A stretch of DNA of 64,000 nt from an uncultured Candidatus Binatia bacterium. Its GTDB lineage: Bacteria; Desulfobacterota; Binatia; Bin18. The stretch covers positions 42,435-106,434 of the forward strand of contig CBDCPK010000002.1 of the NCBI GenBank assembly GCA_965220195.1, in the 5' to 3' direction. A program made the position numbers and the translations under genes. The notes below the pieces were generated by a model. The model saw only the letters and a program-made list of their open reading frames with translations. It ran no database searches and was not told the origin of the DNA. Of the stretch, positions 1 through 64,000 are shown in pieces. The stretch's first letter is position 1. Every line of letters begins with the position of its first letter.

Positions 1-1
1 G

Positions 2-2542
2 GTGGTTGGCCTGTGGCTGGCCGGTGGCGGCCCGGGCTACGGCCAGGCCCCGAACGGCAACGGGCCGGAAATCGTGCCGATTGTAACACGCGCCGGGGCG
101 CATGAGGGCTATGGCCGCCTGGTGTTCGATTGGCCGTGGGCCGTGGCCTATGGCGCGCAAATGGAGGGGACCACGCTGACCGTCATGTTCGACCGCCGTC
201 TGCATACCACCTTTCGGCAGGTGCCGCGCTATCTGGAGGCGTATATCAGCGATATCGCCCTCGGGCCGGATGGTCAGAGCGTGGTGGCGACCCTGACCGA
301 CGAATACCGGCTGCGGACGTTTCTGCTCAATGGCGAGGACGGCGGTGTCAAGGTTGTGGTTGATTTGCTGGCCGACGGAGAGGCAGGCCCTTCGACCGGG
401 CTCAGGACAGGCCCGGTGCTTGCCCAGGCTCCAATGCTTCCCCCAGTGGAGCCGTCTCCCGAGGCCGTCCCCGGAGATTCTCCCTCCCCCCCCGTCTCCG
501 GGGACTCCCCCTTTCTATCCGCAGAGGCCGCGCCCGAAGCGCCGCCTGCTGACCTTCCTCCCAGCCTCCCTTTCGCGGCTGAGGCTGACCCAGAGCCCGA
601 GGCCGTCCCCGAATCATCCCCTCCTATAGGAGTGCGGGCTTCCAGCCCGCAAGCGGCCAAGATGGCCGCTCTCCCAGGCAGCGGGAGGGGAGAAGAGGAG
701 GTTACCCCGCCTGTGAAAGCAGACGAGGATACGCCTCCGACAGAACCCGACTCGTCACCTGAATCCGTCCCGACCGCCGAAGCAACGTCTCCGGTTGAGG
801 AAGCCACAGCACCCGAGAGTGGGGAAAACCCACCCCGGCCCGTTGGGCCACCCCTCCAGGGAGGGGATGAAGAAGGGGCCGTGGACATGCCTGCGGCGGA
901 ACCGACAGATGCGGCCTCCGCAGAGGCACCCCCGGCAGAGACCGGGGCAACGCCCGAGGCCGAAGCGAAACCCGAAGAGACTGCTGCGGCTGAGTCGGAC
1001 CCAGCTTCCGAGCCGGTTGCAGACCCAGCGCCCGAAGCACCACCGACTCCAGAACCCGCCTCCGCAGAGGCACCCCCGGTAGAAGCCGCAGCACCATCCG
1101 AAGCGGACACCTCATCCCCTCCTGGGAGGGGTGCTGCGGAGCAGCGGGGTGGGTCTGCGGACACCTCGCCTTCACCCTCCGCCCCGAGTGGGGAGGAGAC
1201 CAGCAGCGGGGAGGCCGAGCAAGCGGCGGCTTCTCCATTGGAAACGACTCCTGAGCCGGCGGGGGAGGCACCCACCCCAACCCCCAACCCCCAACCCCCA
1301 ACCCCTGATCCCCCCCCCCTCCCCGCCTCGGTGCGGATTCCGGTTTCGCAGAGCCGCCTCTTCCGGCTCGATACGCCGGCAGCCTCGGTCTTTGTGGCCG
1401 ACCCGGCCATTGCGGATGTGCAGCTTGTCTCGTCCGGGGTGCTGTTTGTGATGGCCAAGGCGGTGGGCCGCACGTCGGTGGCGGCGCTCGATGCGGATAG
1501 CGCGTTGATTGGCGAGTGGACCATCAAGACGGTGCTGGACCTCCAGCCGGTCCGGGCCGCGCTGGAAGGCGTGCCGGCGCTCGGCAATGTGACGGTCCGG
1601 CAGCTTAACAGAGGCGTGGAACTCAGCGGCGCGGTGGCCGCTATTGCCGAGGCTGACCAGGCCCTGCGCCTGACGACCACCGCCCTGCCGGAAGAGACGC
1701 CGGTGGAAAACCGTATCCGCGTGACCGGCAAACAGCAGGTCAATCTGGAAGTGCAGATTGCCGAAGTGCAGCGCAGCGTCAGCGAAACCCTGGGCTTCAA
1801 CTGGGAAGTGCTGCCGGATATCGGCGACGGGCGCCACCTGGGCATGCGGGTCGGGCGGTTCTTTTTTGATGAAGCGCTGGGCGGATACCTGGTGCAGGAA
1901 TTGGCCGAAGGACGCGCCGCGGCCCTGTCCGGCAGTACCGGATTTGCCGCCGGTAGAACCACGGTGCGGGGGATGATCGACGCCTTGGCCTCCGCGGGTC
2001 TGGCCACGGTGCTGGCGCGGCCCAATGTGACCGCGGTCTCGGGCGAGACGGCCAGCTTTTTTTCCGGTGGGGAATATCCCCTGCCGTCGGGCTTTGAGGA
2101 CGGGGCGATTATTTTCGAGTACAAGAAATACGGCGTGCTGCTGGACTTTGTGCCCACGATTATTGATAGTGGGCGCATTATGCTGACCGTGCGCCCGGAA
2201 GTGTCGCAGCGCTCGGATACGGACTCGCTGACCGTGACCGGGATCGATATCCCGGTCATCAATGTGCGCCGGGCCGAGACCACGGTGGAGGTCGGCGATG
2301 GCGAGTCCATCGTGATTGCCGGGCTGTACCGCGACCAGAGCGAGGCGATTGAATCCGGCCTGCCGGTCGTCAAGGATATTCCGCTGCTGGGCATGCTGTT
2401 CGGCACGCAGTCGGTCCGCTCGAACGCCACCGAACTGATTGTCGTGGTCACGGCGCGGCTGACCACCGCCACTGTCATGCCCCGCATGACCGACCGGGAC
2501 CGCCAACTGCCGGGGCGGCGTGTGCGGGGATATCATTACTGA
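2..2542 (+). CDS. cpaC: Tad/Flp pilus secretin CpaC/RcpA with extra N-terminal domain and long Pro/Glu/Ala-rich linker; possibly 5' partial
   Basis: 846-aa ORF. The C-terminal part carries pilus-N/BON-like and secretin motifs (GLPVVKDIPLLGMLFG, ELIVVVTARL). Residues about 130-440 are P/E/A/S low complexity. It lies upstream of cpaE-cpaF-tadBC. Confidence 0.85.
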   Translation: MVGLWLAGGGPGYGQAPNGNGPEIVPIVTRAGAHEGYGRLVFDWPWAVAYGAQMEGTTLTVMFDRRLHTTFRQVPRYLEAYISDIALGPDGQSVVATLTDEYRLRTFLLNGEDGGVKVVVDLLADGEAGPSTGLRTGPVLAQAPMLPPVEPSPEAVPGDSPSPPVSGDSPFLSAEAAPEAPPADLPPSLPFAAEADPEPEAVPESSPPIGVRASSPQAAKMAALPGSGRGEEEVTPPVKADEDTPPTEPDSSPESVPTAEATSPVEEATAPESGENPPRPVGPPLQGGDEEGAVDMPAAEPTDAASAEAPPAETGATPEAEAKPEETAAAESDPASEPVADPAPEAPPTPEPASAEAPPVEAAAPSEADTSSPPGRGAAEQRGGSADTSPSPSAPSGEETSSGEAEQAAASPLETTPEPAGEAPTPTPNPQPPTPDPPPLPASVRIPVSQSRLFRLDTPAASVFVADPAIADVQLVSSGVLFVMAKAVGRTSVAALDADSALIGEWTIKTVLDLQPVRAALEGVPALGNVTVRQLNRGVELSGAVAAIAEADQALRLTTTALPEETPVENRIRVTGKQQVNLEVQIAEVQRSVSETLGFNWEVLPDIGDGRHLGMRVGRFFFDEALGGYLVQELAEGRAAALSGSTGFAAGRTTVRGMIDALASAGLATVLARPNVTAVSGETASFFSGGEYPLPSGFEDGAIIFEYKKYGVLLDFVPTIIDSGRIMLTVRPEVSQRSDTDSLTVTGIDIPVINVRRAETTVEVGDGESIVIAGLYRDQSEAIESGLPVVKDIPLLGMLFGTQSVRSNATELIVVVTARLTTATVMPRMTDRDRQLPGRRVRGYHY

Positions 2543-2695
2543 GGCGATACTGAGGCGATGAAACGGAAGCGCACCGATAAGCCCCTCCTGGGAGGGATGG
2601 TTCCATTCATGGGCCGCGTCTCCAGCGTCATTCCGGATCAGGTCCGGCATGACGGAAAACAGGAGGAACGGGGTCGAAGCGGCGGGGGGGATGCT

Positions 2696-2926
2696 CTAGG
2701 CGCTGCGCTTCAGAAGCTCACGGAGACCCGCACTCTGCTCACGGAGACCCGCACTCTGCTCACGGAGACCCACACCCATGTCCTCAAGGGCTTTGGCCTG
2801 CTGGATCATCAAGGCGGTACTGGCCTCCCGGCTCGTATTACTTTTCCGCATCTCCCAAATGCCCCAGGCAATGATGCCGAGTTGCGCTATATAATAGCTG
2901 ATGGAGGCCCATTCGAATGCCGTCAT
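2696..2926 (-). CDS. small single-pass membrane coiled-coil protein, family member S1
   Basis: 76 aa with one N-terminal TM helix (IAQLGIIAWGIW), a basic patch and a coiled-coil tail ending LRELLKRSA. Contains a GLREQSA tandem repeat. Paralogous to S3-S6. Confidence 0.6.
   Translation of the reverse strand: MTAFEWASISYYIAQLGIIAWGIWEMRKSNTSREASTALMIQQAKALEDMGVGLREQSAGLREQSAGLRELLKRSA
2719..2772. repeat. 21-bp tandem repeat, about 2.6 copies (one heptad, GLREQSA) inside S1
   Basis: The unit cacggagacccgcactctgct is repeated head to tail. Confidence 0.9.
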
Positions 2927-3005
2927 ATTCTTTCTCTTGTCAGTGTTTGTTGACCACTCCTGAAAGTAGAGAACACCCTACGTCCTGTCAACGAGGAGAA
3001 CGCCT

Positions 3006-3329
3006 ATGCCCCCCAACCCCCAACCCCTCCGCCTGCTGCCCGTGTTGCTGGCCGTCGTCATGACCTGCGCCGGCTGTAGCGTGGTGCCGCTGTCGCTGTA
3101 TCAGACCCTGCCGTCCACCCGCATGGCGCTGGACGGTCTCGAAGAGGCGCAACGCAGCCTGGATGATACCAGAGCGGAGTATGCGGACAGTCTGGAAACG
3201 GCTCCGGCCGAGCGGTCGGTTGCCGCTCACGGCGCAACCCATAACGCCTATCAGCGCTGGGCGACGGACGAGGTGCGCGAGCTGCCGGACGTGTCGCAAA
3301 CCATCGCGATCGGAGGTGGGGACACCTAA
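3006..3329 (+). CDS. putative lipoprotein
   Basis: 107 aa. Hydrophobic N-terminus LLPVLLAVVMTCAGC with a lipobox-like AGC. Sits inside the Tad locus. Confidence 0.5.
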   Translation: MPPNPQPLRLLPVLLAVVMTCAGCSVVPLSLYQTLPSTRMALDGLEEAQRSLDDTRAEYADSLETAPAERSVAAHGATHNAYQRWATDEVRELPDVSQTIAIGGGDT

Positions 3330-3363
3330 AGGACGAGACGGTCTGACTGAGGAAACCAGGCAT

Positions 3364-3681
3364 ATGACAGAGTACGAAACCGCCAGCCTCGCGCTCCAAA
3401 CCGCCAGCCTCGCGCTTCAGCGCTATGCCGTTATCGCACGAGTGCTGATTGGCGCGGTTCAATGCGTGCTGATTGGCGGCGGGCTGTGGCTCATGAAAAA
3501 GGCGGCCAGCGCCCGGGACGCGCAACACCAGGAGGCGAAAGACCAGCATCGAGAAACCATGGTCGCCCTCCAACAGCAGGGTGAAGCCTTGCGTGCCCTG
3601 ACCCAAGGAGCGAACGACCGCCATCAGGAGAGCATGGCTGCCCTGCATGCCCTGATAGAGCGCACGGCTCCGCCGGCATGA
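3364..3681 (+). CDS. small single-pass membrane coiled-coil protein, divergent family member S2
   Basis: ATG at 3364 follows gaggaaacc. TM helix VLIGAVQCVLIGGGLWLM, then KK and a Gln/Glu-rich coiled coil ending ALIERTA. ASLALQ(T/R) is duplicated (21 bp x2 at 3379-3420). Confidence 0.5.
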   Translation: MTEYETASLALQTASLALQRYAVIARVLIGAVQCVLIGGGLWLMKKAASARDAQHQEAKDQHRETMVALQQQGEALRALTQGANDRHQESMAALHALIERTAPPA

Positions 3682-3751
3682 ATGGCGGCCACCGTCAAAG
3701 GTCAATCCGACACGGAGCAATCGGAACGCCGGGAGATTGAGAGCGCCGTCC

Positions 3752-4897
3752 ATGGAAGCGACCGATACCAGCAGTATCCTGGCCTTTGCAGCTGATGCCG
3801 AAACCGAACGGATGCTGAAAGGGGCGCTGGCCGGGCGCGAGGCCCAGGTACAGCGGGGGGATATGACCGCGGCCATTGAAACGCTGAGTTCCGTGGCCTC
3901 GCCCCAATTGCTGTTCGTTGACCTGGACGGCACCGAGTTTCCGACCGGACGGATTCACGAGCTGGCCGCGGTGTGCGAGTTCGGCACCGCGGTCATTGCC
4001 GTCAGCTCGAATGACACGGCCCGCTTCACCCGCGAACTGCTGGCCTGCGGGGTCAGCGACTATCTGCCCAAACCCCTGACGGTCAGCGATATTCATGACG
4101 CAGTGACCACGGCGCTCAGGGACGAGGAGGACGGGGCCTCTCGCCTGTACGCCGGACGGGTGATCGCGTTTGCCGGCTGCGGCGGCAGCGGGGCCACCAC
4201 CTTGGCGGCACTGACCGCCCTGACCGCGGCGACCCAGGGCAGCTATGTGTCGGTGCTGGACCTGGAGCGAACCGCCGGGGCCCTGCCGCTGATGCTGGAT
4301 GTGGAGCCCGCGGCGGGGTTTGAAGAACTGCTGGACCTGGCGGCCAAACCCGACCCGGACCCGAGCCTGATTGACGGGGTGCAAACGCGGATGGCCCCAA
4401 GAATCTCGGTCTATGGCTATCGGGTGAGCGACAGCCTGCCGGCCCCGCCCGAGGCTGAAGCCGTCCGCTGGCTGATGGAGCAGTTGGCCAACCGTTCCCA
4501 CCTAGTGATCGTGGACGGCCTGACAGATACCGACCTGCTGTTTTCCGTGCTGACCAACGCGGACGAACGGGTGCAGGTCTTTGAACCGACCATGGTCAGC
4601 CTCAACCGGGTCATCCGCCGTATGGCGCTGCTCGGCAGGGACAACTGGGGACTGCTGGTCGAAAACCACACGCGGGCGCGCAAGAGTACGCTGTCTGCGG
4701 AGGATATTCGCTATACCCTGGCCGGGCACGAGCCGGACGTGACCATACCCTTTGAGCCGGGTCTGCCCGCGGCAACCAATTACGGACTACCGGAACGGGA
4801 GTTCAGCAAAAAATACCGCAAAGCCCTGGAGACCCTGACCGGCCGGCTGCTGCGCCCGGCCATCTCGCTGGCCGATGCGGGACAGCCCGGCCCTTGA
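3752..4897 (+). CDS. cpaE: CpaE/TadZ-like pilus assembly protein (receiver-like N-domain plus ParA/MinD-like domain with degenerate Walker A)
   Basis: The position between cpaC and cpaF fits. The P-loop region AGCGGSGATT lacks the Lys. An alternative TTG start lies at 3737. Confidence 0.75.
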   Translation: MEATDTSSILAFAADAETERMLKGALAGREAQVQRGDMTAAIETLSSVASPQLLFVDLDGTEFPTGRIHELAAVCEFGTAVIAVSSNDTARFTRELLACGVSDYLPKPLTVSDIHDAVTTALRDEEDGASRLYAGRVIAFAGCGGSGATTLAALTALTAATQGSYVSVLDLERTAGALPLMLDVEPAAGFEELLDLAAKPDPDPSLIDGVQTRMAPRISVYGYRVSDSLPAPPEAEAVRWLMEQLANRSHLVIVDGLTDTDLLFSVLTNADERVQVFEPTMVSLNRVIRRMALLGRDNWGLLVENHTRARKSTLSAEDIRYTLAGHEPDVTIPFEPGLPAATNYGLPEREFSKKYRKALETLTGRLLRPAISLADAGQPGP

Positions 4898-4919
4898 AGC
4901 GCAGTGAAAGGGGACTTAT

Positions 4920-6362
4920 ATGCCACGCAATGCCTTCGGGCGCCGTCCCAAACCCATTGTCCAACCGCCCGCCCCAACACAGCCTGCCCCCAATTCGCCC
5001 GCTCAGGAGGGCCCGGTGCTCCAGGAGCAAGCCTCTGGGGCTGCTGGAGCCGACGCCTCTGAGCCCACTGTATCAGCGCGCCGCCGCACCTCGGACCGGC
5101 TGGTCGCCGAGATGGCGGCAAAAATACACCCGACGGTTGTGCAGTCGCTCGATATGTCCAAGGCCGCCGATCTGAGCCGGGACGAACTCGCGGTGCAACT
5201 CCAGTCCTTTCTGGACACCGAAGAGTCGGTTGCTTCGGACCTGACGCCGCTGGACCGCCGGCGCGTAGTACAGCGGCTGGTGGACGACATCAAGGGCCTC
5301 GGCCCGCTGGAGCCGTTGTTCAACGACCCGGCTGTCTCCGATATTCTGGTCAATGGGCTCGCCTCGACCTATGTCGAACGCAAGGGCAAGCTGGAGAAGG
5401 TGGACATCCGCTTTCGGGACGCGCAGCACTTGCTGAATATCGCCCAGCGGATCGCCAGTTGGGTCGGACGACGGGTGGACGAGGCCAGCCCCATGGTGGA
5501 TGCCCGGCTGCCCGACGGCAGCCGCGTCAACATCATTATTCCGCCGCTGGCGATTGACGGCGCGGCGTTCTCCATTCGGCGTTTTGTGGCCCGTGGTATC
5601 AGCCTGGCCGAGTTGGCCGAGCGCAACGCCTTTACGCCGGCCATGGGCCAACTGCTTCAGATCTGTGCCAAAGCCCGGCTGAACATTCTGGTTTCCGGCG
5701 GTACGGGCGCCGGGAAAACCACCTTTCTGAACGCCTTGTCGCGTGAGATCAACAACACCGAGCGGCTGGTGACCATCGAAGATTCCGCGGAATTGCAGTT
5801 GCAGCAGCCGCATGTGGTCCGGCTGGAAACGCGCACGAAGAGCGTGGAGGGGACAGGCGAGGTCAGCATTCGTGATTTGCTGATTAACGCCCTGCGGATG
5901 CGGCCCGACCGGATCATCGTGGGTGAGGTGCGTGGCGGCGAGGCCAACGAGATGCTCCAGGCCATGAATACCGGGCATCCGGGCTCGATGTGTACGCTCC
6001 ACGCCAATAATCCGCGCGACGCGCTGATGCGGGTCGAAAACATGCTGATGCAGACCTCGGGTGACATGCCGCTGCCGGCCCTGCGTCGCCAGATCGTGTC
6101 GGCCGTTGACCTGGTCGTACAATTGGCCCGCCTGCGTTCCGGCCACCGCTGTGTGACCAGCATTACCGATGTGGTCGGGATGGAGGGCGATATTATCACC
6201 ACCGAGGAAATGTGGCGGCGCTTGCCGGGTGAGGCGCATAATTTTGAGAGTAGCGGCCGTCAGCCATCCTGGATGGCCTCGGTCGACGCTGCGGGGCTGC
6301 GCGCCGAGTTTCTGGAGGTGCTCCAGATGGGTCAGGCGCACAACGTGGAGGCCGCAGCATGA
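4920..6362 (+). CDS. cpaF: CpaF/TadA secretion ATPase
   Basis: Walker A GGTGAGKTT, plus TIEDSAELQL and RMRPDRIIVGEVRGGEA motifs typical of the VirB11/CpaF family. Confidence 0.95.
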   Translation: MPRNAFGRRPKPIVQPPAPTQPAPNSPAQEGPVLQEQASGAAGADASEPTVSARRRTSDRLVAEMAAKIHPTVVQSLDMSKAADLSRDELAVQLQSFLDTEESVASDLTPLDRRRVVQRLVDDIKGLGPLEPLFNDPAVSDILVNGLASTYVERKGKLEKVDIRFRDAQHLLNIAQRIASWVGRRVDEASPMVDARLPDGSRVNIIIPPLAIDGAAFSIRRFVARGISLAELAERNAFTPAMGQLLQICAKARLNILVSGGTGAGKTTFLNALSREINNTERLVTIEDSAELQLQQPHVVRLETRTKSVEGTGEVSIRDLLINALRMRPDRIIVGEVRGGEANEMLQAMNTGHPGSMCTLHANNPRDALMRVENMLMQTSGDMPLPALRRQIVSAVDLVVQLARLRSGHRCVTSITDVVGMEGDIITTEEMWRRLPGEAHNFESSGRQPSWMASVDAAGLRAEFLEVLQMGQAHNVEAAA

Positions 6363-7393
6363 ATATCACGCTGACAGTGCTGGTCTGCGTGGCGGGGGTG
6401 ATTCTCCCCGGCCTGCTGGCCCTGCTCATTCTCGGCAACCCGCTGCTGAGCATGGTGATTGCCGGGGTGGCGTTTCTGATTGAGATTCCCTGCGTGTATC
6501 TGGTGGCTGTGTTCTGGCCGCAGCAGCGAGAGTTGAAACGCCGGCTGACGCGGGTCGCGGCGACGCTCAAGGGGGGCGCGCTGCCGGACGCCACCCCTGG
6601 CGGTCGGGTCAGCGTTTTCCGTAAGCAACGCAGCAAGTCGCGGCTGGTTGAGAGGCTGGAGCGTCAATTCCCCCTGATTGATGTCCCGCGGATGCTGCCT
6701 CGGGCGGTCGGGCTGGGCGTACTGGGCATGGTGGGGACAGGGTCGGCTGCGGCATGGATGGGCTTCGGGCCGCTCGCGCTGTTGCTGCTGGTGCCGTTTG
6801 GCGGGCTGGGATGCGGTTGGGTTGTGCTGGCCAGGCAGGACGGCGGCCAGCGCAACGAGTTCACCAAGATATTTCCTGAAACCACCGACCAGGTGGTGCG
6901 CCTGGTGCGGGCAGGCGTTCCGTCACTGGAGGCCATCTCGATTGTGGCTCAGGAGGCCCCGCCGCCGGTCGGGGGGATCTTGCGTGACATTGCCTCGGCG
7001 GTGGCCGCGGGGCTGGACCCGGAAACGGCCATTCGCAATGTTGCGGCGCGCGTCCGTATCCCGGCGTTTTCCCTGTTCTCTGCCGCGGTCTGTTTGCAGA
7101 TGACGACCGGGGGCGGTATCTCCGGTGCGCTTGGCAATCTTTCCGCGACTTTGCGCGCGCGCCAGGATGTGGCGCTCAAGGCCCAGGGTTCGACGGCCCA
7201 GACCCGGCTGACCCTGGCGATTATTTCGCTGGTGCCGGTCGTGGTGCTGATGACCCAGAACTTCACCAATCCGCAGGCGGTTGAGACCCTGTTCCATACC
7301 GAGTCGGGCAGCACCCTGCTCCGCTACGGGGTCGGCCTGATTCTGAGCGGGCTGCTGGTCGCCCGCAGCTTGTCGGCCCGGATTGGACGGTAG
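6359..7393 (+). CDS. tadB: TadB (type II secretion system F-family inner membrane protein)
   Basis: ATGA overlap with the cpaF stop. Polytopic membrane protein with a T2SS-F-like cytoplasmic domain. Confidence 0.85.
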   Translation: MNITLTVLVCVAGVILPGLLALLILGNPLLSMVIAGVAFLIEIPCVYLVAVFWPQQRELKRRLTRVAATLKGGALPDATPGGRVSVFRKQRSKSRLVERLERQFPLIDVPRMLPRAVGLGVLGMVGTGSAAAWMGFGPLALLLLVPFGGLGCGWVVLARQDGGQRNEFTKIFPETTDQVVRLVRAGVPSLEAISIVAQEAPPPVGGILRDIASAVAAGLDPETAIRNVAARVRIPAFSLFSAAVCLQMTTGGGISGALGNLSATLRARQDVALKAQGSTAQTRLTLAIISLVPVVVLMTQNFTNPQAVETLFHTESGSTLLRYGVGLILSGLLVARSLSARIGR

Positions 7394-7551
7394 GTGATGT
7401 CGCGGCATGTCCTATCCTATTCTATCCCCTCTCGGGAGGGGTGGATTTTTCGGACGGGCGTTCCGGGTACCCACCCCGGCCCTTCGGGCCACTCCTCCTT
7501 GGAGGGGAAGTTTTTCTGTTCGCCTGAGGTGATGCAATAAGGAGAATCCCC

Positions 7552-8517
7552 ATGATGTTCTGGCTCATCGCCATTATCGTAGTCGTCTGTCTGGCCGGGG
7601 TGGGGGCGCTGGTCTTTCGCAGCAGTCGGAATGCCCAGGTTCTGGACCGCCGGCTTGCCAGGGTGCGAACATGGGCTGTGGCCGTCTATGGCGAACCGCA
7701 GAAACGACGCAAACAGCAGGGCGGGAGTGTGTCCCTGCGTCTGGTGTCGCCCGCTCTGTTGAATATCTCGTCCCGGCTGGTGCCGGTCGGGGCAGCCGAG
7801 CGGGCCAAGCTGAAAGATGCGGTCACAAAGGCAGGGTTTCACCGGCCCGACGCCTTGTCGATATTCATGACAGCCAAGCTTGTGGTCATGCTGGCTGGCG
7901 GTGTCCTGCTGGGCTGGCAGCTCTCGGCAGGCCAGTGGCTCGGGGAATATACCTCAACGCCATTCATTCTGATGGCGGGCCTGGGTGGGGCGGTGATAGG
8001 GGGAATTCTGCCTGAGATGTGTTTGGACCGCCTCGGCGCCCGCCGGCAAAGCCGGATGGCTACGGCGCTGCCGGATGCCCTGGACCTGATGACGCTCTGC
8101 CTGGAATCCGGGTTGACTTTTGATCGGACCCTGGCTCGGGTAGCGCGGGAGTTGGAGTCTATGGCGCCCGCCCTGGCCCGTGAGTTCACGCTGTCCGAGG
8201 CGGAACTGCGGCTCGGCGCTGACCGCAAGAATGTGCTGCACGACCTGCACGTGCGGACCGGGGTGGAGGGGCTGCGCGACCTATCCACAACCATTGCCCA
8301 AGGCGAGCGCTACGGGACGCCGTTGTCCCAGTCCATGCGAAATATCGCCCACAGCGAGCGGCAGCAGCGGGCCGCCCGGATTGAGGTCCAGGTGGCGCGG
8401 CTGCCGGTGCTGATGAGCATGCCGATGTTGCTGCTGGTGACGCCGGGGACGCTGCTGCTGGTGGCGGGTCCGGCCTTTGTCTCGACCATGGAGATACTGG
8501 GCAATCTGGGCCAATGA
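7552..8517 (+). CDS. tadC: TadC (type II secretion system F-family inner membrane protein)
   Basis: Second GspF-like membrane protein after tadB. RBS aaggagaat precedes the ATG. Confidence 0.85.
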   Translation: MMFWLIAIIVVVCLAGVGALVFRSSRNAQVLDRRLARVRTWAVAVYGEPQKRRKQQGGSVSLRLVSPALLNISSRLVPVGAAERAKLKDAVTKAGFHRPDALSIFMTAKLVVMLAGGVLLGWQLSAGQWLGEYTSTPFILMAGLGGAVIGGILPEMCLDRLGARRQSRMATALPDALDLMTLCLESGLTFDRTLARVARELESMAPALAREFTLSEAELRLGADRKNVLHDLHVRTGVEGLRDLSTTIAQGERYGTPLSQSMRNIAHSERQQRAARIEVQVARLPVLMSMPMLLLVTPGTLLLVAGPAFVSTMEILGNLGQ

Positions 8518-8677
8518 CGGGTGCTACATATTGTATTATCTGGTGGCCTGAGGGTATAACCCACCCCGCCGCTCCGCGGCACCCCTCCGAGGACGTGTGA
8601 TGCATATTAGGGGGGACTTTATAGGGAGCGTGTCGAGGATAGCCGAAGCTCACATTCCCCACCACAGGAGGTGAGCC

Positions 8678-9010
8678 ATGGCCATCGATCTCGACACGTT
8701 CCTGGTCGCACTCTATACCATCGTGGACGATTTGTCCCAGCAGCAGGCGGTGGCGCGGCAGCCGGGCCGCCCGGGGCCCCGGCCCGTAGTGTCGGACAGT
8801 GAGGTACTCACCCTGGCGTTGTGTGCGCAGTGGTGGGGCCGCTCGGAGCGGGCCTTTCTGCGCTATGCGCGGGCGCACTGGCGGGCGTATTTCCCGCGTT
8901 TCCTGAGCCAGAGTGCGTATAACCGGCGCTGTCGGGCCTTGGCGGGGGTGCTGGTGGCCTTGATCCCGCGCGTGGCGCGGGAGTTGCGGGCGGCGGGGCG
9001 GGTTCCCCGC
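8678..9010 (+). pseudogene. IS982-like (IS4/IS5 superfamily) transposase N-terminal fragment
   Basis: The N-terminus LVALYTIVDDL...SDSEVLTLALCAQWWG...RAFLRY resembles IS982-type transposase starts. The reading frame is lost after about 110 aa, where the S3 cassette begins. Confidence 0.55.
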
Positions 9011-9048
9011 GCATTGACACCCCTGTGGGGGCTATTTATAGGAAAGGC

Positions 9049-9336
9049 ATGGAGGCAGAACTTTTACCGTTAGCGCGGGAGGCTGTAGCCGCGTTGCAAT
9101 TGCAGGCCGCTGCCGCCAGTCAACCGAACTGGGCGGAGGTCGCGGGCCTGTTCGTGAGTACCGTGGTCGGTTTTGGGCAGATCGGCTTGATTGCGTGGGG
9201 CTTGCGGCGGATGGGCAAAGCCTCTGAGGAGCGCAATCGCCAGCTTGACCAGCAAGCGGAAACCTTGGGCAAGATCGGTCAGGCGCTAGAACGCCAGGGT
9301 GAGGTGTTGGCCGAACTGTTACGGCGCACGGCGTAG
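9049..9336 (+). CDS. small single-pass membrane coiled-coil protein, family member S3
   Basis: Start chosen by alignment with S5 (MEAELLPLAREAVAALQ vs MDTEFLQLARETAAALQ). TM helix GFGQIGLIAWGL, then ERNRQLD and the tail ALERQGEVLAELLRRTA. Confidence 0.65.
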   Translation: MEAELLPLAREAVAALQLQAAAASQPNWAEVAGLFVSTVVGFGQIGLIAWGLRRMGKASEERNRQLDQQAETLGKIGQALERQGEVLAELLRRTA

Positions 9337-9480
9337 TGGCCCTTCGACTTCGCTCCGCCCTTCGGCTCTGCTCTGGACAGGATCAGGGTGAACGGGGGGT
9401 CTGGATTCCTGCCCCTGGCTTGACCAGGGGAATGACAGGCGGCTCCATGGTATCGTTATTTGTTTCAGATCGAAGGTCCG

Positions 9481-10956
9481 ATGTCCTCCTCTCAGTCTCA
9501 TAGCTCGGCCTTCTCGATTTTCTGCCTGCTGTGGGCTATTGCCGCGCTGCTGCACATTATCTGGGACACCGTCCTGCTCCACAATGCGCCATTCACAACG
9601 GTGGGGCCGCTGTCGGAGATAGTTCTTGCTCTGTCTGCTGCGGCCGTCATCCATCGTCCATCCTCGGTCCGGCGCCTCCTCATCCTGGCGGTCGTTCAGG
9701 TCCTGCAAGTCGGCTATCAGTTGCCGTATACCCCTAATCACTGGCTGCTGACGGGGTGCGTCAATCTGACGATCCTGTGTGCGGCTCTCGGCCTGAAAGC
9801 CCGTGCTTGGGCGTCTCCCCTCCGCTCCGCGGAACTCTACCGGACGTTTGCGCCCTCTGTCCGGCTTACGGTGATTATCTTTTACTTTTTTACCTTTTTT
9901 CATAAACTCAACGCGGATTTTCTCGACCCATCATCCAGTTGCGCCGTGACCTTTATCGGCCATATCACCGACTTTTTCTCATTGCCGTCCCTGCCCACTC
10001 TGGCCTCTCTCGCCATCTTTGTCACCTTGGGGGTTGAGGGCCTGCTGCCCATCGGACTGGCTCTCCCCCGGCTGCGGCTGCCGGCGGTGCTGTTGGGAGC
10101 CGGGTTTCACTTTCTGCTCGCCCTGGACATCGTGAAGATGTTCTACAATTTCTCTTCTGTGATGGTTGCGCTGTTGTGGGTGTTTGTCCCTCCGGCGGCC
10201 GCGGCTTCGCTGGCCCGGGTGCACCGCTGCCTTCCCAGGATTGTGCGGGGCACGCCGGTCTGGCGCAGCGTGGTGCGGCTCTTTTTCAATCGGTTTCACT
10301 TTCTGGCCGGGTATGTGTTGACGCTGGGGCTGTGCTGGTCGCAGCCTGACCTCAGCCTGGGGTTGAATATCGTGGGCTTCAGCCTGTTGTGGCTGGCGCT
10401 GGCCGGGACGCTGTTCGTGGCGGTGGGCTACGCCTGGAAGGCGGTCCGGAGGTCGGAGCGCAAAGAAGACACCCACCCCGGCCCCCGTATCAAGTACGGG
10501 GCAGGCTCTGCGGGCCACCCCTCCCTGCTGCTGCTCATTCCCCTGCTGGTCCTGCTGAACGGACTCGGCCCGTACCTGGGTCTGAAGCTGCGTTCGGCCT
10601 GGCAGATGTATAGCAACTTGAGCGTTGATGATGCCGGCTCAAACCACTTGCTCATTCCCCGCAGCCTGGATATTGGCGGGTTTCTGGCGGATTCGGTCGT
10701 CATTGTCTCGACCTCCGACCGTCTGCTGGACGCGCAGTATGTGCAAACGGGAGCGCGTATGCCGTATTTTGCCCTGCATACCTACCTCGCTGAGCACCCC
10801 GAGGTGGAACTTGCCTATATCCGGGCGGGGCAGTATCGAGAGATAGCCCGCGTCGGGGACAGTCCCGAGTTCAGCACCCGGCCTCATCCCCTGCTGCGGA
10901 AGGTGCTGACCTTCCGTCCTTTAGGGGAGCAGGCCGGGAAAATTTGTGACTGGTAG
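9481..10956 (+). CDS. polytopic membrane protein, possibly HTTM-like
   Basis: 491 aa with many TM helices, an NHWLL motif and a C-terminal MYSNL...SNHLL region reminiscent of HTTM/gamma-carboxylase-like proteins. Carries an in-frame palindromic repeat at 10471-10501. Confidence 0.55.
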   Translation: MSSSQSHSSAFSIFCLLWAIAALLHIIWDTVLLHNAPFTTVGPLSEIVLALSAAAVIHRPSSVRRLLILAVVQVLQVGYQLPYTPNHWLLTGCVNLTILCAALGLKARAWASPLRSAELYRTFAPSVRLTVIIFYFFTFFHKLNADFLDPSSSCAVTFIGHITDFFSLPSLPTLASLAIFVTLGVEGLLPIGLALPRLRLPAVLLGAGFHFLLALDIVKMFYNFSSVMVALLWVFVPPAAAASLARVHRCLPRIVRGTPVWRSVVRLFFNRFHFLAGYVLTLGLCWSQPDLSLGLNIVGFSLLWLALAGTLFVAVGYAWKAVRRSERKEDTHPGPRIKYGAGSAGHPSLLLLIPLLVLLNGLGPYLGLKLRSAWQMYSNLSVDDAGSNHLLIPRSLDIGGFLADSVVIVSTSDRLLDAQYVQTGARMPYFALHTYLAEHPEVELAYIRAGQYREIARVGDSPEFSTRPHPLLRKVLTFRPLGEQAGKICDW

Positions 10957-11024
10957 TCGGTGGATTGCTCGGGTGTCTCTCCTTGCCGGGCTTCACTCCG
11001 CCCGGCTGAGGACTGGCGGGCGAC

Positions 11025-11237
11025 TTACGCGCTGCGGCGTAACAGTTCCTCCAGGGCGCGGCCCTGGCGCTCGGCCTGCTCTCGCTGAGCAGCTTCCATC
11101 AAGTCAAGCTGGCGGTCACGCCGTTCTCCGCTCAGCTTCATCATCCACAAGCCTCCAGCAATCAACGCGCATTGCAGAAGGCCAACGCCAGCGGTCACCC
11201 AGACCTGCGCCCACATAGGGGAGATTTGCTGTTCCAT
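11025..11237 (-). CDS. small single-pass membrane coiled-coil protein, family member S4
   Basis: 70 aa. MWAQVWVTAGVGLLQCALIAGGLWMM, then ERRDRQLD and the tail ALEELLRRSA. Confidence 0.65.
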   Translation of the reverse strand: MEQQISPMWAQVWVTAGVGLLQCALIAGGLWMMKLSGERRDRQLDLMEAAQREQAERQGRALEELLRRSA

Positions 11238-11295
11238 ACCGCCCTCCTTCCAGATAAAGTCGACTCACCCGGCCAGCAAAAAAGAGACTCTGAAG

Positions 11296-12333
11296 TCAGG
11301 GTAAGAATACATTTTTCAACTGTGAGAGGCTGTTCTTCAGCGGTAAAAAATACAGGTCAAAACAACTGCGGTAGACCGTCTCTTGTCCGTCGCCCAGCCC
11401 AATTTGCAGCTTGCTGTTATCGTTGGGCAGACAGAATGTCCCGAAGACAACATCCCAAACCGGAAATATGAAGGCAAAATTCTTGTCGATGTGGTCGGGA
11501 TGGAAGCTGTGGTGGATTTGGTGATGAGCGGGACACCCGAACACATAAATCCATTTTCCGGGCCATCTGAGCCAAATATGAGAGTGACGCAGATTATATC
11601 CCAAGGAGTTGAACAGGAAAGAAAAAAGAGCGATGCCACAGATCGTCGGCGTTTCAGGGACATACCCGAACCACCACGAAATACACGCTCCTGAGAGCCC
11701 GACTGCGGCTCCATGGCCCAGGGCGTAGAAGATGTTATCTACCGGATGTTCTCTATAGTTTGTCAACGGATGCATGACGGGCGGAGAGTGATGAATTTTG
11801 TGAAATTCCCACAGGAACGGATTTTTATGTTGATACGCGTGTATGGCGTACGCAACAAAGTCGATGAGGAGAACGGCAAAGAGGGCGTAGATAAATTCCA
11901 GCACCCATGGAAATTCGGAGGCCGCCGGGGGTTTCTGGCCGCCTGCGCTCATCAGCCATGCGGAACTTTTCTGAAAGACCATGGTTGAGACGGCTGCCAG
12001 GAGCGCCCCCTCGTACAGAAGCACTCTGAAGGTCTGGTGAAAGAAAAAGTAGCGGACATCAAGCCACGCCGAGGCATGACTCCACACCTCTTTCGGGAAG
12101 AGAAAATGCCAGAGAGCGCTCAGCACGCTGGTGTTCTTGTCTCTTATCCTGGGGAGAGATCGAGAGAAGACAAACAGCGCGAACAGGAGAGACGTGAAAA
12201 GCCAGAGCACAAAAACTCTTTGTTCGGGATTAAACGGATAAATAAGGACGATAACAAACCGTTCAAGGAAAATTTCCCCCAGCGCTGCGATGACGTTAAA
12301 AACGCCGGATAGTGTCTCGTTCACACCGAACAT
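11296..12333 (-). CDS. fatty acid hydroxylase / sterol desaturase superfamily membrane enzyme
   Basis: Histidine boxes HAYQH, HKIHH and HHQIHH in a polytopic protein. GC is clearly lower than in the flanks. Confidence 0.85.
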   Translation of the reverse strand: MFGVNETLSGVFNVIAALGEIFLERFVIVLIYPFNPEQRVFVLWLFTSLLFALFVFSRSLPRIRDKNTSVLSALWHFLFPKEVWSHASAWLDVRYFFFHQTFRVLLYEGALLAAVSTMVFQKSSAWLMSAGGQKPPAASEFPWVLEFIYALFAVLLIDFVAYAIHAYQHKNPFLWEFHKIHHSPPVMHPLTNYREHPVDNIFYALGHGAAVGLSGACISWWFGYVPETPTICGIALFSFLFNSLGYNLRHSHIWLRWPGKWIYVFGCPAHHQIHHSFHPDHIDKNFAFIFPVWDVVFGTFCLPNDNSKLQIGLGDGQETVYRSCFDLYFLPLKNSLSQLKNVFLP

Positions 12334-12376
12334 GAGCTTCCTTGATTGAGTGCCAGGCTGGGGTATTCAATCGGCT

Positions 12377-12982
12377 TCAGCCGGCCAGGGAGCGAGCCAG
12401 CGCCGAGACAAGCGCCGCAATGGCCGCGGTGTAGGCGGTCATGAGCGTCACCATCCACTTGATGAGGCTGGTCCTGGCCGCTGCCAGGTCGGTCTTGAGA
12501 TTGGCTTCGACTTGGGCAATGCGCTCGTTCGTTGCCGCCAGTTCGGTCTTGAGGGTGGCTTCGACTTGGGCAATGCGCTCGTTGGTGGTGGCCAGTTCGG
12601 TCTTGAGATTGGCCTCGACCTGTGTGATGCGCTCGTTGGTGGTGGCCAGTTCGGTCTTGAGATTGGCCTCGACCTGTGTGATGCGCTCGTTGGTGGTGGC
12701 CAGTTCGGTCTTGAGATTGGCCTCGACCTGTGTGATGCGCTCGTTGGTGGTGGCCAGTTCGGTCTTGAGATTGGCCTCGACCTGTGTGATGCGCTCGTTG
12801 ATGGTGGCCAGCTCAATGCGCAGGTTGGCCTCGACCTGCGCCAACCCCATCCGGGTGGCCAAGTCGCCGCTGAGCATCTCGACCTGCTTCTCGGCCAGCC
12901 GCTCCGCAATAGGCTCGGCCATACCCACCGCCACCATGTCGCGCACGAACCGATGGGTGTCAAATACCAGCCGCTCGCTCAT
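12377..12982 (-). CDS. DUF1640-like coiled-coil protein with C-terminal TM anchor and 18-aa tandem repeats
   Basis: The N-terminus MSERLVFDTHRFVRDM is typical of DUF1640. Has a repeated ELATTNERITQVEANLKT unit and a C-terminal hydrophobic helix. An alternative ATG lies at 12994. Confidence 0.7.
   Translation of the reverse strand: MSERLVFDTHRFVRDMVAVGMAEPIAERLAEKQVEMLSGDLATRMGLAQVEANLRIELATINERITQVEANLKTELATTNERITQVEANLKTELATTNERITQVEANLKTELATTNERITQVEANLKTELATTNERIAQVEATLKTELAATNERIAQVEANLKTDLAAARTSLIKWMVTLMTAYTAAIAALVSALARSLAG
12484..12838. repeat. 54-bp tandem repeat, about 6.5 copies, central copies near identical
   Basis: The unit ggccagttcggtcttgagattggcctcgacctgtgtgatgcgctcgttggtggt is reiterated in the DUF1640-like gene. 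Confidence 0.9.
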
Positions 12983-13034
12983 ATGCCCCAGCATAAACGC
13001 TGGCCCGCCGGCGGACAAGAGCGCTCGGGACGGG

Positions 13035-13934
13035 TTATCGCGGCAGCAGCACTTCTTCGCGGTTCTCCCCACGAAAAATCTGCACCCGTACCGGGTTGGG
13101 GGTCGGGGGTATCGTTGCCGGTGGCGGCAGCAGGCGGTTGAGGCCGACTGGCGTGCGCCAGCCGGTGTCTGCGGCCTGGCCGAGGGGGCGCAGGGCGAGG
13201 GCCAGACTGCCTCGGGTGCTGGCCAGCACAAGCTGGTCGGCCTCCGGGGGGCGGACCTCAAGGGTCACGGTCGTGCCACCGTCCTGGGGGGGAGGGTCGG
13301 CCTCTAGCTCCGTATAGTTGACGTTCTCGATGCGACGGCCGACGGCGACCACGCGGAGGTCCTCAAGCACGGTTCTGCTGAAGGAGTTGAGCTGGCTGGG
13401 GTCATCTGATGAAACCTGCATGGTGAAAATGACATCGACCCGGTCTCCCGGCGCAATCATCCCGGCGTGGCTCGTCTCCTGGTCGACCGTGATGGTGATG
13501 GCCCGGTGGTCGGGCAGCAGAACCGCGGCCAGGAATCCGTCTTGCCCAAGGCGGATGAGCCCCGTGTCCGTCAGGGGCATCCCGGCCAGAAACGGGATGC
13601 GGGTCACGGCACCGATGACTGAAGGCGGCTCCTGTTCCTGGTCCGTGTCGGCCGGTGCTTTGCGGATATGCCCGGACAGGACGTTCTGGGCCTCCAGTGG
13701 CACATAGGTGAGGTCGCCCGCCGTGAGAAGCGTTCCGGCCGGTACGTTGCGCACGACGGCGAGCACCTCTACCGGGGGGATGACCGGCTCTGGGGGCTCC
13801 TCCACGATGGGCTCCAGCACCACGGTCTCCTCTTCTTCCGGGCCGAAATACAGCCACATGCTGACCGAGAGGGCAATGGCCGCAGGGATAATCCCCAGCA
13901 GCACAACGAGGATGAGGGTTCGATATCTGCGCAT
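13035..13934 (-). CDS. cpaB: Flp pilus assembly protein CpaB (SAF/RcpC domain)
   Basis: N-terminal TM anchor, then VLAVVRNVPAGTLLTAGDL, a SAF-like motif. Located next to the prepilin peptidase. Confidence 0.85.
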   Translation of the reverse strand: MRRYRTLILVVLLGIIPAAIALSVSMWLYFGPEEEETVVLEPIVEEPPEPVIPPVEVLAVVRNVPAGTLLTAGDLTYVPLEAQNVLSGHIRKAPADTDQEQEPPSVIGAVTRIPFLAGMPLTDTGLIRLGQDGFLAAVLLPDHRAITITVDQETSHAGMIAPGDRVDVIFTMQVSSDDPSQLNSFSRTVLEDLRVVAVGRRIENVNYTELEADPPPQDGGTTVTLEVRPPEADQLVLASTRGSLALALRPLGQAADTGWRTPVGLNRLLPPPATIPPTPNPVRVQIFRGENREEVLLPR

Positions 13935-13948
13935 CTGTGCTCACTTCC

Positions 13949-14395
13949 TCATATGGAAAAAGCCCGCAGTGCCAGAAGCGCGATAGCCGGCGGGGCAATC
14001 GCAACCGCAAAAGGCAGGTTGGAGCGCAGCCGGCGGGTCTGCTCGAAGGGCAGCAGGGCAAACAGCGCGAGGCAAAGGCTGAGCAAGCCCAGACCGACCA
14101 GAAAGGGTGTCAGGTCGTGCGGGCCGACCCACAAACCGGCAACGGCCATGAGCTTGCCGTCGCCCCCGCCGAACCCGCCGAAGGCGAAGAGGGTAAACCC
14201 CACCAGCAGCAGAACCGCCCCGATGGCGATATGGGTCCACACCGACGCCAGATGACCGATGGTCAGCGTGTAGAGGACGAACAGGAGCAGCAGGGCGAGT
14301 GGAATAGTATCCGGAATCCAGCGGCCGGTCAGGTCGGAAATGACGGCCACCCCGAAGAGCACACAACCCAGAAGCAAGAGGCAGGATTCGAGCAT
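13949..14395 (-). CDS. cpaA: A24-family prepilin peptidase CpaA
   Basis: Small polytopic protein with GGGDGKLMAVAGLW. The ATG at 14395 avoids overlap with tetR. Confidence 0.8.
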   Translation of the reverse strand: MLESCLLLLGCVLFGVAVISDLTGRWIPDTIPLALLLLFVLYTLTIGHLASVWTHIAIGAVLLLVGFTLFAFGGFGGGDGKLMAVAGLWVGPHDLTPFLVGLGLLSLCLALFALLPFEQTRRLRSNLPFAVAIAPPAIALLALRAFSI

Positions 14396-14417
14396 GGTGC
14401 TGTGCTCCACCGGCATT

Positions 14418-15059
14418 CTACAAGTGTGCAAGACGCGCTCGCTCCGAGGCCTCTTGCTGAGGCGCAGGCCGCAGTCCGGAGAATACCCGCAGTAGCACCT
14501 CAGTCACTTCTTCTTGGGTCCGGGCTGTGTCATCAGGGTCAGCCTGAGCGATATACATGCCTGCTTCGAATACTCCCGCCCATAGGATCGCGCTCAATGG
14601 GCCAACTGGCATCTGTTCGATCTCGCCAGTATCCATAAACTGTGTGAGTGTATTACGCATGAATACCAGGCCAGGCGCATTATCTCGCACGGCATCCAAG
14701 CCCAGCACGGCCGGGCCATCAACAAATACGATCCTCTGTGTGACCGGGTCCTGCATGTTCTCTATAAAAGCTGCGAGACCTGTCAGCACAAACTTCTGCC
14801 ATATGCCTCCCTCATTTGCCTGTATGTTCTCCATAATGAATTGAACACGCTCCATCCTGACTTCCTCAAAGACCGCCCTGAAGATATCAGCCTTATCGCG
14901 ATAGTGATAATACAACGCGCCTCGGGTCATGTTTGCTTGCTGCACGATCTCCTCGGTCGAGGTGCCGGCATATCCGCTCTCGGCAAAGAGTCTTCGCGCG
15001 GTATCCAGTAAAACTCTTCGGGTTCTTTGGGACTGCTCAATTTTCGATACTCCTGGCAT
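14418..15059 (-). CDS. TetR/AcrR family transcriptional regulator
   Basis: N-terminal HTH: LLDTARRLFAESGYAGTSTEEIVQQANMTRGALYYHY. Confidence 0.9.
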   Translation of the reverse strand: MPGVSKIEQSQRTRRVLLDTARRLFAESGYAGTSTEEIVQQANMTRGALYYHYRDKADIFRAVFEEVRMERVQFIMENIQANEGGIWQKFVLTGLAAFIENMQDPVTQRIVFVDGPAVLGLDAVRDNAPGLVFMRNTLTQFMDTGEIEQMPVGPLSAILWAGVFEAGMYIAQADPDDTARTQEEVTEVLLRVFSGLRPAPQQEASERARLAHL

Positions 15060-15212
15060 GGTGAACCCCCTCCAACACTATATGCTGCCAGACCATAAGG
15101 ATAACAAATAGCATACAACCAAGCTGTATACCAACGGGAAATCCGCACGGACATGATGTATCCTATCACTGCCGGGTCACGTCCAATATGATGAGAGCGG
15201 AACGGGAGGGCT

Positions 15213-16793
15213 ATGATATTCAGCATTGATCTCCGCTCATTGGCCGTTTTTCGTATGGCTCTTGGCGGACTGTTGCTTGTCGACCTAGCCTCCCGCGCCC
15301 GAGACCTGGGTGCGCATTACACGGACTGGGGGGTGCTGCCGCGCAATGTCCTCATTCCGCATCTGTCGGACCCCTTGCCGTTCTCGGTGCATCTTGTCAG
15401 CGGTTCCGCCTTCGGCCAAGCCCTCATTTTCCTCATCGCCGGCGTCTTTGCGCTGGCACTGCTGGTCGGTTTCCGTACGCCGCTGGTAACGGTGGTCTCA
15501 TGGCTGTTGCTGCTCTCGGTTCAGGCCAGAAATCCCAGGGTGTTGCACGACAGCGACGTGCTGCTGCGGCTCCTCTTGTTCTGGGGGATGTTTGTTCCCT
15601 TAGGGGGGCGCTACTCGCTCGATAGTCTGATCGGGCGGGCCGGGAATGGCGAGTCTCCGCTGCCGACCAGCGTATGTTCGGTGGGGACGGCGGCGCTGCT
15701 GATCCAGGTCTGTCTGGTGTACTGGTGTACGGCGGCCCTGAAATCGTGGGAGGTGTGGTGGGTCGAGGGCAGTGCGGTGTACTATGCTCTCAGTATTGAC
15801 CAAGTTGTCACTCCCTTCGGTCTGTGGGTGCTGGGGTTTCCTGACCTGCTGGTCCTGTTGAGTCGAGCTGTTATCGTACTGGAGTTCCTCGGCTCCTGTC
15901 TGGTATTTGTGCCTTTTTGTACGCCTTGGCTCCGGCTTTTTGTGGTTGGAGCGTTTTTCTGTTTTCACTTCGGGCTGACACTCTGTATGAGCATTGGCCT
16001 TTTTCCGTATATCAGCATGGTCAGTTGGCTCGTGTTCGTACCGGGTCTGGTGTGGGAGCGTGGATTATCCCTGCTTCCGGGAACGGTACGGCGACGCCTC
16101 GTTGCTGCGTCACATGCGAGCAGTGCCGGTCGCGCTTGCCCCTCACTCACAGGCGCGATGCAAGAATGCACCCACCCCGGCCCTTCGGACTACCGAGGGG
16201 ATGGGGTGGGTGCTCTACGCTCGGTGCCGCCGCTTCGGTCTTCTCGTTTGGCTCAGGTGTTGGCGGTGGTTTTCCTGGTCTGCGTTGTGTTGTGGAATCT
16301 GTGTGGTTTTGCGGCGGTGACGCCCTATGTTCGCCCCATTTTTCCGTCTTCCGCCGCCCTTGTTGTCCATCTCCTGCGCCTCGATCAGTACTGGAATATG
16401 TTTTCTCCCTATCCGCCCAAGAAGGATGGCTGGTTTGTCATGCCCGGAACGTTTCAGGATAGAAGCCAGGTCGATCTGTGGACAGGCCAGCGCGTGGTGC
16501 GGTGGGAGAAGCCCCTCAGTATAGCCGCCCAGTATCCCAACGACCGGTGGTGGAAATTCATGGAAAGTATCTATCCGGTAGAACGGGAGCGAGAAGTCGC
16601 GCTTGCCGCCTATGCCGGCTATGTGTGTCGGGATTGGAACGCCCGTCACGATGGCCCGGAGCAACTTGAGATCTTCCAGGTTTTTTATATGGAGGAAACA
16701 ACCCTGCCCGATTATCAATATGTTCCGCCCGAGAAGAAGCTGCTGGGGGAGTATGCCTGCGGCGAGCATTTCAGGACGAACGATGAGAGCTGA
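15213..16793 (+). CDS. HTTM domain (SdpB / vitamin K-dependent gamma-carboxylase-like) membrane protein
   Basis: The N-terminus DLRSLAVFRMALGGLLLVDL plus multiple TM helices match HTTM. Divergent from tetR. Carries an in-frame inverted-repeat insertion at 16168-16213. Confidence 0.8.
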   Translation: MIFSIDLRSLAVFRMALGGLLLVDLASRARDLGAHYTDWGVLPRNVLIPHLSDPLPFSVHLVSGSAFGQALIFLIAGVFALALLVGFRTPLVTVVSWLLLLSVQARNPRVLHDSDVLLRLLLFWGMFVPLGGRYSLDSLIGRAGNGESPLPTSVCSVGTAALLIQVCLVYWCTAALKSWEVWWVEGSAVYYALSIDQVVTPFGLWVLGFPDLLVLLSRAVIVLEFLGSCLVFVPFCTPWLRLFVVGAFFCFHFGLTLCMSIGLFPYISMVSWLVFVPGLVWERGLSLLPGTVRRRLVAASHASSAGRACPSLTGAMQECTHPGPSDYRGDGVGALRSVPPLRSSRLAQVLAVVFLVCVVLWNLCGFAAVTPYVRPIFPSSAALVVHLLRLDQYWNMFSPYPPKKDGWFVMPGTFQDRSQVDLWTGQRVVRWEKPLSIAAQYPNDRWWKFMESIYPVEREREVALAAYAGYVCRDWNARHDGPEQLEIFQVFYMEETTLPDYQYVPPEKKLLGEYACGEHFRTNDES

Positions 16794-16939
16794 CGTGTGC
16801 GCTCGTATTTCCGGGAAGTCCCAACGGCTCGCTTGCGCGACGCCTGAAACATGATACGTTGATGTGGGAGGGGAACTGACGCCGAGCAGAATGGTCGGGG
16901 TTGAAACCACAGCAGCCGACAAGGATTCGGGGAGCGAAG

Positions 16940-17176
16940 ATGGGGTTCATGGCAAGCGAAGTGTACGACGCCCTGATTGAGGCGGGTGCCTCGGAGGCCA
17001 AGGCCAGGGCTGCGGCCGAGGTCATTCCGATCAGCCACGAGTTGGCGACCAAGGCGGACATCGCTGAAATCAAGGCGGACATCGCTGAAATCAAGGTTTT
17101 CGTGATGAAGGTCGGAATCACGATTGCCGGCCTTGCGGTTCTGCTGAACAGGTTCCTGGATTGGGTGATCCGCTAG
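16940..17176 (+). CDS. small DUF1640-like coiled-coil protein with C-terminal TM helix
   Basis: MGFMASEVYDALIEAGASEAKARAAAE, then ADIAEIK x2 (21-bp duplication at 17054-17095), then VGITIAGLAVLL. GGAG lies 5 nt upstream of the ATG. Confidence 0.55.
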   Translation: MGFMASEVYDALIEAGASEAKARAAAEVIPISHELATKADIAEIKADIAEIKVFVMKVGITIAGLAVLLNRFLDWVIR

Positions 17177-17197
17177 GCATTCTGCGCTCCCGTAGTC

Positions 17198-17917
17198 TCA
17201 CGCCAATTCACGCTTATAGACGCTGATCGCCCGCTTTCGTTCGGGGGCATAGGCATGCCATTTTGTTGCCGGGACTGCGTCCGGCGTGACCTGAAGAAAC
17301 TCAAACCGCTCAAAAAGCCTTCGTGCGCCCTCCTGGTTGGTACAGGCAAAGAGATAGGCAAGGCCGCGTGCCTGCCCTTCAGTGATCGCCTTCCCGACCA
17401 GACGGCTGCCAATTCCTTCGCCGTGGAATCGCCTGAGGGTGTAGAGTCCGGCTATTTCTCCTGCATTATCATCGGCGTACGGCAAGAGAGCGCACAACCC
17501 AACGAGGTCGCGCTCTGTACCAAGCCGCGCACCATAACCGTGCAACAACAACTGGCTGATCTCGGAGGGGGTTCGTTTTTTAAGCGCGCCTTCCTGTTCG
17601 CCCCGCTGTATGAGCCGCTCGGCCTCAGGGAAATCGTCGAGGGCTAATCGTTCCGCCTGACAGTAGTCTGTCAGCGTAAAAAACGTCCCACACCCCTCGT
17701 AGGTAAAGAGTTCCTTTGCCAGGCTCGCCGGCGAGCACAGCGAGACTGAAGCAACGCCACCCTCCAAGGCTAAACGCGCGGTCTCAAGCTGCCGGTGCCG
17801 CTCGTGAGGTATCTCCCCACGCGCGCCGTGCGTCTGCAACTCTTCCAAGTGGGAACCGTTCAGAAAGGATAACGGTGCTCCGCTGGTCGTTAATCCACCC
17901 TGCGGGTCCAGGATCAC
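17198..17917 (-). pseudogene. N-acetylglutamate synthase-like gene (kinase-domain C-terminus plus GNAT), 5' truncated
   Basis: The C-terminal GNAT region (GEIAGLYTLRRFHGEGIGSRLV) is preceded by only the tail of an amino-acid-kinase fold. The frame runs open into the integrase fragment without a plausible start. Confidence 0.6.
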
Positions 17918-17984
17918 CAGCTTATAGACGGTGAGGCGATTGGCGAGTTGTCGCGCGTTCTGAAGAGCTGGCAGGCGGGCCTGG

Positions 17985-18607
17985 GCTGGCCACCGTGAAG
18001 CAGAATCTAGCCGCCTTGCGCCAGCTCTTTGACTGGCTCGTCGTGGGCCAGGTGCTCCCCAGCAATCCGGCCGCGGCGGTGCGCGGACCGAAACAGGTGG
18101 TGAAAACGGGCAAGACCCCCCGTGTTGACGGCGGAAGAAGCGCGGGGCCTGCTCGACAGTATCGACTCGTCAACGCTCATCGGGCTGCGGGACCGGGCGT
18201 TGCTGGGGCTGATGGTGTACGGCTTCGCGCGTATCAGCGCGGCGCTGGCGATGCGGGTGGAGGACTATTACACCCAGGGCAAGCGGTCTTTTTTTCGGTT
18301 GCACGAGAAGGGCGGCAAGTATCTGGTCATTCCCGCGCACCATAGGGCGCAGGCCTGGACGGATGCATACATCGCCCGGGCCGACGCGTTGGCGATGATA
18401 AAGCGACGGGCGGGCCGCGCGGGGTTGCCGGCGAAGATCTGCGCCCACAGCTTCCGGGGGACGGGCATTACGGAATATCTGCGGGCGGGCGGGACGCTGG
18501 AGACGGCGGCGCGGATTGCCGGGCATGAATCGACGCGCACGACGCAGCTCTACAACCGCTTAGAGGATGAAGTCTCTTTAGACGAGATCGAGCGGATACA
18601 TATCTAA
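17985..18607 (+). pseudogene. tyrosine recombinase pseudogene (5' truncated, frameshifted, internal deletion); paralog of int at 47759
   Basis: Aligns with int 47759..48751 from PATVKQNLAALRQLFDWLVVGQVL onward. An extra C near 18120 shifts the frame. About 30 codons are missing after TDAYI. Confidence 0.8.
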
Positions 18608-18628
18608 CGGATTGCGGGAGAGAGCGGG

Positions 18629-19520
18629 ATGACAGCAATGTCGGAGTGGAACCGCTATGCCTGCACCATTCCAAAGAGCGAGGGAAGCCGCGCGGACGGG
18701 CGCTCCCTGTCAACCGTCTATCATGTTGCCCATCTGCCTGAGGCACGGCGCCTCCTTGAGGATGGACGGCTACGAGCCGGCTTGGTCTCCGATGAGAGCA
18801 AGCTGAAGCGTTCCCGAACCTGTGTGACTTGGTTATCAGCCAATATATGGGCCCACGGATCGATTTACGGCAACGTGGAGTTCGCTTTTGATTGGACAAA
18901 GATCATCGAAAACCGACAGGTCTATTGGGTCGAAGCCATGCCCAACTACAGGCCCGCTGCCTATCGTTTCCTACTCACTGATCGCGATATGAGCGGATCG
19001 AAGTACGTCGTGCCGTACGATCCTGAAAAGGACAAGGGGCCACTGCGAAAGCGAGAGGACAAGTGGTACCGGAACGGTGAATACACGTCCGAGTTCATGC
19101 TCGAAGATGACGTTTTTCTCAGAGACTGTACGAACATGAGCACTATCTCCCATCACCCACGTTCCTGCGCTCTAAACGACCAGGGATGTCCGTACAAGGG
19201 GAAGAACTTGTCCGAAATGGCTGGCCGAGTGCTTGCATTCCTCCTCGCCTCCAATCTTCATACCGTCGATCATGCTCTTGAGATTCAGAGTGAGGTCATG
19301 GGTATCTTGGGGGCGCTCAGTGGCTATGGCAAGGGATGGGCTCAAGAACCCCGCCTCGGGGCAATCCGTCCTTCGCGGCGCGCTCGCCCTTTACGGCACC
19401 GAGCAAGTCCAAGCTGCAAAAGATTTGACTTTGCTGCTTCACGATCAGGAAGACCTTAAGAAAGCCCTCAACGAGATCATTAGAGAGCATTTTGGTCCTG
19501 ATAGCTACCAACTGCCTTGA
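18629..19520 (+). CDS. hypothetical protein, apparent frameshift near 19335
   Basis: Low-GC ORF with an RBS. The protein-like sequence continues in another frame after ALSGYGKG, as ...GQSVLRGALALYGTEQVQAAKDL...GPDSYQLP. Confidence 0.45.
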
Positions 19521-19547
19521 ATTAGGGGGGCAGCCACAGAGGTTATT

Positions 19548-19637
19548 GTCGGACACGAATCGACCCGGACGCCGCAGCTCTCCAGTCGGTTGTACAGCGA
19601 GGTGTCTCTTGGCGAAATCGAGCGGATACATATTTAA
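19548..19637 (+). repeat. third, diverged copy of the last ~90 bp of the integrase gene
   Basis: ggacacgaatcgacccggacgccgcagctc...atcgagcggatacatatttaa aligns with 18521-18607 and 48665-48751. Confidence 0.75.
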
Positions 19638-19681
19638 CGCGGGCCGGAGAGCCGCCCCCAGATAAGCAATGAGGAGAAACC

Positions 19682-20026
19682 ATGCTGATTAGTCCCGCCG
19701 GCTTCCTCATCCCGGATGCCGTGCTTCCCTACCCTCATGCATTGGAAATCTTGCAGAAGGGCCTCAACACAGACCAAACAGACCAAGTAGAGCGTTATAT
19801 CAATGAGTTGATCGACCAGGCTGGCGGGGAATTTATCACGTCGGAGTGGCTTCCACAGAACAACAACTGGCAGGGGACGCCCCTTCAGCTCATCAACGAT
19901 ATCGCGGCGAACGATGTTTCAGCCGGCCGGATGTTCGCGATGATGGTCTGGGTCACGGTCAGAAACCGGCCCGAGCGGTTTCATTTTAGAGGAGAGAGGG
20001 GGGGGGTATCCTCCTCGAACGCCTGA
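19682..20026 (+). CDS. hypothetical protein
   Basis: 114 aa. Strong RBS gaggagaaacc before the ATG. Located in the low-GC cargo region. Confidence 0.5.
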   Translation: MLISPAGFLIPDAVLPYPHALEILQKGLNTDQTDQVERYINELIDQAGGEFITSEWLPQNNNWQGTPLQLINDIAANDVSAGRMFAMMVWVTVRNRPERFHFRGERGGVSSSNA

Positions 20027-20100
20027 TCTATTCTCAACAAGAGACCTGAAACGAGGAAAATCCGTTGATGAAAGACGCCTCCTGCATTGCGTAGCCGATG

Positions 20101-20184
20101 GTAGCAAACAGAATCCCACGTCACGGGAAACGCCGCTCCGCTGTGCCGCGCTGCGGCCCGTGACTGCGGCGCCGCTTTTTTTGC
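20101..20184 (+). promoter_or_regulatory. leader element copy L3 (GTAGCAAAMAGAATCC box, long hairpin, U-run)
   Basis: Aligns with 48824-48904 and 21305-21378. The stem GTCACGGG/CCCGTGAC covaries with GTCAAGGG/CCCTGGAC in the other copies. Confidence 0.5.
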
Positions 20185-20239
20185 GGGGCGCGAGCGGAGC
20201 TGGCGCCGGTACTAACTGGAGATTTCACGAGGGAATAGG

Positions 20240-21184
20240 ATGACAGCAGAATTTCGCGTTGAGTACGATGGGCCTGGGTTGGTCGGGCACTCGATGGACA
20301 TACAGGTGCTCGGCCAATCGCTGATAGCGCTCGGCACCCTCTGTCGTGAGGCAAACAAGGTGTTGAATCCTGGGCGCGGGGTTGAGGTCAGGCTGGAACT
20401 GAAAGCCACGTCCCCGGGGTCGTTTGATCTTCTTTTACAGCTCAACGAAGTAGTACGGGGGCTTGCCCCGCTTGTTCCGCCACCGGATGTCCTGAAAGCA
20501 CTCGGGCTTCTCGGTGGAGGCGGTGGGCTTATTTGGCTGCTGAAGAAACAGATGGGGCGGAAGATTACGAATATTTCGGGGTTCAACAGAGAGTCCACGT
20601 CTCAGATGAAATTAAGCGTGAGGGGGAGAGGGAATATCCTATCTCCCTCAAACACGCAAATACCCATGCGTTTCGAGGGAGATAGTCGCCCCACCTTCGT
20701 CATAGGGAATGTGGTACATCTTCATAGGCATTTTCACGTGCGAAAGGCGCAACAGTCTTTTCTCGACCCTTTGAAAAAAGCGGGCATTGAGGAAATGCGC
20801 GTGGGAACCAAAGAGGGCGACACTACGGAAAATATCTCCAAGGAAGAGGTGGAGAAGGGATACTTCGAGGTACGCTCCGAGGAGATCAACACGGGGCTCC
20901 TGGGCCAACCAGTCTCAGAGGAGGAGGTCGTATTGCAGTTGCGTACCGCGGTGTTTGAGAAAGAGAAAAAATGGCGATTCTTTGATGAAAGAAGACGGAT
21001 CTCCGCGCTGATTACCGACAGCAAATTTTGGGACCGCGTATATCAGGGCAAGGAGCAGTTTGGGATAGGGGATCTCTTTCATGTGGTCTTGCAAACAACA
21101 CAAGGGCTATCTCGGAGTGGAAGGATACAAAACCAGTACGAGATTACCCACGTTCTGAACATAGAGCACCTTGGGGATGAGTGA
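20240..21184 (+). CDS. hypothetical protein (314 aa)
   Basis: Long low-GC ORF downstream of L3. No recognisable domain. Confidence 0.6.
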   Translation: MTAEFRVEYDGPGLVGHSMDIQVLGQSLIALGTLCREANKVLNPGRGVEVRLELKATSPGSFDLLLQLNEVVRGLAPLVPPPDVLKALGLLGGGGGLIWLLKKQMGRKITNISGFNRESTSQMKLSVRGRGNILSPSNTQIPMRFEGDSRPTFVIGNVVHLHRHFHVRKAQQSFLDPLKKAGIEEMRVGTKEGDTTENISKEEVEKGYFEVRSEEINTGLLGQPVSEEEVVLQLRTAVFEKEKKWRFFDERRRISALITDSKFWDRVYQGKEQFGIGDLFHVVLQTTQGLSRSGRIQNQYEITHVLNIEHLGDE

Positions 21185-21242
21185 TGGGGGCGATAGCCGG
21201 TGGCCTTCGGCCGTTTTTTACTCCCAGGTGGCGCGCGAGGGG

Positions 21243-21417
21243 GGGAAGGTGGCGGGCAAGGCCCCGCGCTCTTTTTTTCTGCCTTCCTGCCTGGCTCTTG
21301 CCAGCGTAGCAAAAAGAATCCACAGTCAAGGGTCAAATGCACGGCTTCGCCGCCCTGGACTGCGGAGCCGCTTTTTTGCTTTCCGGGTGCGCACATTTTG
21401 TCCGGAAGGAGGACGGT
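21243..21417 (+). promoter_or_regulatory. leader element copy L2, upstream of S5
   Basis: About 90% identical to 48762-48944, including the hairpin, the U-run and the stem covering the RBS. Confidence 0.55.
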
Positions 21418-21651
21418 ATGGACACTGAATTTTTACAGTTGGCGCGGGAAACGGCCGCCGCGCTGCAGGGGCCGAGCTGGGTAGAGATCGCCCAGCTTCT
21501 CGTCAGCGGCGTCGGCTTGGGCTGCATTGTCTGGGGGTTATTCCAGATGCAAGCGGCTGGCGAACGTCGCAACAAGGAAATTGACGTGCTGGGTAAGGCG
21601 CTCGAACGGCAGGGCGAAGTGTTAGCCGAGCTGTTACGCCGCACCGCCTAG
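21418..21651 (+). CDS. small single-pass membrane coiled-coil protein, family member S5
   Basis: 77 aa. TM helix SGVGLGCIVWGL, then ERRNKEID and the tail ALERQGEVLAELLRRTA. GGAGG RBS. Confidence 0.7.
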   Translation: MDTEFLQLARETAAALQGPSWVEIAQLLVSGVGLGCIVWGLFQMQAAGERRNKEIDVLGKALERQGEVLAELLRRTA

Positions 21652-21970
21652 CCCCTCCAATTCCCCAGCCGGGCGGGGCCACGCCCGGCACAGCCGGTTC
21701 CTGATGGACCCGCGCCCACCCGAGCGGGGCGCTTCGCAAGATCGCCAGGGGCGCTTCACCGTTTGCTTTCTCCAAGCACTTCCAATTTCTCCCGGAAGCA
21801 CCGTATGTTTTCTAGAACTTCTTGTCCTTCTGCTATGATCTCGTTGACAGTGGGCTCTTTCTCAAATGCCGATCTAGGGCGTGTCATCAGTTAGGGAGCC
21901 CTCCTAGTCGGCTTTTCGGTCTGGTCTCGGTATACTTCCCTGGTCTGCAAGAGGAAGGAGATCGTCCCCA

Positions 21971-22600
21971 ATGGCGAGACGGTATGCGTGACGCGAGGAT
22001 CAGTGGGAGCGGATTCAGGGGCTGTTGCCGGGCCGGGAGGGGCACGGAGGGGGCGCGGCGCGGGATAACCGGTTGTTTGTGGAAGCGGTCTTATACCGCT
22101 CTCGCGCGGGGATTCCCTGGCGCGATTTACCGCCCCGGTTTGGGGATTTTCGCGTGATCCATACGCGCCCCATGCGCTGGAGTAAGAGCGGGGTGTGGGA
22201 GCAGGTGTTTCGGCCTCTCGCCGCCGATGCGGATAACGCATAGGCCAGGATCGACGCCCCGATTATCCGCGTCCCCCCACATGGGGCGGGGGCAAAAGGG
22301 GGGACCCCGCCGCCGACGGCAGCGGCCGCTCCCGCGGGGGCTTGAGCACGAAACTCCCTGCGCCGAGCGATGCGCTCGGGAATCCGACTGGCTGCCATCT
22401 CACGCCCGGCCCCGCCGCCGACCTGGCCGGAGTGGAGGCCCTCTTGCCCCCGCGGCTGAAGCACCTGCACGCCTTGCTCGCCGATAAAGCCTCTGACGCT
22501 CAAGAGCGGGTCATTGAACGCGTAGAGCAGGCGGAGGTGACGGGGGTCATTCCCCCGAAAGCCCATCGGCGCCACCCTCGCCCGTCAGCACGCCGCGGCC
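21971..22600 (+). pseudogene. IS5-family (IS427-like) transposase pseudogene
   Basis: MARRYA, then an in-frame TGA, then QWERIQGLLPGREGHGGGAARDNRLFVEAVLYR..GIPWRDLP. Homology continues in another frame (ALGNPTGCHLTPG...LLADKA.DA). The 3' end is missing. Confidence 0.8.
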
Positions 22601-22965
22601 TCCAGGGAGGGACTTATATACGAGGGTTGACCGCCCGTATCTGGTTCTGGTTGTGATACCGCAGGCCAGAGCCCCCGCCCTCATCCGTGCAGATTGGCCG
22701 GGCAAAACCGCTCCCGGCTCCTTTGCATGGCTCCAGGTTGTCTGCTTTCTGGATGGTTCTTCCCCGTGGGGAAGTCCCCTCAACCTAAATATATAATCCC
22801 CTCCTGGGAAGGAGGGGGGCGATCACCGCCCATTGTTCATCTGGCCACTCTTCACGTCGTGCCACCATTCCCCCCGGAGCTTAATTGGGATATACTTCTT
22901 TCATATCAGAGGCTTATTGGCGGTTTTTGAGACCGCCTCTAGGGACAAACGGTAGGGAGCCGTGT

Positions 22966-23825
22966 TAGGCTCAGGACCTATAAATAATTATTTCTGTAGT
23001 GTATGGCGGTGTGTGCTGGCCGGCTAGTCCCTATTGGAACAGGAGTTTTGTCATGTCAGGCCCTCATCTTTGGCTCACCGAGGAACAATTCGCCCGCCTG
23101 CAGCCGCTTTTACCCAATAAGCCTCGGGGCGTCCCGCGGGTTGATGACCGGCGGGTGATCTCCGGGATCCTTCATGTGCTTCGCCACGGCTTGATGTGGC
23201 GCGATGCCCCCGTTTGCTATGGCCCGTACAAGACGCTCTACAACCGCTTCGTGCGCTGGAGCGAGGCGGGCGTGTTCGCCCACCTCTTCAGGGCGCTGGC
23301 CGCCGAGCGTGACGAGACCGGCATGGTCATGATTGACGCCACGCATATCCCCGCGCATCGCACGGCGGCCAGCCTCCAAAAAAAAGGGCACTTCCCCGCG
23401 CTATCGGCCGGACCCGTGGTGGCCTCACCTCCAAGCTCCACGCCGTCTGTGACGGAGAGGGTAAGCCCGTGAATTTCCTGCTCACTGCGGGCCAAGTCAG
23501 CGACATTCGGGGGGCCGAGCGCCTGCTACCGACGCTACCCGCGGCTGAGACCCTCATCGCGGATAAGGGCTACGACAGTGACCGGTTTCGGGCCGCCCTG
23601 ACGCGCCGGGCCATCCTCCCCTGCATCCCTGGACGCGTCCACCGCAAGAAACCGATTGCCTACGACCCAGCACTGTACAAGCACCGCAACCGTATTGAAC
23701 GCATGTTCGGGCGCCTCAAGGACTGGCGCCGCATCGCCACCCGCTATGACCGTTGCGCCCATACCTTCTTCAGTGCCATCTGCCTGGCAGCTACGGTCCT
23801 CTTCTGGTTATGAGTCCTGAGCCTA
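22966..23825 (+). mobile_element. IS5-family insertion sequence (IS427-like group), about 860 bp, apparently intact
   Basis: 12-bp terminal inverted repeats: taggctcaggac at 22966-22977 and gtcctgagccta at 23814-23825. Two overlapping transposase frames lie between them. Confidence 0.85.
23053..23813 (+). CDS. IS5-family DDE transposase, two frames joined by probable -1 frameshift at A8G (23378-23386)
   Basis: orfA reads MSGPHLWLTEEQFARLQPLLP.... The -1 frame continues IGRTRGGLTSKLHAVCDGEGKPVNFLLTAGQ...ADKGYDSD...RNRIERMFGRLKDWRRIATRYDR. Confidence 0.85.
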
Positions 23826-23965
23826 GTGAGCGAACGGCCCCCCGGACATGCGTCCGCGCGGGGTCCGGAAGCCGAGAGGAGAACACGGTGGCTGAGAGCG
23901 CTCGGGAGAGGGCGGACTGCCCCGTTCGTCCTGGTCAGCAGTTTCAGAGTGAGATACTACCAAAA

Positions 23966-26900
23966 ATGTCTACCCTCACGCTTATCCTCAAACGCTTCCG
24001 GCTTGCCCCATTCCTCCTTTGCGCCGGCATCAGTCTGGCGTTGAATCTGTGGCCGGCCCTGAGTCAGGCCCAGACCGTCACCCTCTCGGTAGACCCGTGC
24101 TTCGTGCACTATTCCAACCCCTCCAGTAATGTAACCGTCACTGCCGAGTTGAGTGCCCCTCGGACACAACAAGACACCGAGATTACCCTGAGCCTGGGCG
24201 GCACAGCGATGAAGGACACCCATTACACCACCGATTATACCACCGACAACCCCCTGCCGACTATCACCATTGACGCCGGGGAGACCAGCGGCAGTGTTAC
24301 GCTGTCTATTGGTCCGCCGGACGTGACTGACCAAGACCCCGAGACCATCGCCGTCAGGGGCCGTGCCCCCAGCGTGTCCGTCACTCCGGCCACCATCACC
24401 TTGGTCAAGGACGATGAGGCACAAGACCGGACCGTGCTAAAAGCCTTGTACCAGGCCACGAACGGGAGGGGGTGGACGACCAACACGAACTGGGGTTCCT
24501 CTGATGACCCCCTCGACACGTGGCATGGCGTGATCACCAACAACGCCGGGCGGGTGACCGAACTCGATCTCAAAAATAACCGACTGAGCGGGAGGCTTCC
24601 CCCCGTATGCGTATTGGGCAGCCTGCCCTTCCTTACCCTCGATCTCAGCCACAATAATCTCAGCGGGAACATCCCCAATGAGTTAGGCGACTTGGACAAC
24701 CTCACGGAGCTGCATCTCAATAATAACCGCCTCAGCGGGAACATCCCTGCCGAATTAGGCGACTTGGATGACCTCACGGAGCTGCATCTCAATAATAACC
24801 GCCTCAGCGGGAACATCCCTGCCGAATTAGGCGACTTGGACGATCTTACCGCCCTCAATCTCAGCCACAACAATCTCAGCGGGCCCATCCCCGATGAGTT
24901 AGGTAGCTTGAGCCGCCTCACGGAGCTGCATCTTAATAATAATCGCCTCAGCGGATTCATCCCGGCCGAGTTAGGCGTCTTGGACGATCTTACCGCCCTC
25001 AATCTCAGCCACAACAATCTCAGCGGGCCCATCCCCGATGAGTTAGGCGACTTGGATAACCTCACGGAGCTGCATCTCAATAATAACCGCCTCAGCGGGA
25101 ACATCCCTGCCGAATTAGGCGACTTGGACGATCTTACCGCCCTCAATCTCAGCCACAACAATCTCAGCGGGCCCATCCCCGCCGAGTTAGGTAGCTTGAG
25201 CCGCCTCACGGAGCTGCATCTCAATAATAACCGCCTCAGCGGGCCCATCCCCCCCGAGTTAAGTAACCTGGACGACCGCGTTGTGTTGACGCTTGACTCC
25301 GATACGGGCCTGTGCGAGCAGGTGCCAGAGGTGCAGGCACTGAAGAATAAGTTGATTGTCTGGGGCATCACCCTGCCCTTATGTGGACCCCGGGAGGACG
25401 AGGCCAGACTGCGAGCCTTGTACCGGGCCACAAACGGGACGGAGTGGGCGACAAGCACGAACTGGAACACCTCCGCCGCCCTCAACACGTGGGATGGCGT
25501 GACCACCAACAACGCCGGGCGGGTGACCGAACTCGATCTCAGCAACAACAACCTCAGCGGGAACATCCCCCCCGAGTTGAGCGACCTGACCGAGCTCCAC
25601 ACTCTGGACCTCAGCAACAACAACCTCGGCGGGCGTATCCCCCCCGAGTTAGACAAATTGTCCGATCTCCGGGTTCTCCGGCTTGACGGGAATCGATTGC
25701 GCGGCCCGTTGCCCGATAGCCTGCTCACCCTCGATGCGTTGACGCTTGACACCGATACGGGCCTGTGCCAAGCGGCGGCACAGGCGGAGCGGTTGCGACG
25801 CTTGGGCATCACCCTGCCCCCATGTGGGGACGGGGAGACCGGGGGGGACCGGGCCGTGCTGCAGGCCTTGTACCGGGCCACAAACGGGACGGAGTGGGAG
25901 GACCCGGACGGGGTGCCGAGGAACCAGAACTGGACCACGCCCGCCACCCTCAACACGTGGTATGGCGTGACCACCAACGACGTCGGGCGGGTGACCGCCC
26001 TGCATCTCGACAACAACAACCTCCACGGATTCATCCCCCCCGAGTTGGGCGACCTGGCCAGCCTCCGGATTCTGGACCTCAGCGACAACAACCTCAGCGG
26101 GCTCATCCCCCCCGAGTTGGGCGACCTGCCCGACCTCCAGGTTCTCCGGCTTGACGGGAATCGATTGCGCGGCCCGTTGCCCGATAGCCTGCTCACCCTC
26201 GATGCGTTGACGCTTGACACCGATACGGGCCTGTGCCAGATGGTTGCACAGGTGGAGCGGTTGCGACGATTGGGCATCACCCTGCCCCTATGCGGGCCCC
26301 AGGGTGCCGAGAGGGACTGGGCTGTGCTGCAAGCCTTGTACCAGGCCACGAACGGGACGGGGTGGGCGGCAAACATAAACTGGAACACCTCCGCCGCCCT
26401 CAACACGTGGCATGGTGTGACCACCAACAGCGCCGGGCGGGTGACCGCTCTGCATCTCGACAACAACGGCCTCAGCGGACTCATCCCTGCCGAGTTGAGC
26501 GACCTGACCGATCTCACATATCTCAATCTCAGCAACAACACCCTCAGCGGGCGCATCCCACCCGAGTTGAGCGACCTGACCGATCTCACATATCTCAATC
26601 TCAGCAACAACACCCTCAGCGGGCGCATCCCACCCGAGTTGGGCGACCTGACCAGCCTCCAGGTTCTGGATCTCAGCAGCAACGACCTCAGCGGGCGCAT
26701 CCCTGCCGAGTTAGGCGATCTGCCCGACCTCCAGGCTCTCTATCTCGCCGGGAATCGATTGCGCGGCGCGTTGCCCGATAGTCTGCTCAACCTCGGTACG
26801 TTGACACTTGACGGCGACGATATGGACCTGTGCCGGACGGCGACACAGGCGGAGTGGTTGCGACGATTGGGTATCACCCTGCCCCCCTGTGGGGCCGGGG

Positions 26901-28150
26901 GGACCACCCTCGGCACGGCGACCCCTCTGCTCCTCACCTCCGCGGCGCCCACCACCTCCGTCCCCAGCCAACTCGTGGCCGCCGATGATGTGCACTACTT
27001 CCGGCTCGACATCCCCCGTCGCGGCATCCTGATCGTCGAGACCACCGGCGACACCGATACCTTTGGCCGCCTGACCCAGGAGGGGACACGGGCCGTCATT
27101 ACAGACGAGGATAGCGGGGCGGACCATAACTTCCGAATCGCCCAGCCTGTCATTGGGGACACGTATTTCGTCGAAGTCAGCGGTGGGGGGGAAATCGGGG
27201 AATACACCCTGGCTGTCGAGTACCGCCCCGGAATGTTGGAGAACCCCCAACCCGGCTCATTCCAGAGTGGCATTGGGGTGATTTCGGGTTGGGTGTGCGA
27301 GGCTGACCAGGTCGTCATCGAATTCGAGCGGCCAGGGGGCACAGTCTGGCGCGAGCCGGCCGCCTATGGCACCCGCCGCACCGACACAGTAGGCGCAGGT
27401 GCGTGTGCGTATCCCGATAGCGGCTTTGGGCTGTTGTGGAACTGGAACAAGCTCGGCCCAGGCAAGCATACCGTCCGGGCGATGGTGGATGGGGTCATAT
27501 TAGCCGAACACACTCTGATTGTCACCACATTAGGTTTGGGTGAATTCCCGAGGGGGTTGCATGGCGACTACGAGTTAATGGACTTCCCCAACATGGGCGA
27601 CACCACCCGGCTCCTCTGGCAGGAAGCCCTGCAGAACTTTGTTATCGCCCCCGAGCCCGGTGGCGACGAGACCGGCGGTGGCCACCACCAGAACCCCAGA
27701 CAAGCTCAATTAGCCGGACAAGCTCAATTAGAGAACCCCCAACCCGGTTCGTTCCAGAGTGGTATTGGGGTGATTTCGGGTTGGGTGTGCGAGGCCGACG
27801 AAGTCATCATCCAATTCAAGCGTCCGGAGGACACCGACTGGAGTGAGCCGGAGCCGACCGGCTATGGCACCAGCCGCCCCGACACCAGCGGAAAGTGTGG
27901 GGATGCCGCGAACGGTTTCGGGTTGTTGTGGAACTGGAACAAGCTCGGCCCAGGGCAGCATACGATACGCGCCCTGGCCGATGGGTTCGAGTTTGCCCGG
28001 AGTACGTTTACGGTGACGACCTTGGGTGAGGAGTTTGCGAAGGGGTTAGATGCCGAATACGAGTTAGAGGACTTCCCCGAGGTCGGCACGACGGTGACAG
28101 TCCAGTGGCAGGAGGCATTGCAGAACTTCACCATCACCGGGGTGGAGTAA
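23966..28150 (+). CDS. secreted multi-domain protein: Calx-beta-like domain, four plant-type LRR blocks, PPC-like domain, two copies of an unnamed GVISGWVCEA domain
   Basis: Signal peptide MSTLTLILKRFRLAPFLLCAGISLALNLWPALSQA. 24-residue LxxLxLxxNxLSGxIPxELGxL repeats. Each block is headed by LxALYxATNGxxW...W.GVTTN..GRVT.L.L and closed by GLC...LPxCG. Confidence 0.85.
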   Translation: MSTLTLILKRFRLAPFLLCAGISLALNLWPALSQAQTVTLSVDPCFVHYSNPSSNVTVTAELSAPRTQQDTEITLSLGGTAMKDTHYTTDYTTDNPLPTITIDAGETSGSVTLSIGPPDVTDQDPETIAVRGRAPSVSVTPATITLVKDDEAQDRTVLKALYQATNGRGWTTNTNWGSSDDPLDTWHGVITNNAGRVTELDLKNNRLSGRLPPVCVLGSLPFLTLDLSHNNLSGNIPNELGDLDNLTELHLNNNRLSGNIPAELGDLDDLTELHLNNNRLSGNIPAELGDLDDLTALNLSHNNLSGPIPDELGSLSRLTELHLNNNRLSGFIPAELGVLDDLTALNLSHNNLSGPIPDELGDLDNLTELHLNNNRLSGNIPAELGDLDDLTALNLSHNNLSGPIPAELGSLSRLTELHLNNNRLSGPIPPELSNLDDRVVLTLDSDTGLCEQVPEVQALKNKLIVWGITLPLCGPREDEARLRALYRATNGTEWATSTNWNTSAALNTWDGVTTNNAGRVTELDLSNNNLSGNIPPELSDLTELHTLDLSNNNLGGRIPPELDKLSDLRVLRLDGNRLRGPLPDSLLTLDALTLDTDTGLCQAAAQAERLRRLGITLPPCGDGETGGDRAVLQALYRATNGTEWEDPDGVPRNQNWTTPATLNTWYGVTTNDVGRVTALHLDNNNLHGFIPPELGDLASLRILDLSDNNLSGLIPPELGDLPDLQVLRLDGNRLRGPLPDSLLTLDALTLDTDTGLCQMVAQVERLRRLGITLPLCGPQGAERDWAVLQALYQATNGTGWAANINWNTSAALNTWHGVTTNSAGRVTALHLDNNGLSGLIPAELSDLTDLTYLNLSNNTLSGRIPPELSDLTDLTYLNLSNNTLSGRIPPELGDLTSLQVLDLSSNDLSGRIPAELGDLPDLQALYLAGNRLRGALPDSLLNLGTLTLDGDDMDLCRTATQAEWLRRLGITLPPCGAGGTTLGTATPLLLTSAAPTTSVPSQLVAADDVHYFRLDIPRRGILIVETTGDTDTFGRLTQEGTRAVITDEDSGADHNFRIAQPVIGDTYFVEVSGGGEIGEYTLAVEYRPGMLENPQPGSFQSGIGVISGWVCEADQVVIEFERPGGTVWREPAAYGTRRTDTVGAGACAYPDSGFGLLWNWNKLGPGKHTVRAMVDGVILAEHTLIVTTLGLGEFPRGLHGDYELMDFPNMGDTTRLLWQEALQNFVIAPEPGGDETGGGHHQNPRQAQLAGQAQLENPQPGSFQSGIGVISGWVCEADEVIIQFKRPEDTDWSEPEPTGYGTSRPDTSGKCGDAANGFGLLWNWNKLGPGQHTIRALADGFEFARSTFTVTTLGEEFAKGLDAEYELEDFPEVGTTVTVQWQEALQNFTITGVE
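26501..26644. repeat. 72-bp (one LRR) tandem duplication, 71/72 identical
   Basis: gacctgaccgatctcacatatctcaatctcagcaacaacaccctcagcgggcgcatcccacccgagttgagc occurs twice. A separate 99-bp perfect repeat lies at 25672-25770 and 26140-26238. Confidence 0.9.
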
Positions 28151-28205
28151 GCGACGGCTGGCAATCCACTCTCGCTTGGGGATCAATCCGGGAAAGGTAC
28201 GGAGT

Positions 28206-29189
28206 ATGCTGTCTGAAAACGATTGTCCTGGGAGAAAATTCTTTATGCTTCGTCTCTGCTATGGTATCGGTATCGTTTTCCTGGTCCCAGCTCTGGCTTA
28301 CTCCGCAGTGCTGGGCATTCCCGGCAATGGCTCCCACCTGTCGGGTATTGGCGTCATTTCGGGCTGGAAATGCCAGGTCAATGGACGGATCACCATCCGC
28401 TTCGACGAGGGGGACCCGATTCCCCTGGCATACCCCACTGAGCGACCCGATACTGCCGGGGTATGCGGGGATACGAATAATGGCTTTGTGGCCATCTGGA
28501 ACTGGGCGGAACTCGGCAGGGGCCGTCACACTGCGGTCGCCTACGATGATGACGTGGAGTTTGGCCGGAGTACCTTTACGGTGGAAACGTTCGGGTTGGA
28601 GAGAAAGTTTGTGCGCAATGCGAGCACCTCTTTCTGCGCCGCTGATTTCCCCGAAGAAGGAGAAACCGCCCTCTTTGTCTGGCACGATGCGACGCAACAC
28701 ATGGAACTCCAAGCGGGCCCGGTCGCGGGAGAGTACGTTTACGATGACCTGGAGGGGAGAGCGTCCAGCGTAGACAACTGGGGGAACTGGTGGGCTCGGA
28801 CAAACGAGGGCAACATCACCGGTTCGACCACCATACAGGAAGTGGCCGACGATGTCTGGCATTTTACCCTCTACTATGAGGATAGTGGGGGGACGAGGCA
28901 TAACGAGTATTATGATGATCTCGTCGATGTAGGCTTTGACAAATGGAGAATGAATTTCGGAGAGGTCCAATTGGAATGGGACCTTGTGTCAGCCTCCAAG
29001 AGGACTCTTGAGCCTGAGCCCGGAGCGCCGTCGCGCGAGGTCTTGTCTGTCAACGTCAGACCGGGGGCGATAGTGCAGAGGTTAGACGGCTCGTCCGCTT
29101 GGCCGTCTGACCTGACCCCGACTATGCGTGAGTTACGTGGCCACATGGCTGTGGTCCGGGTGATCAATCCGTGTGACCCTGAACAATAA
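28206..29189 (+). CDS. secreted protein with one GVISGW-type domain plus unknown C-terminal domain
   Basis: Signal-like LRLCYGIGIVFLVPALAYSA, then GIGVISGWKCQVNGRITIRF...GFVAIWNWAELGRGRHTAVA, homologous to the LRR protein C-terminus. Start is uncertain (28176, 28206 or 28245). Confidence 0.65.
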   Translation: MLSENDCPGRKFFMLRLCYGIGIVFLVPALAYSAVLGIPGNGSHLSGIGVISGWKCQVNGRITIRFDEGDPIPLAYPTERPDTAGVCGDTNNGFVAIWNWAELGRGRHTAVAYDDDVEFGRSTFTVETFGLERKFVRNASTSFCAADFPEEGETALFVWHDATQHMELQAGPVAGEYVYDDLEGRASSVDNWGNWWARTNEGNITGSTTIQEVADDVWHFTLYYEDSGGTRHNEYYDDLVDVGFDKWRMNFGEVQLEWDLVSASKRTLEPEPGAPSREVLSVNVRPGAIVQRLDGSSAWPSDLTPTMRELRGHMAVVRVINPCDPEQ

Positions 29190-29465
29190 GGGAGGAACTG
29201 GCCCACCCAACGCAGTGAGTTCGCCCGGTTGTCCCGTCACTTGCGGGTCATGGCCGCCAGTATCGTCGGTCTGACGGTGACGTTGGTAAAACTGTAGGCC
29301 ACGGCGGGGTGGGTTTGCCCCGGTCCCTATGTCCGGCAAGCCCTGGACCCTAGGAGCAGGCATCACACGTCCAAGAGAGGGTGGAGTAACGGCTCCAGTG
29401 CTGACGGGTCCCGGCTAAAATGGCCGCGACTCGTTCCTCTGTCCGGCCCGAGGATTCTTTGACTT

Positions 29466-29972
29466 TCAGTAAAATTTGCCCCATTTCCCGCAACTTGGAT
29501 AGGCGATACGTGGCGCCGGCGGAACGATCACGTCGCCAAAGCCGATATCAACCTGAACGAACAGCCGTGCTCCGGCAATCCGGGCTTCCAGCGTGACGCG
29601 GACGCCCTGGTAGGCGTCGTGCTCCCGCACTTGATCTGCCCGGACCGTGTCGGCCAGGAACTCGACACCATCGGGCGGAACGATTGTCTCACAAACCGCT
29701 TTGAATATCTCGACAAGTCGGGCGGCCGTACTGTCGCCGACACCCAGCAGATCGAGATCGCCGGTCGCGCGATACGGCACGGTCGCCCACACACTAAAGA
29801 GCATAGCCCCTTTGAGAACGAAGCGGTCAGCATAGGCAGACTGGGAGAGCCGATAGAGCAACCGTTCAATGGCGTAGCGCAGCAGCACGAACTGGACCGT
29901 CTCCCCCTGCGCCTTCGCGTGGTTGGTGAGGCGAGCCCGGACGGACGCAGCCAGGTGACGCGGGCTGGTCAT
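29466..29972 (-). CDS. AbiEii/AbiGii-family nucleotidyltransferase toxin (DUF1814), probably C-terminally truncated
   Basis: RARLTNHAKAQGETVQFVLLRYAIERLLYRL...FVLKGAMLF...TGDLDLLG is typical. At 168 aa it is much shorter than usual family members. Confidence 0.7.
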   Translation of the reverse strand: MTSPRHLAASVRARLTNHAKAQGETVQFVLLRYAIERLLYRLSQSAYADRFVLKGAMLFSVWATVPYRATGDLDLLGVGDSTAARLVEIFKAVCETIVPPDGVEFLADTVRADQVREHDAYQGVRVTLEARIAGARLFVQVDIGFGDVIVPPAPRIAYPSCGKWGKFY

Positions 29973-30130
29973 AGCAGGGCCTCAAGATACGGCCGCATCA
30001 CGTTCCGGACACGGCATACCTGCGCGTAGTGCCAGAGGTCATCGACCGGGCATATCTGCTGACGCAGGCAGTCCCGCAGCGCCTCGACCGCGACGTCAAT
30101 ACCCAGCTTGTTGCGATGCTTGAGCCGGGG
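29969..30130 (-). pseudogene. AbiEi-type antitoxin C-terminal remnant
   Basis: ...KLGIDVAVEALRDCLRQQ...LWHYAQVCRVRNVMRPYLEALL resembles the C-terminus of AbiEi partners. There is no N-terminal wHTH, and the remnant runs into the DUF3800 gene. Confidence 0.4.
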
Positions 30131-30146
30131 GCAGGGTAGGTGCCCG

Positions 30147-30890
30147 TCAACTCCTGATCCCACTCCGACGACAGACGTGGTTGAGCCGCTGCTCAAAATA
30201 TTTGCGAAAGGCGTCGTTTTCGGTATAGGCCGCCGGCTCTGCCCAGATCGCTCCTAAACGTCCGACCAACCCGGCAATCCAGTCTGCTGCCTGGATTGTT
30301 TGATAGCGATGGCTTTCCAAGTGGAAAGGCATCTCGATGAGGTGACGCCGTTGCTCGGTTTGTCCGTACATACTTTGGGCGGCGCGGGTGATGAGATTCT
30401 CGCGCTGTGTATGTTCGTCGAGGATCAAAAGGAAATTGTTTGGCGGCCAACAGTCTGCGGCGCAGAACTCATCAATCCGCTTGATCGCTTCGAGAAACAC
30501 CCGCTCGTAGAGCCTGTTAGGATAGTGCGCGGCGGGGGGTGCGGTCTTTTTGATTCCCACATAGAAGATGAAGCCGCCCAGGCGTTCAATTTTATTGAAG
30601 AGCCGATGCGTGAAGTGCCTCAGTTCTGGATACCTCAGGACGTTTCTCACCGTGTAGAGGCTGCTCCCCTTCTTCTCCCAGAAGGCGGGGTGTTTCCCTG
30701 ACCGCTGGATTTCTGCATCAAGGAGCTGGCATTTGCGTTGGAAGAACCACGTCCCGAAGCCGCGGACTTCCTCCGCAGGGAGGACGAATCCGGCGAATCC
30801 GAAAACCGGGCTGGTACGGTGCTTCGGGTCATCTTTGCTGACGTACGGCCCGATATGCCCAAATTCATCCAGATAGGCGAGATACGTCAC
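30147..30890 (-). CDS. DUF3800 domain protein
   Basis: N-terminal YLDEFGH motif and C-terminal QTIQAADWIAG motif, characteristic of DUF3800. Confidence 0.8.
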   Translation of the reverse strand: MTYLAYLDEFGHIGPYVSKDDPKHRTSPVFGFAGFVLPAEEVRGFGTWFFQRKCQLLDAEIQRSGKHPAFWEKKGSSLYTVRNVLRYPELRHFTHRLFNKIERLGGFIFYVGIKKTAPPAAHYPNRLYERVFLEAIKRIDEFCAADCWPPNNFLLILDEHTQRENLITRAAQSMYGQTEQRRHLIEMPFHLESHRYQTIQAADWIAGLVGRLGAIWAEPAAYTENDAFRKYFEQRLNHVCRRSGIRS

Positions 30891-31172
30891 CGCTCAACCT
30901 CCAGATACACGAAAGCCCACACCAAAAGCGTGGGCCTCGGAAGGAGAGCAAGACAAGCCTGCGTCTCACCAGGGAATATAAATAAGAGACCTGCTAGTGT
31001 CAAGAGCCTATCCGAGCACCACCCTAAAGCGAGCGAAGACCTCCCTCGCCGCGGCCACGCGCCCCGGCGAGATCAAGCGCGGTGTCGCATGAGCCGTGGT
31101 TCATATGGCGAATGGCAAGGCACCCGCTATCCCTGTGGGGGGCTGGCAAACCGGTCATAACAACCTTCAACA

Positions 31173-31520
31173 CTACTCCCATGCCTCCAGAGGGGAAAGA
31201 CACCGTAGCCTCTCACAGGCGGGCTGTGAGAGCTGCCCAATCGGCAATCCGAAGAGGGTGTAGAGGGTGAGGTGGACCTCATATTTCTCCATCGTCGAGC
31301 AGAACGCTGGCTCCGGCCCGACCCACACATGCCAGTGGCGGGTCATGAGGGCGGCGGCGGGGGCATCACAGAACTTGGGCGCCCACTCGACGAACTCCTC
31401 TGCGACGGCCCGCCGCTCGCCCCCCAACCCCTCTAGGCCATCCCCCATCCACCATACGAACGTATAGTCCCACAAGAGGGCGGCGCAGACGACCGCAAGT
31501 AGGGTGGTGATGATTTTCAC
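31173..31520 (-). CDS. hypothetical membrane-anchored protein
   Basis: 115 aa with an N-terminal hydrophobic helix MKIITTLLAVVCAALLW. No recognisable domain. Confidence 0.4.
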   Translation of the reverse strand: MKIITTLLAVVCAALLWDYTFVWWMGDGLEGLGGERRAVAEEFVEWAPKFCDAPAAALMTRHWHVWVGPEPAFCSTMEKYEVHLTLYTLFGLPIGQLSQPACERLRCLSPLEAWE

Positions 31521-31597
31521 GGGATATTCCAGGGGCCGCTGCTCCAGAGCCCACCCACCGGCAACCGCGCACGCAGCGTGGGCACCGGCGCAGCGGC

Positions 31598-31930
31598 CTA
31601 CGTGATGATGGCGGCGAGGCGGGCCAGCACCTCATCCATGATCGGCTCCGGGACGGTTTCGAGGCGTTTCCCATGCCGGGCAGCGAGGTCGAGGACGCGC
31701 GGCTGGTCGCAGCGGATCACGCCCCTCGTGCGGGTGCCCGCGGCTTCGAGGGACACCGCGAACCCGCGCCGGCGCGCGAAGCTCCCACCGGTGGTGATGG
31801 GCAGGACCACGGGCGTCCCGGTCAATGCGTTGAACGCGGCCGGGGACACGATCACGACCGGCCGGGTCCCTTGTTGTTCATGGCCGGCCGTGGGATCGAG
31901 GCTGACGAGCCAGATGTCGCCCTGCTGCAT
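31598..31930 (-). CDS. mazF: MazF/PemK-family type II toxin endoribonuclease
   Basis: GDIWLVSLDPTAGHEQQGTRPVVIVS...PITT... is the canonical PemK fold signature. Its start overlaps the antitoxin stop. Confidence 0.9.
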   Translation of the reverse strand: MQQGDIWLVSLDPTAGHEQQGTRPVVIVSPAAFNALTGTPVVLPITTGGSFARRRGFAVSLEAAGTRTRGVIRCDQPRVLDLAARHGKRLETVPEPIMDEVLARLAAIIT

Positions 31931-32193
31931 TACAACAGTTCGTGGCCGACCGGCTTCGCATCAAGCCAAGCGCGATCTTCGGCCGCCGCGGGGGCGGTCT
32001 CGTCGCACTGGGCCAGCAACTCATCAAGCGAGTACCGTGGCCGGGGCCTGGGCGTCACCACCAAGCGGCCGTCCTCAATGCGGATCTCCACTCTGGCCCC
32101 GACCCCGAGCTGCAGGAGCTTCAGCAGGGCCGGGGGCACGGCGAGCATGACGGACCCGCCCACCTTGCGCAGATTCGTGGTATGCATGAACAC
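31930..32193 (-). CDS. mazE: MazE/PemI AbrB-type antitoxin
   Basis: The SpoVT/AbrB-like N-terminus LRKVGGSVMLAVPPALLKLLQL lies immediately upstream of mazF. Confidence 0.85.
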   Translation of the reverse strand: MFMHTTNLRKVGGSVMLAVPPALLKLLQLGVGARVEIRIEDGRLVVTPRPRPRYSLDELLAQCDETAPAAAEDRAWLDAKPVGHELL

Positions 32194-32345
32194 CTCTCAC
32201 ATTCTATTGAAATATAATAAAGGGTGACTCGCAGCGCAAGGTTGGGTCCTGTCCTCATGAGGACAAACCGACTCTGAAATGAGGACAAATCCCTGAAACG
32301 AGGACAACCCTACTCAAATTAGGACAGGACCCCTGTGTTCGTTTC

Positions 32346-33434
32346 CTATCCATGACCATGATCGTCGTCATCATCATGGCCATGGTCGTGGTCATGCCCG
32401 TCATCCCCATCATGGCCGACAAAACCGGAGGGAACGAGCGCTCCGTCGAGCACCCAATTTCGAATGGTCTCCATCTCCTCATCGGACAACGGCGGCATAC
32501 CCCGAGGCATGCGCCTGCCACGGGTGGGTTCGTCCACGGCTATTTTCTCGACAAGATAGCTCTCATCCGGACGACCCGGATTGATCAGCAGGGTGCCATC
32601 AGAGAGCTGCCCACTTCTGGCGGCGATGGTAGTGCGTGGCATATGCCCTTCGGCCAAATCCAGGTTCGCGACGGGATGGCCCTCCTCGTTCTCGCTCGAA
32701 TGGCAGGGAAGACAACGCGCGTTGAAAATTGCCTGCACCGCGTCCAGGGTGGCTCCAGTTGTTGCGTCCTCGTTATATGCCTCGACGATACCGGTGTTTT
32801 GGGTGGGCAGGGCATAATCCACCCGCAGATTGGTTGTGCCCCCCACTCTTGTAAGCAGCACCTTCGAGGATTCGTCTGTCTCAGTCCTTGTCATGGTCCT
32901 CCCGACCCGGAACAGCGACCACGGATGCTTAACCCCAGTTGTTGCGTTCACAATGAGTATCTGGTCGTTGTGCACATCTACGCCCGTCCAGGAATCCTCG
33001 AAGCTGAAGGCTTCGTTAAATTCGACGTTCCCAGGCGTGGCAACCGTAACGGTATGCTCAAGAATAACCGGTTCGCAGCCTTCAGCCTGAATCTCGACGC
33101 CAACGATATGCTCCCCAGCACCCAGGTGGGCATAGTTGATCACGCCGGAATAACTTGTATTGAGGGGAGCGCCCTCTACTCCCTGCTGCACGTCTTCCCG
33201 TGGACCACAGCACGGCAGGGGGTAGTCGTGTTGAGTGGTCCCATCTACCCGGAGATAAACTGATACGGGCGCATCATTGGTCGCAAAGGCCCAGCCATGG
33301 ATCGTTTCGATCCCAGCGACACCGGTCTTGTCGGCCGGGCTGTCCAAAAACGCCGTAATGGTGTCTGCACGCCCTGCCGATGCGGTCAAAATAAGCATAG
33401 CGAGGACGACTGTCAGGATTTGGTATTTTTTCAT
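32346..33434 (-). CDS. secreted protein: divergent GWxF domain, cytochrome-c-type (CxxCH, planctomycete cytochrome C-like) domain, His/Asp-rich tail
   Basis: ATG at 33434 follows aaggaggg. Signal peptide MKKYQILTVVLAMLILTASAGRA. Heme motif CLPCH with RMPRGMPPLSDEEMETIRNWV. C-terminus HDGDDGHDHDHGHDDDDDHGHG. Confidence 0.75.
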   Translation of the reverse strand: MKKYQILTVVLAMLILTASAGRADTITAFLDSPADKTGVAGIETIHGWAFATNDAPVSVYLRVDGTTQHDYPLPCCGPREDVQQGVEGAPLNTSYSGVINYAHLGAGEHIVGVEIQAEGCEPVILEHTVTVATPGNVEFNEAFSFEDSWTGVDVHNDQILIVNATTGVKHPWSLFRVGRTMTRTETDESSKVLLTRVGGTTNLRVDYALPTQNTGIVEAYNEDATTGATLDAVQAIFNARCLPCHSSENEEGHPVANLDLAEGHMPRTTIAARSGQLSDGTLLINPGRPDESYLVEKIAVDEPTRGRRMPRGMPPLSDEEMETIRNWVLDGALVPSGFVGHDGDDGHDHDHGHDDDDDHGHG

Positions 33435-33833
33435 CGTTCCCCCCTCCTTGCGTAGGCAGCCCGTTCTCGCGAACTTGTCATTTAGAGAAATTATTGGGAT
33501 TATATACCAAAATGCCTTCCTACCTCCCCTGCCATGCAATAAACAATAGCAGGCCCATAGCCATGCAGGATAGGACAATGCAGAGACCAGCCAGGATAAG
33601 CAGGATCGTCACACGGTCTTCTCTTGAGAGTCTTCCTCTTCTTTTAGATAACGTTGGATGAGCCGTTCAATGTGGGCGGCTGTAATAGCGACTCGTCTGT
33701 CCTGCTGTTGGTGGGCTGCTTGCGTAAAGTACTCCAGCGCTCGTTGCACTAGATCATCTTCATCTTCACAAACGCGGGGAAGGTGAGCGGAGGTTCCTGC
33801 ATTTTCTTCATGTGATTTTACATACTCTTCGTT

Positions 33834-36485
33834 TCAGAACGAGTACGACGCCCGGAAGTAGTAGAAGCCGCCGTTGTATCCATACGGCGAGGCCACCGGA
33901 TACTTCTGGCCGGCATCATATTCATTCCGATGCACCCGTTTGACCTTGGTCGGATACGTGTCTAACAGGTTGTCCACACCGGCCGCTACGACGAGCCCGA
34001 AATCGAACAGGTATGACGCTTCCAGGTCGAGCAACGCACGGGCACGGGCATAGATAGGCGGGTTGATCTTGTAGTCCTGGTACGGCTCGGTGAAACCGTC
34101 GTAGTAATGCAGCCGGGAGAGGAACCGCCACGGTCCCCAAGTGTGGTCCGCCATCAGCGAGAAGCGGAACTCCGGCTCGATATCTTCGACCTGCACTTTG
34201 CGCACCGAGTTGATGACCTGCGAGTTGATGGAATCGAGATTGAGGTTGGTGTCGTTCCAGTTGCCGGCAAACGTCAACATGGTCCTGCCGATGCTGCCGC
34301 CGAACAACTCCAGCGGATAGGTCGCCACGAGGTCAATGCCTTGCGTATACGTTTCGAACGCATTGGTGAAAAACCGCACGCTTCGCACGCGACTCGCATC
34401 GACATTCATAGCGGCCAGGGCGGCGATGTCTTCAGGGGTAATCCCTTGGGCGCTGGTCAACCCGATCCGGTTTCTCACTTCTATATTGTAATAGTCCAGG
34501 GTGACGGTCAGGGCATCAAGGGTGAGCACTGTCCCGACTGAAAAAGACATGGAAGTCTCCGGTGTCAGCGGCTTGGCCCCCTTCCGGAGCGCAATCGGGT
34601 GGCTGCCTGGAAGCGTTGGTGTTTCGACCAGTTGGTTTGTTTCAGGGTCGAAGTTGTAGGTCGTGTCCCGGTAGTTTGCCTGTCCCACGGTCGGGGCACG
34701 AAATCCGGTCCCGATTGACCCGCGTAGCGCCAGATATTCCTCAAGCAGGCTCCAGCGGGCAGCGAGCTTGCCGTCCAGGGACTCGCCGATGCCTTCATGG
34801 TGCTCGAAGCGGCCCGCGGCGGTGACCAGTACGTTCTCAATGACGTCGGCTTCGAGGTCGAGATACGCGCCGAAGCTGCCCCGTTCGGCCTCCACCGCAT
34901 TCTCCGGGCGGATAGCCGGATACGCTTGGCCGCCTACGCTGAACCCCTGTGCGGCGAGGCCACGCGCTTTCCGTTGCCCATCACATTCTCCGTTGTCATC
35001 AGAACACCAGCCGTCCTTATCACCGGATTCGATCTCATACTCTTCCTCGCGGTACTCCAGTCCGAAGGCGATGTTCAGCGGGGAGTAGAAGACACCAATG
35101 TCGAACAGCCTGGAGAAATCCAGATTGAATATCTTGTCCCGCTGCTCGTAGGCACGGCCGAAGTATCCCGTCGGCATGGCGTCTTTGAGGCGGAGCAGTT
35201 GCGGGTTGACGGTGTTCCATATGTAGTACGTGGTTCTGTGCTGGCCGAACGCGGCACTCATGTCGTAGTTCCAGCCGTCGAGCAGCGCGGAAGCGCTCTG
35301 CAACGTCCCGCGCAGGCCGAAGGTGATGCCCCAGTCTTCCACGCCGCCGCGCATCCGCGGCGTGAACCCGCCCGGAAGATTCTGGGCCAACGCGTAACAG
35401 TCCGGGTTGCCCTCCAGCGGGGCCAGTGCGGCCCGGCCGTTTTGCGTATAATCGCGCGCCAGGATTGTCGGGCAGTTGCCTGTGCCGTCGGGTGTCAGGT
35501 CGGCGACCTTGAGCCGTTCGCCGTCCAGATAGACCCCGGTCGTACCGGTCGGCGCGGACGGATGCGGGCCTCGGAAATACCACGAGTCCAGAATCTGGCG
35601 TTCCGCCCAGTTGCCGAAGGCATAGGCATGGTGAGAGTCGCTGAGGTCGAGGCCGAAGTTACCGAAAAATTTATAGTCGTACGGCACATCCGGTGCGCCC
35701 CACACCATGGCACGATGCTTGACGGGAAGCCCGGCGTTTCTCAACGGCTTTTCGATATCGAGTTCAGAGCTGCGGTCGGTCGAGTCGGCGTTGGTGAACT
35801 CGAAGCTGAGGTTAGCGAAGCCGGCGTCAGTCAGCGGCAGGCCGATGTTGGCCGCGGTGCTCACCTGGTCGCCGTCACCCTGATAATACTGGCCCCAGCG
35901 GGCTTCGACCGTACCGCCCTCGGGCGCATCGCGCAGCACGAAGTTCATGACCCCGGCCACCGCGTCGGAGCCGTACTGGGCACCCGCCCCGTCGCGCAGT
36001 ACCTCAACCCGTTTGAGGGCAATGGACGGGATGGAGCGGATATCAACCCCGTGCGCCCCTTGGGCCTGCCCAAAGGTGAAGATGCTGATCGCTGACGAGC
36101 GGTGGCGGCGTTTGCCATTGACCAGCACCAGGGTCGAGTCCGGCGGCAGGCCGCGCAGCTTGGCCGGGCGGACCAGCGCGTTAGCGTCGCCGATGGCGTG
36201 CTGAGAGATATTATAGGACGGAACGGTGGCGGCCAGCAGGTTGTTCAGGTCGCGGACGCCGTAATGCTGGAAGTTTTCGCCGTCAATGACGTCCACCGGC
36301 ACGGGCGAATCCGCGGCCGAGCGGCCGGGTGCCCGGGAGCCGACCACGCGGAGGTCTTCAAGCCCGAAGATGGATTCTTCCGGCGTCCCTTCCTGACCGG
36401 CCTCCTGCGCGCCGGCTGGCAGTGCGCCTATCAAGACCAGGAACGCCACCAGGAGAGCACATTGGCACTGTATCAATTGCTTCAT
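33834..36485 (-). CDS. TonB-dependent receptor
   Basis: Signal peptide from the ATG at 36485. Plug-domain motifs (VLVNGKR, RVEVLRDGAGAQYGSDAVAGVMNFVL). Beta-barrel ending YYFRASYSF. Confidence 0.9.
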   Translation of the reverse strand: MKQLIQCQCALLVAFLVLIGALPAGAQEAGQEGTPEESIFGLEDLRVVGSRAPGRSAADSPVPVDVIDGENFQHYGVRDLNNLLAATVPSYNISQHAIGDANALVRPAKLRGLPPDSTLVLVNGKRRHRSSAISIFTFGQAQGAHGVDIRSIPSIALKRVEVLRDGAGAQYGSDAVAGVMNFVLRDAPEGGTVEARWGQYYQGDGDQVSTAANIGLPLTDAGFANLSFEFTNADSTDRSSELDIEKPLRNAGLPVKHRAMVWGAPDVPYDYKFFGNFGLDLSDSHHAYAFGNWAERQILDSWYFRGPHPSAPTGTTGVYLDGERLKVADLTPDGTGNCPTILARDYTQNGRAALAPLEGNPDCYALAQNLPGGFTPRMRGGVEDWGITFGLRGTLQSASALLDGWNYDMSAAFGQHRTTYYIWNTVNPQLLRLKDAMPTGYFGRAYEQRDKIFNLDFSRLFDIGVFYSPLNIAFGLEYREEEYEIESGDKDGWCSDDNGECDGQRKARGLAAQGFSVGGQAYPAIRPENAVEAERGSFGAYLDLEADVIENVLVTAAGRFEHHEGIGESLDGKLAARWSLLEEYLALRGSIGTGFRAPTVGQANYRDTTYNFDPETNQLVETPTLPGSHPIALRKGAKPLTPETSMSFSVGTVLTLDALTVTLDYYNIEVRNRIGLTSAQGITPEDIAALAAMNVDASRVRSVRFFTNAFETYTQGIDLVATYPLELFGGSIGRTMLTFAGNWNDTNLNLDSINSQVINSVRKVQVEDIEPEFRFSLMADHTWGPWRFLSRLHYYDGFTEPYQDYKINPPIYARARALLDLEASYLFDFGLVVAAGVDNLLDTYPTKVKRVHRNEYDAGQKYPVASPYGYNGGFYYFRASYSF

Positions 36486-36677
36486 TTTGCTTTCCCTTTT
36501 TGTCGTGTCATGCAGAGGGCCTTCTCGGGCAGCTTGGGCTTGGAGCCGCATCCCCTTGGCCAAATGCTCCACACACCGTCCTATTGCTCTCTGGGCCACG
36601 GCCTGATCCTCGGTGCGGGCGATGTATAACGCCGCTCCGGCGTAGGCCCCAAACCACAACCGGCTTCCCACCCAAAC

Positions 36678-37022
36678 TCAGCACGTCAGGGAGAAGCTCA
36701 ACTCACCCGCGTTCGCTCCGGCCGTCACTGTGACCTCTGTCGGACCGCCGTAGCACTGTTGGGAGATATTGTAGAGCGACTGGGTAGCGCCCGCCACCCG
36801 CACTGCGAGGTTCCCGCTACACGTGAAACTTTGTGTCGTGCCATTCGCCACATTGCTATATGAGCTGTCCCCGGTACACTTGGCCTCGATTGTACCGCCG
36901 GAAGAGTTAATGAGATCGTAAACCGCATCCGAAGATGCATCCGATGCCAAGGCGTACGCCGCGACCAGGCACAGGCCCAGGGTCAGGGCGGCTATCGTGC
37001 CATAGCTGTTCTGCTGCTTCAT
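36678..37022 (-). CDS. small secreted Cys-containing protein P1 (tandem paralog family)
   Basis: Signal peptide ending ALA. Mature region of about 88 aa: DLINSSGGTIEAKCTG...ANGTTQSFTCSG...TVTAG...C. An ~85-bp stretch is identical to P2. Confidence 0.7.
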   Translation of the reverse strand: MKQQNSYGTIAALTLGLCLVAAYALASDASSDAVYDLINSSGGTIEAKCTGDSSYSNVANGTTQSFTCSGNLAVRVAGATQSLYNISQQCYGGPTEVTVTAGANAGELSFSLTC

Positions 37023-37116
37023 TCCTTTGCTCCCTTCGCGGATGTGAGGTGAGAAGGCAAGCCTTCCACCATGCCGGTCCCATTGCCAGGCCAATGTCAA
37101 GGCTTCCCGCCCGAAC

Positions 37117-37443
37117 TCAGCACATCAGGGAGAAGCTCAACTCGCCAGCGCTCTCCCCAGCCGTCACTGTGATCTCGATTGGACCGCCGCGGCACTGTCG
37201 GGAGATGTTGTAGGGCGACTCGCTAGAGCCCGCCACCCGCACTACGAGGTTCCCGCTACACGTGAAACTTTGTGTCGTGCCATTCGCCACATTGCTATAT
37301 GAGCTGTCCCCGGTACACTTGGCCTCGATTGCACCGCCGGAGGAGTTAATGAGATCATAATCCGCTGCCAAGGCGGGCGTAGCGACCAGGCACAGGCCCA
37401 GGGTCAGGGCGGCTATCGTGCCATACCTGTTTTGCTGCTTCAT
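37117..37443 (-). CDS. small secreted Cys-containing protein P2
   Basis: Near-duplicate of P1, with signal peptide MKQQNRYGTIAALTLGLCLVATPALA. Confidence 0.7.
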   Translation of the reverse strand: MKQQNRYGTIAALTLGLCLVATPALAADYDLINSSGGAIEAKCTGDSSYSNVANGTTQSFTCSGNLVVRVAGSSESPYNISRQCRGGPIEITVTAGESAGELSFSLMC

Positions 37444-37530
37444 GTTCTTGCCTCCTTATACCGGTCTGTGAATTGCCGACTCCCCTTCCGGGCTGATTTC
37501 AAGGGAAGATCGACACAGCGGCAGGTCAGC

Positions 37531-37869
37531 TTACGATGATACACATTGGTGAGCCAGGCTCAGCGTGTCGGCGCTATCTCCCGCCGTCACCGTGGTCGCC
37601 TTTATTTCATTGCTTCCGCAATCATTCGGAATTTCATATTCAGGGTTGCCTCCCGGTCGCTGTACAAAGGCCGTGCCACCGCTGCACGAGTAATCTTTCG
37701 TCTCGCCGTTCGCCGGCCAGTCGGTGATATTCGTCGTGGAACAATTCACCTTGACGCTATCGCCGGAAGAGTTGATGATGCGGAAGTCCCAGGCCAGCGC
37801 GTGCGCCGCGACCAGACACAGGCCAACGGTCAGGCCGGTTATGGTGAAGGAACCACTTCGCTTACGCAT
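37531..37869 (-). CDS. small secreted Cys-containing protein P3
   Basis: Same architecture: WDFRIINSSGDSVKVNCS...ANGETKDYSCSG...TVTAGDSADTLSLAHQC. Confidence 0.65.
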   Translation of the reverse strand: MRKRSGSFTITGLTVGLCLVAAHALAWDFRIINSSGDSVKVNCSTTNITDWPANGETKDYSCSGGTAFVQRPGGNPEYEIPNDCGSNEIKATTVTAGDSADTLSLAHQCVSS

Positions 37870-37924
37870 AACGTTTCTCCTTTCGTCTCTGGACGTTGAA
37901 GGCTGAGGTCACACATCTCCCCGC

Positions 37925-38245
37925 TCAAAATGTAGACTCCTCTGATATGCATTGGTGAGCTAGGTTCAGTGTGTCGGCGCTATCTCCCGCTGTCACCGTG
38001 GTCGCTGGAATGTCATATTGAGAGCTGCTTCCCGGCCGCTGTACGGAGGCCGTACCGCTACATGAGTAAAGTTGTGTCGTGCCATTCGCCTGCGAGGTGG
38101 TGATAGTCGCCGTCGAACAATTCACCTTGACGGTATCGCCGGAAGAGTTGGTGACGCGGAGGTCCCATGCCAAGGCGTGCGTCGCGACCAGACACAGGCT
38201 CACGGTCAGGAGGGCTATCGTTCTCCTCTTGGTCTGCCTCTTCAT
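37925..38245 (-). CDS. small secreted Cys-containing protein P4
   Basis: WDLRVTNSSGDTVKVNCS...ANGTTQLYSCSG...TVTAGDSADTLNLAHQC. First gene of the minus-strand cluster. Confidence 0.65.
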   Translation of the reverse strand: MKRQTKRRTIALLTVSLCLVATHALAWDLRVTNSSGDTVKVNCSTATITTSQANGTTQLYSCSGTASVQRPGSSSQYDIPATTVTAGDSADTLNLAHQCISEESTF

Positions 38246-38450
38246 TCCTTTATTCCTTTGCTCCTTTCGTGGATGTGGGGTGAGAAGGATATCTGCCCCG
38301 CCATATCAACCCCATTCCAGGCTAATGTCAAGGCTCAAAGTGGCCCGGTAGCGTGGCCGAACGGTCGCCCACCTTTTTCCGGGTGAGGCTTATACCGCCA
38401 CAGGAAAAAAGATATAATAGTTGTCAAACACCTCCTGTCCTTCGAACGTT

Positions 38451-39923
38451 ATGAGGATTGTGTGCATTTTTCTGGTTGGCTTGATGGCTGTCTTGACGGC
38501 GCCGGCAACGCGTAGCGACCAATCCGCCGCCCCACGTCTGGAACTGACCCTGGCCGAGAGTGTCGCCCTGGCCCTGCAGAACAACCGCCACCTTTCTCAG
38601 GTGCGCCTTGACCGCGTTGTGCAGAAGTTCGACCTCAGAGTTGCCGAGGACGAGTTCTGGCCGGACATCGATATCGGTTCCGCCCTGGATTACGGCATCG
38701 CCTGGGAGGCTGACCAGAGAAGACTGGAGTATGATGAAAGCGCCTTCCTCTTCCCCGTGCTGACGGTCCGCCTGCCCACGGGCGGTGCTTTCGCTGTCGG
38801 CTTGAACAGTGCTTTCCGGGACTTTGGCACGCAAGACGCCTACACGGCCTCGCCGTCACTCCATTTTGTCCAGCCCTTGCTGAAAGGCGGCGGCGTCGAG
38901 GTTGCAACCGCCAACTTGCGGAACGCCCGTCGCCAGGAAGAAATTCATGTCCTGTCGTTCAAGGCGGCGGTTATTGGCATCGTCAACTCGGTCGTCTCCG
39001 CCTACCGGAGCTTTATCCAGGCGCAACGGCAGGTTGAGATCAGCGCCCGCTCTTTGCAGCGGGCGCGGGAGCAACTGGACGTGAATCGACTCCTGATTCA
39101 GACCGGCAGAATGGCCGAGAATGACGCGGTGCAGACCGAGGCCGATATCGCCACTCGGGAACTGAATCTGACGGAAACCCAAAACCGCCTGGATACCGCC
39201 CGGCTCAGCCTGATCAACGTCCTGGACATTGATAGTCGGACGCAGATCGAACCAACGGAAGCCTTGACCATCGCTCCGGTGTCGCCCGACCTGTCCCACA
39301 GCCTGGACACCGCGTTTGCCCGTCGCCCGGACTATCTCCAAGCGCTGCTGTTTCTCGAAAACATCAAGACGAATGTCATGGTGGCGGAGAACAACCGCTT
39401 GTGGGACTTGTCTCTTGGCGCTTCTGCCTCTGCCAGCGGCAGCCAGCAATCATTTCGGGGGACGCTGGGGAGCGCGCTGGGCGATGTCGTTAATAGAGGG
39501 GTCTATGGAGTCGGGTTGGAGCTGAGTATTCCCTTTTATGGGGATTTGACCCGGCAGCAGCGCTATGTCAGGGCCCACACCGCCCTGCAGCAGGCCGAAC
39601 ACAGTCTGGCAGAACTCCGTCAGAACATCGACATTGAGGTGCGCAACGCGGTGCGGGATGTCGAAGTCCGCCTGCGCCAAGTCGAGTTGGCGCAACGGGC
39701 GCGGGAGCTGGCCGAGCAGAAGATTGGCATCGAACGGGAAAAGCTGACCGTGGGCTTGTCCACGAATTTTCAACTGGTCGTCTTTGAGGATGACCTGGTC
39801 AATGCCCAGAATCGCGAAGTGCGCGCCATCATTACCTATCTCAACGCGCTGACGGTGTTCGACCGGACACTGGGTACAACCCTGGAGACGTGGAAGATCG
39901 ACATCACCAGGCTGGAACAATAA
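38451..39923 (+). CDS. TolC-family outer membrane efflux protein
   Basis: Signal peptide, then LTLAESVALALQNNRHL and two repeated OEP halves. Confidence 0.85.
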   Translation: MRIVCIFLVGLMAVLTAPATRSDQSAAPRLELTLAESVALALQNNRHLSQVRLDRVVQKFDLRVAEDEFWPDIDIGSALDYGIAWEADQRRLEYDESAFLFPVLTVRLPTGGAFAVGLNSAFRDFGTQDAYTASPSLHFVQPLLKGGGVEVATANLRNARRQEEIHVLSFKAAVIGIVNSVVSAYRSFIQAQRQVEISARSLQRAREQLDVNRLLIQTGRMAENDAVQTEADIATRELNLTETQNRLDTARLSLINVLDIDSRTQIEPTEALTIAPVSPDLSHSLDTAFARRPDYLQALLFLENIKTNVMVAENNRLWDLSLGASASASGSQQSFRGTLGSALGDVVNRGVYGVGLELSIPFYGDLTRQQRYVRAHTALQQAEHSLAELRQNIDIEVRNAVRDVEVRLRQVELAQRARELAEQKIGIEREKLTVGLSTNFQLVVFEDDLVNAQNREVRAIITYLNALTVFDRTLGTTLETWKIDITRLEQ

Positions 39924-41695
39924 TGGACCGGGATGCCGTCATCTATAAAAATGTCCTGGACAATATGAGTGGCGGAGTCATGACGGTCGGCCTGGACGGA
40001 CGCATCCTGACCTTCAACCCGGCGGCCGCCCGGATACTGGGACTCGCCCGGGACGAGGTTCTCGACCACGTCTTGGCCGAAGTCTTGATGGCCATTGAGG
40101 GCCTGGACGCGTTCTTTCAGGCCCTCATGGATGCCGTCTATGAGGCCGATGTTGAACACCAGCGCGTGGTCGAAGTGCAGCACGGCGGCAAGACCGTTTC
40201 CCTGGCAATGACCTCCTCCTATCTCCAATCGGTCCGGGACGGTGAGGTCCAGCGCATCGGCGTCATTGCCATATTTAACGATATTACGGAACTCAAGGAC
40301 TTGCGCGAGGCCGAGCTGCGAATGGCGGAAACGGCCAAGGCACAACACGCCGAACTCCAGGATGCCTACCGCCGGATTGAAGAAAACAACCAGGCCCTCC
40401 GTACGGCCACACAGCGGGAACGCGTCGCTGCATTGGGTGTCGTCGTCCTGTTTCTGGCAGTTGGGCTGTACGTCTGGCAAACGGACCCTGGGCCGGACTT
40501 CAGCGAGCCGTCGTTGCCGGTGTCGCCCGAGACGGTGGTTCCCGCGGACCTGCGGACCGTGGTGGTGACACCGCAACGGCTGACCTCCACGGTCATCCTG
40601 TCCGGCCATCTGGTCCCGCGCCGGGAAGTTCAGGTGACCAGCCCGCTGACCGGCACGGTGGCGGCCCTGCATTTTCAGTACGGGGAGCGAGTCACCCATG
40701 GGCAACGCCTGGTCGAGCTGGATACGACTGAGGCCGAGAAAAAGTATCGCGAGGCCCAAGCCGCGTATATTAAAGCCCGGCTGCGTTTTCACGAGCTTGA
40801 AAATTGGGAAAACAGCGTGGAGGTCGTCCGCGCTCGTCGAACGCTCAATCGGACCAGGCGGCAGCTCGAAACCCACCAGAACAAGCGGGACGAAACCGCC
40901 TTCCTGTTGGAAAAAGGCATTATCCCGGCCTCGGAACACGAGGCTGCGGAACAGCAGCTCTATAATATGCGTTTGGACTATGAGGCCGTTCAGCAAGACC
41001 TCGAAGCCGTATTGGCCAGGGGCGGAGCCCAGGAAAAGCAGGTCGCCCGGTTGGAGCTCGACAATGCCCGTATCCAGATGCAGTTGATGGAGGACATCCT
41101 GCAAAAATCGCGCGTCAATGCGCCCGTGACCGGAGTCATCCTCCCGCCGCGACAGTCGGAGCAAGACGGACAACGCCTCGTCATCGGCGGAGAGACGCAG
41201 CAGGGAGCCTTGTTGCTGACGGTCGGCGACCTGGATGGCCTGTCGGTTGTGGGAGAGGTGGACGAGGTGGATGTGGCCAAAGTCCGTCTGGGGCAACAGG
41301 TTGCGATCAGCGGCGATGCCTTTCCCGGTGTCGAACTGCGGGGGAGCATTGTCCATGTGTCTTCACAAGCCAGTCAGCCAGAGCAGGGCAGAGAGAACGT
41401 GCCCGTGTTCGAGGTCAGGGCGGTCATCGAGAACCTGAGCGCGGCGCAGCGCCAACAGGTGCGTCTGGGGATGTCGGCCAATCTCGAGGTCGTGGTCCAT
41501 GACAAACCGGACTCGCTGCTCGTTCCCTTGAGTGCGGTACAGGTGCGCAACGGCAAAACGTGGCTGCGCGTCAAGGACCGGGAGACCGGCGCGGTGAAAC
41601 AGATTGAAGTCGATACCGGCGTGACCACCCTGGACGCGGTGGAAATCGTCAACGGACTGCAAGCCGGCGATGAGGTGATGCTGTCCGAGACATGA
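39923..41695 (+). CDS. PAS domain fused to a MacA/HlyD-type periplasmic adaptor
   Basis: TAATG overlap with the tolC-like gene. The N-terminal ~130 aa are PAS-like (LDNMSGGVMTVGLDGRILTFNPAAARILG). TM helix VAALGVVVLFLAVGLYVW. Then an HlyD/biotinyl-lipoyl/beta-barrel adaptor. Confidence 0.8.
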   Translation: MDRDAVIYKNVLDNMSGGVMTVGLDGRILTFNPAAARILGLARDEVLDHVLAEVLMAIEGLDAFFQALMDAVYEADVEHQRVVEVQHGGKTVSLAMTSSYLQSVRDGEVQRIGVIAIFNDITELKDLREAELRMAETAKAQHAELQDAYRRIEENNQALRTATQRERVAALGVVVLFLAVGLYVWQTDPGPDFSEPSLPVSPETVVPADLRTVVVTPQRLTSTVILSGHLVPRREVQVTSPLTGTVAALHFQYGERVTHGQRLVELDTTEAEKKYREAQAAYIKARLRFHELENWENSVEVVRARRTLNRTRRQLETHQNKRDETAFLLEKGIIPASEHEAAEQQLYNMRLDYEAVQQDLEAVLARGGAQEKQVARLELDNARIQMQLMEDILQKSRVNAPVTGVILPPRQSEQDGQRLVIGGETQQGALLLTVGDLDGLSVVGEVDEVDVAKVRLGQQVAISGDAFPGVELRGSIVHVSSQASQPEQGRENVPVFEVRAVIENLSAAQRQQVRLGMSANLEVVVHDKPDSLLVPLSAVQVRNGKTWLRVKDRETGAVKQIEVDTGVTTLDAVEIVNGLQAGDEVMLSET

Positions 41696-41709
41696 GGTGA
41701 GACGACCGG

Positions 41710-42393
41710 ATGTTGCGTCTGGTGGACATTTGCAAGAATTATCGGATCGGCCCGATCAGCGTAGACGTCTTACGGGGCGTCCGTCTTGAGGTGAACCGGG
41801 GCGACCTGCTGTCGATCATGGGGGCTTCGGGCTGCGGCAAATCGACCCTGATGCATATCATCGGTCTGTTGGACCGCCCCACCAGCGGCTCCTACCTGCT
41901 GGAGGGACGCGAGGTCTCGGCGATGGGCGATAACGAACTGTCCACCCTCCGCAACGCCAGCATGGGCTTCGTGTTTCAGTCCTTTCACCTGTTACCGCGC
42001 CTGACGACCCAGGAGAACGTCGGTCTGCCCCTGGTCTACCGGGGGCTGGGAGACACAGAGATCCGGCAGCGCTCGCAAGAGATACTGGAAAAGGTTGGGA
42101 TGCAGGACCGGACCGACCACAAGCCGAGTCAACTCTCCGGTGGACAACAACAGCGGGTGGCCATTGCCCGAGCGCTGGTCGGAGCGCCCCGCCTCCTGCT
42201 GGCCGATGAACCGACCGGAGCCCTGGACCCCCGCACCGGCCGGGAGATCATGCAGATTTTTTCCCGCCTGAACGCCGAGGACGGGCTGACGGTCATTATC
42301 ATCACCCACGACCAGGCGATTGCGCGCCACTGTATGCGGCACACTCGTCTGTCTGACGGGATACTGCATGAGGATGTTCCCCGGCCGGGCTGA
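41710..42393 (+). CDS. ABC transporter ATP-binding protein (MacB/LolD type)
   Basis: Walker A GASGCGKST, signature LSGGQQQRVAIARAL, Walker B LLLADEPTGALD. Confidence 0.95.
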   Translation: MLRLVDICKNYRIGPISVDVLRGVRLEVNRGDLLSIMGASGCGKSTLMHIIGLLDRPTSGSYLLEGREVSAMGDNELSTLRNASMGFVFQSFHLLPRLTTQENVGLPLVYRGLGDTEIRQRSQEILEKVGMQDRTDHKPSQLSGGQQQRVAIARALVGAPRLLLADEPTGALDPRTGREIMQIFSRLNAEDGLTVIIITHDQAIARHCMRHTRLSDGILHEDVPRPG

Positions 42394-42411
42394 CTCGCGA
42401 GGCTCTCTGCC

Positions 42412-43602
42412 ATGCTCCTCAAGACCAATATCAAGGAGGCTGTCAGCAGCCTGTATGCTACGAGACAACGCAGCCTCCTGGCCCTGATCGGCATTATTAT
42501 CGGTATCGGTTCGGTGATTGCGCTGGTCTCGGTCGGCTCGATTGCCAAATTCGAATCGCTCAAGCAATATCGGGAACTGGGGACCGATATCCTGACGATT
42601 CGGAGACTGCACAACAGTGGCCGGGTGCGCCGCCAAGTGTATATCCGCCTGGCAGACGCCCTTGACCTGGCGGACCGGACGCCCTCTATTGTCGCTGCCG
42701 CCCCGTGGACCCAGATATACGGGCCGTTCGTATATGCCGGACAGGAGATATCCCACGGCGAGGTGCTCGGGGTGCGAGCGTCTTTTGCCGACCTGACCAA
42801 GCTGAGCGTCAGCGCCGGTCGGTTTATCTCGGATCTGGACTTCCGACGCTACTACTGCGTCGTTGGCCACGAGGTCGCTCAGGCCATGCGGCAGGCCGGC
42901 GCTACGCGCGTCGTGGGCGACCTTATCAAGCTAGGCGGGCATCCGTACACCGTAGTTGGGGTGCTGCGGCCAACACAGGTGAAGGACGCTCGTTCGTTTA
43001 ATGCGGACCGCGGGGCGTTTGTGCCCATGAGCACGGCGCAGCGCGCGTTTGACAACGCGAACATTGCCTTGGTCATTGCGCGTATGCGACCCGATGTCCA
43101 CCATACGGTGGCCACACGGGAGGTGGAAAGCTATTTCCGTCAGCGGTCAAAAGACTTGGCAATTGAGGTGATCAGCGCCAGACAACTGATCCAGCAGATG
43201 GAAAAGCAGAGTCAACTCTTTACGCTGCTGTTAGGCGTGGTCGGGAGTATTTCGCTCATCGTTGGCGGCATTGGGGTGATGAATGTCATGCTGGTCTCCG
43301 TGACCGAGCGCCGAAAGGAGATCGGTATCCGACGGGCTCTGGGAGCGAAACGCAAGGACATTCAGAGTCAATTTCTGATCGAATCCATCCTGCTGTCCTT
43401 GCTCGGCGGCCTGTTCGGCCTGGGCCTCGGCCTGGGCAGCGCCTATGTCATTTGTCAATTTTCGGGCTGGACCTTCATGCTCTCGGTCCCGGCCATGTTG
43501 CTCGGGGTGGGCGTAGCCTCGGGTGTTGGCATCTTCTTTGGTTTCTACCCAGCCTACCAGGCCGCTCAGCTCAATCCCGTCACCGCTCTACGTGCCCCAT
43601 AG
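42412..43602 (+). CDS. ABC transporter permease (MacB periplasmic domain plus FtsX)
   Basis: N-terminal TM, a large periplasmic domain, and a C-terminal FtsX-like bundle with GGIGVMNVMLVSVTERRKEIGIRRALGA. Confidence 0.9.
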   Translation: MLLKTNIKEAVSSLYATRQRSLLALIGIIIGIGSVIALVSVGSIAKFESLKQYRELGTDILTIRRLHNSGRVRRQVYIRLADALDLADRTPSIVAAAPWTQIYGPFVYAGQEISHGEVLGVRASFADLTKLSVSAGRFISDLDFRRYYCVVGHEVAQAMRQAGATRVVGDLIKLGGHPYTVVGVLRPTQVKDARSFNADRGAFVPMSTAQRAFDNANIALVIARMRPDVHHTVATREVESYFRQRSKDLAIEVISARQLIQQMEKQSQLFTLLLGVVGSISLIVGGIGVMNVMLVSVTERRKEIGIRRALGAKRKDIQSQFLIESILLSLLGGLFGLGLGLGSAYVICQFSGWTFMLSVPAMLLGVGVASGVGIFFGFYPAYQAAQLNPVTALRAP

Positions 43603-43731
43603 CCGAATGCTCAGCTCGAATGGGAGTCAAAGCAATGGATACCGGACCCGTATCAAGTACGGGGTGACGTTATCAGGTCCGGCATGACGGCAAACAGGTG
43701 GAACGGAGACGAAGGGGGGTCGCTTGAAGGG

Positions 43732-43992
43732 CGGGGGCCGGCCGTGGTGGGCGATCCACGTCCGTACCCCAGGCGAGATCCACCCCATTACTTCAAGAAT
43801 CTGCGCATGATACGCGGTCAGATTCCGCGCAAAAATCGGCGCATGATGGGCGATCCGATTGCGCAATATCCGGAGGTCGTTCAGCGGCCCGTGTGCCTGC
43901 CCGCGGGTCAACGTTGCGCAATGCGCAAACACCTGGCGCAACGCGGGCCGCCACAGGGTCATCTCGTAGTTCGCCTTGCGGCCGGACTCCAG
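43732..43992 (-). pseudogene. Abi-like (Abi_2 family) C-terminal fragment
   Basis: Only ...LNDLRILRNRIAHHAPIFARNL...ILEVMGWISP... is protein-like. The rest of the 230-aa ORF is Arg/Pro/Gly junk. Confidence 0.45.
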
Positions 43993-44259
43993 CCGGCCAC
44001 CGGAGCCGCGGCGATGAATTCTGGTGGCCGCAGGGGCTCTTGGCCGCCGGTCTTGGCGTGTCGCGCCGGACGGGCGGCCGGTGGCTCCAGCAGTTCGAAC
44101 GCGAGGGGATCGTGGAGAGAAGATTGGCCAGCCATGGCCGGGCTCGTTTTCACTATGGGATTCGTCCGTATTTCCGCAAGCGGCCCGTCCCGCTCCGGAT
44201 GAATAATGGACACCAGTCGGCGCTTCGATGCCCCTTGAACTCAGAGCGGGCCTGGCAGG

Positions 44260-44660
44260 ATGAAACACTATATTTTTTTGGCGCTCCTGACCTTCACCGT
44301 TAGCCCGGCTTTCGTTCACCCCGGCCGCTCACGTGATCGAGCAGCCCCCGGCCGCTCCTGCTGCGGGCCTGAGCGGTGTCCCCCGCATCATAGATGCGGG
44401 GGACACCCTGGAAGTCGCTGGGCAGAAAGTGCGGTTACAGGGGATTGACGCACCCGAATCCGCACAAACCTGCCGCCACCCCGGCGGGCAGGGTGAACGT
44501 AAACGCCTGGCTCGTGCGCCACGGCTACGCGCTCGCCTATCGGCGCTATTCAACCAAGTATATCCCCGAGGAAGACCAGGCCAAGGCCGCCCCGGCCGGT
44601 ATCTGGGCCGGGGAGTTTGTGCCGCCGTGGGATTGGCGGCGGGGAAAACGGCTGCCCTAG
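44260..44660 (+). pseudogene. staphylococcal-nuclease-like (thermonuclease) gene, frameshifted with internal deletion
   Basis: Signal peptide in frame 1. IIDAGDTLEV.GQKVRLQGIDAPES in frame 2. VNAWLVRHGYALAYRRYS...GIWAGEFVPPWDWRR in frame 3. Confidence 0.7.
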
Positions 44661-44872
44661 GCGGGTGAACAGGACTTGCCGGAGTGGAACGGGAACACCT
44701 GGGCAAGGACAAGAAGAATCCTGTCAGCGATGCACCTCTGCCGAGTCGGGCGGGTGACTCACTCCCGCCAAAACCTCCGTCCCGCCTCCGGTTTTGTCAG
44801 TCGTTCAAACAACCAGTGCGGGGGCCTTTCTCCTCTACGGGGGAACCGGGCGCGGGGCGGGGCGGAGCAATG

Positions 44873-44922
44873 TTTTTTGCCCTGAAGGGCCGGGCTCTGG
44901 TGAGCCCTTCAGGCTCAAAAAA
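44873..44922 (+). repeat. AT-stem hairpin H2, copy 6
   Basis: ttttttgccctgaaggg / loop ..ctGGTGAG / cccttcaggctcaaaaaa, located 25 nt upstream of the 44947 pseudogene. Confidence 0.7.
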
Positions 44923-44946
44923 CGATGTTGGAGGAGGGAGAGCCCC

Positions 44947-45114
44947 ATGAGACAGCAGGAAGAACCGAACATCCAGGGCGGGGACCGAATGCGGCAAATG
45001 GAGCTGTCCGCGCAGACCCGGGACGCTGAATAGCAACGCAAATGGCTGATGGAGAAGCGCAAGCCAGCAAAGGGCCGGCGCAAGCGCGGGCCGGAAAGCC
45101 TGAAACTCTTCTAA
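44947..45114 (+). pseudogene. paralog of the small basic protein at 59863, with an in-frame TAG
   Basis: MRQQEEPNIQGGDRMRQMELSAQTRDAE, stop, QRKWLMEKRKPAKGRRKRGPESLKLF. CAG in the 59863 copy is TAG here. It is followed by a remnant of the 60465 gene start (MPSTVIGVYAD), cut off by the kef 3' end. Confidence 0.6.
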
Positions 45115-45205
45115 GAGCACACCGCATGGATGGAGGCGGGAGAGCCATGCCCTCTACCGTCATCGGCGTGTACGCAGACCATAGTGAGCCACCTGTGCGC
45201 CCGGT

Positions 45206-46843
45206 TCAATCTGGATGGCGCTCGCCGCCCGTCTGGGGCGGGCCGCGTCGCGCCGTCCGCGCGGCCACATCGGCGGCAAATCCCGCCCCCGCCTCCGCCA
45301 AGACATTGAAGACGATGGAGGCCCCGGCCTGTTCCAGCGCCTCCCCCTCATCGGGAAACCGGACGGCCGCCGCGATCTGCCCGTCGAACGCGGCGGCCGT
45401 GATCTGGGCGAGCACGGCATGGGTGGCGGTGAGATGCGGCAGCGCCAGCAGCACGAGCGTGAGGGTGTGGGTGGTCTGCACGCGCTCCCAGAAGTCCGCC
45501 TCGCCGGGATCGCCCAGCACCACGTGGCGGCCGGCGGCCCGCTGGCGGTGCACCGTGTCCGGGTCGTGGTCTATGCCGATGACGGTCCCGCCGTGCAGCG
45601 GCTGCAGATGGTCGTAGGCGGCGGTGCCGAGGCGGCCCATGCCGATGATGGCGATGGTCGCGCCGCCGATATCGAGCGGTTGGTCGTCGGGGAGGCGGGC
45701 GGGGCGTTCCAGGCCCGTCCACGTCGGGCGGTGCCGGTCATAGAGGCGTTGGGCGGCGTCGTTCAGCACGGCGGCAAGGGTAAACGACAGTGCCAGCGCG
45801 ATGGCGAACACGATCAGCCAGTGGGCCTCAAGCCAGCCGCCCGCCACCCCGGCGGCCCCCACGATGAGCCCGAACTCGCTGTAGTTGGTCAGGTTGAGCG
45901 ACGCGAACAAGGCGGTTCGCGCCCGCAGCTTGAATCCGACGAACAGCCCGAAGAAGAGCGCCGCCTTCACCAGGACGAACGGGGTCAGGGCCACGCCGGC
46001 CAGCACCGCCTCCAGCGTGAGCGGGCCGGACAGCCCGATGGACAGGAAGAAGCCGAGCAGGAACAGGTCCTTGAACCCGAGCATCGTCTTGGCCAGCTCG
46101 TCCGCCTTCTCGTGGCTGGCGACGAGCACGCCGAGGATGAGCGCGCCCACGTCGCCCTTCAGCCCGACCAGCTCGAAGAGCTCTGCCCCACCCAGGGCGA
46201 GGAGCAGGGCATATAAGACCAGGAGTTCTCCGTGGCCCACCCACGCAAGGACGCGGGTCAGCAGCGGGCGCACCGGCAGGAGCAGCACCACCAGCAGCGC
46301 CCACGGGCTGGGCCACTGGCCCACTGAGGCCGCGAGAAAGAGGACCGCGACCACATCCTGCACGACGAGAATGCCGACCGCGATGCGCCCATGCAGCGCC
46401 GCGGTCTCCCCTTTCTCCTCCAGCACTTTCACGACGAAGACCGTGCTGGAAAAGCTCAAGGCGAAGGCGATCAACAGGGAGCGGGACAGGTCGAGACCAG
46501 AGAGCAAGGGGGTGCCCAGGAGCGCCAGCAGAGAGAGGGCGGGGCCGAAGAGCCCGACGACCAGCGCCATATGGAGGCCCGTGACGGCCCACACCTGCGG
46601 GCGGGCGAAGGTGCGCGGACTGAGCTTGAGGCCGACGGTGAACAGCAGCAGGGTGATGCCGAGGTCCGCCAGTTTTCGCAGCACGTCCCCACTGGTGACG
46701 CCCCAGAGGTTGAGCGCGAACCCGGCGGCGAGGAAGCCGACCAAGGGCGGCAGCCCGACGGTCCGGGCGACCAGGCCCAGGCCGAACGCCACGGCGATCC
46801 AGGTCACGTCTCCCAGGGCGATGGCGAGTAGCGTGAAGTCCAT
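45206..46843 (-). CDS. Kef-type cation:proton antiporter (CPA2) with C-terminal TrkA-N/RCK domain
   Basis: About 12 TM helices, then the Rossmann motif IAIIGMGRLGTAAYDHL. Confidence 0.9.
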   Translation of the reverse strand: MDFTLLAIALGDVTWIAVAFGLGLVARTVGLPPLVGFLAAGFALNLWGVTSGDVLRKLADLGITLLLFTVGLKLSPRTFARPQVWAVTGLHMALVVGLFGPALSLLALLGTPLLSGLDLSRSLLIAFALSFSSTVFVVKVLEEKGETAALHGRIAVGILVVQDVVAVLFLAASVGQWPSPWALLVVLLLPVRPLLTRVLAWVGHGELLVLYALLLALGGAELFELVGLKGDVGALILGVLVASHEKADELAKTMLGFKDLFLLGFFLSIGLSGPLTLEAVLAGVALTPFVLVKAALFFGLFVGFKLRARTALFASLNLTNYSEFGLIVGAAGVAGGWLEAHWLIVFAIALALSFTLAAVLNDAAQRLYDRHRPTWTGLERPARLPDDQPLDIGGATIAIIGMGRLGTAAYDHLQPLHGGTVIGIDHDPDTVHRQRAAGRHVVLGDPGEADFWERVQTTHTLTLVLLALPHLTATHAVLAQITAAAFDGQIAAAVRFPDEGEALEQAGASIVFNVLAEAGAGFAADVAARTARRGPPQTGGERHPD

Positions 46844-47014
46844 GGCGTGGTTGGGAGGCAGGACGGGCGCGTCATTTGACGGAAGCGGAAGATGCAGGCT
46901 GGACGGTTGTCTTCCTCCGGCATCCGACTCTGTCCATCAACTAGAGGATGACAGGGAAGCAATCAAGAGGGGGGTTGCCCTCTTCCGCCTCAATCCAGGC
47001 CAATTGACCTGGGC

Positions 47015-47030
47015 GTTAATTATAATTAAC
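47015..47030. promoter_or_regulatory. perfect 16-bp palindrome GTTAATTATAATTAAC with embedded TATAAT, 9 nt upstream of the toxin GTG
   Basis: Read directly from the sequence. This is the typical position for a TA autoregulatory operator/promoter. Confidence 0.5.
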
Positions 47031-47038
47031 CTATCCAG

Positions 47039-47356
47039 GTGGAATATGGGACCCGCACGCTTGAATTGGCTGACGGCAGAGTTCCCTTTGAAGAATGGCT
47101 GAACGGCCTTCGCAACCCGAGCACGAAGGCGCGCATCCTTGCCGCGGTCAGCAAGATGTCGGGCGGGAACTTCGGCGGCGCAAAGTCTCTTAAAGGAGTC
47201 CCGGCATTGTTTGAGTATCGCATCGACGTCGGTCCCGGGTACCGGATATATTACCGTGTCCGTGGTCGAACGGTCGTCTTACTGTGGGGCGGGACCAAGC
47301 GCACCCAAACGCGCGACATTGAACGAGCGCGCACTTTGGCACGGCTGCTGGACTAA
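47039..47356 (+). CDS. RelE/ParE-superfamily addiction module killer protein (HigB-like)
   Basis: ...ARILAAVSKMSGGNFGGAKSLKGV..LFEYRIDVGPGYRIYY......VVLLWGGTKRTQTRDIERA matches the killer-protein family pattern. GTG start. Confidence 0.85.
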   Translation: MEYGTRTLELADGRVPFEEWLNGLRNPSTKARILAAVSKMSGGNFGGAKSLKGVPALFEYRIDVGPGYRIYYRVRGRTVVLLWGGTKRTQTRDIERARTLARLLD

Positions 47357-47368
47357 GGAGGAGATAGA

Positions 47369-47668
47369 ATGGCAGGTGCAACGACGAGAGCATTTGATGT
47401 CGCCGCCCACCTCGGCAGCCCCGAGGAGATCGCCGCGTACTTGGACGCCGTTCTGGAAGAAGGAGATGACAAGCTCTTGCTGGTGGCGCTGCGCACTGTT
47501 GTCAAATCCAAGGGGTTTACCACGGTCGCCCAAGGAGCGGGGTTACGCCGCGAGACCTTGTACCAGTCCTTCTCGGCAGACGGGAATCCCCGGCTGTCCA
47601 CCTTGAGCGGGGTGCTCGGGCAGTTGGGCATGCGGCTCAGCGTGACCCCACAGGCGAAAAGCGCCTGA
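47369..47668 (+). CDS. addiction module antidote protein (HigA family)
   Basis: FDVAAHLGSPEEIAAYLDAVLEEGD...GFTTVAQGAGLRRETLYQSFS.DGNPRLSTL is the typical antidote HTH. Confidence 0.85.
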   Translation: MAGATTRAFDVAAHLGSPEEIAAYLDAVLEEGDDKLLLVALRTVVKSKGFTTVAQGAGLRRETLYQSFSADGNPRLSTLSGVLGQLGMRLSVTPQAKSA

Positions 47669-47758
47669 GCGGGTCCTGCTCCTTTTGGGGGTCTAGTGTG
47701 GGGGCTGGCCCACGGCACATAAACGCTGTTATGAGTCATAGGAAGCGGGGAGGGCAGG

Positions 47759-48751
47759 ATGGACACAGCGATAGCGAAAGCCGCCCCGGCCGGGGGGACA
47801 GTCCCGGCCCGGATTGCGGCCGGCGTGACGCCGGCGCTCTTTGCCGAGACGCGCCAGGGCGCACAGCGGTTTTGGGAGTTCTTTGGGGCCAATATCCGCA
47901 ATGCCAATACCCGGATGGCCTATGTCACGGCGGCCTACCGCTTCGCGGACTGGTGCGAGGGGCGGGCTCTCGCCTTGGGGCAGGTCGAGCCCCTGCATGT
48001 CGCCCGCTACATCGAGCAGCTCGGGCGGGCGTATGCGCCGGCCACGGTGAAGCAAAATCTGGCCGCCTTGCGCCAGCTCTTTGACTGGCTCGTCGTGGGC
48101 CAGGTCCTGCGCAGTAATCCGGCGGCCGCGGTGCGCGGGCCGAAACAGGTGGTGAAAACGGGGAAGACCCCCGTGTTGACGGCCGCCGAGACGCGCCGCT
48201 TGCTCGACAGTATCGACCCATCCACGTGCATAGGGTTGCGAGATCGCGCGCTGCTGAGCCTGATGGTGTACGGCTTTGCGCGGGTGAGCGCGGCGCTGGC
48301 GATGCGGGTGGCGGACTATTACACCCAGGGCAAGCGGTCCTACTTCCGGCTGCACGAGAAGGGCGGCAAGTATCTGGTCATTCCCGCGCATCATAGGGCG
48401 CAGGCCTGGACGGATGCATATATCGACCGGGCGGGGCTGGCGACCGACCCGAAAGGGCCGTTGTTTCCGTCGGCCGGCCGCCGGCGGGGGAGCGACCGCC
48501 TCACCAGGCGGGCGATGGACCGGACCGATGCGTTGAAGATGATTAAGCGGCGCGCGCAGCGGGCGGGCTTGCCGGCGGAGGTGTGCGCGCACAGCTTCCG
48601 GGGGACGGGCATTACCGAATATCTGCGGGCCGGGGGTACGCTGGAGACGGCGGCGCGGATTGCCGGGCATGAATCGACCCGCACGACGCAGCTCTACAAC
48701 CGCCTGCCGGACGAGGTCTCGCTGGATGAGATCGAGCGGATTCATATCTAG
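47759..48751 (+). CDS. tyrosine-type site-specific recombinase/integrase
   Basis: 330 aa. SAM-like N-domain, catalytic region with GLRDRALL, HSFRGTGIT and HESTRTTQLY. Full-length relative of the fragments at 17985 and 19548. Confidence 0.9.
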   Translation: MDTAIAKAAPAGGTVPARIAAGVTPALFAETRQGAQRFWEFFGANIRNANTRMAYVTAAYRFADWCEGRALALGQVEPLHVARYIEQLGRAYAPATVKQNLAALRQLFDWLVVGQVLRSNPAAAVRGPKQVVKTGKTPVLTAAETRRLLDSIDPSTCIGLRDRALLSLMVYGFARVSAALAMRVADYYTQGKRSYFRLHEKGGKYLVIPAHHRAQAWTDAYIDRAGLATDPKGPLFPSAGRRRGSDRLTRRAMDRTDALKMIKRRAQRAGLPAEVCAHSFRGTGITEYLRAGGTLETAARIAGHESTRTTQLYNRLPDEVSLDEIERIHI

Positions 48752-48761
48752 GGCGGGGAGC

Positions 48762-48944
48762 GGGAAGGTGGCGGGCAAGGCCCCGCGCCCTTTTTTTTCT
48801 GCCTGCCTGGCTCTTGCCAGTCTAGCAAAAAGAATCCACAGTCAAGGGTACACTCCGCTGCGCTCCGCCGCTTCGCGGCCCTGGACTGCGGAGCCGCTTT
48901 TTTTGCTTTCCGGGTGAGCACATTTCGGCCGGAAGGAGGACCGT
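48762..48944 (+). promoter_or_regulatory. leader element copy L1 between int and S6
   Basis: Hairpin GTCAAGGG(48841-48)/CCCTGGAC(48879-86). Competing stem GCTCCGC(48862-68)/GCGGAGC(48888-94) followed by T7 (48898-904). Stem CTTTCCGG(48906-13)/CCGGAAGG(48929-36) covers the SD. Confidence 0.55.
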
Positions 48945-49199
48945 ATGGAAACTGAAATCATCGCTATGTGGGCGCAGGTCTTCGCAACGCTCGTCGTGGG
49001 CTTGGTGCAATGCGGCCTCATTGCCTGGGGCTTGCGGCGCATGGGCATAGCTTCGGCCGAGCGCAACCGGCAACTGGACGCGATGGAGGCCACCCAACGC
49101 GAGCAGAGCCGTACGCAGGCGGAAGCGTTGGGCAAAATTGGGCAGGCCCTTGACCGGCAGGGCGAAGTCTTAGCCGAGCTGCTTCGGCGTACCGCCTAG
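48945..49199 (+). CDS. small single-pass membrane coiled-coil protein, family member S6
   Basis: 84 aa. MWAQVFATLVVGLVQCGLIAWGLRRMG, then ERNRQLD and the tail ALDRQGEVLAELLRRTA. Confidence 0.7.
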   Translation: METEIIAMWAQVFATLVVGLVQCGLIAWGLRRMGIASAERNRQLDAMEATQREQSRTQAEALGKIGQALDRQGEVLAELLRRTA

Positions 49200-49798
49200 C
49201 CCCTATCCCCAGCCGGGCGGGGTCGAGCCCGGCACAACCGTTTCCTGATAGCCCCGCGCGTAACCGAGCGGGGCGTTTAGCAAGGTCGGCGGAGCCGATT
49301 CTTTTACCCTCCAAACCTCCCTTGAGGGAGCGTTCAAGGGAGTCACTCTTTACCGATCTCCCCGGATTGCCCTGGCTACGACGCCAGCGCCCCCGGCTCA
49401 GTGGGACGAACCCACAGAGCCACCCAAGCCAGGAGCAGCGCCGGGAACCCCCCCCAGGACATGCCGCGCGGGTGGGCGGCTGGTGCCCAGGTCCGGCGGC
49501 CATCACGCCTGCCCCCGCCACCCCCGGCTTCGTGTCCAAAGCGACACCAAGCCACCCCCACGGGATACGTCCGCCCCCGCCCCCACCCACCAATGGACGG
49601 CGCGTCTCTCTCCGCTGGCGTGAGGTTGGACCCGCCAACCGCGTCAGGCAGAGCCTGTTACGGCTGCGAAATCAGGCGTCCGCCCGGACGAAGACCACGC
49701 CTCCCTGGCAACCCGCGCCAGGCAGAGCCTGTCACGCGTTGCACTGTCGGTCGGCCCGCAGACCGCCGCCGGCGCACGCGCCGTTCGGATGATTCCGA

Positions 49799-49839
49799 TT
49801 TTTTCCCGACTCCAGAGATGGGTGAGAGTCGGGAAAAAA
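49799..49839 (+). repeat. AT-stem hairpin H2, copy 1 (upstream of ssb)
   Basis: ttttttcccgact / ccagagatGGGTGAG / agtcgggaaaaaa. Confidence 0.75.
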
Positions 49840-49952
49840 TCTTGTGTTTTTGCTAGGGAAAGGAGGTGCAAGACAGCAGAAGTATTATCGAATCCTGGTC
49901 TTTGGTTTTGTCTCATCAACGGGCGTAAGCCCCCCAACAGAGGAGGTACGAC

Positions 49953-50336
49953 ATGGCAGCGCTGAATAAAGCGATGATTCTCGGGAATGTGGGCAACGAG
50001 CCGGAGGTCCGCCAGACACAGAGCGGACGGGCGGTGGCCAACTTTTCGGTAGCAACGACGGACGCGTGGGGTGAGGGAGAAGACCGCCAGGAGCGGACCG
50101 AATGGCATCAGGTGGTGGTGTGGGGGAAGCTGGCCGAGACCTGCGGACAGTATCTCACCAAGGGCCGCCAGGTCATGGTGGAAGGCCGGCTCCAGACGCG
50201 GAGCTATGAGGATCGAGACGGCAACAAACGGTCCGTGACCGAGATTATTGCCCAGCAGGTGCAGTTTCTCGGGGGGCGGAAGGAGAACGGTGCGGACGCC
50301 GGCGCCGGTACCCCGGCTGCCGATCTGGACTCCTAG
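49953..50336 (+). CDS. ssb: single-stranded DNA-binding protein
   Basis: LNKAMILGNVGNEPEVRQTQSGRAVANFSVAT...TEWHQVVVWGKLAE is the canonical OB fold. The short tail ends AADLDS, not the usual acidic DDDIPF-type tip. Confidence 0.95.
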   Translation: MAALNKAMILGNVGNEPEVRQTQSGRAVANFSVATTDAWGEGEDRQERTEWHQVVVWGKLAETCGQYLTKGRQVMVEGRLQTRSYEDRDGNKRSVTEIIAQQVQFLGGRKENGADAGAGTPAADLDS

Positions 50337-50418
50337 GACCAATAGGCAGGGCGCTGGCCCTGCCACCCCAGGCAGCGGCCAGGCCCACGACCTGGCCGCA
50401 TCGTCAAAGGAGGACGGT

Positions 50419-50781
50419 ATGAGCAACGTTGATCTCAAAGCTTTGGAAACCAGATGCCTACGGCGGGTGCAGGAGCAGGCGGCGCAGATCGAGATGAAGA
50501 CTCTTGAGGAACGGTGCGGGGCGATCTATGCCATCGCGCGCGACTGCGTCCCCGAGGAGGACGCCGAGCTGGTCTGGATTTTCGCCAATAACCTCATCGA
50601 ACTGGACACGACCGATTATGACGCACGGGAGGCCATGGAGGAGGACGACGGGATTCACCTGTCCCGCGGCATCCGCTACGCGCTCACCATGTACCTGTTC
50701 CACATCGCGGATGGCTGGATGACAAGCAGCCGTAGCGATAAATCTACCCTGGGCAGCCAGGCCCGCGCTTGGTCGCCCTGA
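50419..50781 (+). CDS. hypothetical protein
   Basis: 120 aa with RBS aaaggagga, directly downstream of ssb. Confidence 0.5.
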   Translation: MSNVDLKALETRCLRRVQEQAAQIEMKTLEERCGAIYAIARDCVPEEDAELVWIFANNLIELDTTDYDAREAMEEDDGIHLSRGIRYALTMYLFHIADGWMTSSRSDKSTLGSQARAWSP

Positions 50782-51007
50782 GCGAGCGCCCCACCACCCC
50801 GCCAGTGGGGCGCGTTGCCAGGGTCGGTAGCTCTTACTACTGCATCCCGCCGGCCCCACCCTCCCAGACCGAGAAACCAGGCCAAAACCGCCGGTTTTGG
50901 CCTTCACCCGCAAAAACCGACCTCTATACGGGGCCGTAGCGGCCCGTAATCGGCGCGGTCCATACTAAGGCCCTCACCAAAGAATAGGCACTTGCAGGCC
51001 TGCCTGA

Positions 51008-51265
51008 TGTCGTTTTTGCGAAATCGGCCGCAACCTGAACCAACTCAGCCGGACTGCCAACCAAGGCGGGGTGGTCAACGGGGCCGACGTGCGGCGGGTG
51101 ATTAACGCGGGCCTCGTGCAGATGGAGGCCGTCAAAGGGCGGTATGACCAGGCGCTCGAAACGATAGTCAAGCGCGCCGTGGTGCCGTTATCCCAAGAGG
51201 CAGGACTGACCCGGCGCGGGCCGGCTGGCCCGCGTGAGATCCCCGCGCCGAAAAAATCAGCCTGA
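51008..51265 (+). pseudogene. mobC: MobC-like relaxosome accessory protein, N-terminally truncated
   Basis: EIGRNLNQLSRTANQGG is the hallmark MobC motif. The open frame begins just after a TGA, has no start codon, and lacks the N-terminal half. Confidence 0.6.
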
Positions 51266-51584
51266 ATCCGAGACCAGGATGCGGTACGCCTATCAGCAAG
51301 ACAGTCTCGCCGGCTTAGAGGACGCCCGGCAGACCCTCTACCATGCCGGGGTGAAGGCATACCGGGCGGCGGAGCGGGAGGAAGGGGCGGAACGGGAGCG
51401 CTGAGGGACGGCGGCCAGAAGCTGACAGGGACCACCCGCTGTCAGTACGCCATCGGGCCGCAGGCGGGCAGGAAGATACCCTTCCGTGGTTCTTATCCCT
51501 CTGAGTTTCCTGGGTTGCAATTGAGAAGCTCTCGTAGGGGGATTGCTTATCGCTTCCTTTGACGTTACCTGATGCTTGACATCT

Positions 51585-51602
51585 TGTCTCAAATTTGAGA
51601 CA
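51585..51602. promoter_or_regulatory. perfect 18-bp palindrome TGTCTCAAATTTGAGACA next to TTGACA (51576-81), 10 nt upstream of the toxin ATG
   Basis: Read directly from the sequence. Likely the TA operator. Confidence 0.5.
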
Positions 51603-51611
51603 GTTCCAGCC

Positions 51612-51953
51612 ATGAAAGACGTGCGGTTCGTGGGCTCCTCTCTCGACGACCTGCGCGCCTTTCCAAAAGCCCCCAAACAGGACCTGGGCCGTCAGATCGA
51701 GCGGGTCCAGCGCGGACTCGACCCGCTGGACTGGAAGCCGATGACGCAGGTGGGCCGCGGGGTCCGTGAGATTCGGATTCGCGACAAGGACAACAATTAC
51801 CGTGGCATCTATGTGACAAACATCGGCGAGGCCGTCTACGTGCTGCATGTGTTTAGGAAACAATCGCAGAAGACGCCGGCGCGGGATATCGAGAAGGCGA
51901 AGTCCCGGCTGAAGGCGCTTCGAGCACAGTTACGCAAAGGAGAGCGTCCATGA
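51612..51953 (+). CDS. RelE/HigB-like toxin (phage Gp49-like family)
   Basis: VRFVGSSLDDLRAFP...REIRIRDKDNNYRGIYVTNIGEAVYVLHVFRKQSQKTPARDIEKA. Overlaps the downstream HTH gene by 4 nt. Confidence 0.8.
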   Translation: MKDVRFVGSSLDDLRAFPKAPKQDLGRQIERVQRGLDPLDWKPMTQVGRGVREIRIRDKDNNYRGIYVTNIGEAVYVLHVFRKQSQKTPARDIEKAKSRLKALRAQLRKGERP

Positions 51954-52309
51954 AGATTCGCAGCTACCGGAGCGTCTGGGATGCTATCGCGGACAGTCCT
52001 GAAGAGGCGGCTCACCTCAAGCTCCGCGCTCAGCTCATGGATGCCATCAAGGCATACCTCGATGACGAGGGCATTACGCAGGCGGAAGCGGCCCAAAGAC
52101 TTGGCATCCCCCGTTCTCGCGTGAGCGAGCTGGTCAACGACCGGATCAGTAAATTCACCATCGACAAGCTGGTGGATATGGCGGCACGGGTCGGGCTGCA
52201 CACGGAGATAACCGTCAGGGGAGAGCAGCATCGTTCCGTATCGGCGGCCAGGGCGGTCTGGCCTGAGCCCGTCGGCGATACGGATGATCCATCCCTTCTT
52301 GACCGTTAG
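51950..52309 (+). CDS. XRE-family HTH antitoxin (HigA-like)
   Basis: ITQAEAAQRLGIPRSRVSELVNDRISKFTIDKLVDMAARVG is the typical HTH_XRE. Confidence 0.85.
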   Translation: MKIRSYRSVWDAIADSPEEAAHLKLRAQLMDAIKAYLDDEGITQAEAAQRLGIPRSRVSELVNDRISKFTIDKLVDMAARVGLHTEITVRGEQHRSVSAARAVWPEPVGDTDDPSLLDR

Positions 52310-52408
52310 GCCCAGCGGGCGGCGGACGGTATTCGCGGGGACGATAGCGCAGCCGAGGAATAGAACTACGCCCTGCGTGAGCGGGGCAACCGAACAGGAG
52401 CAACGGCG

Positions 52409-52777
52409 ATGCTGTACGAGTTCCCAGGCTACCATCACTGCGACTCGAAATGTGACGTGGAAATCGTCCGCGGCACAGGGCTGACGACACTGGTCATCTG
52501 TACCGAGTTGGAGAACAACCCCGGCACCAGCGTGACAAATGCGGCCGAGATTATTGCGACGCGTCTCTGCCAGGAAGACCCGACCATCGACCCCGAGGGG
52601 CTGATATGGGTCGAGCACTACCCGGAGCGTTCGGCTGGCCGTGGGCAAAAGTCCTACCCCGAGACATGGGACATGGTCGTGTTCACCCACCGAGCCGGTC
52701 GGACCTTCCGTCGTCCGGCGTGGCGACGTGTCTCGGCCGAGGAAGTGCAGACCATCCGCCAGAAGATTACGAGTTGA
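52409..52777 (+). CDS. hypothetical protein
   Basis: 122-aa ORF of ordinary composition. No domain recognised. Confidence 0.5.
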   Translation: MLYEFPGYHHCDSKCDVEIVRGTGLTTLVICTELENNPGTSVTNAAEIIATRLCQEDPTIDPEGLIWVEHYPERSAGRGQKSYPETWDMVVFTHRAGRTFRRPAWRRVSAEEVQTIRQKITS

Positions 52778-52848
52778 CCCTCACAGCCCAGGAGCAGGCA
52801 AACCGACACAGAGACCGTACGGATTAGGAAAGGCAGGAAATCGTGGCT

Positions 52849-53025
52849 GAGCACAATATCGATCCGCTCGGCCTCACAGACCCAGCCGGAAATCACGCCG
52901 ACCCCACTCTGAAACGAACCCGGCGCCAGGTTCCCCAACGTGGCTTGGCCCCAGACGGGTGAGGCTGAGAAGGCCGACAGGACAAACAGGGCAGCCGCCA
53001 TGAACTTGGCGCTATGGCGGGGCAT
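52849..53025 (-). pseudogene. 5' remnant of a secreted GVISGWVCEA-domain protein
   Basis: Signal peptide MPRHSAKFMAAALFVLSAFSASPVWG plus LAPGSFQSGVGVISGWVCEAERIDIVL. Homology then stops abruptly. Confidence 0.6.
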
Positions 53026-53205
53026 TCTTCGAGCCCAGCCAGGGAGGGCCGCATGAATGGCTGTAAGGCGGGCGAATCCCAAGGGCAGGGATACCGCCCG
53101 CACCATGCCACGCCGCCGGCCCCCAGGCGGTGGTGGCCAGGGGCTTCCATGCTGTTTCGATGCCCATCCCCCCTCGTTCAAGGGTGTCCAGAGTGTCCTC
53201 CCGGC

Positions 53206-53310
53206 TTAGGGCAGGAAGAGCAGGACAAGGACCAGGGTGACGACCACAATGAGGAACGCGATGGCAATCGCGTCGGCCCCTTGGGGATATTCCTTGGGTG
53301 CGTCCTTCAT
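53206..53310 (-). CDS. possible 34-aa hydrophobic peptide
   Basis: MKDAPKEYPQGADAIAIAFLIVVVTLVLVLLFLP with GGAGGAC 7 nt upstream. Below the ORF-track cutoff, so only weak support. Confidence 0.3.
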   Translation of the reverse strand: MKDAPKEYPQGADAIAIAFLIVVVTLVLVLLFLP

Positions 53311-53655
53311 GCTGCGTAGTCCTCCGGGGACAGCGGCGCCCCCGACCCCCTCCGGCCTGCCTCCCTCCGTCTGCTTACTCCATAATGGCCCGCCTGTCCA
53401 CCTTCATTTGACTAGGGGGGAGGACATATCTCCGTGCCCTCCCAGCGGACGCGGGTCGGGCGGGTGCCGGACCATGCTCACATAGCCGCCCGCCCGGCAA
53501 AGCGCGCCAGAACCGCTCCGCGAACCTGGCACGTTTGCTGAGGGCCTCGGCTCCAGAAGGCCCCGCCTGCCGGCCGCATCTCGCGCCAGGAAACCTGTCA
53601 CGGATGCTAAGGCCGTTGGCGGACTCAGCAGTGCGCCCTCCGGGCTTCTCTCTGA

Positions 53656-53694
53656 TTTTTTTCGGTCCGAGCGGTTGGTGAGAACCGAAAAAAA
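53656..53694 (+). repeat. AT-stem hairpin H2, copy 2 (upstream of ardC)
   Basis: tttttttcggt / ccgagcggttGGTGAGa / accgaaaaaaa. Confidence 0.75.
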
Positions 53695-53730
53695 TCATCC
53701 TTTGTTTTTAAGGGGAGAAGGAGGCGAAAA

Positions 53731-54627
53731 ATGAGCCAGGACGTGTACGCGAAAATCACCGCCCGTATCGTATCAGCCCTCAGAGAAGGGGTAGTGCCGT
53801 GGCATCAACCGTGGAACGCCGCCCAGGGCCGTCCACGTAATCTTATCAGCGGCAAGCCGTATCGGGGCATCAATATCTGGCTGCTGTCGGGACAAGGAGG
53901 CTCCCCATTTTGGTTGACCTACCGGCAAGCCGTGCAGATCGGCGGGCACGTCAAAAAAGGGGCGAAAGGCCAGACCGTCATTTTCTGGAAATTCCTGGCC
54001 CGGAAGGGCGGTGAGCAGGACGGCCGAGAGGACGGCGAGCAGGACCACAAAAAGCAGGCCGGCTACGCCATGGCGCGCGCGTATACCGTGTTCAATGCCA
54101 CGCAGTGTGTATTGCCGGAGGCATGGGCGGAGAAAGCCCAGGTGGGAGGGCCTGAGATAGCCCCGGCTCAAACAATCGCCGCGTGCGAACAGATTGTGGC
54201 GGAGATGCCGGGGCGACCGCACATCACGCACGGCGGGAATGCTGCCTTTTACCAGCAGGGGATTGACCAGGTGACGATGCCGGAGCCGGGCAGCTTCGAG
54301 GCCCCGGAGCTGTACTATTCGATCCTTTTTCACGAGCTGACCCACTCGACCGGCCATGCGGGGCGGTTGAATCGGGCGACGCTGGTGGACGCGCTCCGCT
54401 TCGGGGATACCAACTACAGCAAAGAGGAGTTGGTAGCCGAGATGGGGGCGGCGTTTCTGTGTGGGGTAGCGGGCATTGAAAACCGCACGGCAGACACCAG
54501 CGCCGGCTACATCCACGGGTGGCTGAAGAAGTTGAGCAATGACACGCGGCTGCTTGTGCAGGCCGCTGCCCAGGCCCAGCGGGCCGCGGATTATATTCTC
54601 GGTCTGGAGAGTCAGGCCGGGGAATAG
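53731..54627 (+). CDS. ardC: ArdC-like antirestriction protein (N-terminal ssDNA-binding domain plus zincin metalloprotease domain)
   Basis: ITARIVSALREGVVPWHQPW...GKPYRGINIWLL (DUF1738-type) and the HEXXH motif LFHELTHSTGH. Confidence 0.9.
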   Translation: MSQDVYAKITARIVSALREGVVPWHQPWNAAQGRPRNLISGKPYRGINIWLLSGQGGSPFWLTYRQAVQIGGHVKKGAKGQTVIFWKFLARKGGEQDGREDGEQDHKKQAGYAMARAYTVFNATQCVLPEAWAEKAQVGGPEIAPAQTIAACEQIVAEMPGRPHITHGGNAAFYQQGIDQVTMPEPGSFEAPELYYSILFHELTHSTGHAGRLNRATLVDALRFGDTNYSKEELVAEMGAAFLCGVAGIENRTADTSAGYIHGWLKKLSNDTRLLVQAAAQAQRAADYILGLESQAGE

Positions 54628-54720
54628 CCGCCTGTAGGCGGGCGGCGCAGCCGGGTCCGAAGAAACCGCCCCGCACCACCACCCCATGAACCGGGCGCAG
54701 CAGCCCAGAAGGAGCATCCT

Positions 54721-54969
54721 ATGAGCGTCTTAGCCATTGCCCCCGAGACCCTGAAACGCATGGCGGCAGCCATTCCTGTGGCAACCTACACGTGCCAGGC
54801 GTGCGCCCTCGCCGAAGACACCGACCTGTGCTTGGACCCCAGAGGGGAAGTGTGGGTGTGTGAAGGGTGCTATAGCGAAGCGGCCGAGCTGCACGGCTAC
54901 CAGGGCGCGCCGATCTCTATCAGCGACCTGCCCCGGCTCCTCGCTGAGCAGCCGGCCCCCGTCCGCTAA
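54721..54969 (+). CDS. hypothetical zinc-ribbon protein
   Basis: 82 aa with CQAC...CEGC. RBS agaaggagc. Confidence 0.5.
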   Translation: MSVLAIAPETLKRMAAAIPVATYTCQACALAEDTDLCLDPRGEVWVCEGCYSEAAELHGYQGAPISISDLPRLLAEQPAPVR

Positions 54970-55662
54970 GCCCGTCCCGCCCGGCTGGGGATTCCGCTCA
55001 GGCGAGATCCCCAGCCGGGTCCCACCCTTCAATCCGAGCGGCCCCCCCAGCGCGCGCCGTGGCCCTGGTTGCCGGGCGTAGCGCCCGCTGTTTTTGTCCC
55101 GCCCCCCCTGGGCGCGCGCTTCACCCCCCCGAGAGACACCCGGACTCACGCTGCTTGACCACCCTTCCGGCCCCCGTGCGCCGTGGACGAACCACCGCGC
55201 CCCCCCAGGACCCAAGGCGTCGGGCTGTTTGCGCACGGCGGAGCCGGGAACCCTCGGCCGGGGCGCTCGTCCCGGCGCGGGGACCCTGAGCGCGTCGGGA
55301 ACCCTCGTGCGCCCCGGCTCGTCCCGTTCCGCCATCAGCAGTGGCCCGACCACTCTTTACCAGGAGACCCCCCAGAACCTGCCGCGGGGGCGCGTGTCGG
55401 CCTGCCCAGGTCCGCAGGCCGTCATCACGCCCACGCAGCCCCCGGCTTCGTGTCCAAAGCGCCACCAAGCCACCCCCACGGGACAGGTCCGCCCCCGGCC
55501 CCACCCATCAATGGGCGGCGCGTCTCTCTCCGCTGGCGTGAGGTTGGACCCGCAAACCGCGCCAGAACGCGGCCCAGGGCGGCCACAACCTGTCACGGTT
55601 TCCGGTTTTCCACGCGCCTCCGTGATCGAAGGAAAGGGGGCCTCTCGGCAGGCTTTTGCCTC

Positions 55663-55706
55663 TTTTTTTTCAAACGGGAACGGGGGGTGAGCCGTTTGAA
55701 AAAAAA
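55663..55706 (+). repeat. AT-stem hairpin H2, copy 3
   Basis: ttttttttcaaacgg / gaacgGGGGGTGAG / ccgtttgaaaaaaaa. Confidence 0.75.
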
Positions 55707-55785
55707 GTGTTCTTGCGACTGGAATTGACCAGGCCATCCCGTAGCCGCCCCCGCGGTGAATAGCCGAAGCGAGAGGAGTGCCACT

Positions 55786-56118
55786 ATGCAGGTCAAACTG
55801 ACCACTGAGGGACCGGGCGAAATCTCGGTGTATGCCCCAGACATCGCGCAGACCGTCCGGTGTGTCATCCAGCGCGTTGATGCCCGCCACTGGCGGCTGT
55901 CCGCCCAGGACTGGAAAGCGCGGGCCTGGCACCATCAAGCCCTGATCGACATTTTCCCTGCCCAGGGGATGGCCCTCGTCCATGCCGGCGCCTTCTTGGA
56001 TCACCTCCGCCTGGCGACCCAAACCCAGCCCGTGCCCCCGGCCTGTTCCGTGTGTGGCTGGCGCGGCCCGCAGACCGCCGCCGGCACGTGCTACCAGTGC
56101 GCGGACCCGGATGCGTAG
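55786..56118 (+). CDS. hypothetical protein with C-terminal CxxC...CxxC
   Basis: 110 aa from the ATG after gagaggag. Ends CSVCGW...CYQCADPDA. Confidence 0.5.
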   Translation: MQVKLTTEGPGEISVYAPDIAQTVRCVIQRVDARHWRLSAQDWKARAWHHQALIDIFPAQGMALVHAGAFLDHLRLATQTQPVPPACSVCGWRGPQTAAGTCYQCADPDA

Positions 56119-56335
56119 CGCTGGGACGCCGCCCGCCCCGCCTGAGTAAAGGCGGGCCGCCCGGCCCCCGCTGGGTCCCACTTTGCTGGCGTGTCATCGA
56201 GTATCTCCGACACAGATTCCTGAGACGGGTAAATAGAACAGCTTGACGCGGTTTCCGCCCCCAGCCTGACCCGTCTGTCCGGTGTGTCAGCAAACGCACG
56301 TTTTCCAAGACCGGGCCAGCCACCTTGCCCGCGAG

Positions 56336-57004
56336 TCATTCATGGAAGAGGGCCGCGCCGGTGTCCTCGAAGTCTCGCTCAAGCACACCACAGGCTGCGC
56401 GACCACCTCCTGCACATCCCGCTTCCTCGCCGTCAGGGCAATAGGAGTCTGGATTCGTATGAATGATGAGTGCGGCCCCGTCTTCATCGAATATGGACAG
56501 TGGCCCGGCCGATAGCGAGATACGGGTCGTGAGCGTTATCAACGTGCCGCCGCCAAGCGGCTCGCCGTCTCGGTTGAAATCGAATCCCGATATATCGTCG
56601 ATATTGATATTGGGTAATTCTCCTGCGTGGTATGGGTGATTGCCATCCGGAGTCGTATTGCCATGACCCCCTGGATCGAAGTGGCCGCCGGCGGCACTAC
56701 ACGGTTCGCAGGCTCCGGTTTCGTGAATGTGCACGCCATGTTTGCCCTCTGTTAAACCGCGCCGCACTTGGATCACCACGACAACAATCTTGACCAGTTC
56801 ATCTGACGGGCGCTCCCGCAGGATCGCCTGTCCAATCCGCTTCAGTGAACCACACGTCCGCAAAGTAGCTTTCGCGGTTTGCTCGTCGATCACGGGAGTT
56901 TCCTCTTCCTCATCGACTTGAGCACTCGCCTGAAAACCCAAAAGACACACGAGCGTCATTGCCAAGATGCCACTCGCTCGCCGTATAGATTGAAGATATT
57001 CCAT
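56336..57004 (-). CDS. sodC: periplasmic Cu/Zn superoxide dismutase family protein
   Basis: Signal peptide, then GKHGVHIHETGAC, GGHFDP, HAGELPNI and ALIIHTNPD. Lower GC, on the opposite strand to its neighbours. Confidence 0.8.
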   Translation of the reverse strand: MEYLQSIRRASGILAMTLVCLLGFQASAQVDEEEETPVIDEQTAKATLRTCGSLKRIGQAILRERPSDELVKIVVVVIQVRRGLTEGKHGVHIHETGACEPCSAAGGHFDPGGHGNTTPDGNHPYHAGELPNINIDDISGFDFNRDGEPLGGGTLITLTTRISLSAGPLSIFDEDGAALIIHTNPDSYCPDGEEAGCAGGGRAACGVLERDFEDTGAALFHE

Positions 57005-57579
57005 GATTCTCCCCACGCCCGTTCCTAGATAAGTATCATCGCGGCGAACTATACCGGGCGGAGTGGAAGTGCACCAGCATCGAGAAGAAGACCCGAGCCG
57101 TCGCCCGGCGCTGGCCCATGGCTCAGGCGCTGCTCCAACCCGGTCGCCAATCGAACGTCATGGACATCTTCCTGCTCGCTCTTCAGCGCGCCTCTTGCCC
57201 GCTCTATGACACCAGCCTGTCTTGCCAGGAGTGTCCCTACTTCAGGCTGCCACACGGCGGGCGGCCGCGCCCACCGTTACAAAAATCGGCGTCCGGCACG
57301 GGAGCCGGACCGGCGACCAGGCCCGGCTCCCGCCGTCCCAACTCGCCGGTAGGCAAGGCTTAGCCAGGCCGCCCACTGCACGCGAGGCCGTCCCGGCAAA
57401 GCCGGAAGGCGGCCACCTGCGCACCCGCGCCAGGCACAGCCTGGCACGGCGGCGAACCCAGGCGTCCGCTCAGACGAAGACACAGCCTCCCTGGCAACCC
57501 GCGCCAGGCAGAGCCTGTCACGCGTTGCGCTGTCAGTCGGCTGCCATATGCGAGAGGCGCTTGCGCGCCATCCTCTCGA

Positions 57580-57618
57580 TTTTTCCCGGTCCGAGTGGGG
57601 GGTGAGAACCGGGAAAAA
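57580..57618 (+). repeat. AT-stem hairpin H2, copy 4 (upstream of HNH)
   Basis: tttttcccggt / ccgagtGGGGGGTGAGa / accgggaaaaa. Confidence 0.75.
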
Positions 57619-57655
57619 TCTTCTTTCTTTTTTCTGCTGAGAGGAGCGCGGGGCG

Positions 57656-58057
57656 ATGGCAAAACGGACACAGGGAATGAATTGGATCAGACGCGAAAAG
57701 CGGCTTGCCATCTACCTGCGGGACGGTCTGGCCTGTGTGTATTGCGGGGAGAGTGTCGAGACAGCCGCTCCGCTGACCCTGGACCATCTGCGACCCTACA
57801 GCAAGGGCGGGACGAACACGGCGACGAACTTGGTCACCGCGTGCCACCGGTGCAACAGCAGCCGGGGCAGTCGGACGGTCCGGGGCTTCTGCCGGGCAGT
57901 TTCAGCCTATCTGAATCATCACATTGGGGCGCAGGAGATCGAGCGGCATGTGCGGCGGTGCGCGTCCCGGAGGATTGATGTCCAGGCCGCGCGGACGCTG
58001 ATTGCGCGCCGGGGGAGTTGGGCGCAATGCCTCAAAAAGCAGGAGGGGCTGACGTGA
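57656..58057 (+). CDS. HNH endonuclease
   Basis: CVYCG...LTLDHLRPYSKGGTNTATNLVTACHRCNSSRG. Confidence 0.9.
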   Translation: MAKRTQGMNWIRREKRLAIYLRDGLACVYCGESVETAAPLTLDHLRPYSKGGTNTATNLVTACHRCNSSRGSRTVRGFCRAVSAYLNHHIGAQEIERHVRRCASRRIDVQAARTLIARRGSWAQCLKKQEGLT

Positions 58058-58194
58058 AGCAACTCAGCTTTTTTGACACGACCAGGGACGAGCTGGCCGA
58101 GATTCGCCGCTACGCCGAGCTGGAACAGCGGCTCGGCTTCACCCTGAGCATGAGCAGGAAGACCCTGCCGGAGATTACCGGCGTGGCGGTCTAG
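58054..58194 (+). CDS. possible 46-aa coupled ORF
   Basis: The GTG overlaps the HNH stop (GTGA). AGGAGGGG lies 5 nt upstream. Below the track cutoff. Confidence 0.35.
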   Translation: MKQLSFFDTTRDELAEIRRYAELEQRLGFTLSMSRKTLPEITGVAV

Positions 58195-58215
58195 CCACAG
58201 GGAGGAAGAGGCAAC

Positions 58216-58437
58216 ATGACGTGTGCAGATTGTGGAGCGCCGACCGAGATCATCAGCCGCCGCATTGGCTTCTTTGGCAAGGTGGATACTTACAGCCGCT
58301 ATTGTCGGCCCTGCCTCCCCTCTCACGCCAGCGAGGGCGGCTATACGCCCGAGGAGGCGCTGGCCATCTATGACGCATGTGTTGACGCGGTGAAGCGTGC
58401 CCAGGCCGCCCGTGCGCAGAAAGGGAAAGCCTCATAG
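58216..58437 (+). CDS. hypothetical zinc-ribbon protein
   Basis: 73 aa with CADCG...CRPC. RBS ggaggaagagg. Confidence 0.5.
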   Translation: MTCADCGAPTEIISRRIGFFGKVDTYSRYCRPCLPSHASEGGYTPEEALAIYDACVDAVKRAQAARAQKGKAS

Positions 58438-58633
58438 CCCGGCAACGGAAGCAAGACGGGCCGCGCTCCGCGTTGCGACTGCGAGGGAGTTTGATATGGA
58501 CCTGAGCAATGGGCATCTGAAAGCGATAGCCCCACGGGTGTGCGAGATATTGCGGGAGGAGGAGGGGGACTAGGCTCTCCCGCTGGTTGAGCGGCGGTCT
58601 GGTGGTGATGACGGAGCCACCAGACCGCCGGCA

Positions 58634-58762
58634 TTAGGACCCTTTGGCAGGAGCGTTGCCACGCCCGCCGCCCGACGGATTGCCCGTGGTTGAGGGCCAG
58701 TTCCCGCCCTTACTACTCCCCTTACCGCCCCCGCCGCCTTTGCCTCCACCTGATTTTCCCAT
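58634..58762 (-). CDS. possible 42-aa glycine/lysine-rich peptide
   Basis: MGKSGGGKGGGGGKGSSKGGNWPSTTGNPSGGGRGNAPAKGS, preceded by agaggagaaaaaacg. KGG-repeat-like. Weak support. Confidence 0.35.
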   Translation of the reverse strand: MGKSGGGKGGGGGKGSSKGGNWPSTTGNPSGGGRGNAPAKGS

Positions 58763-59760
58763 CGTTTTTTCTCCTCTCTTGGGAAATTTTGAGAGGAGGC
58801 ATACCCGGAAACGCCGGGTGCTGTCAACGGGACGCTGACCGTCACCATCAGGAGCCGTGTCGGGTCCCGCTTTCCGGCTCTTTGACGAGGGCCGCAAGCG
58901 GATTTTTCGCCGGTCATGGAAAATCCCCGGAACGGCCGTTTCCGCGTCACCCCGCCCGCAAGACAGCAGACCCCCCCCCGTGCCCCGCCGTGACCCTCAA
59001 GGCGGGCTTCCGCTTCTTTCTCATGCTCCCCCCGCCCCGGCGGGGCGCTCCCCCTCGTTCCGCCTGGACGCACCAGGCCGAACGACCCCCCAGGAGGAAC
59101 AAGGCGGGTCGGGCTGTTTTCCGCCTCACGCCCGGCCCTCGTCCCAGCCGGGCAGGAGCCCGCGCCCGGCTGGGAACCCTCGTGGGCCTAAGCGCTCGGC
59201 AGAAGCGGCCCTCCATGAACTCTTCACCTTCAAACCCCCATCCCCAATCTTTGGGGCGCAACCCCCTCACTCCCCCACGCTTTGGGGGAGGTTCGGCCCC
59301 CCTTCCTACTTGTCCTTCCCCCCTGGCGCGGGGGGAAGGACTGAACCGCAGCGCCCCCCAGGACGTGCCGCGGGGGTGGGGTGTCGGCCTGCCCAGGTCC
59401 GCAGGCCGTCACCCCGCCCCCGCCGCCCCCGGCTTCGTGTCCCAGGCGACACCAAGCCACCCCCACCATTCTGGCCAAGCCCCCCAAGACATGCCGCGCG
59501 GGCCAGCACGCTGGTGCCCAGGTCCGCGGCCATCACGCCCGCCCGCGCCGCCCGCCGCTCCGTGTACAGGGCCACACCGAGCCACCCCGAGCAGGAGGCC
59601 CCCGGAAGCCGGACCCGTCTCACCGCAGGGTAAACCGACTCAACCCACCGGCTTCCCCGGCAAAGCGCGCCAGAACCGCGCCGCGAACCTGGCACGTTTG
59701 CACAATGAGCGAGGCGTCAGGGGAAAGATACTGCCCGCCTTCGGCGAGGCGGTTTCTCGC

Positions 59761-59806
59761 TTTTTCTTTTCCAGGAGACAGGGGGGTGAGTCCTGAAAAA
59801 GAAAAA
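59761..59806 (+). repeat. AT-stem hairpin H2, copy 5
   Basis: tttttcttttccagga / gacaGGGGGGTGAG / tcctgaaaaagaaaaa. Confidence 0.75.
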
Positions 59807-59862
59807 ATGTCGGGTTTTATAGGGAAGGTGCAACGCAATCACGCAGAAGGAGGGAGAGCCCA

Positions 59863-60030
59863 ATGAGACCGCAGCCAGACACGAACATCCAGGGTGGGGA
59901 CCGAATGCGGCAAATGGAGCTGTCAGCGCAGACCCAGGACGCTGAACAGCAACGCAAATGGCTGCTGGAGAAGCGCAAGCCGGCCAAGGTGCGGCGGAAG
60001 CGCGAGCCGGAAAGCCTGAAACTCTTCTAG
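59863..60030 (+). CDS. small basic hypothetical protein (55 aa)
   Basis: RBS ggagggagag. Coding is supported by a protein-level-conserved pseudogene paralog at 44947. Confidence 0.5.
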   Translation: MRPQPDTNIQGGDRMRQMELSAQTQDAEQQRKWLLEKRKPAKVRRKREPESLKLF

Positions 60031-60062
60031 GCACACACCGCACAGAGGGAGGAGGGAGAGAT

Positions 60063-60389
60063 ATGGATAAGACAAATATTCGGGCGAAGATTGAAGCCCT
60101 AGAAGAGCTGGAAGCGCTGGACATGGAGCGGATCATCAGCCGCGCAGGGGAAGAGGTCGCAGAGTTGGCCGGCCTCGACCGCGAGTATGCCGGGGACAGA
60201 GCGCTGGCCGTCAATCAGATCCGGGTGCTCCTGGAGGCCGCCTACGACGAGGGGCGCTTGCATGAGGTCGCCAACGCGGAGGCCGACCGGAAAACCCTCA
60301 TCATGACCCGCCTGGAGGAGCTGGGCACCATGGACCAGACCCCCGCGGTCTGCGCCGAAGAAGCAGCCCTTGTGGCCGAACTGCGCTAG
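60063..60389 (+). CDS. hypothetical acidic coiled-coil protein
   Basis: 108 aa. RBS gagggaggaggg. Confidence 0.5.
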   Translation: MDKTNIRAKIEALEELEALDMERIISRAGEEVAELAGLDREYAGDRALAVNQIRVLLEAAYDEGRLHEVANAEADRKTLIMTRLEELGTMDQTPAVCAEEAALVAELR

Positions 60390-60464
60390 TGCCGACATCG
60401 AGCCCCGCGCGCCGGGGTTCGGGTGTGGGCATTGGCCCACCACCACACAGGAGGAGGGAGAGAC

Positions 60465-60665
60465 ATGACCTATACCGTCATCGGCGTGTACGAAGACAAT
60501 TTACAGGGGGGGTGTTTCCATGTGGAGGCGAATAACTCCTCGGAGGCCGTGGCGGCGGTGGAGCGCCGCGACACACCAGAGACCGCCCACATCGCCTCTG
60601 ACTTCATCGTCCTGGTGACCCTGCCTGGTGCGCAGTTCAACGAGTACAGCGCGCCCGATGAATGA
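60465..60665 (+). CDS. hypothetical protein (66 aa)
   Basis: RBS gaggagggagag. The N-terminus MTYTVIGVYED is echoed by the remnant MPSTVIGVYAD at 45147. Confidence 0.5.
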   Translation: MTYTVIGVYEDNLQGGCFHVEANNSSEAVAAVERRDTPETAHIASDFIVLVTLPGAQFNEYSAPDE

Positions 60666-60847
60666 CCCCCGGTCGGGTAAACCTGCCTGTGATTCCTATC
60701 CTTTCTTGAGCGCAGCGGGGGCTGGTGTGAGCCGTCACCGGATCCGTCTCGTCAGCCAAATCGTGTGCGTTAAGCGTGGCTGTGGTAGCAGCGGCGCCAA
60801 ACGGCACCGGAATATCATGCTGCAAGACTCTTTTTCCCTATCCGTAT

Positions 60848-61665
60848 TCAGAGGCGAGCGCCGGTCTCGATGCGGTAACCTGTCGCCACTCTGCTCTTCG
60901 CAACGGTGATATTCCCGTCTCGTCGAGTCGTCAGCACATAGCGCATTCGGCCGTTGTCGAACCAAAGACCACGAGCGTGCTCCGCGTAGTCGGTCTCTTG
61001 GGTCTGGTATTGCTTGGATTCGTCAGAGATGATGACGATGTCAGGATGACAGAAGTCGAATATTTCTCTCAGATAGCCGCTTTCCCGCCCGTGATGAGAC
61101 GCAATGAATATGTTGACCTGTTCGAGATAGTGCCGAAAATCCGGCTTTCTCAGCAGTTCTGCCCAGCCTGGTTTTTCCAGATCGCCGGGAAAGATGATGC
61201 ACAGGCCGTAATAACGAACAAACGAAATGAGGCTCAGATTGTTGGTGTCTTGAAAGGCCGGATACGGATTGTGGAACGTGACAAGCTCGACTCCCGCGAA
61301 ATCTAGTGGGGAAAAATAGGCGCTGTATACCTCTCAAGCATATCGAGAAGCGTCTCCATGCTCGGGCTCAGAGGCCCACCCTGGAGCTTAAGTCTGTGAA
61401 GACTCTGAGGTGAGATGGAGCCGTTCCGACAAAGCGTTTGAATAGGAAGAATCCTTGCGAGGTGCTGAAGATCACTGATGTGATCCTCATCGTAGTTGCT
61501 GATGATGAGCTGCTCTATGGCGGTACAGCCGATCTCGCGGAGATGCCTCGAAGGTCGGAAGCCGATCCCGTCATCATGACCGCAGTCAAACAGCATGACG
61601 TTTCTATTGTCGGCAACAAGCAAAGCGCAGAAGCCATGACCGACGTTGAAAATACGGAATTCCAT
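60848..61665 (-). pseudogene. MBL-fold metallo-hydrolase (ComEC C-terminal-domain-like), apparent frameshift near 61305
   Basis: The N-part MEFRIFNVGHGFCALL...SNYDEDHISDL stops at 61303. The protein-like sequence continues in another frame (DFAGVELVTFHNP...IFPGDLEKPGW...IASHHGRESG...) to the TGA at 60848. Confidence 0.65.
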
Positions 61666-61755
61666 CTAGGCATGCCTTTCCAGTTGGCCGCAAGTTGTTA
61701 GAAGCTATCTCGACTGCTATCTGGTGGTATCGCTGGGTCAGGCGCTCTGATCCAC

Positions 61756-62826
61756 TCATTCTTCCATATCGAGAGGATATTGAAGCGGCGTTGATTCCGA
61801 CCAGCCCCTGCTAGGCGCATTCCGATGCATTCGGGTTATGCCGTTTGTCTGGACCACTTTTGCCCCACGGTGAATGAGTGCTCGGACCACGGCTTTTCTT
61901 GGATGATCCTCGTCGTTTCGATTTGCTGAAATAATCGCCGTATACGTCGGCGAGCTAGTCTCCTGATCCAGTTTTGGTCCCAACCATTTGTCGAGCACCT
62001 CCGAGGAGAGGTTCCTTCTTGATCCGTGATGAGGGACCTCAAATCGGTTAATGCCGGGGAGCGTTATTCCCAATGCAAGCGCATAATCATAAGCTTCAGC
62101 TAGCGCCTCGACCCCTGCATCCCCCGTGAGCAGAATTTTCTCACCACATAATTCGGCGAACTGCACGACGCTTGTTTCGTTCTCGCAACTTGTCCCTTCG
62201 GACTCCCCTTTCAGGTTTTCCTCCCCCCAAGCCGCAGCAACCTTTCTTATCCAGGCTATCGCTCGCTCAAAAATCCTTCCTTCTATGGCGGCTTGGCGCT
62301 CTGCTTCGGGTGTCTTCTCCGAATTGACGATGAGATCAATATACCTCGCAAAGCTTGGCGCGAGGACGGTGAAACTCTCAATCTGAGTGCCTTGGAATAC
62401 CTGTCGGATTTCAATATCCTGCTCTTCGGCAATCTCTTCCAATTCTGCAGTGTGAGGGAAGTCTTTCTTTAGACGACGAATGAGTCCGTTTTCTGTGTAA
62501 TTGTACTCGAAGCGTGGCAGCAGATCCCAGACGTGTTCCCACGGCCGGTTCATCCACAGAATGCCAATCCCAAATTCCTCTAAGACTTTTTTTAGTCCTG
62601 CCGCATGATCACCGTCTGGATGTGTCAGAACAACATGGTCGATGTAGTTAGGGTTGTCGTAATAACTGCGAATGTGTTCAACGAGCTTCTCACCATCGTC
62701 TGTGTAGCCGCCATCGACCACATGAATGTAGTCACAATCGTTATCCTCACGATAACGCAGTGCAATTGCGTCGCCGCTGCTTTTCTCGCCGGCTTCTAGA
62801 AAATCAATCTCGAAGAATTTTGTCAT
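61756..62826 (-). CDS. MBL-fold metallo-hydrolase
   Basis: VVLTHPDGDHAAGL (HxHxDH-type motif), ...LLTGDAG..., FEVPHHGSRRN. Low GC. Confidence 0.8.
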   Translation of the reverse strand: MTKFFEIDFLEAGEKSSGDAIALRYREDNDCDYIHVVDGGYTDDGEKLVEHIRSYYDNPNYIDHVVLTHPDGDHAAGLKKVLEEFGIGILWMNRPWEHVWDLLPRFEYNYTENGLIRRLKKDFPHTAELEEIAEEQDIEIRQVFQGTQIESFTVLAPSFARYIDLIVNSEKTPEAERQAAIEGRIFERAIAWIRKVAAAWGEENLKGESEGTSCENETSVVQFAELCGEKILLTGDAGVEALAEAYDYALALGITLPGINRFEVPHHGSRRNLSSEVLDKWLGPKLDQETSSPTYTAIISANRNDEDHPRKAVVRALIHRGAKVVQTNGITRMHRNAPSRGWSESTPLQYPLDMEE

Positions 62827-63300
62827 AGAGATTCTCTCCCCTGCTGATCACTTGATGCCTTGTACGCCAAAACTGAAGTAACAAGTCGAACACCGTGATT
62901 ACGCGCGGCCTGACGGACCAGGAGGTATTGCACTAAGAGAATAGAAAAATAGATGCCTGCGACCCCGACACTTGCCATCTGCCATAACGCCAGAGGACCG
63001 AAGCTGATTATTAGGACGAATGAAATGCCAGCATAATCCCGAGTAAACAGGTATTTACGATTTGCCTGCTTGACGGCAGGCGCATCCTCAAATTCTTTAT
63101 ACCACTTGTACCACAGGGCGTTCTGCTTATCCGGGTCAGTTGGCAATGGAGCTTGGTATTTTTGCAGGGCGTCTTTGTCAATACGCGAGTCCGTGTCCCA
63201 GTGTTCGGTGAACGCGCGACACCCAGGAAGCGGATGCGACCACTTCCAGAATACGAGCCGCTCCTTGTTGTTAGAGTTGATCTGTGCGTTAATAATGCCC
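62823..63300 (-). pseudogene. two-TM membrane protein, N-terminus apparently removed by the IS630 insertion
   Basis: Two C-terminal hydrophobic helices (GISFVLIISFGPLALW, VGVAGIYFSILLVQYLLV). The low-GC frame runs without a start codon into the GC-rich IS end at about 63310. Confidence 0.45.
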
Positions 63301-63328
63301 GTTAGAATAGAGCCGACTAGAGCCGTTT

Positions 63329-64000
63329 TCAGGGTGGTGTAGCGAGGCGATACCCGGCGTGGCGGACATAGTGGGCACACTCCGTAGGGGAGACGGCAGC
63401 CAGGGCCGGGCTCACCGCCGCCCACAAGCTCGCCACCGTACGCGGGGCGACCGCGCGCAGGCGGGCTTTGAGTTTGGCAAAGACCTGCTCGATGGGATTG
63501 AAGTCCGGGCTGTACGGGGGCAGATAGAGCAGGTGGGCGCCGACGGCTTCAATCGCTTGGCGGACCCCGGCCACTTTATGGCAGGCCAGATTGTCTAGGA
63601 CGACGCAGTCGCCCGGCTGGAGGGTGGGGGCGAGGACTTGTTCCACATACGCCACAAAGGCGGGGCCATCGACCGGACCGTCGAGGACGGCGGGGGCGGT
63701 GAGCTGGTGGGCGCGGAGCGCGGCAATGAGCGTCGTCGTTTGCCAATGGCCGTGGGGGACTTTCGCCACGAGCCGCGTCCCGCGCCGACTGCGGCCATAG
63801 CGCCGGGTCATCTTTGTCTGGAGCGCGGTCTCGTCTAGGAAGACGAGCCGCTGCCCGTCCCACTGCGAGGCCTGCCTCCGCCAGTGCTGCCGGGCCACCA
63901 GGACATCAGGCCGATCTTGTTCGGCGGCGTGCAGGACTTTTTTTTACGGTCAGGCCAAGACGCCGGACCGCCCGCCAGACCGTGGTGAGCCCCACGGACA
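63329..64000 (-). mobile_element. IS630-family DDE transposase, continues beyond the window; frame change at an A8 run (63943-63950)
   Basis: DDE region: [12 protein letters not shown]...[10 protein letters not shown]...[21 protein letters not shown]. The upstream part ([15 protein letters not shown]) is in another frame across the A8 homopolymer. Confidence 0.85.

Follow-up and report, generated by a model that had tools for sequence, protein, structure and literature searches.

What are the small, similar open reading frames that recur along this stretch of a Candidatus Binatia genome, and do they serve the host or the mobile DNA around them? The first-pass annotation of the window (the whole 64,000-nucleotide stretch that was analyzed) claimed a six-member paralog family, and all six open reading frames translate exactly as it listed them. 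These are S1 (2696-2926, minus strand, 76 aa), antisense between the Tad secretin gene and a lipoprotein gene; S2 (3364-3681, plus strand, 105 aa), between the lipoprotein gene and tadZ; S3 (9049-9336, plus strand, 95 aa), downstream of tadC and after an IS982-like fragment; S4 (11025-11237, minus strand, 70 aa), carried by a 335-nt block (10963-11297); S5 (21418-21651, plus strand, 77 aa), downstream of a LAPAL-family gene; and S6 (48945-49199, plus strand, 84 aa), the second gene of an integrative element. A six-frame HMM scan of the 64-kb window detected exactly these six members and no further members or fragments, the next best match having E = 1.8. An independent HMM made from 102 outside homologues only, none of them reaching 80% identity to any window copy, recovered every copy (Z = 1e6), with E-values of 3e-37 for S6, 4e-29 for S3, 1e-28 for S4, 3e-17 for S2, 3e-16 for S5, and 4e-9 for S1. 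Pairwise BLASTP also links all six, with S1 and S2 as the outliers. By these sequence comparisons, S1-S6 are real members of one unannotated family, not a chance resemblance. Database look-ups returned no record of a gene with exactly the same product as S4 and none for a 945-aa open reading frame.

That the family belongs to no named one, as had been claimed, still holds: none of the six proteins matches Pfam, NCBIfam, PHROGs, or PADLOC above cut-off. Across all 98 aligned members, Pfam gave sub-threshold matches only, most commonly to DUF4381 (17 of 98 members; best window copy 20.6 bits against a gathering score of 27.2), which covers only the transmembrane (TM) helix and the helix that follows it. 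T2SSM was matched at E <= 0.01 by two of the 98, and S2 scores below its cut-off (20.5 bits against a gathering score of 27.8). A profile search of PDB sequences yielded nothing below E = 0.16, and the best matches in PHROGs, holins and spanins included, had E-values of 0.0026 to 0.18 scattered across unrelated families. The only name given to any member by any source is a JGI label, “YciS (DUF1049)”; this DUF1049/LapA identity was rejected, with no match from the six copies and 98 members even at E up to 10. Rfam searches of the whole window and of 48600-50000 were likewise empty. The family goes unmentioned in the Binatia literature, and that on Tad, TadZ, and coiled coils offered nothing useful on it. 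We also rejected a Flp/Fap pilin or TadE/F pseudopilin, since there was no Flp_Fap or TadE match at E up to 10 and S1-S6 have neither a leader peptide nor a G/XXXXEY cleavage motif; true Flp genes lie elsewhere in the Tad locus. A filamentous-phage coat protein has the same layout of acidic N terminus, TM helix, and basic C terminus, but this reading was dropped because the S stalk is long and variable in length. No gene of the Zot assembly type appears to be present in the annotated parts of the window.

An exhaustive search resolved the family into 542 clusters at 50% identity, nearly all shorter than 200 aa, which at minimum makes it a sizeable clade-restricted family that no domain library covers. 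The longer clusters that were inspected resemble read-through products. Within reach of the scan, all recovered genome loci come from Candidatus Binatia MAGs, and so far the family has been seen in uncultured Binatia alone; a scan of JGI metagenomes yielded just nine loci. The source organisms come chiefly from environmental and host-associated metagenomes. This confinement to Binatia, together with the synteny of S1-S3 with Tad genes in other genomes and the leader and trailer of S4-S6 described below, is new relative to the first-pass annotation.

S proteins are small bitopic inner-membrane proteins. An acidic N-tail leads into a single conserved TM helix, which is followed in turn by a basic patch, a helical stalk, and a C-terminal motif. 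The TM core, VGLxQCxLIAWGL, with a Gln at mid-membrane and usually a Cys right after it, and the basic patch are present as first described. A single hydrophobic helix had also been claimed, and a Kyte-Doolittle window with a hydrophobicity cut-off detected exactly one in 208 of 252 family members; the other 44, S1 (1.08) among them, fall under the cut-off. The E(R/E)RNRQLD motif, taken at first as common to all copies, is found in S3-S6 and is missing from S1 and S2. Family members end in ELLRR(T/S)A or LIERTAP (LIERTAPPA in S2), and the C terminus was described correctly save that in S6 it reads ALDRQGEVLAELLRRTA, with D replacing E. The (near-)invariant columns fall in the TM helix, just past it (M33, R40, and D45), and in the C-terminal motif; that the TM helix and this motif are the most conserved parts argues for specific partners.

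Because K+R residues are concentrated on the C-flank of the TM helix (mean 3.06, against 0.20 on the N-flank, and richer in 97% of members), the predicted topology is N-out, with the stalk and C-terminal motif in the cytoplasm. The cytoplasmic half of the earlier proposal of a cytoplasmic coiled coil is thus favored by flanking charge, but the coiled coil itself is unproven because the repeats are weakly hydrophobic, with one strongly hydrophobic residue per heptad, plus a Gly. AlphaFold predicts a single continuous helix over residues 2-83 (pLDDT 85). The stalk is built from a varying number of 7- and 11-residue repeats, and the spacing of Q[GS] in the family peaks at 7, 11, and 14 residues. 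In S1 a 21-nt tandem repeat (2716-2775, 2.9 copies) encodes GLREQSA units, S2 has a 21-nt tandem repeat at 3377-3416, and S4 is one heptad shorter than its nearest relatives. Stalk length differs even between near-identical strains: a single 90% cluster includes S2 alleles with lengths of 105, 112, and 123 aa, and the indels separating near-identical alleles are in frame and the size of a repeat unit.

Where do these genes reside? On the loci compared, S genes occur either as fixed genes of Tad (Flp) pilus operons or as integrase-linked cassettes of ~0.5 kb. The locus annotation bears out the placement of S1 and S2 within the Tad locus: the secretin gene (2-2542) lies upstream, and S2 is embedded in an operon (3006-8517, plus strand) with the lipoprotein gene (3006-3329), tadZ (3752-4897), tadA (4920-6362), tadB (6359-7393), and tadC (7552-8517), starting 34 nt past the lipoprotein gene and ending 70 nt ahead of tadZ. 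This slot is kept in three genomes (the window, L035, and L051). An S1 ortholog in L035 is unchanged in position and orientation, and S3 orthologs lie downstream of tadC in L012 and L015. For the transposase fragment said to abut S3, the match is IS982-like but weak and falls below cut-off (E 7e-6). Between the window and L051, identity is 81% for S2, 89% for TadZ, 87% for TadA, and 67% for the lipoprotein, and the Tad link is one of synteny across three fairly close genomes (TadA 87% identical). In L050 a further S copy follows an MshE-type T2SSE ATPase. Location in a pilus or secretion operon applies to S1-S3 and their orthologs and not to S4-S6, and many S copies are distant from any Tad gene; P0076 adjoins JAB and PagL genes, P0033 adjoins TonB-dependent receptors, and several copies adjoin LRR proteins.

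Gene neighborhood leads us to propose, tentatively and as a possibility that falls short of being probable, that S proteins are membrane-tethered cytoplasmic adaptors of the Tad machinery and that the mobile copies modulate it. The conserved TM helix would dock on a partner in the membrane, for which the TadB/TadC platform is a candidate, and the stalk would hold the C-terminal motif out toward a protein of the cytoplasm, for instance TadZ or TadA, with the number of repeats setting its reach. Copies on mobile elements would be diversified paralogs and would tune the Tad machinery, hijack it, or block it, for example in exclusion. In a bolder form, which we consider rather unlikely, S would be an unrecognized class of Tad (type IVc) inner-membrane component, a cytoplasmic stalk docked by its TM helix and engaging TadZ or TadA through its C-terminal motif; integrative elements of Binatia would have captured and diversified it as a portable cassette with which to turn the host pilus off or put it to new use, in exclusion or transfer. 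Should the Tad link prove true, the poorly understood cytoplasmic and inner-membrane organization of the pilus would gain a new type of component, and mobile elements would carry paralogs of a part of a host machine.

The cassette itself consists, in order, of a long hairpin, an SD box, the S open reading frame, and a trailing hairpin. Both S5 and S6 had been placed on an integrase-linked cassette. For S6 this is correct: it directly follows an intact Xer-like tyrosine integrase (47759-48751, plus strand, 330 aa), the first gene of the element, and is itself followed by SSB and ArdC. For S5 the nearby integrase (17974-18606, plus strand) is an internally deleted pseudogene, ~86-88% identical to 48024-48750, that lies ~2.8 kb upstream, beyond three intervening open reading frames; S5 does have a leader and trailer of the S6 type. 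The intact integrase scores 71 bits against Pfam Phage_integrase, and its best NCBIfam model is XerD-like (120 bits, below cut-off). An integrase followed by S recurs at L009, L010, L011, L017, L025, L027, L029, and L049, and the presence of the cassette varies between strains; the 335-nt block carrying S4 is missing from strains 96-98% identical. Homology between strains begins at a dif-like inverted repeat, CATAA-N6-TTATG (47718-47733, plus strand), which lies upstream of the integrase and has a single good copy in the window. An integron was rejected because the integrase does not qualify as IntI (42.7 bits against a TIGR02249 cut-off of 265), and so was integration at tRNA genes, of which the window holds none and the 22 loci scanned hold one.

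The S6 leader (48752-48944, plus strand) is 78-87% identical across genomes and contains a terminator-like hairpin with a T run (48771-48786), a second, long hairpin, H (arms 48823-48849 on the left and 48879-48907 on the right), with a variable loop and flanking A- and T-tracts, and an SD-proximal box (48910-48941). Its trailer (49200-49301, plus strand) is also conserved and includes a hairpin at 49207-49236. Homologous to these are the S5 leader (21243-21417, plus strand; arms 21307-21333 and 21353-21381, SD box 21383-21414) and trailer (21652-21757, plus strand; hairpin 21663-21692), and S4 retains a leader remnant with a T run and SD box (11238-11301, minus strand). The leader motifs are found almost only before S genes; one copy of hairpin H that lacks an S gene (20102-20184, plus strand) stands ahead of the LAPAL-family gene, and its stem contains a compensatory A-to-C/T-to-G change. 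RNAalifold supports the stem of H, with weak covariation (one compensatory pair in 14 sequences, plus the one in the LAPAL copy). Hairpin H is an imperfect inverted repeat whose A- and T-tracts are more in keeping with a terminator than with attC. A fold of the leader RNA as a whole was dropped (z = -0.56), which leaves H as the one supported structure. Repeated intergenic blocks past S6 were considered as ssDNA-promoter hairpins, a reading rejected because they fold no better than shuffles (z = -1.27). As a conserved non-coding element, the hairpin leader would be worth modeling.

Such a self-contained cassette, with terminator-like hairpins on both sides and a hairpin beside the SD sequence, invites a conceivable but doubtful alternative, namely, that integrase-linked S genes are “morons” encoding an exclusion factor, an abortive-infection effector, or a holin-like or type I toxin-like protein. 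The product would act on its own by perturbing the membrane or blocking DNA entry, and in the Tad locus S would be a domesticated or incidental gene. In accord with this are the position of S second in an integrative element, between integrase and SSB plus ArdC; the many copies, often in tandem and polymorphic in presence between strains; and the frequent toxin-antitoxin, restriction-modification, transposase, and LRR neighbors. Type I toxins such as Hok, Fst, and TisB are likewise small, single-TM, multi-copy, linked to mobile elements, and preceded by a structured leader near the SD sequence. They are short, hydrophobic proteins, usually <60 aa, with a cognate antisense RNA. S proteins, in contrast, run to 66-137 aa, two to four times the length of these toxins, and carry a C-terminal motif behind a long, conserved, hydrophilic tail of repeats; one subgroup is embedded in a pilus operon, where the conservation of S2 is close to that of TadZ. 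Rfam and a scan for promoter-like sites gave no sign of an antisense RNA or a promoter. The idea of a defence island or a toxin, raised among the checks proposed with the first-pass annotation, also gained nothing from PADLOC, which gave no match, from PHROGs, with no significant one, or from the scanned IMG/VR viral contigs, which held no S relative.

For the mobile copies only, an analogy is offered by the PfsE protein of filamentous Pf phages. Encoded on an integrated mobile element, this small protein crosses the inner membrane once, with a reported N-in insertion, and binds PilC of the type IV pilus machinery, thereby bringing about superinfection exclusion (PMC8764522). Its TM helix carries an aromatic AWGW cluster where the S family has IAWGL (PMC8764522), and it is 30 aa long and stalkless whereas S proteins are long-stalked. 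Homology was rejected at -1.7 bits against the S family profile.

If the topology were reversed (N-in/C-out), S would be a periplasmic spacer or ruler comparable to GspM, PilO, or Lpp-type length determinants, anchored in the inner membrane and reaching the secretin, the outer membrane, or the small lipoprotein. We regard this as improbable, although Tad-locus copies do lie between secretin and lipoprotein genes, stalk length steps in discrete units, and S2 matches T2SSM weakly (20.5 bits); against it, a strong positive-inside signal runs consistently through the family (C-flank K+R higher in 97% of members), AlphaFold shows no globular periplasmic domain, and T2SSM matches are rare and below cut-off. 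GspM (T2SSM) and PilN/PilO do resemble S in being small, in having a helical segment after a single TM helix, and in lying beside ATPase and platform genes in a pilus or secretion operon, with several paralogs per locus. They are, however, N-in with a periplasmic coiled coil, opposite to the prediction for S, and have a ferredoxin-like periplasmic domain where S is a single predicted helix with none. Tad systems are not known to include GspM/PilO-type components, and no Tad, type IV pilus, or T2SS component is known with the topology of S.

The 7/11-residue periodicity and single N-terminal anchor would also suit a general membrane-surface or stress protein of the YtxH, DUF948, or LEA type, unlinked to pili or mobile elements, whose amphipathic 11-mer repeats coat and stabilize the membrane to which the TM helix anchors them. 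Mainly environmental and host-associated sources and the many copies in unrelated contexts are compatible with such a role, but it too appears improbable, given that the YtxH, DUF948, and LEA families of Pfam go unmatched, that conservation peaks in the TM helix and C-terminal motif, and that the operon slot beside tadZ is conserved.

At the codon level, dN/dS is 0.06-0.42 in 14 comparable pairs, and the S genes are therefore under purifying selection as judged from these substitutions. GC3 > GC1 > GC2 holds for 20 S3-S6-type genes pooled and for four of the six window copies, with S4 tied and GC1 and GC3 reversed in S2. The conserved 3' end was rejected as an att site because the C-terminal motif is kept unchanged through synonymous substitutions. 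That the common 3' ends are recombination sites or gene-conversion tracts of the adjacent integrase, in open reading frames without function, is highly improbable and largely refuted, since dN/dS is well under 1, synonymous changes occur within the invariant C-terminal motif, indels are in frame and unit-sized, and S is not the candidate recombination site, a role that falls to the dif-like repeat ahead of the integrase, even if fragments of the integrase 3' end and leader are scattered over 18-21.5 kb and L010 has units in tandem that each combine an integrase 3' end with a leader and an S gene.

S is not the only small repeat protein of these loci. CCDC90-like/DUF1640 coiled-coil proteins (12377-13261 in the window; 6741-7103 in L051) recur in Binatia Tad loci and share with S a small size, one TM helix, and variable tandem repeats, but they belong to an unrelated Pfam family and have a mirrored layout in which the coil precedes a C-terminal TM helix.

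All six small open reading frames listed by the first-pass annotation are confirmed as observed: S1 (2696-2926, minus strand), S2 (3364-3681, plus), S3 (9049-9336, plus), S4 (11025-11237, minus), S5 (21418-21651, plus) and S6 (48945-49199, plus). Their translations agree exactly, at 76, 105, 95, 70, 77 and 84 aa, respectively, and searching all six frames of the window with the family profile returned these six alone, the next segment having an E-value of 1.8. A non-circular profile, built from 102 outside homologues that are each <80% identical to any window copy, matched 6/6 of them (S6, 3e-37; S3, 4e-29; S4, 1e-28; S2, 3e-17; S5, 3e-16; S1, 4e-9; E-values at Z=1e6). Two details of the plan originally described needed amending. 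The near-invariant C-terminus of S3, S5 and S6 reads ALDRQGE, not ALERQGE, in S6, and the ERRNRQLD segment is not common to all copies, an ERNRQLD-type motif being missing from S1 and S2. The structural interpretation offered there, of single-pass helical proteins outside named families, is supported.

Exactly one hydrophobic helix was detected by a Kyte-Doolittle window test in 208 of 252 family members; the remaining 44, S1 (1.08) among them, fall below the hydrophobicity cut-off. Lysine plus arginine averages 3.06 in the 12 residues C-terminal of the helix versus 0.20 N-terminal of it, and is higher on the C side in 97% of members. By the positive-inside rule, this asymmetry would place the short acidic N-tail outside and the rest of the protein in the cytoplasm, a predicted N-out, C-in topology that agrees with the cytoplasmic location already proposed for the coil. 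The stalk is built from 7-residue (ALERQGx) and 11-residue (AMTQAFTQQGx, ALERQGQTLGQ) units, with Q[GS]-to-Q[GS] spacings that peak at 7, 11 and 14, and members range from 66 to 137 aa purely through the number of units. These units are still turning over: 21-nt tandem repeats are present in S1 (2.9 copies) and S2 (1.9 copies), S4 is exactly one heptad shorter than the member at L011 (L numbers denote comparison loci in other genomes), and S2 alleles of 105, 112 and 123 aa within one 90%-identity cluster differ by blocks of 7 and 18 aa. AlphaFold2, run with a 98-sequence alignment, predicted residues 2-83 as one unbroken helix (mean pLDDT 85); the coiled coil originally described we regard as unproven because each heptad carries a glycine and a single strongly hydrophobic residue.

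The family to which these proteins belong is large. At least 945 clusters at 90% identity were recovered by a word-indexed search, all unnamed except two with the JGI label "YciS (DUF1049)", and an exhaustive profile search (E<=1e-3) gave 542 clusters at 50% identity, nearly all of them <200 aa; the longer ones, where read, resemble read-through or frameshift products. Searches of Pfam, NCBIfam, PHROGs, PADLOC and the PDB returned zero matches above threshold, which bears out the earlier statement that no named family could be assigned, and relatives were not found among IMG/VR viral contigs. In a motif-seeded scan of one genome per species, 24 of the 25 loci were labelled Candidatus Binatia or Binatota and one Thermodesulfobacteriota; the seed motif was narrow, and "Binatia only" applies within reach of that scan. 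Several copies per genome occur, often in tandem (three in L018, four in L025 and two in L010). By role and by the position of their genes, GspM and PilN/PilO come closest among known proteins, and membership among them is ruled out because their Pfam model is matched only rarely and below threshold, the topology is predicted to run the other way, and no globular domain is present. Flp pilin, DUF1049/LapA and DUF4381 identities were rejected by Pfam searches, and a PHROG holin or spanin identity by the PHROGs search. The S proteins belong to a familiar broad class, that of short bitopic helical proteins found in membranes alongside envelope machines and mobile elements, and lie outside every described family; they form an unannotated family, clade-restricted as far as the scan could see, whose modular plan is clear and which recurs in two genomic settings.

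One of these settings is the operon for the Tad pilus. A Tad/Flp locus fills the leftmost 14 kb of the window and encodes a secretin, a TadZ-like ATPase, TadA, TadB, TadC, RcpC and a prepilin peptidase, and both S1 and S2 lie inside it, as had been noted. S2 starts 34 nt 3' of the gene for a 107-aa lipoprotein and ends 70 nt 5' of tadZ, and the order lipoprotein, S2-type gene, tadZ, tadA recurs in two other genomes, OY763426.1 (L035) and L051. In a comparison of the window with L051, genomes that are not very distant from each other, identity is 81% for S2, 89% for TadZ, 87% for TadA and 67% for the lipoprotein, so S2 is constrained about as much as the core machine. The antisense S1 has an ortholog at the matching place in L035, and S3-type genes come after tadC in L012 and L015.

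Other genes recur around these loci. One for a ~500-aa polytopic membrane protein with no Pfam or NCBIfam match (9460-10956, plus strand) follows the S3-type gene in the window, in L012 and in the L001-L004 strains; a 515-aa gene follows tadC in L035, and a true HTTM-domain protein is encoded nearby in the window at 15213-16793. The gene at 12377-13261 (minus strand) encodes a CCDC90-like/DUF1640 protein in which a coiled coil precedes a C-terminal TM helix, contains a 54-nt tandem repeat (12483-12811; 6.1 copies; 18-aa units), and has a counterpart of only 133 aa in a related strain. In L051, a further DUF1640 gene comes after the one for the secretin, so these proteins are a second family of small coiled-coil membrane proteins in the Tad loci of Binatia.

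The other setting is mobile. S5 and S6 had both been assigned to an integrase-linked cassette; this holds for S6, which directly follows the gene for a 330-aa Xer-like integrase, but not for S5, where the nearby integrase (17974-18606, plus strand) is a pseudogene ~2.8 kb away. The succession of integrase, leader and S gene is repeated in at least eight loci besides the window, and SSB and/or ArdC come next after S in the window, L010, L017 and L025. Inter-strain homology begins ~40-60 nt 5' of the integrase gene, the DNA to the left is strain-specific, and core genes directly adjoin the integrase in L049; S is therefore second in gene order, at one end of an integrative element. The inverted repeat CATAA-ACGCTG-TTATG (47718-47733), which is dif-like, lies ~25 nt 5' of the integrase gene, where this homology begins, and is kept as CATAA-N6-TTATG in nine loci, and is therefore likely to be the recombination core or operator of the element. 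There is no second good copy of the repeat within the window, and no conjugation genes were seen in its annotated parts. An integron cassette system was rejected for S and its integrase.

S6 and S5, and partly S4, have in common a non-coding leader of ~190 nt and a trailer of ~100 nt. Leader identity is 78-87% across genomes, with dS of 0.45-0.8 for the corresponding S proteins. The leader comprises a terminator-like hairpin 3' of the integrase gene; a long hairpin, H (arms 48823-48849 and 48879-48907 before S6, and 21307-21333 and 21353-21381 before S5), whose conserved arms, TAGCAAAAAGAATCCACAGTCAAGGGT and CCCTTGACTGCGGAGCCTCTTTTTTTGCT, enclose a loop that varies and are flanked by A- and T-tracts; and a box ending in an SD sequence. 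A promoter-like site was looked for in the leader and not found. These motifs and the trailing hairpin are found almost only beside S genes, the exception being a copy of hairpin H before the gene at 20240-21184 (plus strand), which shows a compensatory stem change; apart from this change, covariation support for the hairpin is thin. That gene, flanked by two hairpin H copies just 5' of S5, encodes a 314-aa protein matching NCBIfam NF053583, "LAPAL motif-containing putative phage structural protein," at 166 bits (cut-off 60). The cassettes come and go, since a 335-nt block bearing S4 (10963-11297) is missing from strains that are 96-98% identical, and the 18-21.7 kb stretch holds the integrase pseudogene together with scattered fragments of the integrase 3' end and leader. 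In place of the S4 block, L001, L003 and L004 have ~0.9 kb of sequence that is unrelated to it and includes IS-like HTH fragments. An extra IS is present in L033 at the point corresponding to 20220.

Conserved position in the Tad operon is the only functional clue, and on the basis of this synteny, which makes the Tad link suggestive, we tentatively favor reading the S protein as an adaptor of the Tad machine, tethered to the membrane and working in the cytoplasm. Its conserved TM helix would dock on a membrane partner, for which the TadB/TadC platform is the obvious candidate, and the stalk would offer the C-terminal motif, at a fixed distance, to a partner in the cytoplasm, for example TadZ or TadA. 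Mobile copies would then be diversified paralogs that tune that machine or block it, by analogy only with PfsE of Pf phages, a 30-aa inner-membrane protein of unrelated sequence that binds PilC and leads to superinfection exclusion (PMC8764522). It is unlikely that the cassette copies have an autonomous moron, exclusion or toxin role; they resemble type I toxins in being small, single-TM, multi-copy and mobile-linked, but differ from them in size and in having a conserved tail. A reversed topology, with the stalk as a periplasmic spacer, is improbable given the charge bias across the helix. A general membrane-coating stress protein is an equally poor prospect; alignment columns with little or no variation are concentrated in the TM helix (Q22, I26, G29, L30), immediately behind it (M33, R40, D45) and within the final dozen residues, suggesting that the membrane segment and the tip each have specific partners. 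Probability left over from the adaptor reading and its rivals belongs to something else. The hosts are uncultured, the Tad link is by synteny, and the adaptor mechanism is a proposal.

That the similarity is a DNA-level artefact is very improbable, this explanation being largely refuted by dN/dS and codon-position GC, and the family members are genes. In 14 ortholog or paralog pairs of measurable divergence, dN/dS is 0.06-0.42. Pooled over the 20 S3-S6-type genes analysed, GC at codon positions 1/2/3 is 0.70/0.44/0.78, the order (3 > 1 > 2) that a real coding frame should show when the genome is GC-rich; of the six copies in the window, four share it, positions 1 and 3 tie in S4, and position 1 is slightly higher in S2. 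Further, the DNA encoding the invariant C-terminal peptide of S3, S5 and S6 carries many synonymous differences, which argues for selection on the protein rather than on a DNA site.

The integrative element also contains intergenic blocks of 110-200 nt that are 84-89% identical (49450-49647, 55368-55565, 59354-59466 and 59480-59588; also 49636-49755 and 57422-57541), some of them in the 750 nt that separate S6 from SSB; as single-stranded DNA, their predicted folds are no better than those of shuffled sequences. A 213-nt block occurs both left of the integrase (44932-45144) and in the right part of the element (59848-60060). A DUF3800 gene (30134-31144, matching L005 7746-8756) has a second copy, which adjoins the integrase in a related strain. 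The 1465-aa leucine-rich-repeat protein encoded at 23753-28150 (plus strand) has long internal repeats of 72, 144 and 468 nt, and at seven or more other loci a related protein is encoded within a few kilobases of an S gene. Four tandem paralogous small genes (36662-38335, minus strand; ~108-115 aa; no Pfam match), with 69-86% DNA identity between neighbours, separate the gene for a TonB-dependent receptor from an outer-membrane efflux operon.

Follow-up and report, generated by a model that had tools for sequence, protein, structure and literature searches.

Small Sec-signal cysteine proteins as probable cargo of an adjacent MacB-type pump with a PAS-fused adaptor in Candidatus Binatia

The window, that is the whole stretch of 64,000 nucleotides that was analysed, belongs to an uncultured Candidatus Binatia bacterium. 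It carries an array of four small paralogous genes, here called P1-P4, with two larger genes downstream on the minus strand and an exporter operon on the plus strand. The features are as follows.

32346-33434, minus strand: secreted protein of 362 aa (Ig-like domain at the N-terminus, CLPCH motif, tail rich in His/Asp)
33834-36485, minus strand: TonB-dependent receptor (TBDR), 883 aa (ORF 33834-36671, likely start ATG at 36485)
36678-38245, minus strand: P array, four paralogous genes of 106-114 aa each
36678-37022, minus strand: P1, 114 aa counted from MKQQNSYG (ORF and alignment), a recent P2 copy
37023-37104, minus strand: segment upstream of P1, an 85-90% identical copy of 38248-38335 upstream of P4
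37117-37443, minus strand: P2, 108 aa, of which 82 aa (8.4 kDa) form the mature domain
37531-37869, minus strand: P3, 112 aa, predicted Sec signal, mature 86 aa, 9.1 kDa, pI 4.3, four Cys
37925-38245, minus strand: P4, first gene of the array, 106 aa (ORF and alignment; family HMM E = 6e-28)
38246-38420, no strand assigned: divergent P4-OEP intergenic region (alignment and promoter scan)
38421-39923, plus strand: OEP, TolC-like outer-membrane factor (Pfam OEP 4e-35), likely start 38451, giving 490 aa as in relatives
39923-41695, plus strand: PAS-MFP, MacA/HlyD-type membrane-fusion adaptor (Pfam PAS_9, PAS_4, PAS, HlyD_3, HlyD_D23)
41710-42393, plus strand: ABC ATPase (Pfam ABC_tran 1e-35), a gene of its own and not fused to the permease
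42412-43602, plus strand: MacB-type permease (Pfam MacB_PCD 3.7e-32, FtsX 4e-22)

The ORF coordinates confirmed the minus-strand order given in the initial annotation (P4, P3, P2, P1, TBDR, secreted protein) and the sizes of the four small proteins. Gene coordinates and Pfam matches likewise agreed with an array divergent from a TolC/MacAB-type exporter. A single operon comprising the P genes, the TBDR and the last gene could not be established; 192 nt separate the P1 stop from the TBDR ATG and 400 nt the TBDR stop from the next start.

Each of P1-P4 had been read as bearing a Sec signal that ends in ALA, and the sequences are in line with this. The n-region contains K/R and is followed by an uncharged hydrophobic core, LT(L/V)(G/S)LCLVA, and by an A-x-A site (..ALA), which is nearly invariant in the family alignment. 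P1-P4 are thus predicted to carry cleavable N-terminal Sec signal peptides. A lipoprotein was considered and rejected, as the Cys of the signal peptide has no lipobox, with L or F at position -1, and is missing in P0004, P0025 and P0033. The motifs INSSG, ANG.T, CSG and TVTAG described before are present in P1-P4. Four Cys are invariant or almost so among 27 aligned family members, and the domain is predicted to hold two disulfides formed by them. The claim of a conserved Cys pattern in all four proteins holds for the family alignment but not for P4 of the window. The mature P4 domain has three Cys only, Cys3 having been lost through a 27-bp in-frame deletion flanked by ACATTCC microhomologies, while relatives in L010, L007 and L002 are intact. 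Mature P domains comprise 80-88 residues (8.3-9.1 kDa) and begin with W, A, S or G. They are acidic and hydrophilic, with neither amphipathic nor cationic character. The positions conserved in the 27-member alignment are Gly/Ser/Thr/Asn turns and the Cys; a set of His, Met or Tyr ligands for metal or heme is not conserved in it.

The initial annotation did not recognise the small-protein family, and our searches led to the same result. P1-P4 had no match above the curated score cut-offs of Pfam and NCBIfam. A PilE_C match (E = 0.013) stayed below its cut-off, and a pilin was rejected, the P proteins having no prepilin leader. A sequence profile search of the PDB found no match with E below 0.1. 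When 1.84 billion representatives were searched exhaustively, 36 matches were returned, and all members that could be placed come from Candidatus Binatia; P is an orphan family. P2 was modelled with AF2 (pLDDT 82) as a compact, all-beta sandwich of eight strands. The best Foldseek matches of this model were the pVHL beta domain, the PepT1 extracellular domain, the AlgF C-terminal domain and cytolysin domain 4, all with E of at least 2e-3 and TM ~0.5. The structural check for a hemophore-like protein thus yielded only generic beta-sandwiches, with no hemophore, binding-protein or dispersin among the Foldseek matches, and the modelled fold provides no functional lead.

P1 and P2 had been reported to share ~85 bp of identical sequence. 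The longest exact match is 87 bp (36806-36892 = 37245-37331) and belongs to a repeat that reaches 265 nt at 90% identity; the two proteins are 84% identical. Judged from this repeat, P1 is a recent copy of P2, in agreement with the proposed recent tandem duplication of small Sec-signal Cys proteins. The segment copied upstream of P1 includes a TTGACA -35-like box and a Shine-Dalgarno sequence.

For the 362-aa protein, the CxxCH motif (CLPCH) and the tail HDGDDGHDHDHGHDDDDDHGHG are as described in the initial annotation. The CLPCH motif makes a cytochrome-c domain possible; all Pfam cytochrome-c matches (Cytochrom_C, Cytochrome_CBB3) scored 19.2-19.5 bits, below the gathering cut-offs of 21.3-27. 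C244 and H245 are conserved in at least 90% of 29 homologues. The N-terminal domain, taken before for a GW-type beta domain, models as a generic Ig/FnIII-like sandwich and is the only reliable part of an AF2 model with a pLDDT of 48 overall and below 50 around CLPCH. Because the model is poor, its Foldseek matches say little. Homologues of the gene elsewhere stand alone in unrelated contexts, and among the P loci it is found only in the window and L010. The gene is an incidental neighbour.

The plus-strand operon contains all parts of a tripartite pump. OEP is its first gene in more than 80 loci, and the start of PAS-MFP overlaps the OEP stop. The adaptor consists of an N-terminal cytoplasmic PAS domain (residues ~8-125 of 590 when counted from 39923), a DIT motif with a helix, one TM helix and periplasmic adaptor domains. 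The permease combines a MacB periplasmic core domain with a C-terminal FtsX domain and is encoded together with an ATPase, a HlyD/MacA-family adaptor and a TolC-like factor. By these Pfam assignments 38421-43602 is classified as a tripartite pump of the MacB type (type VII ABC), a class whose definition does not include the PAS domain found on the adaptor. The ORF beyond the MacB gene had no Pfam match. In the literature searched we found no description of a PAS domain fused to a pump adaptor.

The exporter adjoins the P array in every P locus with enough flanking sequence (the window, L001, L002, L004-L011, L013, L016 and L017); the contigs of P0041 and P0029 are too short to inform on context. 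Two layouts were observed. The array is either divergent from the OEP gene or, as in L013, L016 and L017, convergent after the MacB gene. Since P genes and exporter are adjacent in both, the linkage has survived rearrangement. The number of P copies per locus ranges from 2 to 9. Exporter proteins, including PAS-MFP, are 80-91% identical among P loci where the P proteins drop to 38-55%.

Linkage to the receptor follows a different pattern. The TBDR is recognisable by its Plug (3e-18) and TonB_dep_Rec_b-barrel (1e-30) domains in Pfam; no NCBIfam subfamily reached its cut-off. It had been suggested that the P proteins are secreted to capture a ligand, in the manner of hemophores or metallophores, and to feed this downstream receptor with the nutrient; the exporter would then merely release them. 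Indeed, the window, L010, L007 and L001 each have a TBDR downstream of the array and on its strand. The distant locus L006 has four paralogues from this TBDR subfamily (57-75% identity) on the flanks of the system, so that a facultative tie between P proteins and receptor is possible. However, the TBDR adjoins the P array in only 2 of ~8 lineages (the window group and L006), and the gap between P gene and receptor amounts to 192 nt in the window and 657 nt in L006. The check for co-occurrence revealed P arrays without a TBDR of the window subfamily in the fetched flanks (~4-10 kb) of L002, L004/L005, L009, L013, L016 and L017, an outcome that the initial annotation had listed as refuting its own model. 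In addition, none of 79 further exporter loci, which were searched for homologues of the window TBDR, contained one (0/79).

The regulatory sequences gave no hint of metal control. Over three intergenic regions the best Fur/Zur-like sites had 7-11 mismatches in 18-19 positions; because the consensus sequences come from Proteobacteria, this absence is weak negative evidence. An Rfam scan of 32000-38600 detected neither a riboswitch nor an sRNA. The divergent region 38246-38420 contains blocks conserved over seven loci, CTAT..TA.CTTTTTT..GTGGCnGTAT and TTGACA, which are candidate elements. Sigma-54 promoters upstream of P1 and P4, sought by eye, were rejected, as their spacing deviates by one and lacks conservation.

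The Has locus combines the TBDR HasR, the hemophore HasA and the type 1 secretion system (T1SS) HasDEF. HasA has no Sec signal; it carries a C-terminal T1SS signal and uses a type-1 ABC exporter. In the window, too, genes for small secreted proteins lie near an ABC/MFP/OMF exporter and a TBDR, and this resemblance speaks for the earlier hemophore-like reading. In contrast to HasA, the P proteins bear Sec signals and lie beside a MacB-type pump, their linkage to the TBDR is not conserved over the P loci, and neither a HasA-like fold nor ligand residues were found. In linkage, fold, ligand residues and secretion signal the P proteins do not correspond to a HasA-type capture protein that feeds a TBDR. 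Taken with the conserved turns and Cys in place of a ligand set, these results leave ligand capture for the TBDR unlikely. The receptor is a neighbour and no conserved part of the system. Like the CxxCH gene it is a lineage-specific neighbour, and the region that holds both is variable and has many toxin-antitoxin genes.

The constant partner of the P genes is the MacB-type pump and not the TBDR, which makes the P proteins most likely pump cargo. From gene neighbourhood and analogy, we consider it probable that P1-P4 are exported by the divergently encoded pump OEP/PAS-MFP/ABC/MacB of these uncultured organisms. Their size is compatible with this, as mature domains of 8.3-9.1 kDa lie below the limit of the MacB/TolC conduit, roughly 10 kDa as for dispersin (PMC5985334).

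The 79 further exporter loci were retrieved with PAS-MFP only. The order OEP, PAS-MFP, ABC, MacB is nearly always kept in them, and their flanks encode other small Sec-signal proteins, which belong to an orphan family with 6 Cys or consist of single Calx-beta or of CVNH lectin domains. Up to 1.5 kb from the operon, small Sec-signal proteins with family support, meaning that they have paralogues or homologues, have a density of 4.17 per 10 kb compared to 0.42 at 6-7.5 kb, a ~10-fold enrichment. The density of ORF candidates without such support is flat (5.7 to 4.0 per 10 kb). As the flanking families (4-Cys P, 6-Cys, Calx-beta, CVNH) are unrelated to each other and the machine is constant, the pattern is the signature of cargo and not of a machine part. 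By heuristic detection about one third of the exporter loci have no family-supported small secreted protein; several of these have unclustered Cys-rich candidates. The putative Calx-beta and CVNH cargo proteins have mature masses of ~14-17 kDa, above the size thought to pass a MacB/TolC conduit. Exporters of this class occur in Candidatus Binatia, in Alpha- and Gammaproteobacteria and in other MAGs, with many apparently sponge-associated. Names such as Poriferihabitaceae are found among the carriers, and Binatota are known to associate with sponges (PMC9999580).

The linkage between P genes and pump would be explained equally well if the P proteins stayed in the periplasm as accessory or substrate-presenting factors, and the pump exported a small molecule or lipid. 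MacB-family pumps do export small molecules and glycolipids as well (PMC5985334). A part of the machine should, however, be conserved along with it, yet the small neighbours are unrelated families between lineages. Moreover, the P proteins evolve far faster than the pump, vary from 2 to 9 copies, and one copy in the window is decaying. We therefore regard a periplasmic role as improbable. Still less probable is that the P proteins are Sec-dependent bacteriocin-like toxins with the MacB-type pump providing export and/or self-immunity. Tandem arrays whose paralogues diverge fast and undergo gene conversion would fit, as would their place in a variable region that looks mobile, with toxin-antitoxin genes and transposases close by, and the protection from peptide antibiotics by MacB-family transporters (PMC5985334). 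However, no immunity gene is evident, the acidic, hydrophilic P proteins are neither amphipathic nor cationic, and the CVNH lectin and Calx-beta domains of the sister systems are binding modules and not toxins.

Export of the P proteins by the MacB-type pump has precedents. STII, a heat-stable enterotoxin, is a cargo of E. coli MacAB-TolC that depends on Sec and DsbA, forms two disulfides and is taken from the periplasm (PMC5985334). The pump of the window has the same components, i.e. a MacB-type permease, an ABC ATPase, an MFP adaptor and a TolC-like duct, and STII offers a model for its cargo as a small ribosomally made protein that carries a Sec signal and forms two disulfides in the periplasm. 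It differs from MacAB-TolC in that ATPase and permease are separate genes and in the extra N-terminal PAS domain of the adaptor. The P cargo, in turn, is about twice the size of STII (80-88 vs 48 residues), all-beta in the model, acidic, unrelated in sequence and encoded in tandem arrays beside the pump. A second parallel is offered by the Aat system of enteroaggregative E. coli (AatPABCD, with dispersin Aap) and the Cex system (CexE). These also have a dedicated MacB-like pump with split ATPase and permease and a TolC-like duct, and each pump is associated with one family of Sec-dependent, beta-rich secreted proteins of roughly 10 kDa. In contrast to Aat, the four-gene operon, seen in more than 80 loci, comes with no gene like AatB or the N-acyltransferase AatD and has the PAS-fused adaptor. 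The mature N-termini of the P proteins have no conserved Gly for acylation. Unlike dispersin, which is basic, the P proteins are acidic, and neither Pfam nor Foldseek gave a match between them. The window system is thus not an Aat/dispersin system proper.

These comparisons suggest a route in four steps. Each P precursor would be carried over the inner membrane by Sec and cut after A-x-A. The acidic domain of 80-88 residues would then fold in the periplasm into the modelled eight-strand beta-sandwich, presumably stabilised by two disulfides between the four conserved Cys. By analogy to STII with MacAB-TolC and dispersin with Aat, the MacB permease would pick the folded protein from the periplasm, and ATP would drive its exit via the adaptor and the TolC-like duct. 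Finally, the cytoplasmic PAS domain, tied to the TM helix by the DIT-motif helix, probably gates the pump in response to an intracellular signal. As the sister systems place Calx-beta and CVNH lectin domains at the corresponding genomic position, the P proteins would most likely serve outside the cell as small binding or coat modules and not as enzymes, though this inference is a weak one.

Tentatively, the loci may represent an undescribed secretion class. It would comprise MacB-type pumps with a PAS-sensor adaptor, shared by Binatia, Alpha- and Gammaproteobacteria and other, often apparently sponge-associated MAGs. These pumps would be dedicated to arrays of small, Sec-delivered, disulfide-rich binding modules (P, 6-Cys, Calx-beta, CVNH), which could act on host matrix or on neighbouring cells.

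Should the P proteins indeed be pump cargo, the scope of MacB pumps would go beyond the export of drugs, toxins and the couple of proteins known as their clients. Such pumps would form the core of a widespread two-step protein secretion with rapidly evolving cargo repertoires, and the adaptor would, through its fused PAS domain, give the pump a built-in point of control. The carriers are largely uncultured and apparently host-associated and their putative cargo includes lectin and Calx-beta modules, which makes the small proteins candidate symbiosis or surface-interaction factors. The P family itself would gain a testable functional context in place of the label 'hypothetical protein'.

Four tandem small secreted paralogues (P1-P4) lie on the minus strand of the window beside a MacB-type exporter operon, and it is fairly probable, judging from sequence and gene context, that they are cargo of this pump. 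The six-gene order assigned to 32346-38245 by the initial annotation was recovered in the open reading frames. The features concerned are as follows.

37925-38245, minus strand, P4, 106 aa
37531-37869, minus strand, P3, 112 aa
37117-37443, minus strand, P2, 108 aa
36678-37022, minus strand, P1, 114 aa counted from MKQQNSYG
33834-36671, minus strand, TonB-dependent receptor (TBDR), likely ATG at 36485, giving 883 aa
32346-33434, minus strand, secreted protein of 362 aa (cytochrome-domain gene)
38421-43602, plus strand, exporter operon (OEP, PAS-MFP, ABC, MacB permease), with the PAS-MFP adaptor at 39923-41695

A GGAG-type Shine-Dalgarno sequence precedes every P gene. As annotated initially, P1-P4 are small Cys proteins (106-114 aa) with a Sec signal. 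In each of them an n-region containing K/R leads into the core LT(L/V)(G/S)LCLVA, which is followed by an A-x-A site. After cleavage the domains would measure 80-88 residues (8.3-9.1 kDa, pI 4.05-4.33), ~45% of them Ser, Thr, Gly or Asn. All four can be aligned over their full length and form two pairs; P1 and P2 are 84% identical, and this pair shares 40-45% identity with P3 and P4. The recent P1/P2 duplication, previously put at ~85 bp, corresponds to an exact 87-bp match (36806-36892 = 37245-37331) within a 265-nt repeat of 90% identity. Moreover, the 82 nt upstream of P1 (37023-37104) duplicate the region upstream of P4 (38248-38335), TTGACA box included. Hence P1 appears to be a mosaic that arose by duplication and gene conversion, and the copied box means that P1 may have a promoter of its own, internal to the array. 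In P4, a 27-bp in-frame deletion between two ACATTCC microhomologies has removed the third conserved Cys, which is kept in close relatives (window 37925-38245 vs L010 9066-9413; L numbers denote relatives' loci in their own numbering). P4 is missing entirely from L001, a locus of a related MAG. The P4 genes of the window and L010 are only 73% identical, against 97-100% for all other genes, and L010 P4 instead resembles L002 P4, which indicates recombination at the first array gene. The divergent intergenic region (38246-38420) contains blocks conserved in 7/7 compared loci, distant ones included, such as CTAT..TA.CTTTTTT..GTGGCnGTAT close to the OEP start, and a small palindrome, GTGGgCgaccgttcgGCCAC; together these may form a shared operator.

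P1-P4 belong to a small orphan family (the P family) that neither Pfam nor NCBIfam recognizes. A word-indexed search of 5.8 billion proteins matched 26 clusters, and a mature-domain HMM profile run exhaustively against 1.84 billion representatives gave 36 matches at E <= 1e-3. About 28 of these 36 are 100-140-aa proteins of P-like layout; the others are long repetitive proteins aligned over short stretches. The sole match in the genome collection was one Candidatus Binatia MAG (94-97% identity). All four Cys show no or almost no variation, and the same holds for N-S-S-G, G.T, one Tyr and TVTAG; on alignment evidence the conserved residues are turn residues and cysteines, not a ligand set. The invariant N-S-S and N-G-T and the frequent N-I-T and N-I-S match N-x-S/T sequons and are candidate sites for glycosylation of these secreted proteins. 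AF2, supplied with 27 sequences, modelled P2 as an all-beta domain of eight strands (pLDDT 82). Foldseek with this model against the PDB gave no match below E = 1e-3, the best matches being generic sandwiches (TM about 0.5), and a sequence-profile search of the PDB with P gave no match.

Genomic contexts were taken for P-family members at close, intermediate and large evolutionary distance from the window. At every locus with sufficient flank the P array abuts the OEP / PAS-MFP / ABC / MacB operon. The divergence from a TolC/MacAB-type exporter reported earlier was confirmed: array and OEP gene are divergently oriented in the window, L001, L002 and L004-L011. In L013, L016 and L017 it is convergent and directly follows the MacB gene, so that the linkage has outlived a change of layout. 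Arrays contain 2, 3, 4, 5, 6 or 9 P genes, the nine-gene array being that of L013; in this locus a T5orf172/MUG113 (GIY-YIG-like) gene (7519-8283) lies between the exporter ABC and MacB genes. When the window is compared with L004 or L006, identity is 80-91% for the pump proteins and 38-55% for the best P matches. The region past the array differs by locus (MazEF, RES-Xre, ParA, transposases). In the window, the stretch directly past the cytochrome-domain gene is occupied by the toxin-antitoxin pair MazE/MazF (PemK; 31598-32193) and by a DUF3800 gene (30147-30890); different toxin-antitoxin or transposase genes on that side of other P loci mark this flank as variable. Elsewhere in the window are Tad/Flp-type pilus assembly genes (4920-8517; one T2SSE ATPase, two T2SSF platform proteins), and a fatty-acid hydroxylase family gene (11296-12333) and an HTTM-domain gene (15213-16793) that seem unrelated to the P system.

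The exporter has every defining part of a MacB-type tripartite pump. Its adaptor consists, in order, of a cytoplasmic PAS domain, a DIT-motif helix, one TM helix and periplasmic MFP domains; full-length homologues (37-72% identity) form at least 423 clusters. A genome scan with a diverse alignment yielded 79 further PAS-MFP loci in Candidatus Binatia, Alpha- and Gammaproteobacteria, Candidatus Poriferihabitaceae, Candidatus Porisulfidus and others, nearly all with the order OEP, PAS-MFP, ABC, MacB. Small ORFs at the exporter loci were called by a signal-peptide heuristic and their mature parts clustered.

Families of small secreted proteins at exporter loci.
P family: 60 members, 17 loci; four Cys
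Orphan 6-Cys family ending NC.G.L.VG.C: 51 members, 25 loci; Binatia, Alpha- and Gammaproteobacteria
Single Calx-beta domain proteins: 44 members, 23 loci; Pfam PF03160
CVNH lectin-domain proteins: 10 members, 2 loci; arrays in L047 and L038, Pfam PF08881
Locus-specific arrays: members vary, 1 locus each; e.g. eight 160-aa paralogues, L039

The 6-Cys family (C..W..S.A...C ... NC.G.L.VG.C; no Pfam match) occurs in tandem arrays, the largest with 8 genes, beside the exporter (L034 1194-4822; L022 5931-7264; L023 12782-14898; L029 12931-13314), and its presence in Binatia, Alpha- and Gammaproteobacteria suggests that the whole system spread horizontally. Further arrays adjoin PAS-MFP exporters in L047 (2585-5638 and 12925-13995), L038, L039 (1768-6616; the eight paralogues have two Cys) and L049 (5619-7447). 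A family-supported small secreted gene was found within 1.5 kb of the operon in at least 60 of the 91 exporter loci, and several of the remaining loci have unclustered Cys-rich candidates within that distance. As a control, the density of small secreted ORFs was compared with distance from the operon: family-supported genes fell from 4.17 per 10 kb at 0-1.5 kb to 0.42 at 6-7.5 kb, unsupported candidates from 5.7 to 4.0. Many carrier MAGs appear to be sponge-associated; sponges are a known habitat of Binatota (PMC9999580 and others), and Poriferihabitaceae and Porisulfidus are named in sponge genome notes. A constant machine with variable, fast-evolving secreted neighbours of changing copy number argues for a dedicated secretion system with its cargo.

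The initial annotation proposed that P proteins capture a ligand for the TBDR, and this reading, only partly supported and improbable, keeps some weight. The receptor has Plug and barrel domains, with no NCBIfam subfamily at or above its cut-off. Members of a single TBDR subfamily are present at two diverged loci, and in its general layout the gene neighbourhood resembles the Has system. The receptor follows the array in the window's near relatives L001, L007 and L010, with 99% TBDR identity in the latter two, and also in L006, where four same-subfamily paralogues (57-75% identity) flank the system on either side. This recurrence supports the proposal, but the linkage is not conserved and P lacks any ligand-binding signature. 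P arrays without a linked TBDR, which the initial annotation had named as refuting its proposal, do occur: TBDRs of this subfamily adjoin arrays only in these two groups and were not found in the fetched flanks (~4-10 kb) of the arrays in L002, L004, L009, L013, L016 and L017, and none of the 79 further exporter loci has a homologue of the window's TBDR. No riboswitch was found (Rfam, 32000-38600), nor a Fur/Zur box in three intergenic regions, the latter being a weak negative, as the consensus sequences used are proteobacterial. Gaps of 192 nt and 400 nt leave the earlier term operon unestablished.

The 362-aa protein does have a CxxCH motif (CLPCH), followed by the tail HDGDDGHDHDHGHDDDDDHGHG, but its cytochrome-c Pfam matches all lie below the gathering score. 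The label GW-type was not supported: the only confidently modelled part is an N-terminal Ig/FnIII-like sandwich. Among P loci the gene adjoins the array solely in the window and L010 (13906-15006), with His/Asp tails of unequal length. Its family (64 clusters, mostly 330-340 aa) consists of lone genes in unrelated contexts, including L095-L097; one copy lies ~160 kb from the P array on L002's contig. Most members appear to be without the His/Asp tail, given their length and 93-94% query coverage.

A periplasmic accessory role for P is hard to square with unrelated families filling the same genomic position. A bacteriocin role, which would be a special case of cargo, is argued against by protein chemistry and sister cargo.

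With P as pump cargo, precursors would enter the periplasm through Sec, as the signal-peptide features indicate, be oxidized and fold there as modelled, and be captured by MacB for expulsion via the adaptor and the OEP duct. The pump's domains, the signal-peptide features, the conserved Cys and the gene linkage are read from sequence and the fold from a model; disulfides, dependence on the pump and transport direction are inferred. MacB-type pumps take substrates from the periplasm and have no transmembrane substrate path; STII, cargo of E. coli MacAB-TolC, is Sec-translocated and DsbA-oxidized with two disulfides, and dispersin, the 10-kDa cargo of the Aat pump, is considered close to the largest size that can pass (PMC5985334). 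With their Sec signal, four conserved Cys, low mass and compact fold, the P proteins fit this profile, and by analogy the window system would work like MacAB-TolC with STII and like Aat with dispersin. However, the window system is not an Aat member: it is without AatB and AatD, and P has neither an N-terminal Gly nor the dispersin fold. The PAS-helix-TM layout of the adaptor suggests that a cytoplasmic signal would control the pump; PAS/DIT-helix is a common signalling layout. In the literature searched, no paper was found that brings MacB together with PAS and a membrane-fusion protein. Outside the cell, the acidic hydrophilic sandwiches with variable surfaces and the lectin and Calx-beta sister cargo point to a binding or coat function rather than an enzyme or cationic toxin. 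New here are the P family, an adaptor fused to a PAS domain, and the finding that arrays of small secreted modules recur beside this pump in different phyla; together they constitute a coherent, apparently undescribed system, known entirely from comparative genomics, that is experimentally tractable.

What the first reader, a model, noticed from the sequence alone, without database searches (positions are those of the whole stretch)
44873..59806. Six covarying AT-stem hairpins with a conserved GGTGAG loop end, each just upstream of a same-strand gene (ssb, ardC, HNH and three small ORFs)
**Locations.** Hairpins lie at 49799-49839, 53656-53694, 55663-55706, 57580-57618, 59761-59806 and 44873-44922.

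**Shared plan.** Each has a 5' T-run plus a short GC core, a 14-17 nt loop ending in GGTGAG, and a complementary core plus A-run.

**Covariation.** The core sequences all differ but stay complementary: cccgact/agtcggg, tcggt/accga, caaacgg/ccgtttg, cccggt/accggg, ttccagga/tcctgaa and ccctgaaggg/cccttcagg. That argues for a base-paired RNA or ssDNA structure rather than a protein operator.

**Position.** Each sits 20-115 nt before an RBS and start codon, always on the + strand. They are AT-rich islands in a GC-rich genome.

I do not recognise this motif as a described element.
Basis: seen in the sequence. Interest (0 to 1): 0.85.

Follow-up and report, generated by a model that had tools for sequence, protein, structure and literature searches.

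The report
Hairpin modules heading conjugative-element establishment genes
The six hairpins are real, covarying parts of a larger repeated multi-hairpin module in front of each early "establishment" gene (ssb, ardC, HNH and others) of an integrated conjugative element from uncultivated soil bacteria, probably a new, sequence-unrelated counterpart of the single-stranded-DNA promoters of plasmid F.

Summary
**Observation: confirmed.** Six + strand hairpins lie at the stated coordinates. Stems are 10-16 bp and loops 13-17 nt, ending GGTGA(G). They are the only strong hits of a covariance model in the window.

**Family.** Twenty-eight distinct copies show double changes at 13 of 13 stem pairs.

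**Larger module.** Each hairpin ("D") is the last part of a repeated unit:
- one to three copies of a second conserved hairpin ("A": GCGCCAG...CTGKCAC between covarying stems) 55-75 nt upstream;
- hairpin D;
- usually a T-rich tract and a Shine-Dalgarno site.

**Context.** In relatives from Candidatus Binatia and soil metagenomes, the same array (ssb, ardC, HNH, RadC, PAPS-reductase-like) runs towards an oriT-like TATCCTGC site, a MobC/relaxase operon and a type IV secretion system. That places it in the leading region, with the transferred strand as template.

**Strand.** The units fold better on that template strand in 21-22 of 27 cases. The flanking coding DNA does the opposite.

**What was not found.** There is no Rfam match, no sigma-70 promoter, and no homology to the non-coding regions of known plasmids.

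**Best reading (about 0.4).** A new family of initiation modules active on single-stranded DNA, functionally like Frpo/ssi. The main rival (about 0.3) is an mRNA leader whose loop mimics a Shine-Dalgarno sequence. The kind is known; this family and its architecture are new.

The parts
44873..44922 (+). Hairpin D, unit 1. It is a decayed duplicate of unit 6: the GC core is 10 bp and the outer T/A pairs are imperfect.
   Evidence: (26.6 bits). Region 44932-45149 is 88% identical to 59848-60065.
49797..49841 (+). Hairpin D, unit 2, upstream of ssb. Perfect 16-bp stem; loop CAGAGATGGGTGA.
   Evidence: (42.3 bits)
53653..53697 (+). Hairpin D, unit 3, ending 33 nt upstream of the ardC start codon.
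   Evidence: (48.8 bits)
55662..55707 (+). Hairpin D, unit 4, upstream of a 110-aa ORF with no Pfam match.
   Evidence: (30.6 bits)
57578..57620 (+). Hairpin D, unit 5, ending 35 nt upstream of the HNH endonuclease gene.
   Evidence: (49.2 bits)
59761..59806 (+). Hairpin D, unit 6, upstream of a 55-aa ORF. It has one C.A mismatch on the + strand.
   Evidence: (30.2 bits)
49634..49742 (+). Two tandem motif-A hairpins of unit 2, at 49634-49668 (degenerate) and 49708-49742. Each is GCGCCAG...CCTGTCAC between covarying outer stems.
53497..53608 (+). Two motif-A hairpins of unit 3, at 53497-53539 and 53576-53608.
55552..55603 (+). Motif-A hairpin of unit 4, with a long inner hairpin.
57420..57528 (+). 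Two motif-A hairpins of unit 5, at 57420-57454 and 57494-57528.
59660..59702 (+). Motif-A hairpin of unit 6.
49450..49647 (+). Upstream GC-rich repeat block of unit 2. It holds a CCCCCCAGGA box, a long hairpin with loop TGCCCAGGTCC, and the hairpin GGCTTCGTGTCC...GACACCAAGCC. Further copies lie at 55368-55565, 59354-59466 and 59480-59591.
   Evidence: (families D1, D3, D5)
49953..50336 (+). ssb gene (PF00436, E = 3e-40).
53731..54627 (+). ardC gene (ArdcN domain plus zincin-like peptidase domain).
57656..58057 (+). HNH endonuclease gene.
47759..48751 (+). Tyrosine recombinase (integrase) at the left end of the array. Relatives (for example L149) have an integrase in the same position.

Best explanation
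The hairpins are the promoter-proximal part of a repeated cis-acting module of about 150-400 nt. The module consists of:
- one to three motif-A hairpins;
- small GC hairpins;
- hairpin D;
- usually a T-rich tract and a Shine-Dalgarno site.

**Where it sits.** The module heads each establishment or anti-defence operon in the leading region of a MOBP-type, type-IV-secretion conjugative element.

**Proposed mechanism.** The module works on the transferred single strand, which is the - strand here and the template of these genes.
1. When the strand enters a recipient, the hairpins fold.
2. Together they create an entry site for host RNA polymerase (possibly also for priming of the complementary strand).
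3. Each operon is therefore expressed at once and only transiently. This is the same job that Frpo/ssi does in IncF and IncI plasmids.

**How it would differ from Frpo.** Recognition would rest on small hairpins with conserved loops or mismatches, not on a long stem that rebuilds -35 and -10 boxes.

**Shown:**
- the structure and its covariation;
- the modular repeat;
- the gene content;
- the strand bias of folding.

**Inferred:**
- the identity of the transferred strand, from an oriT-like motif in relatives;
- any transcription from ssDNA.
For: 1. **Single-stranded structure.** All 13 stem pairs of hairpin D covary. Motif A has conserved halves separated by an inner hairpin of 3-30 nt and closed by covarying outer stems such as GCAAC/GTTGC, GCATC/GATGC, GTGCCCC/GGGGCAC and CAAG/CTTG. 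A double-stranded operator would not tolerate that variable spacing.
2. **Gene content.** The genes that follow hairpin D are SSB, ArdC, HNH, a RadC/JAB-like protein, a PAPS-reductase-like protein and small ORFs.
3. **Leading-region layout.** In relatives L151, L006 and L002 the array is followed on the same strand by MobC/NikA and a MobA/VirD2 relaxase. In L151 the genes after that, on the other strand, are VirD4 and VirB11/10/9/8/6.
4. **Transferred strand.** L006 and L027 carry TATCCTGC on the - strand just upstream of the mob operon. In L006 an inverted repeat lies 5' of it; L002 has TATCTTGC. This matches the MOBP nick consensus (C/T)ATCCTG(C/T) (PMC3772185). The - strand would then be the transferred strand and the template of the array, as in plasmid F.
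5. **Strand bias of folding.** From -150 to +30 around hairpin D, the - strand is more stable than the + strand in 21-22 of 27 units. The mean difference is -3.9 kcal/mol and the mean z-scores are -3.37 against -2.34. Shuffled sequences of the two strands fold equally (-42.8 and -42.9). The + strand genes next to the units show the opposite bias (+3.96; - strand better in only 10 of 52 segments).
6. **No conventional promoter.** No sigma-70-like promoter lies near any unit. Terminator-like sites follow some upstream genes, for example at 48870 and 55073, so the units must supply initiation themselves.
7. **Precedent.** Frpo/ssi and two newer classes of ssDNA promoter sit in the same place, before ssb, psiB, ardA and klcA (PMC11541004, PMC12672017).
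Against: - No -35 or -10 boxes can be rebuilt in any hairpin. The region folds as several short hairpins, not as one long stem-loop.
- The wobble test is not decisive. In hairpin D the excess of - strand G.T pairs (19 cells against 3) comes mostly from one lineage-specific position. In the outer stem of motif A the counts are 13 G.T against 12 A.C.
- Units are related by descent, so the 21-22 of 27 count overstates the number of independent observations.
- The window itself contains no relaxase, type IV secretion genes or oriT motif. The transfer context comes only from relatives.
- The nick site is predicted, not mapped.
- The D loop has a plausible RNA-level partner, the 16S rRNA 3' tail. 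The ssDNA model does not explain that match.
Confidence: 0.4

Rival explanations
1. **mRNA leader element.** The module, or at least hairpin D, is transcribed and acts in the 5' UTR. The stable hairpin displays a Shine-Dalgarno-like GGGUGA in a 13-nt loop. This would serve as a ribosome standby or recruitment site and an mRNA stabiliser, just upstream of a U-rich tract and the true Shine-Dalgarno site. The result would be very efficient translation of the early genes.
For: - Predicted pairing of the D loops with the generic 16S 3' tail averages -10.3 kcal/mol, against -5.0 for random 15-mers. Nearly all loops that keep GGTGA pair in the same register, GGUGA with UCACC. 48% of loops reach -10 or lower, against 6% of random 15-mers.
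- Hairpin D is followed within 10-25 nt by a T-rich tract and an AGGAGG-type site in most units.
- No complement to the loop is conserved in cis, so the partner must act in trans.
- Leading regions are reported to be adapted for translational efficiency (PMC13478746; abstract seen).
- One outer stem of motif A (L006 9846) has two + strand G.T pairs.
Against: - The units fold better on the antisense strand, opposite to the flanking genes.
- On the + strand a C.A mismatch sits where other family members have a Watson-Crick pair. On the - strand this is a G.T wobble (16 of 28 sequences).
- No promoter is seen upstream that would transcribe the module.
- The match to the anti-Shine-Dalgarno sequence was noticed after the fact. 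The 16S tail was assumed, not read from this organism.
- The conserved SAG at the 5' side of the loop, and motif A, are not explained.
- Pairing of an anti-SD-like stretch with the SD around hairpin D does not exceed shuffles (mean z = -0.19).
Confidence: 0.3
2. **Double-stranded regulatory region.** The repeats would be promoter-plus-operator cassettes bound by an element-encoded repressor. This is zygotic induction, as for the CUP repeats of pKM101 with ArdK/ArdR or the EGeRS2 sequences of p576 with Reg576. The palindromes would be operators.
For: - Repeated conserved upstream regions before several establishment operons are the hallmark of those systems (PMC6294495).
- HTH proteins are encoded in the array at 51950-52309 and 47369-47668.
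- Motif A recurs at roughly 70-nt spacing.
Against: - The stem sequences of hairpin D differ completely between copies while staying complementary.
- The spacing between the two conserved halves of motif A varies from 3 to 30 nt.
- No sigma-70-like promoter is present.
- The strand asymmetry of folding would be unexplained.
Confidence: 0.1
3. **Transcription terminator or insulator, or a recombination/shuffling signal.** The hairpins would end or insulate upstream transcription. Alternatively, they would mark cassette boundaries that let establishment genes be exchanged, like the PeSL sequences of T4-type phages or integron attC sites.
For: - In units 2, 4 and 6 a small GC hairpin followed by the T-run of hairpin D scores as terminator-like (49785, 55647, 59743).
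- The gene content behind the units differs between related elements.
- Unit 1 and unit 6 are duplicated with their genes.
- An integrase is present.
Against: - Hairpin D has a 13-17 nt loop and is followed by an A-run, not a T-run.
- The ardC units have no terminator-like hairpin adjacent to the T-run.
- No attC R''/R' boxes are present.
- The position just before the ribosome-binding site and the conserved loop point to expression rather than recombination.
Confidence: 0.08

Closest known systems
Frpo/ssi single-stranded DNA promoters of IncF and IncI1 plasmids, including the newer class 2 and class 3 promoters of pESBL and F
   Same: - Repeated non-coding structured regions sit directly upstream of ssb and of anti-restriction and other establishment operons in the leading region.
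- The genes are oriented so that the transferred strand is the template.
- There are several copies per element.
- They fold strongly as ssDNA (PMC11541004, PMC12672017).
   Different: - No sequence similarity: a distant blastn of the ssb unit against PLSDB matched only the ssb coding sequence.
- No long stem-loop, and no rebuilt -35, -10 or UP boxes.
- Instead there are short hairpins with a conserved 13-nt loop and a conserved mismatched helix.
- The hosts are GC-rich uncultivated soil phyla, and the element appears to be chromosomally integrated.
EGeRS1 (establishment gene regulatory sequence 1) of the pLS20 plasmid family in Bacillus
   Same: - A conserved, multi-hairpin region of 400-600 bp is repeated before ardC and other establishment operons.
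- No strong housekeeping promoter is detectable.
- The mechanism is unknown (PMC8708921).
   Different: - In pLS20 the transferred strand is the non-template strand, which argues against an ssDNA promoter there. Here the predicted transferred strand is the template.
- The host phylum is unrelated, and no shared motifs are known.
- EGeRS1 is GC-rich relative to its plasmid. In the main lineage here, hairpin D is an AT-rich island.
CUP (conserved upstream) repeats of IncN plasmid pKM101
   Same: Regions of more than 400 bp are conserved in front of about seven establishment transcription units in the leading region (as cited in PMC6294495).
   Different: - CUP repeats are thought to be double-stranded promoter and operator regions controlled by ArdK and ArdR.
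- No covarying hairpins have been reported for them.
- I made no direct comparison: the CUP sequence was not at hand.
Single-strand origins: ssoA of rolling-circle plasmids and the minus-strand origin of filamentous phages (from my own knowledge)
   Same: - The signals are specific to one strand and one orientation of ssDNA.
- They are built from hairpins with a conserved loop (CS-6 in ssoA) or from two adjacent hairpins.
- Host RNA polymerase recognises them to start RNA on single-stranded DNA.
   Different: - Those signals serve priming only.
- They occur once per replicon and are not tied to genes.
- Their conserved sequences (TAGCGT, RSB) are absent here.

Membership tests
Frpo/ssi ssDNA promoters | Located upstream of establishment genes in the leading region, with the transferred strand as template. 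| tested here: met
   - The array runs towards the MobC/relaxase operon in L151, L006 and L002.
- TATCCTGC lies on the - strand next to an inverted repeat upstream of the mob operon.
- This is met by inference from relatives. The window itself has no oriT or relaxase.
Frpo/ssi ssDNA promoters | Sequence homology to known Frpo/ssi elements. | tested here: not met
   A distant blastn of 49400-50400 against 72,556 plasmid records matched only the ssb coding sequence.
Frpo/ssi ssDNA promoters | One long stem-loop that rebuilds -35 (TTGACA) and -10 (TATAAT) boxes. | tested here: not met
   - The - strand folds into several separate hairpins.
- No sigma-70-like hexamer pair lies near any unit.
Frpo/ssi ssDNA promoters | RNA polymerase starts transcription on the single-stranded form and not on the duplex. 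| not testable with these tools
   Needs in vitro transcription or 5'-RACE in transconjugants.
EGeRS1 (pLS20 family) | A conserved region several hundred bp long, with multiple inverted repeats, repeated before establishment operons and lacking a strong housekeeping promoter. | tested here: met
   This is a functional and architectural resemblance only.
EGeRS1 (pLS20 family) | Sequence homology to EGeRS1. | not tested
   No EGeRS1 sequence was compared directly. The PLSDB search returned no Bacillus plasmid.
Rfam RNA families | A match to any of the 4227 covariance models. | tested here: not met
   - No hits at gathering score over the whole window.
- At E-values up to 1 over 44000-61500, the only hit was a chance-level one elsewhere, at 50762.
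Intrinsic (rho-independent) terminator | A GC-rich stem, a loop of 3-8 nt, and a T-run directly 3' of the stem. | tested here: not met
   - The loops are 13-17 nt and an A-run follows the stem.
- The terminator scan did not call any D hairpin as a stem-loop.
MITE or IS ends | Scattered copies in both orientations, unrelated to gene starts. | tested here: not met
   - All 6 window hits and all 32 hits in 954 kb of related loci are on the gene strand.
- Wherever I checked the context, the hit lies within about 115 nt upstream of a start codon, including orthologous positions before ardC.
- ISfinder was not available.
Integron attC sites | Conserved R''/L''...L'/R' boxes (RYYYAAC ... GTTRRRY), located 3' of cassette ORFs. 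| tested here: not met
   Read directly from the sequences: no such boxes are present, and the hairpins lie 5' of the ORFs next to the ribosome-binding site.

The most novel reading that the evidence does not exclude
A new class of single-stranded-DNA initiation signal, used by conjugative elements of uncultivated soil phyla (Binatia, Acidobacteriota and others).

**What would recruit RNA polymerase or a primase to the incoming strand.** Not a hairpin that imitates a -35/-10 duplex, but a set of small hairpins with sequence-specific single-stranded or mismatched features:
- the 13-nt loop, which reads 5'-TCACCC-N4-CTS on the transferred strand;
- the GTGACAG/CTGGCGC helix, with a T.G wobble pair and an A.G mismatch.

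One such module would be placed before every anti-defence operon.
Probability: 0.3. Interest if true: 0.8.

Novelty: new variant of a known kind. Interest (0 to 1): 0.62.

Why it matters
**The open question.** It has only recently become clear that the genes entering a recipient first, in the leading region, carry much of a plasmid's anti-defence arsenal. How they are switched on before the DNA is double-stranded is understood only for enterobacterial Frpo-type promoters.

**What this family would add if the best reading is right.**
- It would show that early expression from single-stranded DNA is widespread beyond Enterobacteria.
- It would show that the same job can be done with a different architecture.
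- It would give a searchable marker (the covariance model) for leading regions and new anti-defence genes in uncultivated soil bacteria.

**If it is an mRNA leader instead.** It would be an unusual translational device: a Shine-Dalgarno mimic displayed in a hairpin loop. That could be useful for expression engineering in GC-rich hosts.

Tried and rejected
- **Sigma-54 promoter in motif A.** CTGGCAC...TTGC looks similar, but the GG-to-GC spacing is 9-10 nt rather than the required 12. Read directly from the sequences. Rejected.
- **Sigma-70 promoter overlapping hairpin D.** If AAAAAT in the A-run were the -10 box, the -35 position would fall in the loop, where nothing resembles TTGACA. The scan found nothing.
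- **Pseudoknot in cis.** No conserved TCACC partner for the loop lies within 200 nt upstream or 150 nt downstream.
- **A long stem closing around hairpin D.** Pairing between a pyrimidine stretch upstream and the Shine-Dalgarno site downstream is visible in some ardC and HNH units. Overall it does not exceed shuffles: mean z = -0.19, and only 2 of 27 units fall below -2.
- **Kink-turn in the loop.** The 5' side has a 2-nt bulge rather than the 3-nt bulge expected before GA. Not pursued.
- **Wobble-pair test for the folding strand.** Suggestive in hairpin D, but it rests on one lineage. Null in the outer stem of motif A.
- **DNA pattern scans of the genome collection.**
  - An 18-mer from the Acidobacteriota-type unit added only two new copies.
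- **Exact look-up of the ArdC protein in the assembly index.** Not on record.

Full report
**1. The observation**

Reading the six places shows the hairpins exactly as described.

A mechanical scan of all 55 GGTGAG sites in the window found long perfect stems only at five of the reported places. All are on the + strand, with stems of 10, 16, 14, 16 and 13 bp. The sixth place has 15 of 16 pairs.

Folded as single-stranded DNA they reach -10.7 to -16.0 kcal/mol, with z-scores of -3.5 to -7.1. None of 200 shuffles did as well.

A covariance model built from family members and run without filters returns these six sites at 26.6-49.2 bits. Nothing else in 64 kb exceeds 20 bits on either strand. The six were in the training set.

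Rfam 15 has no match at gathering score, nor at E-values up to 1.

**2. The surroundings in the window**

| Region | Content |
|---|---|
| 1-44 kb | Ordinary chromosomal genes: tad-type pilus genes, a TonB receptor, a MacAB-TolC type pump |
| About 44.7-61.3 kb | Almost all genes on the + strand |

The + strand genes are:
- two toxin-antitoxin-like pairs;
- a tyrosine recombinase (47759-48751);
- ssb (49953-50336);
- ardC (53731-54627);
- an HNH nuclease (57656-58057);
- small ORFs with no Pfam match.

The intergenic gaps are long (400-1400 nt) and repetitive.

Each hairpin, called D below, is the last element of a repeated unit. Its parts are:
- **Motif A.** It lies 55-75 nt upstream of D. 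It reads GCGCCAG, then a variable inner hairpin, then CCTG(T/G)CAC, all closed by an outer stem. It is often present twice, about 70 nt apart.
- **Further GC-rich repeats.** Upstream of motif A, three units carry long hairpins with the loop TGCCCAGGTCC.
- **After D.** A T-rich tract and an AGGAGG-type ribosome-binding site usually follow.

**3. Relatives**

ArdC relatives were fetched with flanks from genomes and metagenomes.

The closest relatives are MAGs of Candidatus Binatia. They carry the same hairpin 23-36 nt before ardC, plus further copies before ssb, HNH, a PAPS-reductase-like gene and small ORFs.

More distant copies have GC-rich stems without T-runs or A-runs but the same 13-nt loop, SAG-N4-GGGTGA, and a recognisable motif A:
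- an Acidobacteriota contig, where the hairpin precedes a RadC/JAB-like gene;
- several soil metagenome contigs whose ArdC is about 50% identical.

The model finds 32 copies in 954 kb of such loci. All are on the ardC strand, and one was not in the training set.

**4. Covariation**

On 28 distinct copies:
- all 13 stem pairs show changes on both sides;
- 92-96% of cells are paired;
- the covariation score is 0.83-0.88, against 0.25 for shuffles and 0.38 or less for slid registers.

In motif A the outer stem changes in a compensated way: GCAAC/GTTGC, GCATC/GATGC, GCAAA/TTTGC, GTGCCCC/GGGGCAC, CAAG/CTTG. The inner hairpin varies from 3 to about 30 nt.

Both elements are therefore folded single-stranded nucleic acids, not binding sites on double-stranded DNA.

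**5. The context is a conjugative element**

In L151, L006 and L002 the array is followed on the same strand by a MobC/NikA-like gene and a MobA/VirD2-type relaxase. In L151 the genes after that, on the other strand, are VirD4 and VirB11, B10, B9, B8 and B6.

Just upstream of the mob operon:
- L006 reads GGTATGGCAGGATACG followed by an inverted repeat. On the - strand this is an inverted repeat followed by TATCCTGC.
- L027 has the same octamer on the - strand.
- L002 has TATCTTGC.

The MOBP nick consensus is (C/T)ATCCTG(C/T), with an inverted repeat on its 5' side (PMC3772185).

If this is the nick site, the - strand is transferred 5' to 3' into the array. The array is then the leading region, and the transferred strand is the template of its genes. 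This is the arrangement in F.

The window itself has no relaxase, secretion genes or such motif. It ends in a transposase gene. This copy may be a remnant.

**6. Which strand folds?**

| Test | Result |
|---|---|
| Wobble pairs in hairpin D | 19 cells are G.T on the - strand and 3 on the +. Sixteen of the 19 come from one position in one lineage. |
| Wobble pairs in the outer stem of motif A | 13 G.T against 12 A.C: no bias |
| Folding energy, -150 to +30 around D | The - strand is more stable in 21-22 of 27 units. Mean difference -3.9 kcal/mol; mean z -3.37 against -2.34. |
| Shuffles of the same segments | The two strands fold equally (-42.8 and -42.9). |
| + strand coding DNA of the same arrays | Opposite bias: +3.96 kcal/mol; the - strand is better in only 10 of 52 segments. 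|
| Random window segments | No bias: +0.65 |

The energy comparison favours the template (transferred) strand as the folded species. The caveat is that the units are related to each other.

**7. What does not fit a classical picture**

- No sigma-70-like promoter lies near any unit.
- Hairpin D is not terminator-like: it has a large loop and an A-run after the stem.
- In three units a small GC hairpin followed by D's T-run does score as terminator-like.
- The region folds as several short hairpins, not as one long stem with rebuilt -35 and -10 boxes as described for Frpo and the newer classes (PMC12672017).
- A distant blastn of the ssb unit against PLSDB matched only the ssb coding sequence.

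**8. The RNA alternative**

The loop core GGUGA is complementary to UCACC in the 3' tail of 16S rRNA. I assumed the generic bacterial sequence.

- Predicted pairing averages -10.3 kcal/mol, against -5.0 for random 15-mers.
- Nearly all loops that keep GGTGA pair in one register.
- No partner in cis is conserved.

Hairpin D could therefore be a ribosome standby site and stabiliser in a 5' UTR.

Against this reading:
- the folding bias towards the antisense strand;
- the lack of a visible promoter upstream;
- the unexplained motif A.

**9. Comparison with known systems**

Structured repeats in front of establishment genes are known in three forms:
- **Frpo/ssi ssDNA promoters** (PMC11541004, PMC12672017).
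- **EGeRS1 of pLS20.** It is 400-600 bp with many inverted repeats and no sigma-A promoter. Its mechanism is unknown, and the transferred strand there is the non-template strand (PMC8708921).
- **CUP repeats of pKM101** (cited in PMC6294495).

The present family shares the layout and, by inference, the strand logic of Frpo. It shares neither its sequence nor its architecture.

**10. Verdict**

I file it as a new variant of a known kind.

| Reading | Confidence |
|---|---|
| Initiation module active on single-stranded DNA | about 0.4 |
| mRNA leader | about 0.3 |
| Double-stranded operator or promoter | about 0.1 |
| Terminator or recombination signal | about 0.08 |

Noticed in passing
window 44932-45182 versus 59848-60500: Unit 1 and the start of its operon are an 88%-identical duplicate of unit 6. 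In the unit 1 copy a TAG replaces a CAG, cutting the small ORF to 28 codons (44948-45033). The next ORF runs into a Na+/H+ antiporter gene on the opposite strand (45206-46843). This looks like the decayed end of a second, older element or a rearrangement.
   Followed up: partly
window 49468-49561, 55386-55479, 59373-59466, 59498-59591: Four copies of a GC-rich repeat of about 94 nt lie upstream of units 2, 4 and 6. Each holds a long covarying hairpin with the loop (TG)CCCAGGTCC and a second hairpin, GGCTTCGTGTCC...GACACCAAGCC. Relatives L001, L003, L025 and L027 have it too. Its role is unknown.
   Followed up: partly
window 49866-49928: In the ssb unit, the Shine-Dalgarno site that follows hairpin D is followed by a GTG-initiated 20-codon ORF. 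It ends just before the real ssb ribosome-binding site. This may be a leader peptide or a relic.
   Followed up: no
L007-L011, about 30 nt upstream of ardC (for example L007 1659-1691): A different ardC lineage, in MAGs labelled Enterobacteriaceae, has its own hairpin at the same position before the start codon: gggcttgtgtaa-loop-ttactcaagccc. The inner stem varies between copies. Other lineages (Frankia; L196, L218) also have a hairpin 22-48 nt upstream. A hairpin just before ardC may be a general theme.
   Followed up: no
L006 12858-12900; L027 about 13090-13110; L002 16234-16250: A predicted oriT: an inverted repeat (GCAACGTGT/ACAACGTTGC in L006) next to TATCCTGC on the - strand, immediately upstream of the nikA/mobC-relaxase operon.
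   Followed up: partly
L002 (CBDCTF010000003.1, 42 kb): A contig binned as Dehalococcoidia carries the same element type (ArdC 75% identical, four D hairpins). This is either transfer across phyla or a binning error.
   Followed up: no
window 23753-28150: A 1465-aa protein made largely of leucine-rich repeats, unusual for bacteria. It is flanked by transposase fragments (22999-23472, DUF4096) and a partial integrase (18122-18607).
   Followed up: no
window 47039-47668 and 51576-52309: Two toxin-antitoxin-like pairs (Gp49/HigB-like with HI1420-type or HTH_37 antitoxins) lie inside the array on the same strand as the establishment genes.
   Followed up: no
window 63329-63898 (- strand): A DDE_3 transposase gene lies at the right edge. 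Together with the absence of relaxase and secretion genes, this suggests that the element in this window is truncated.
   Followed up: no
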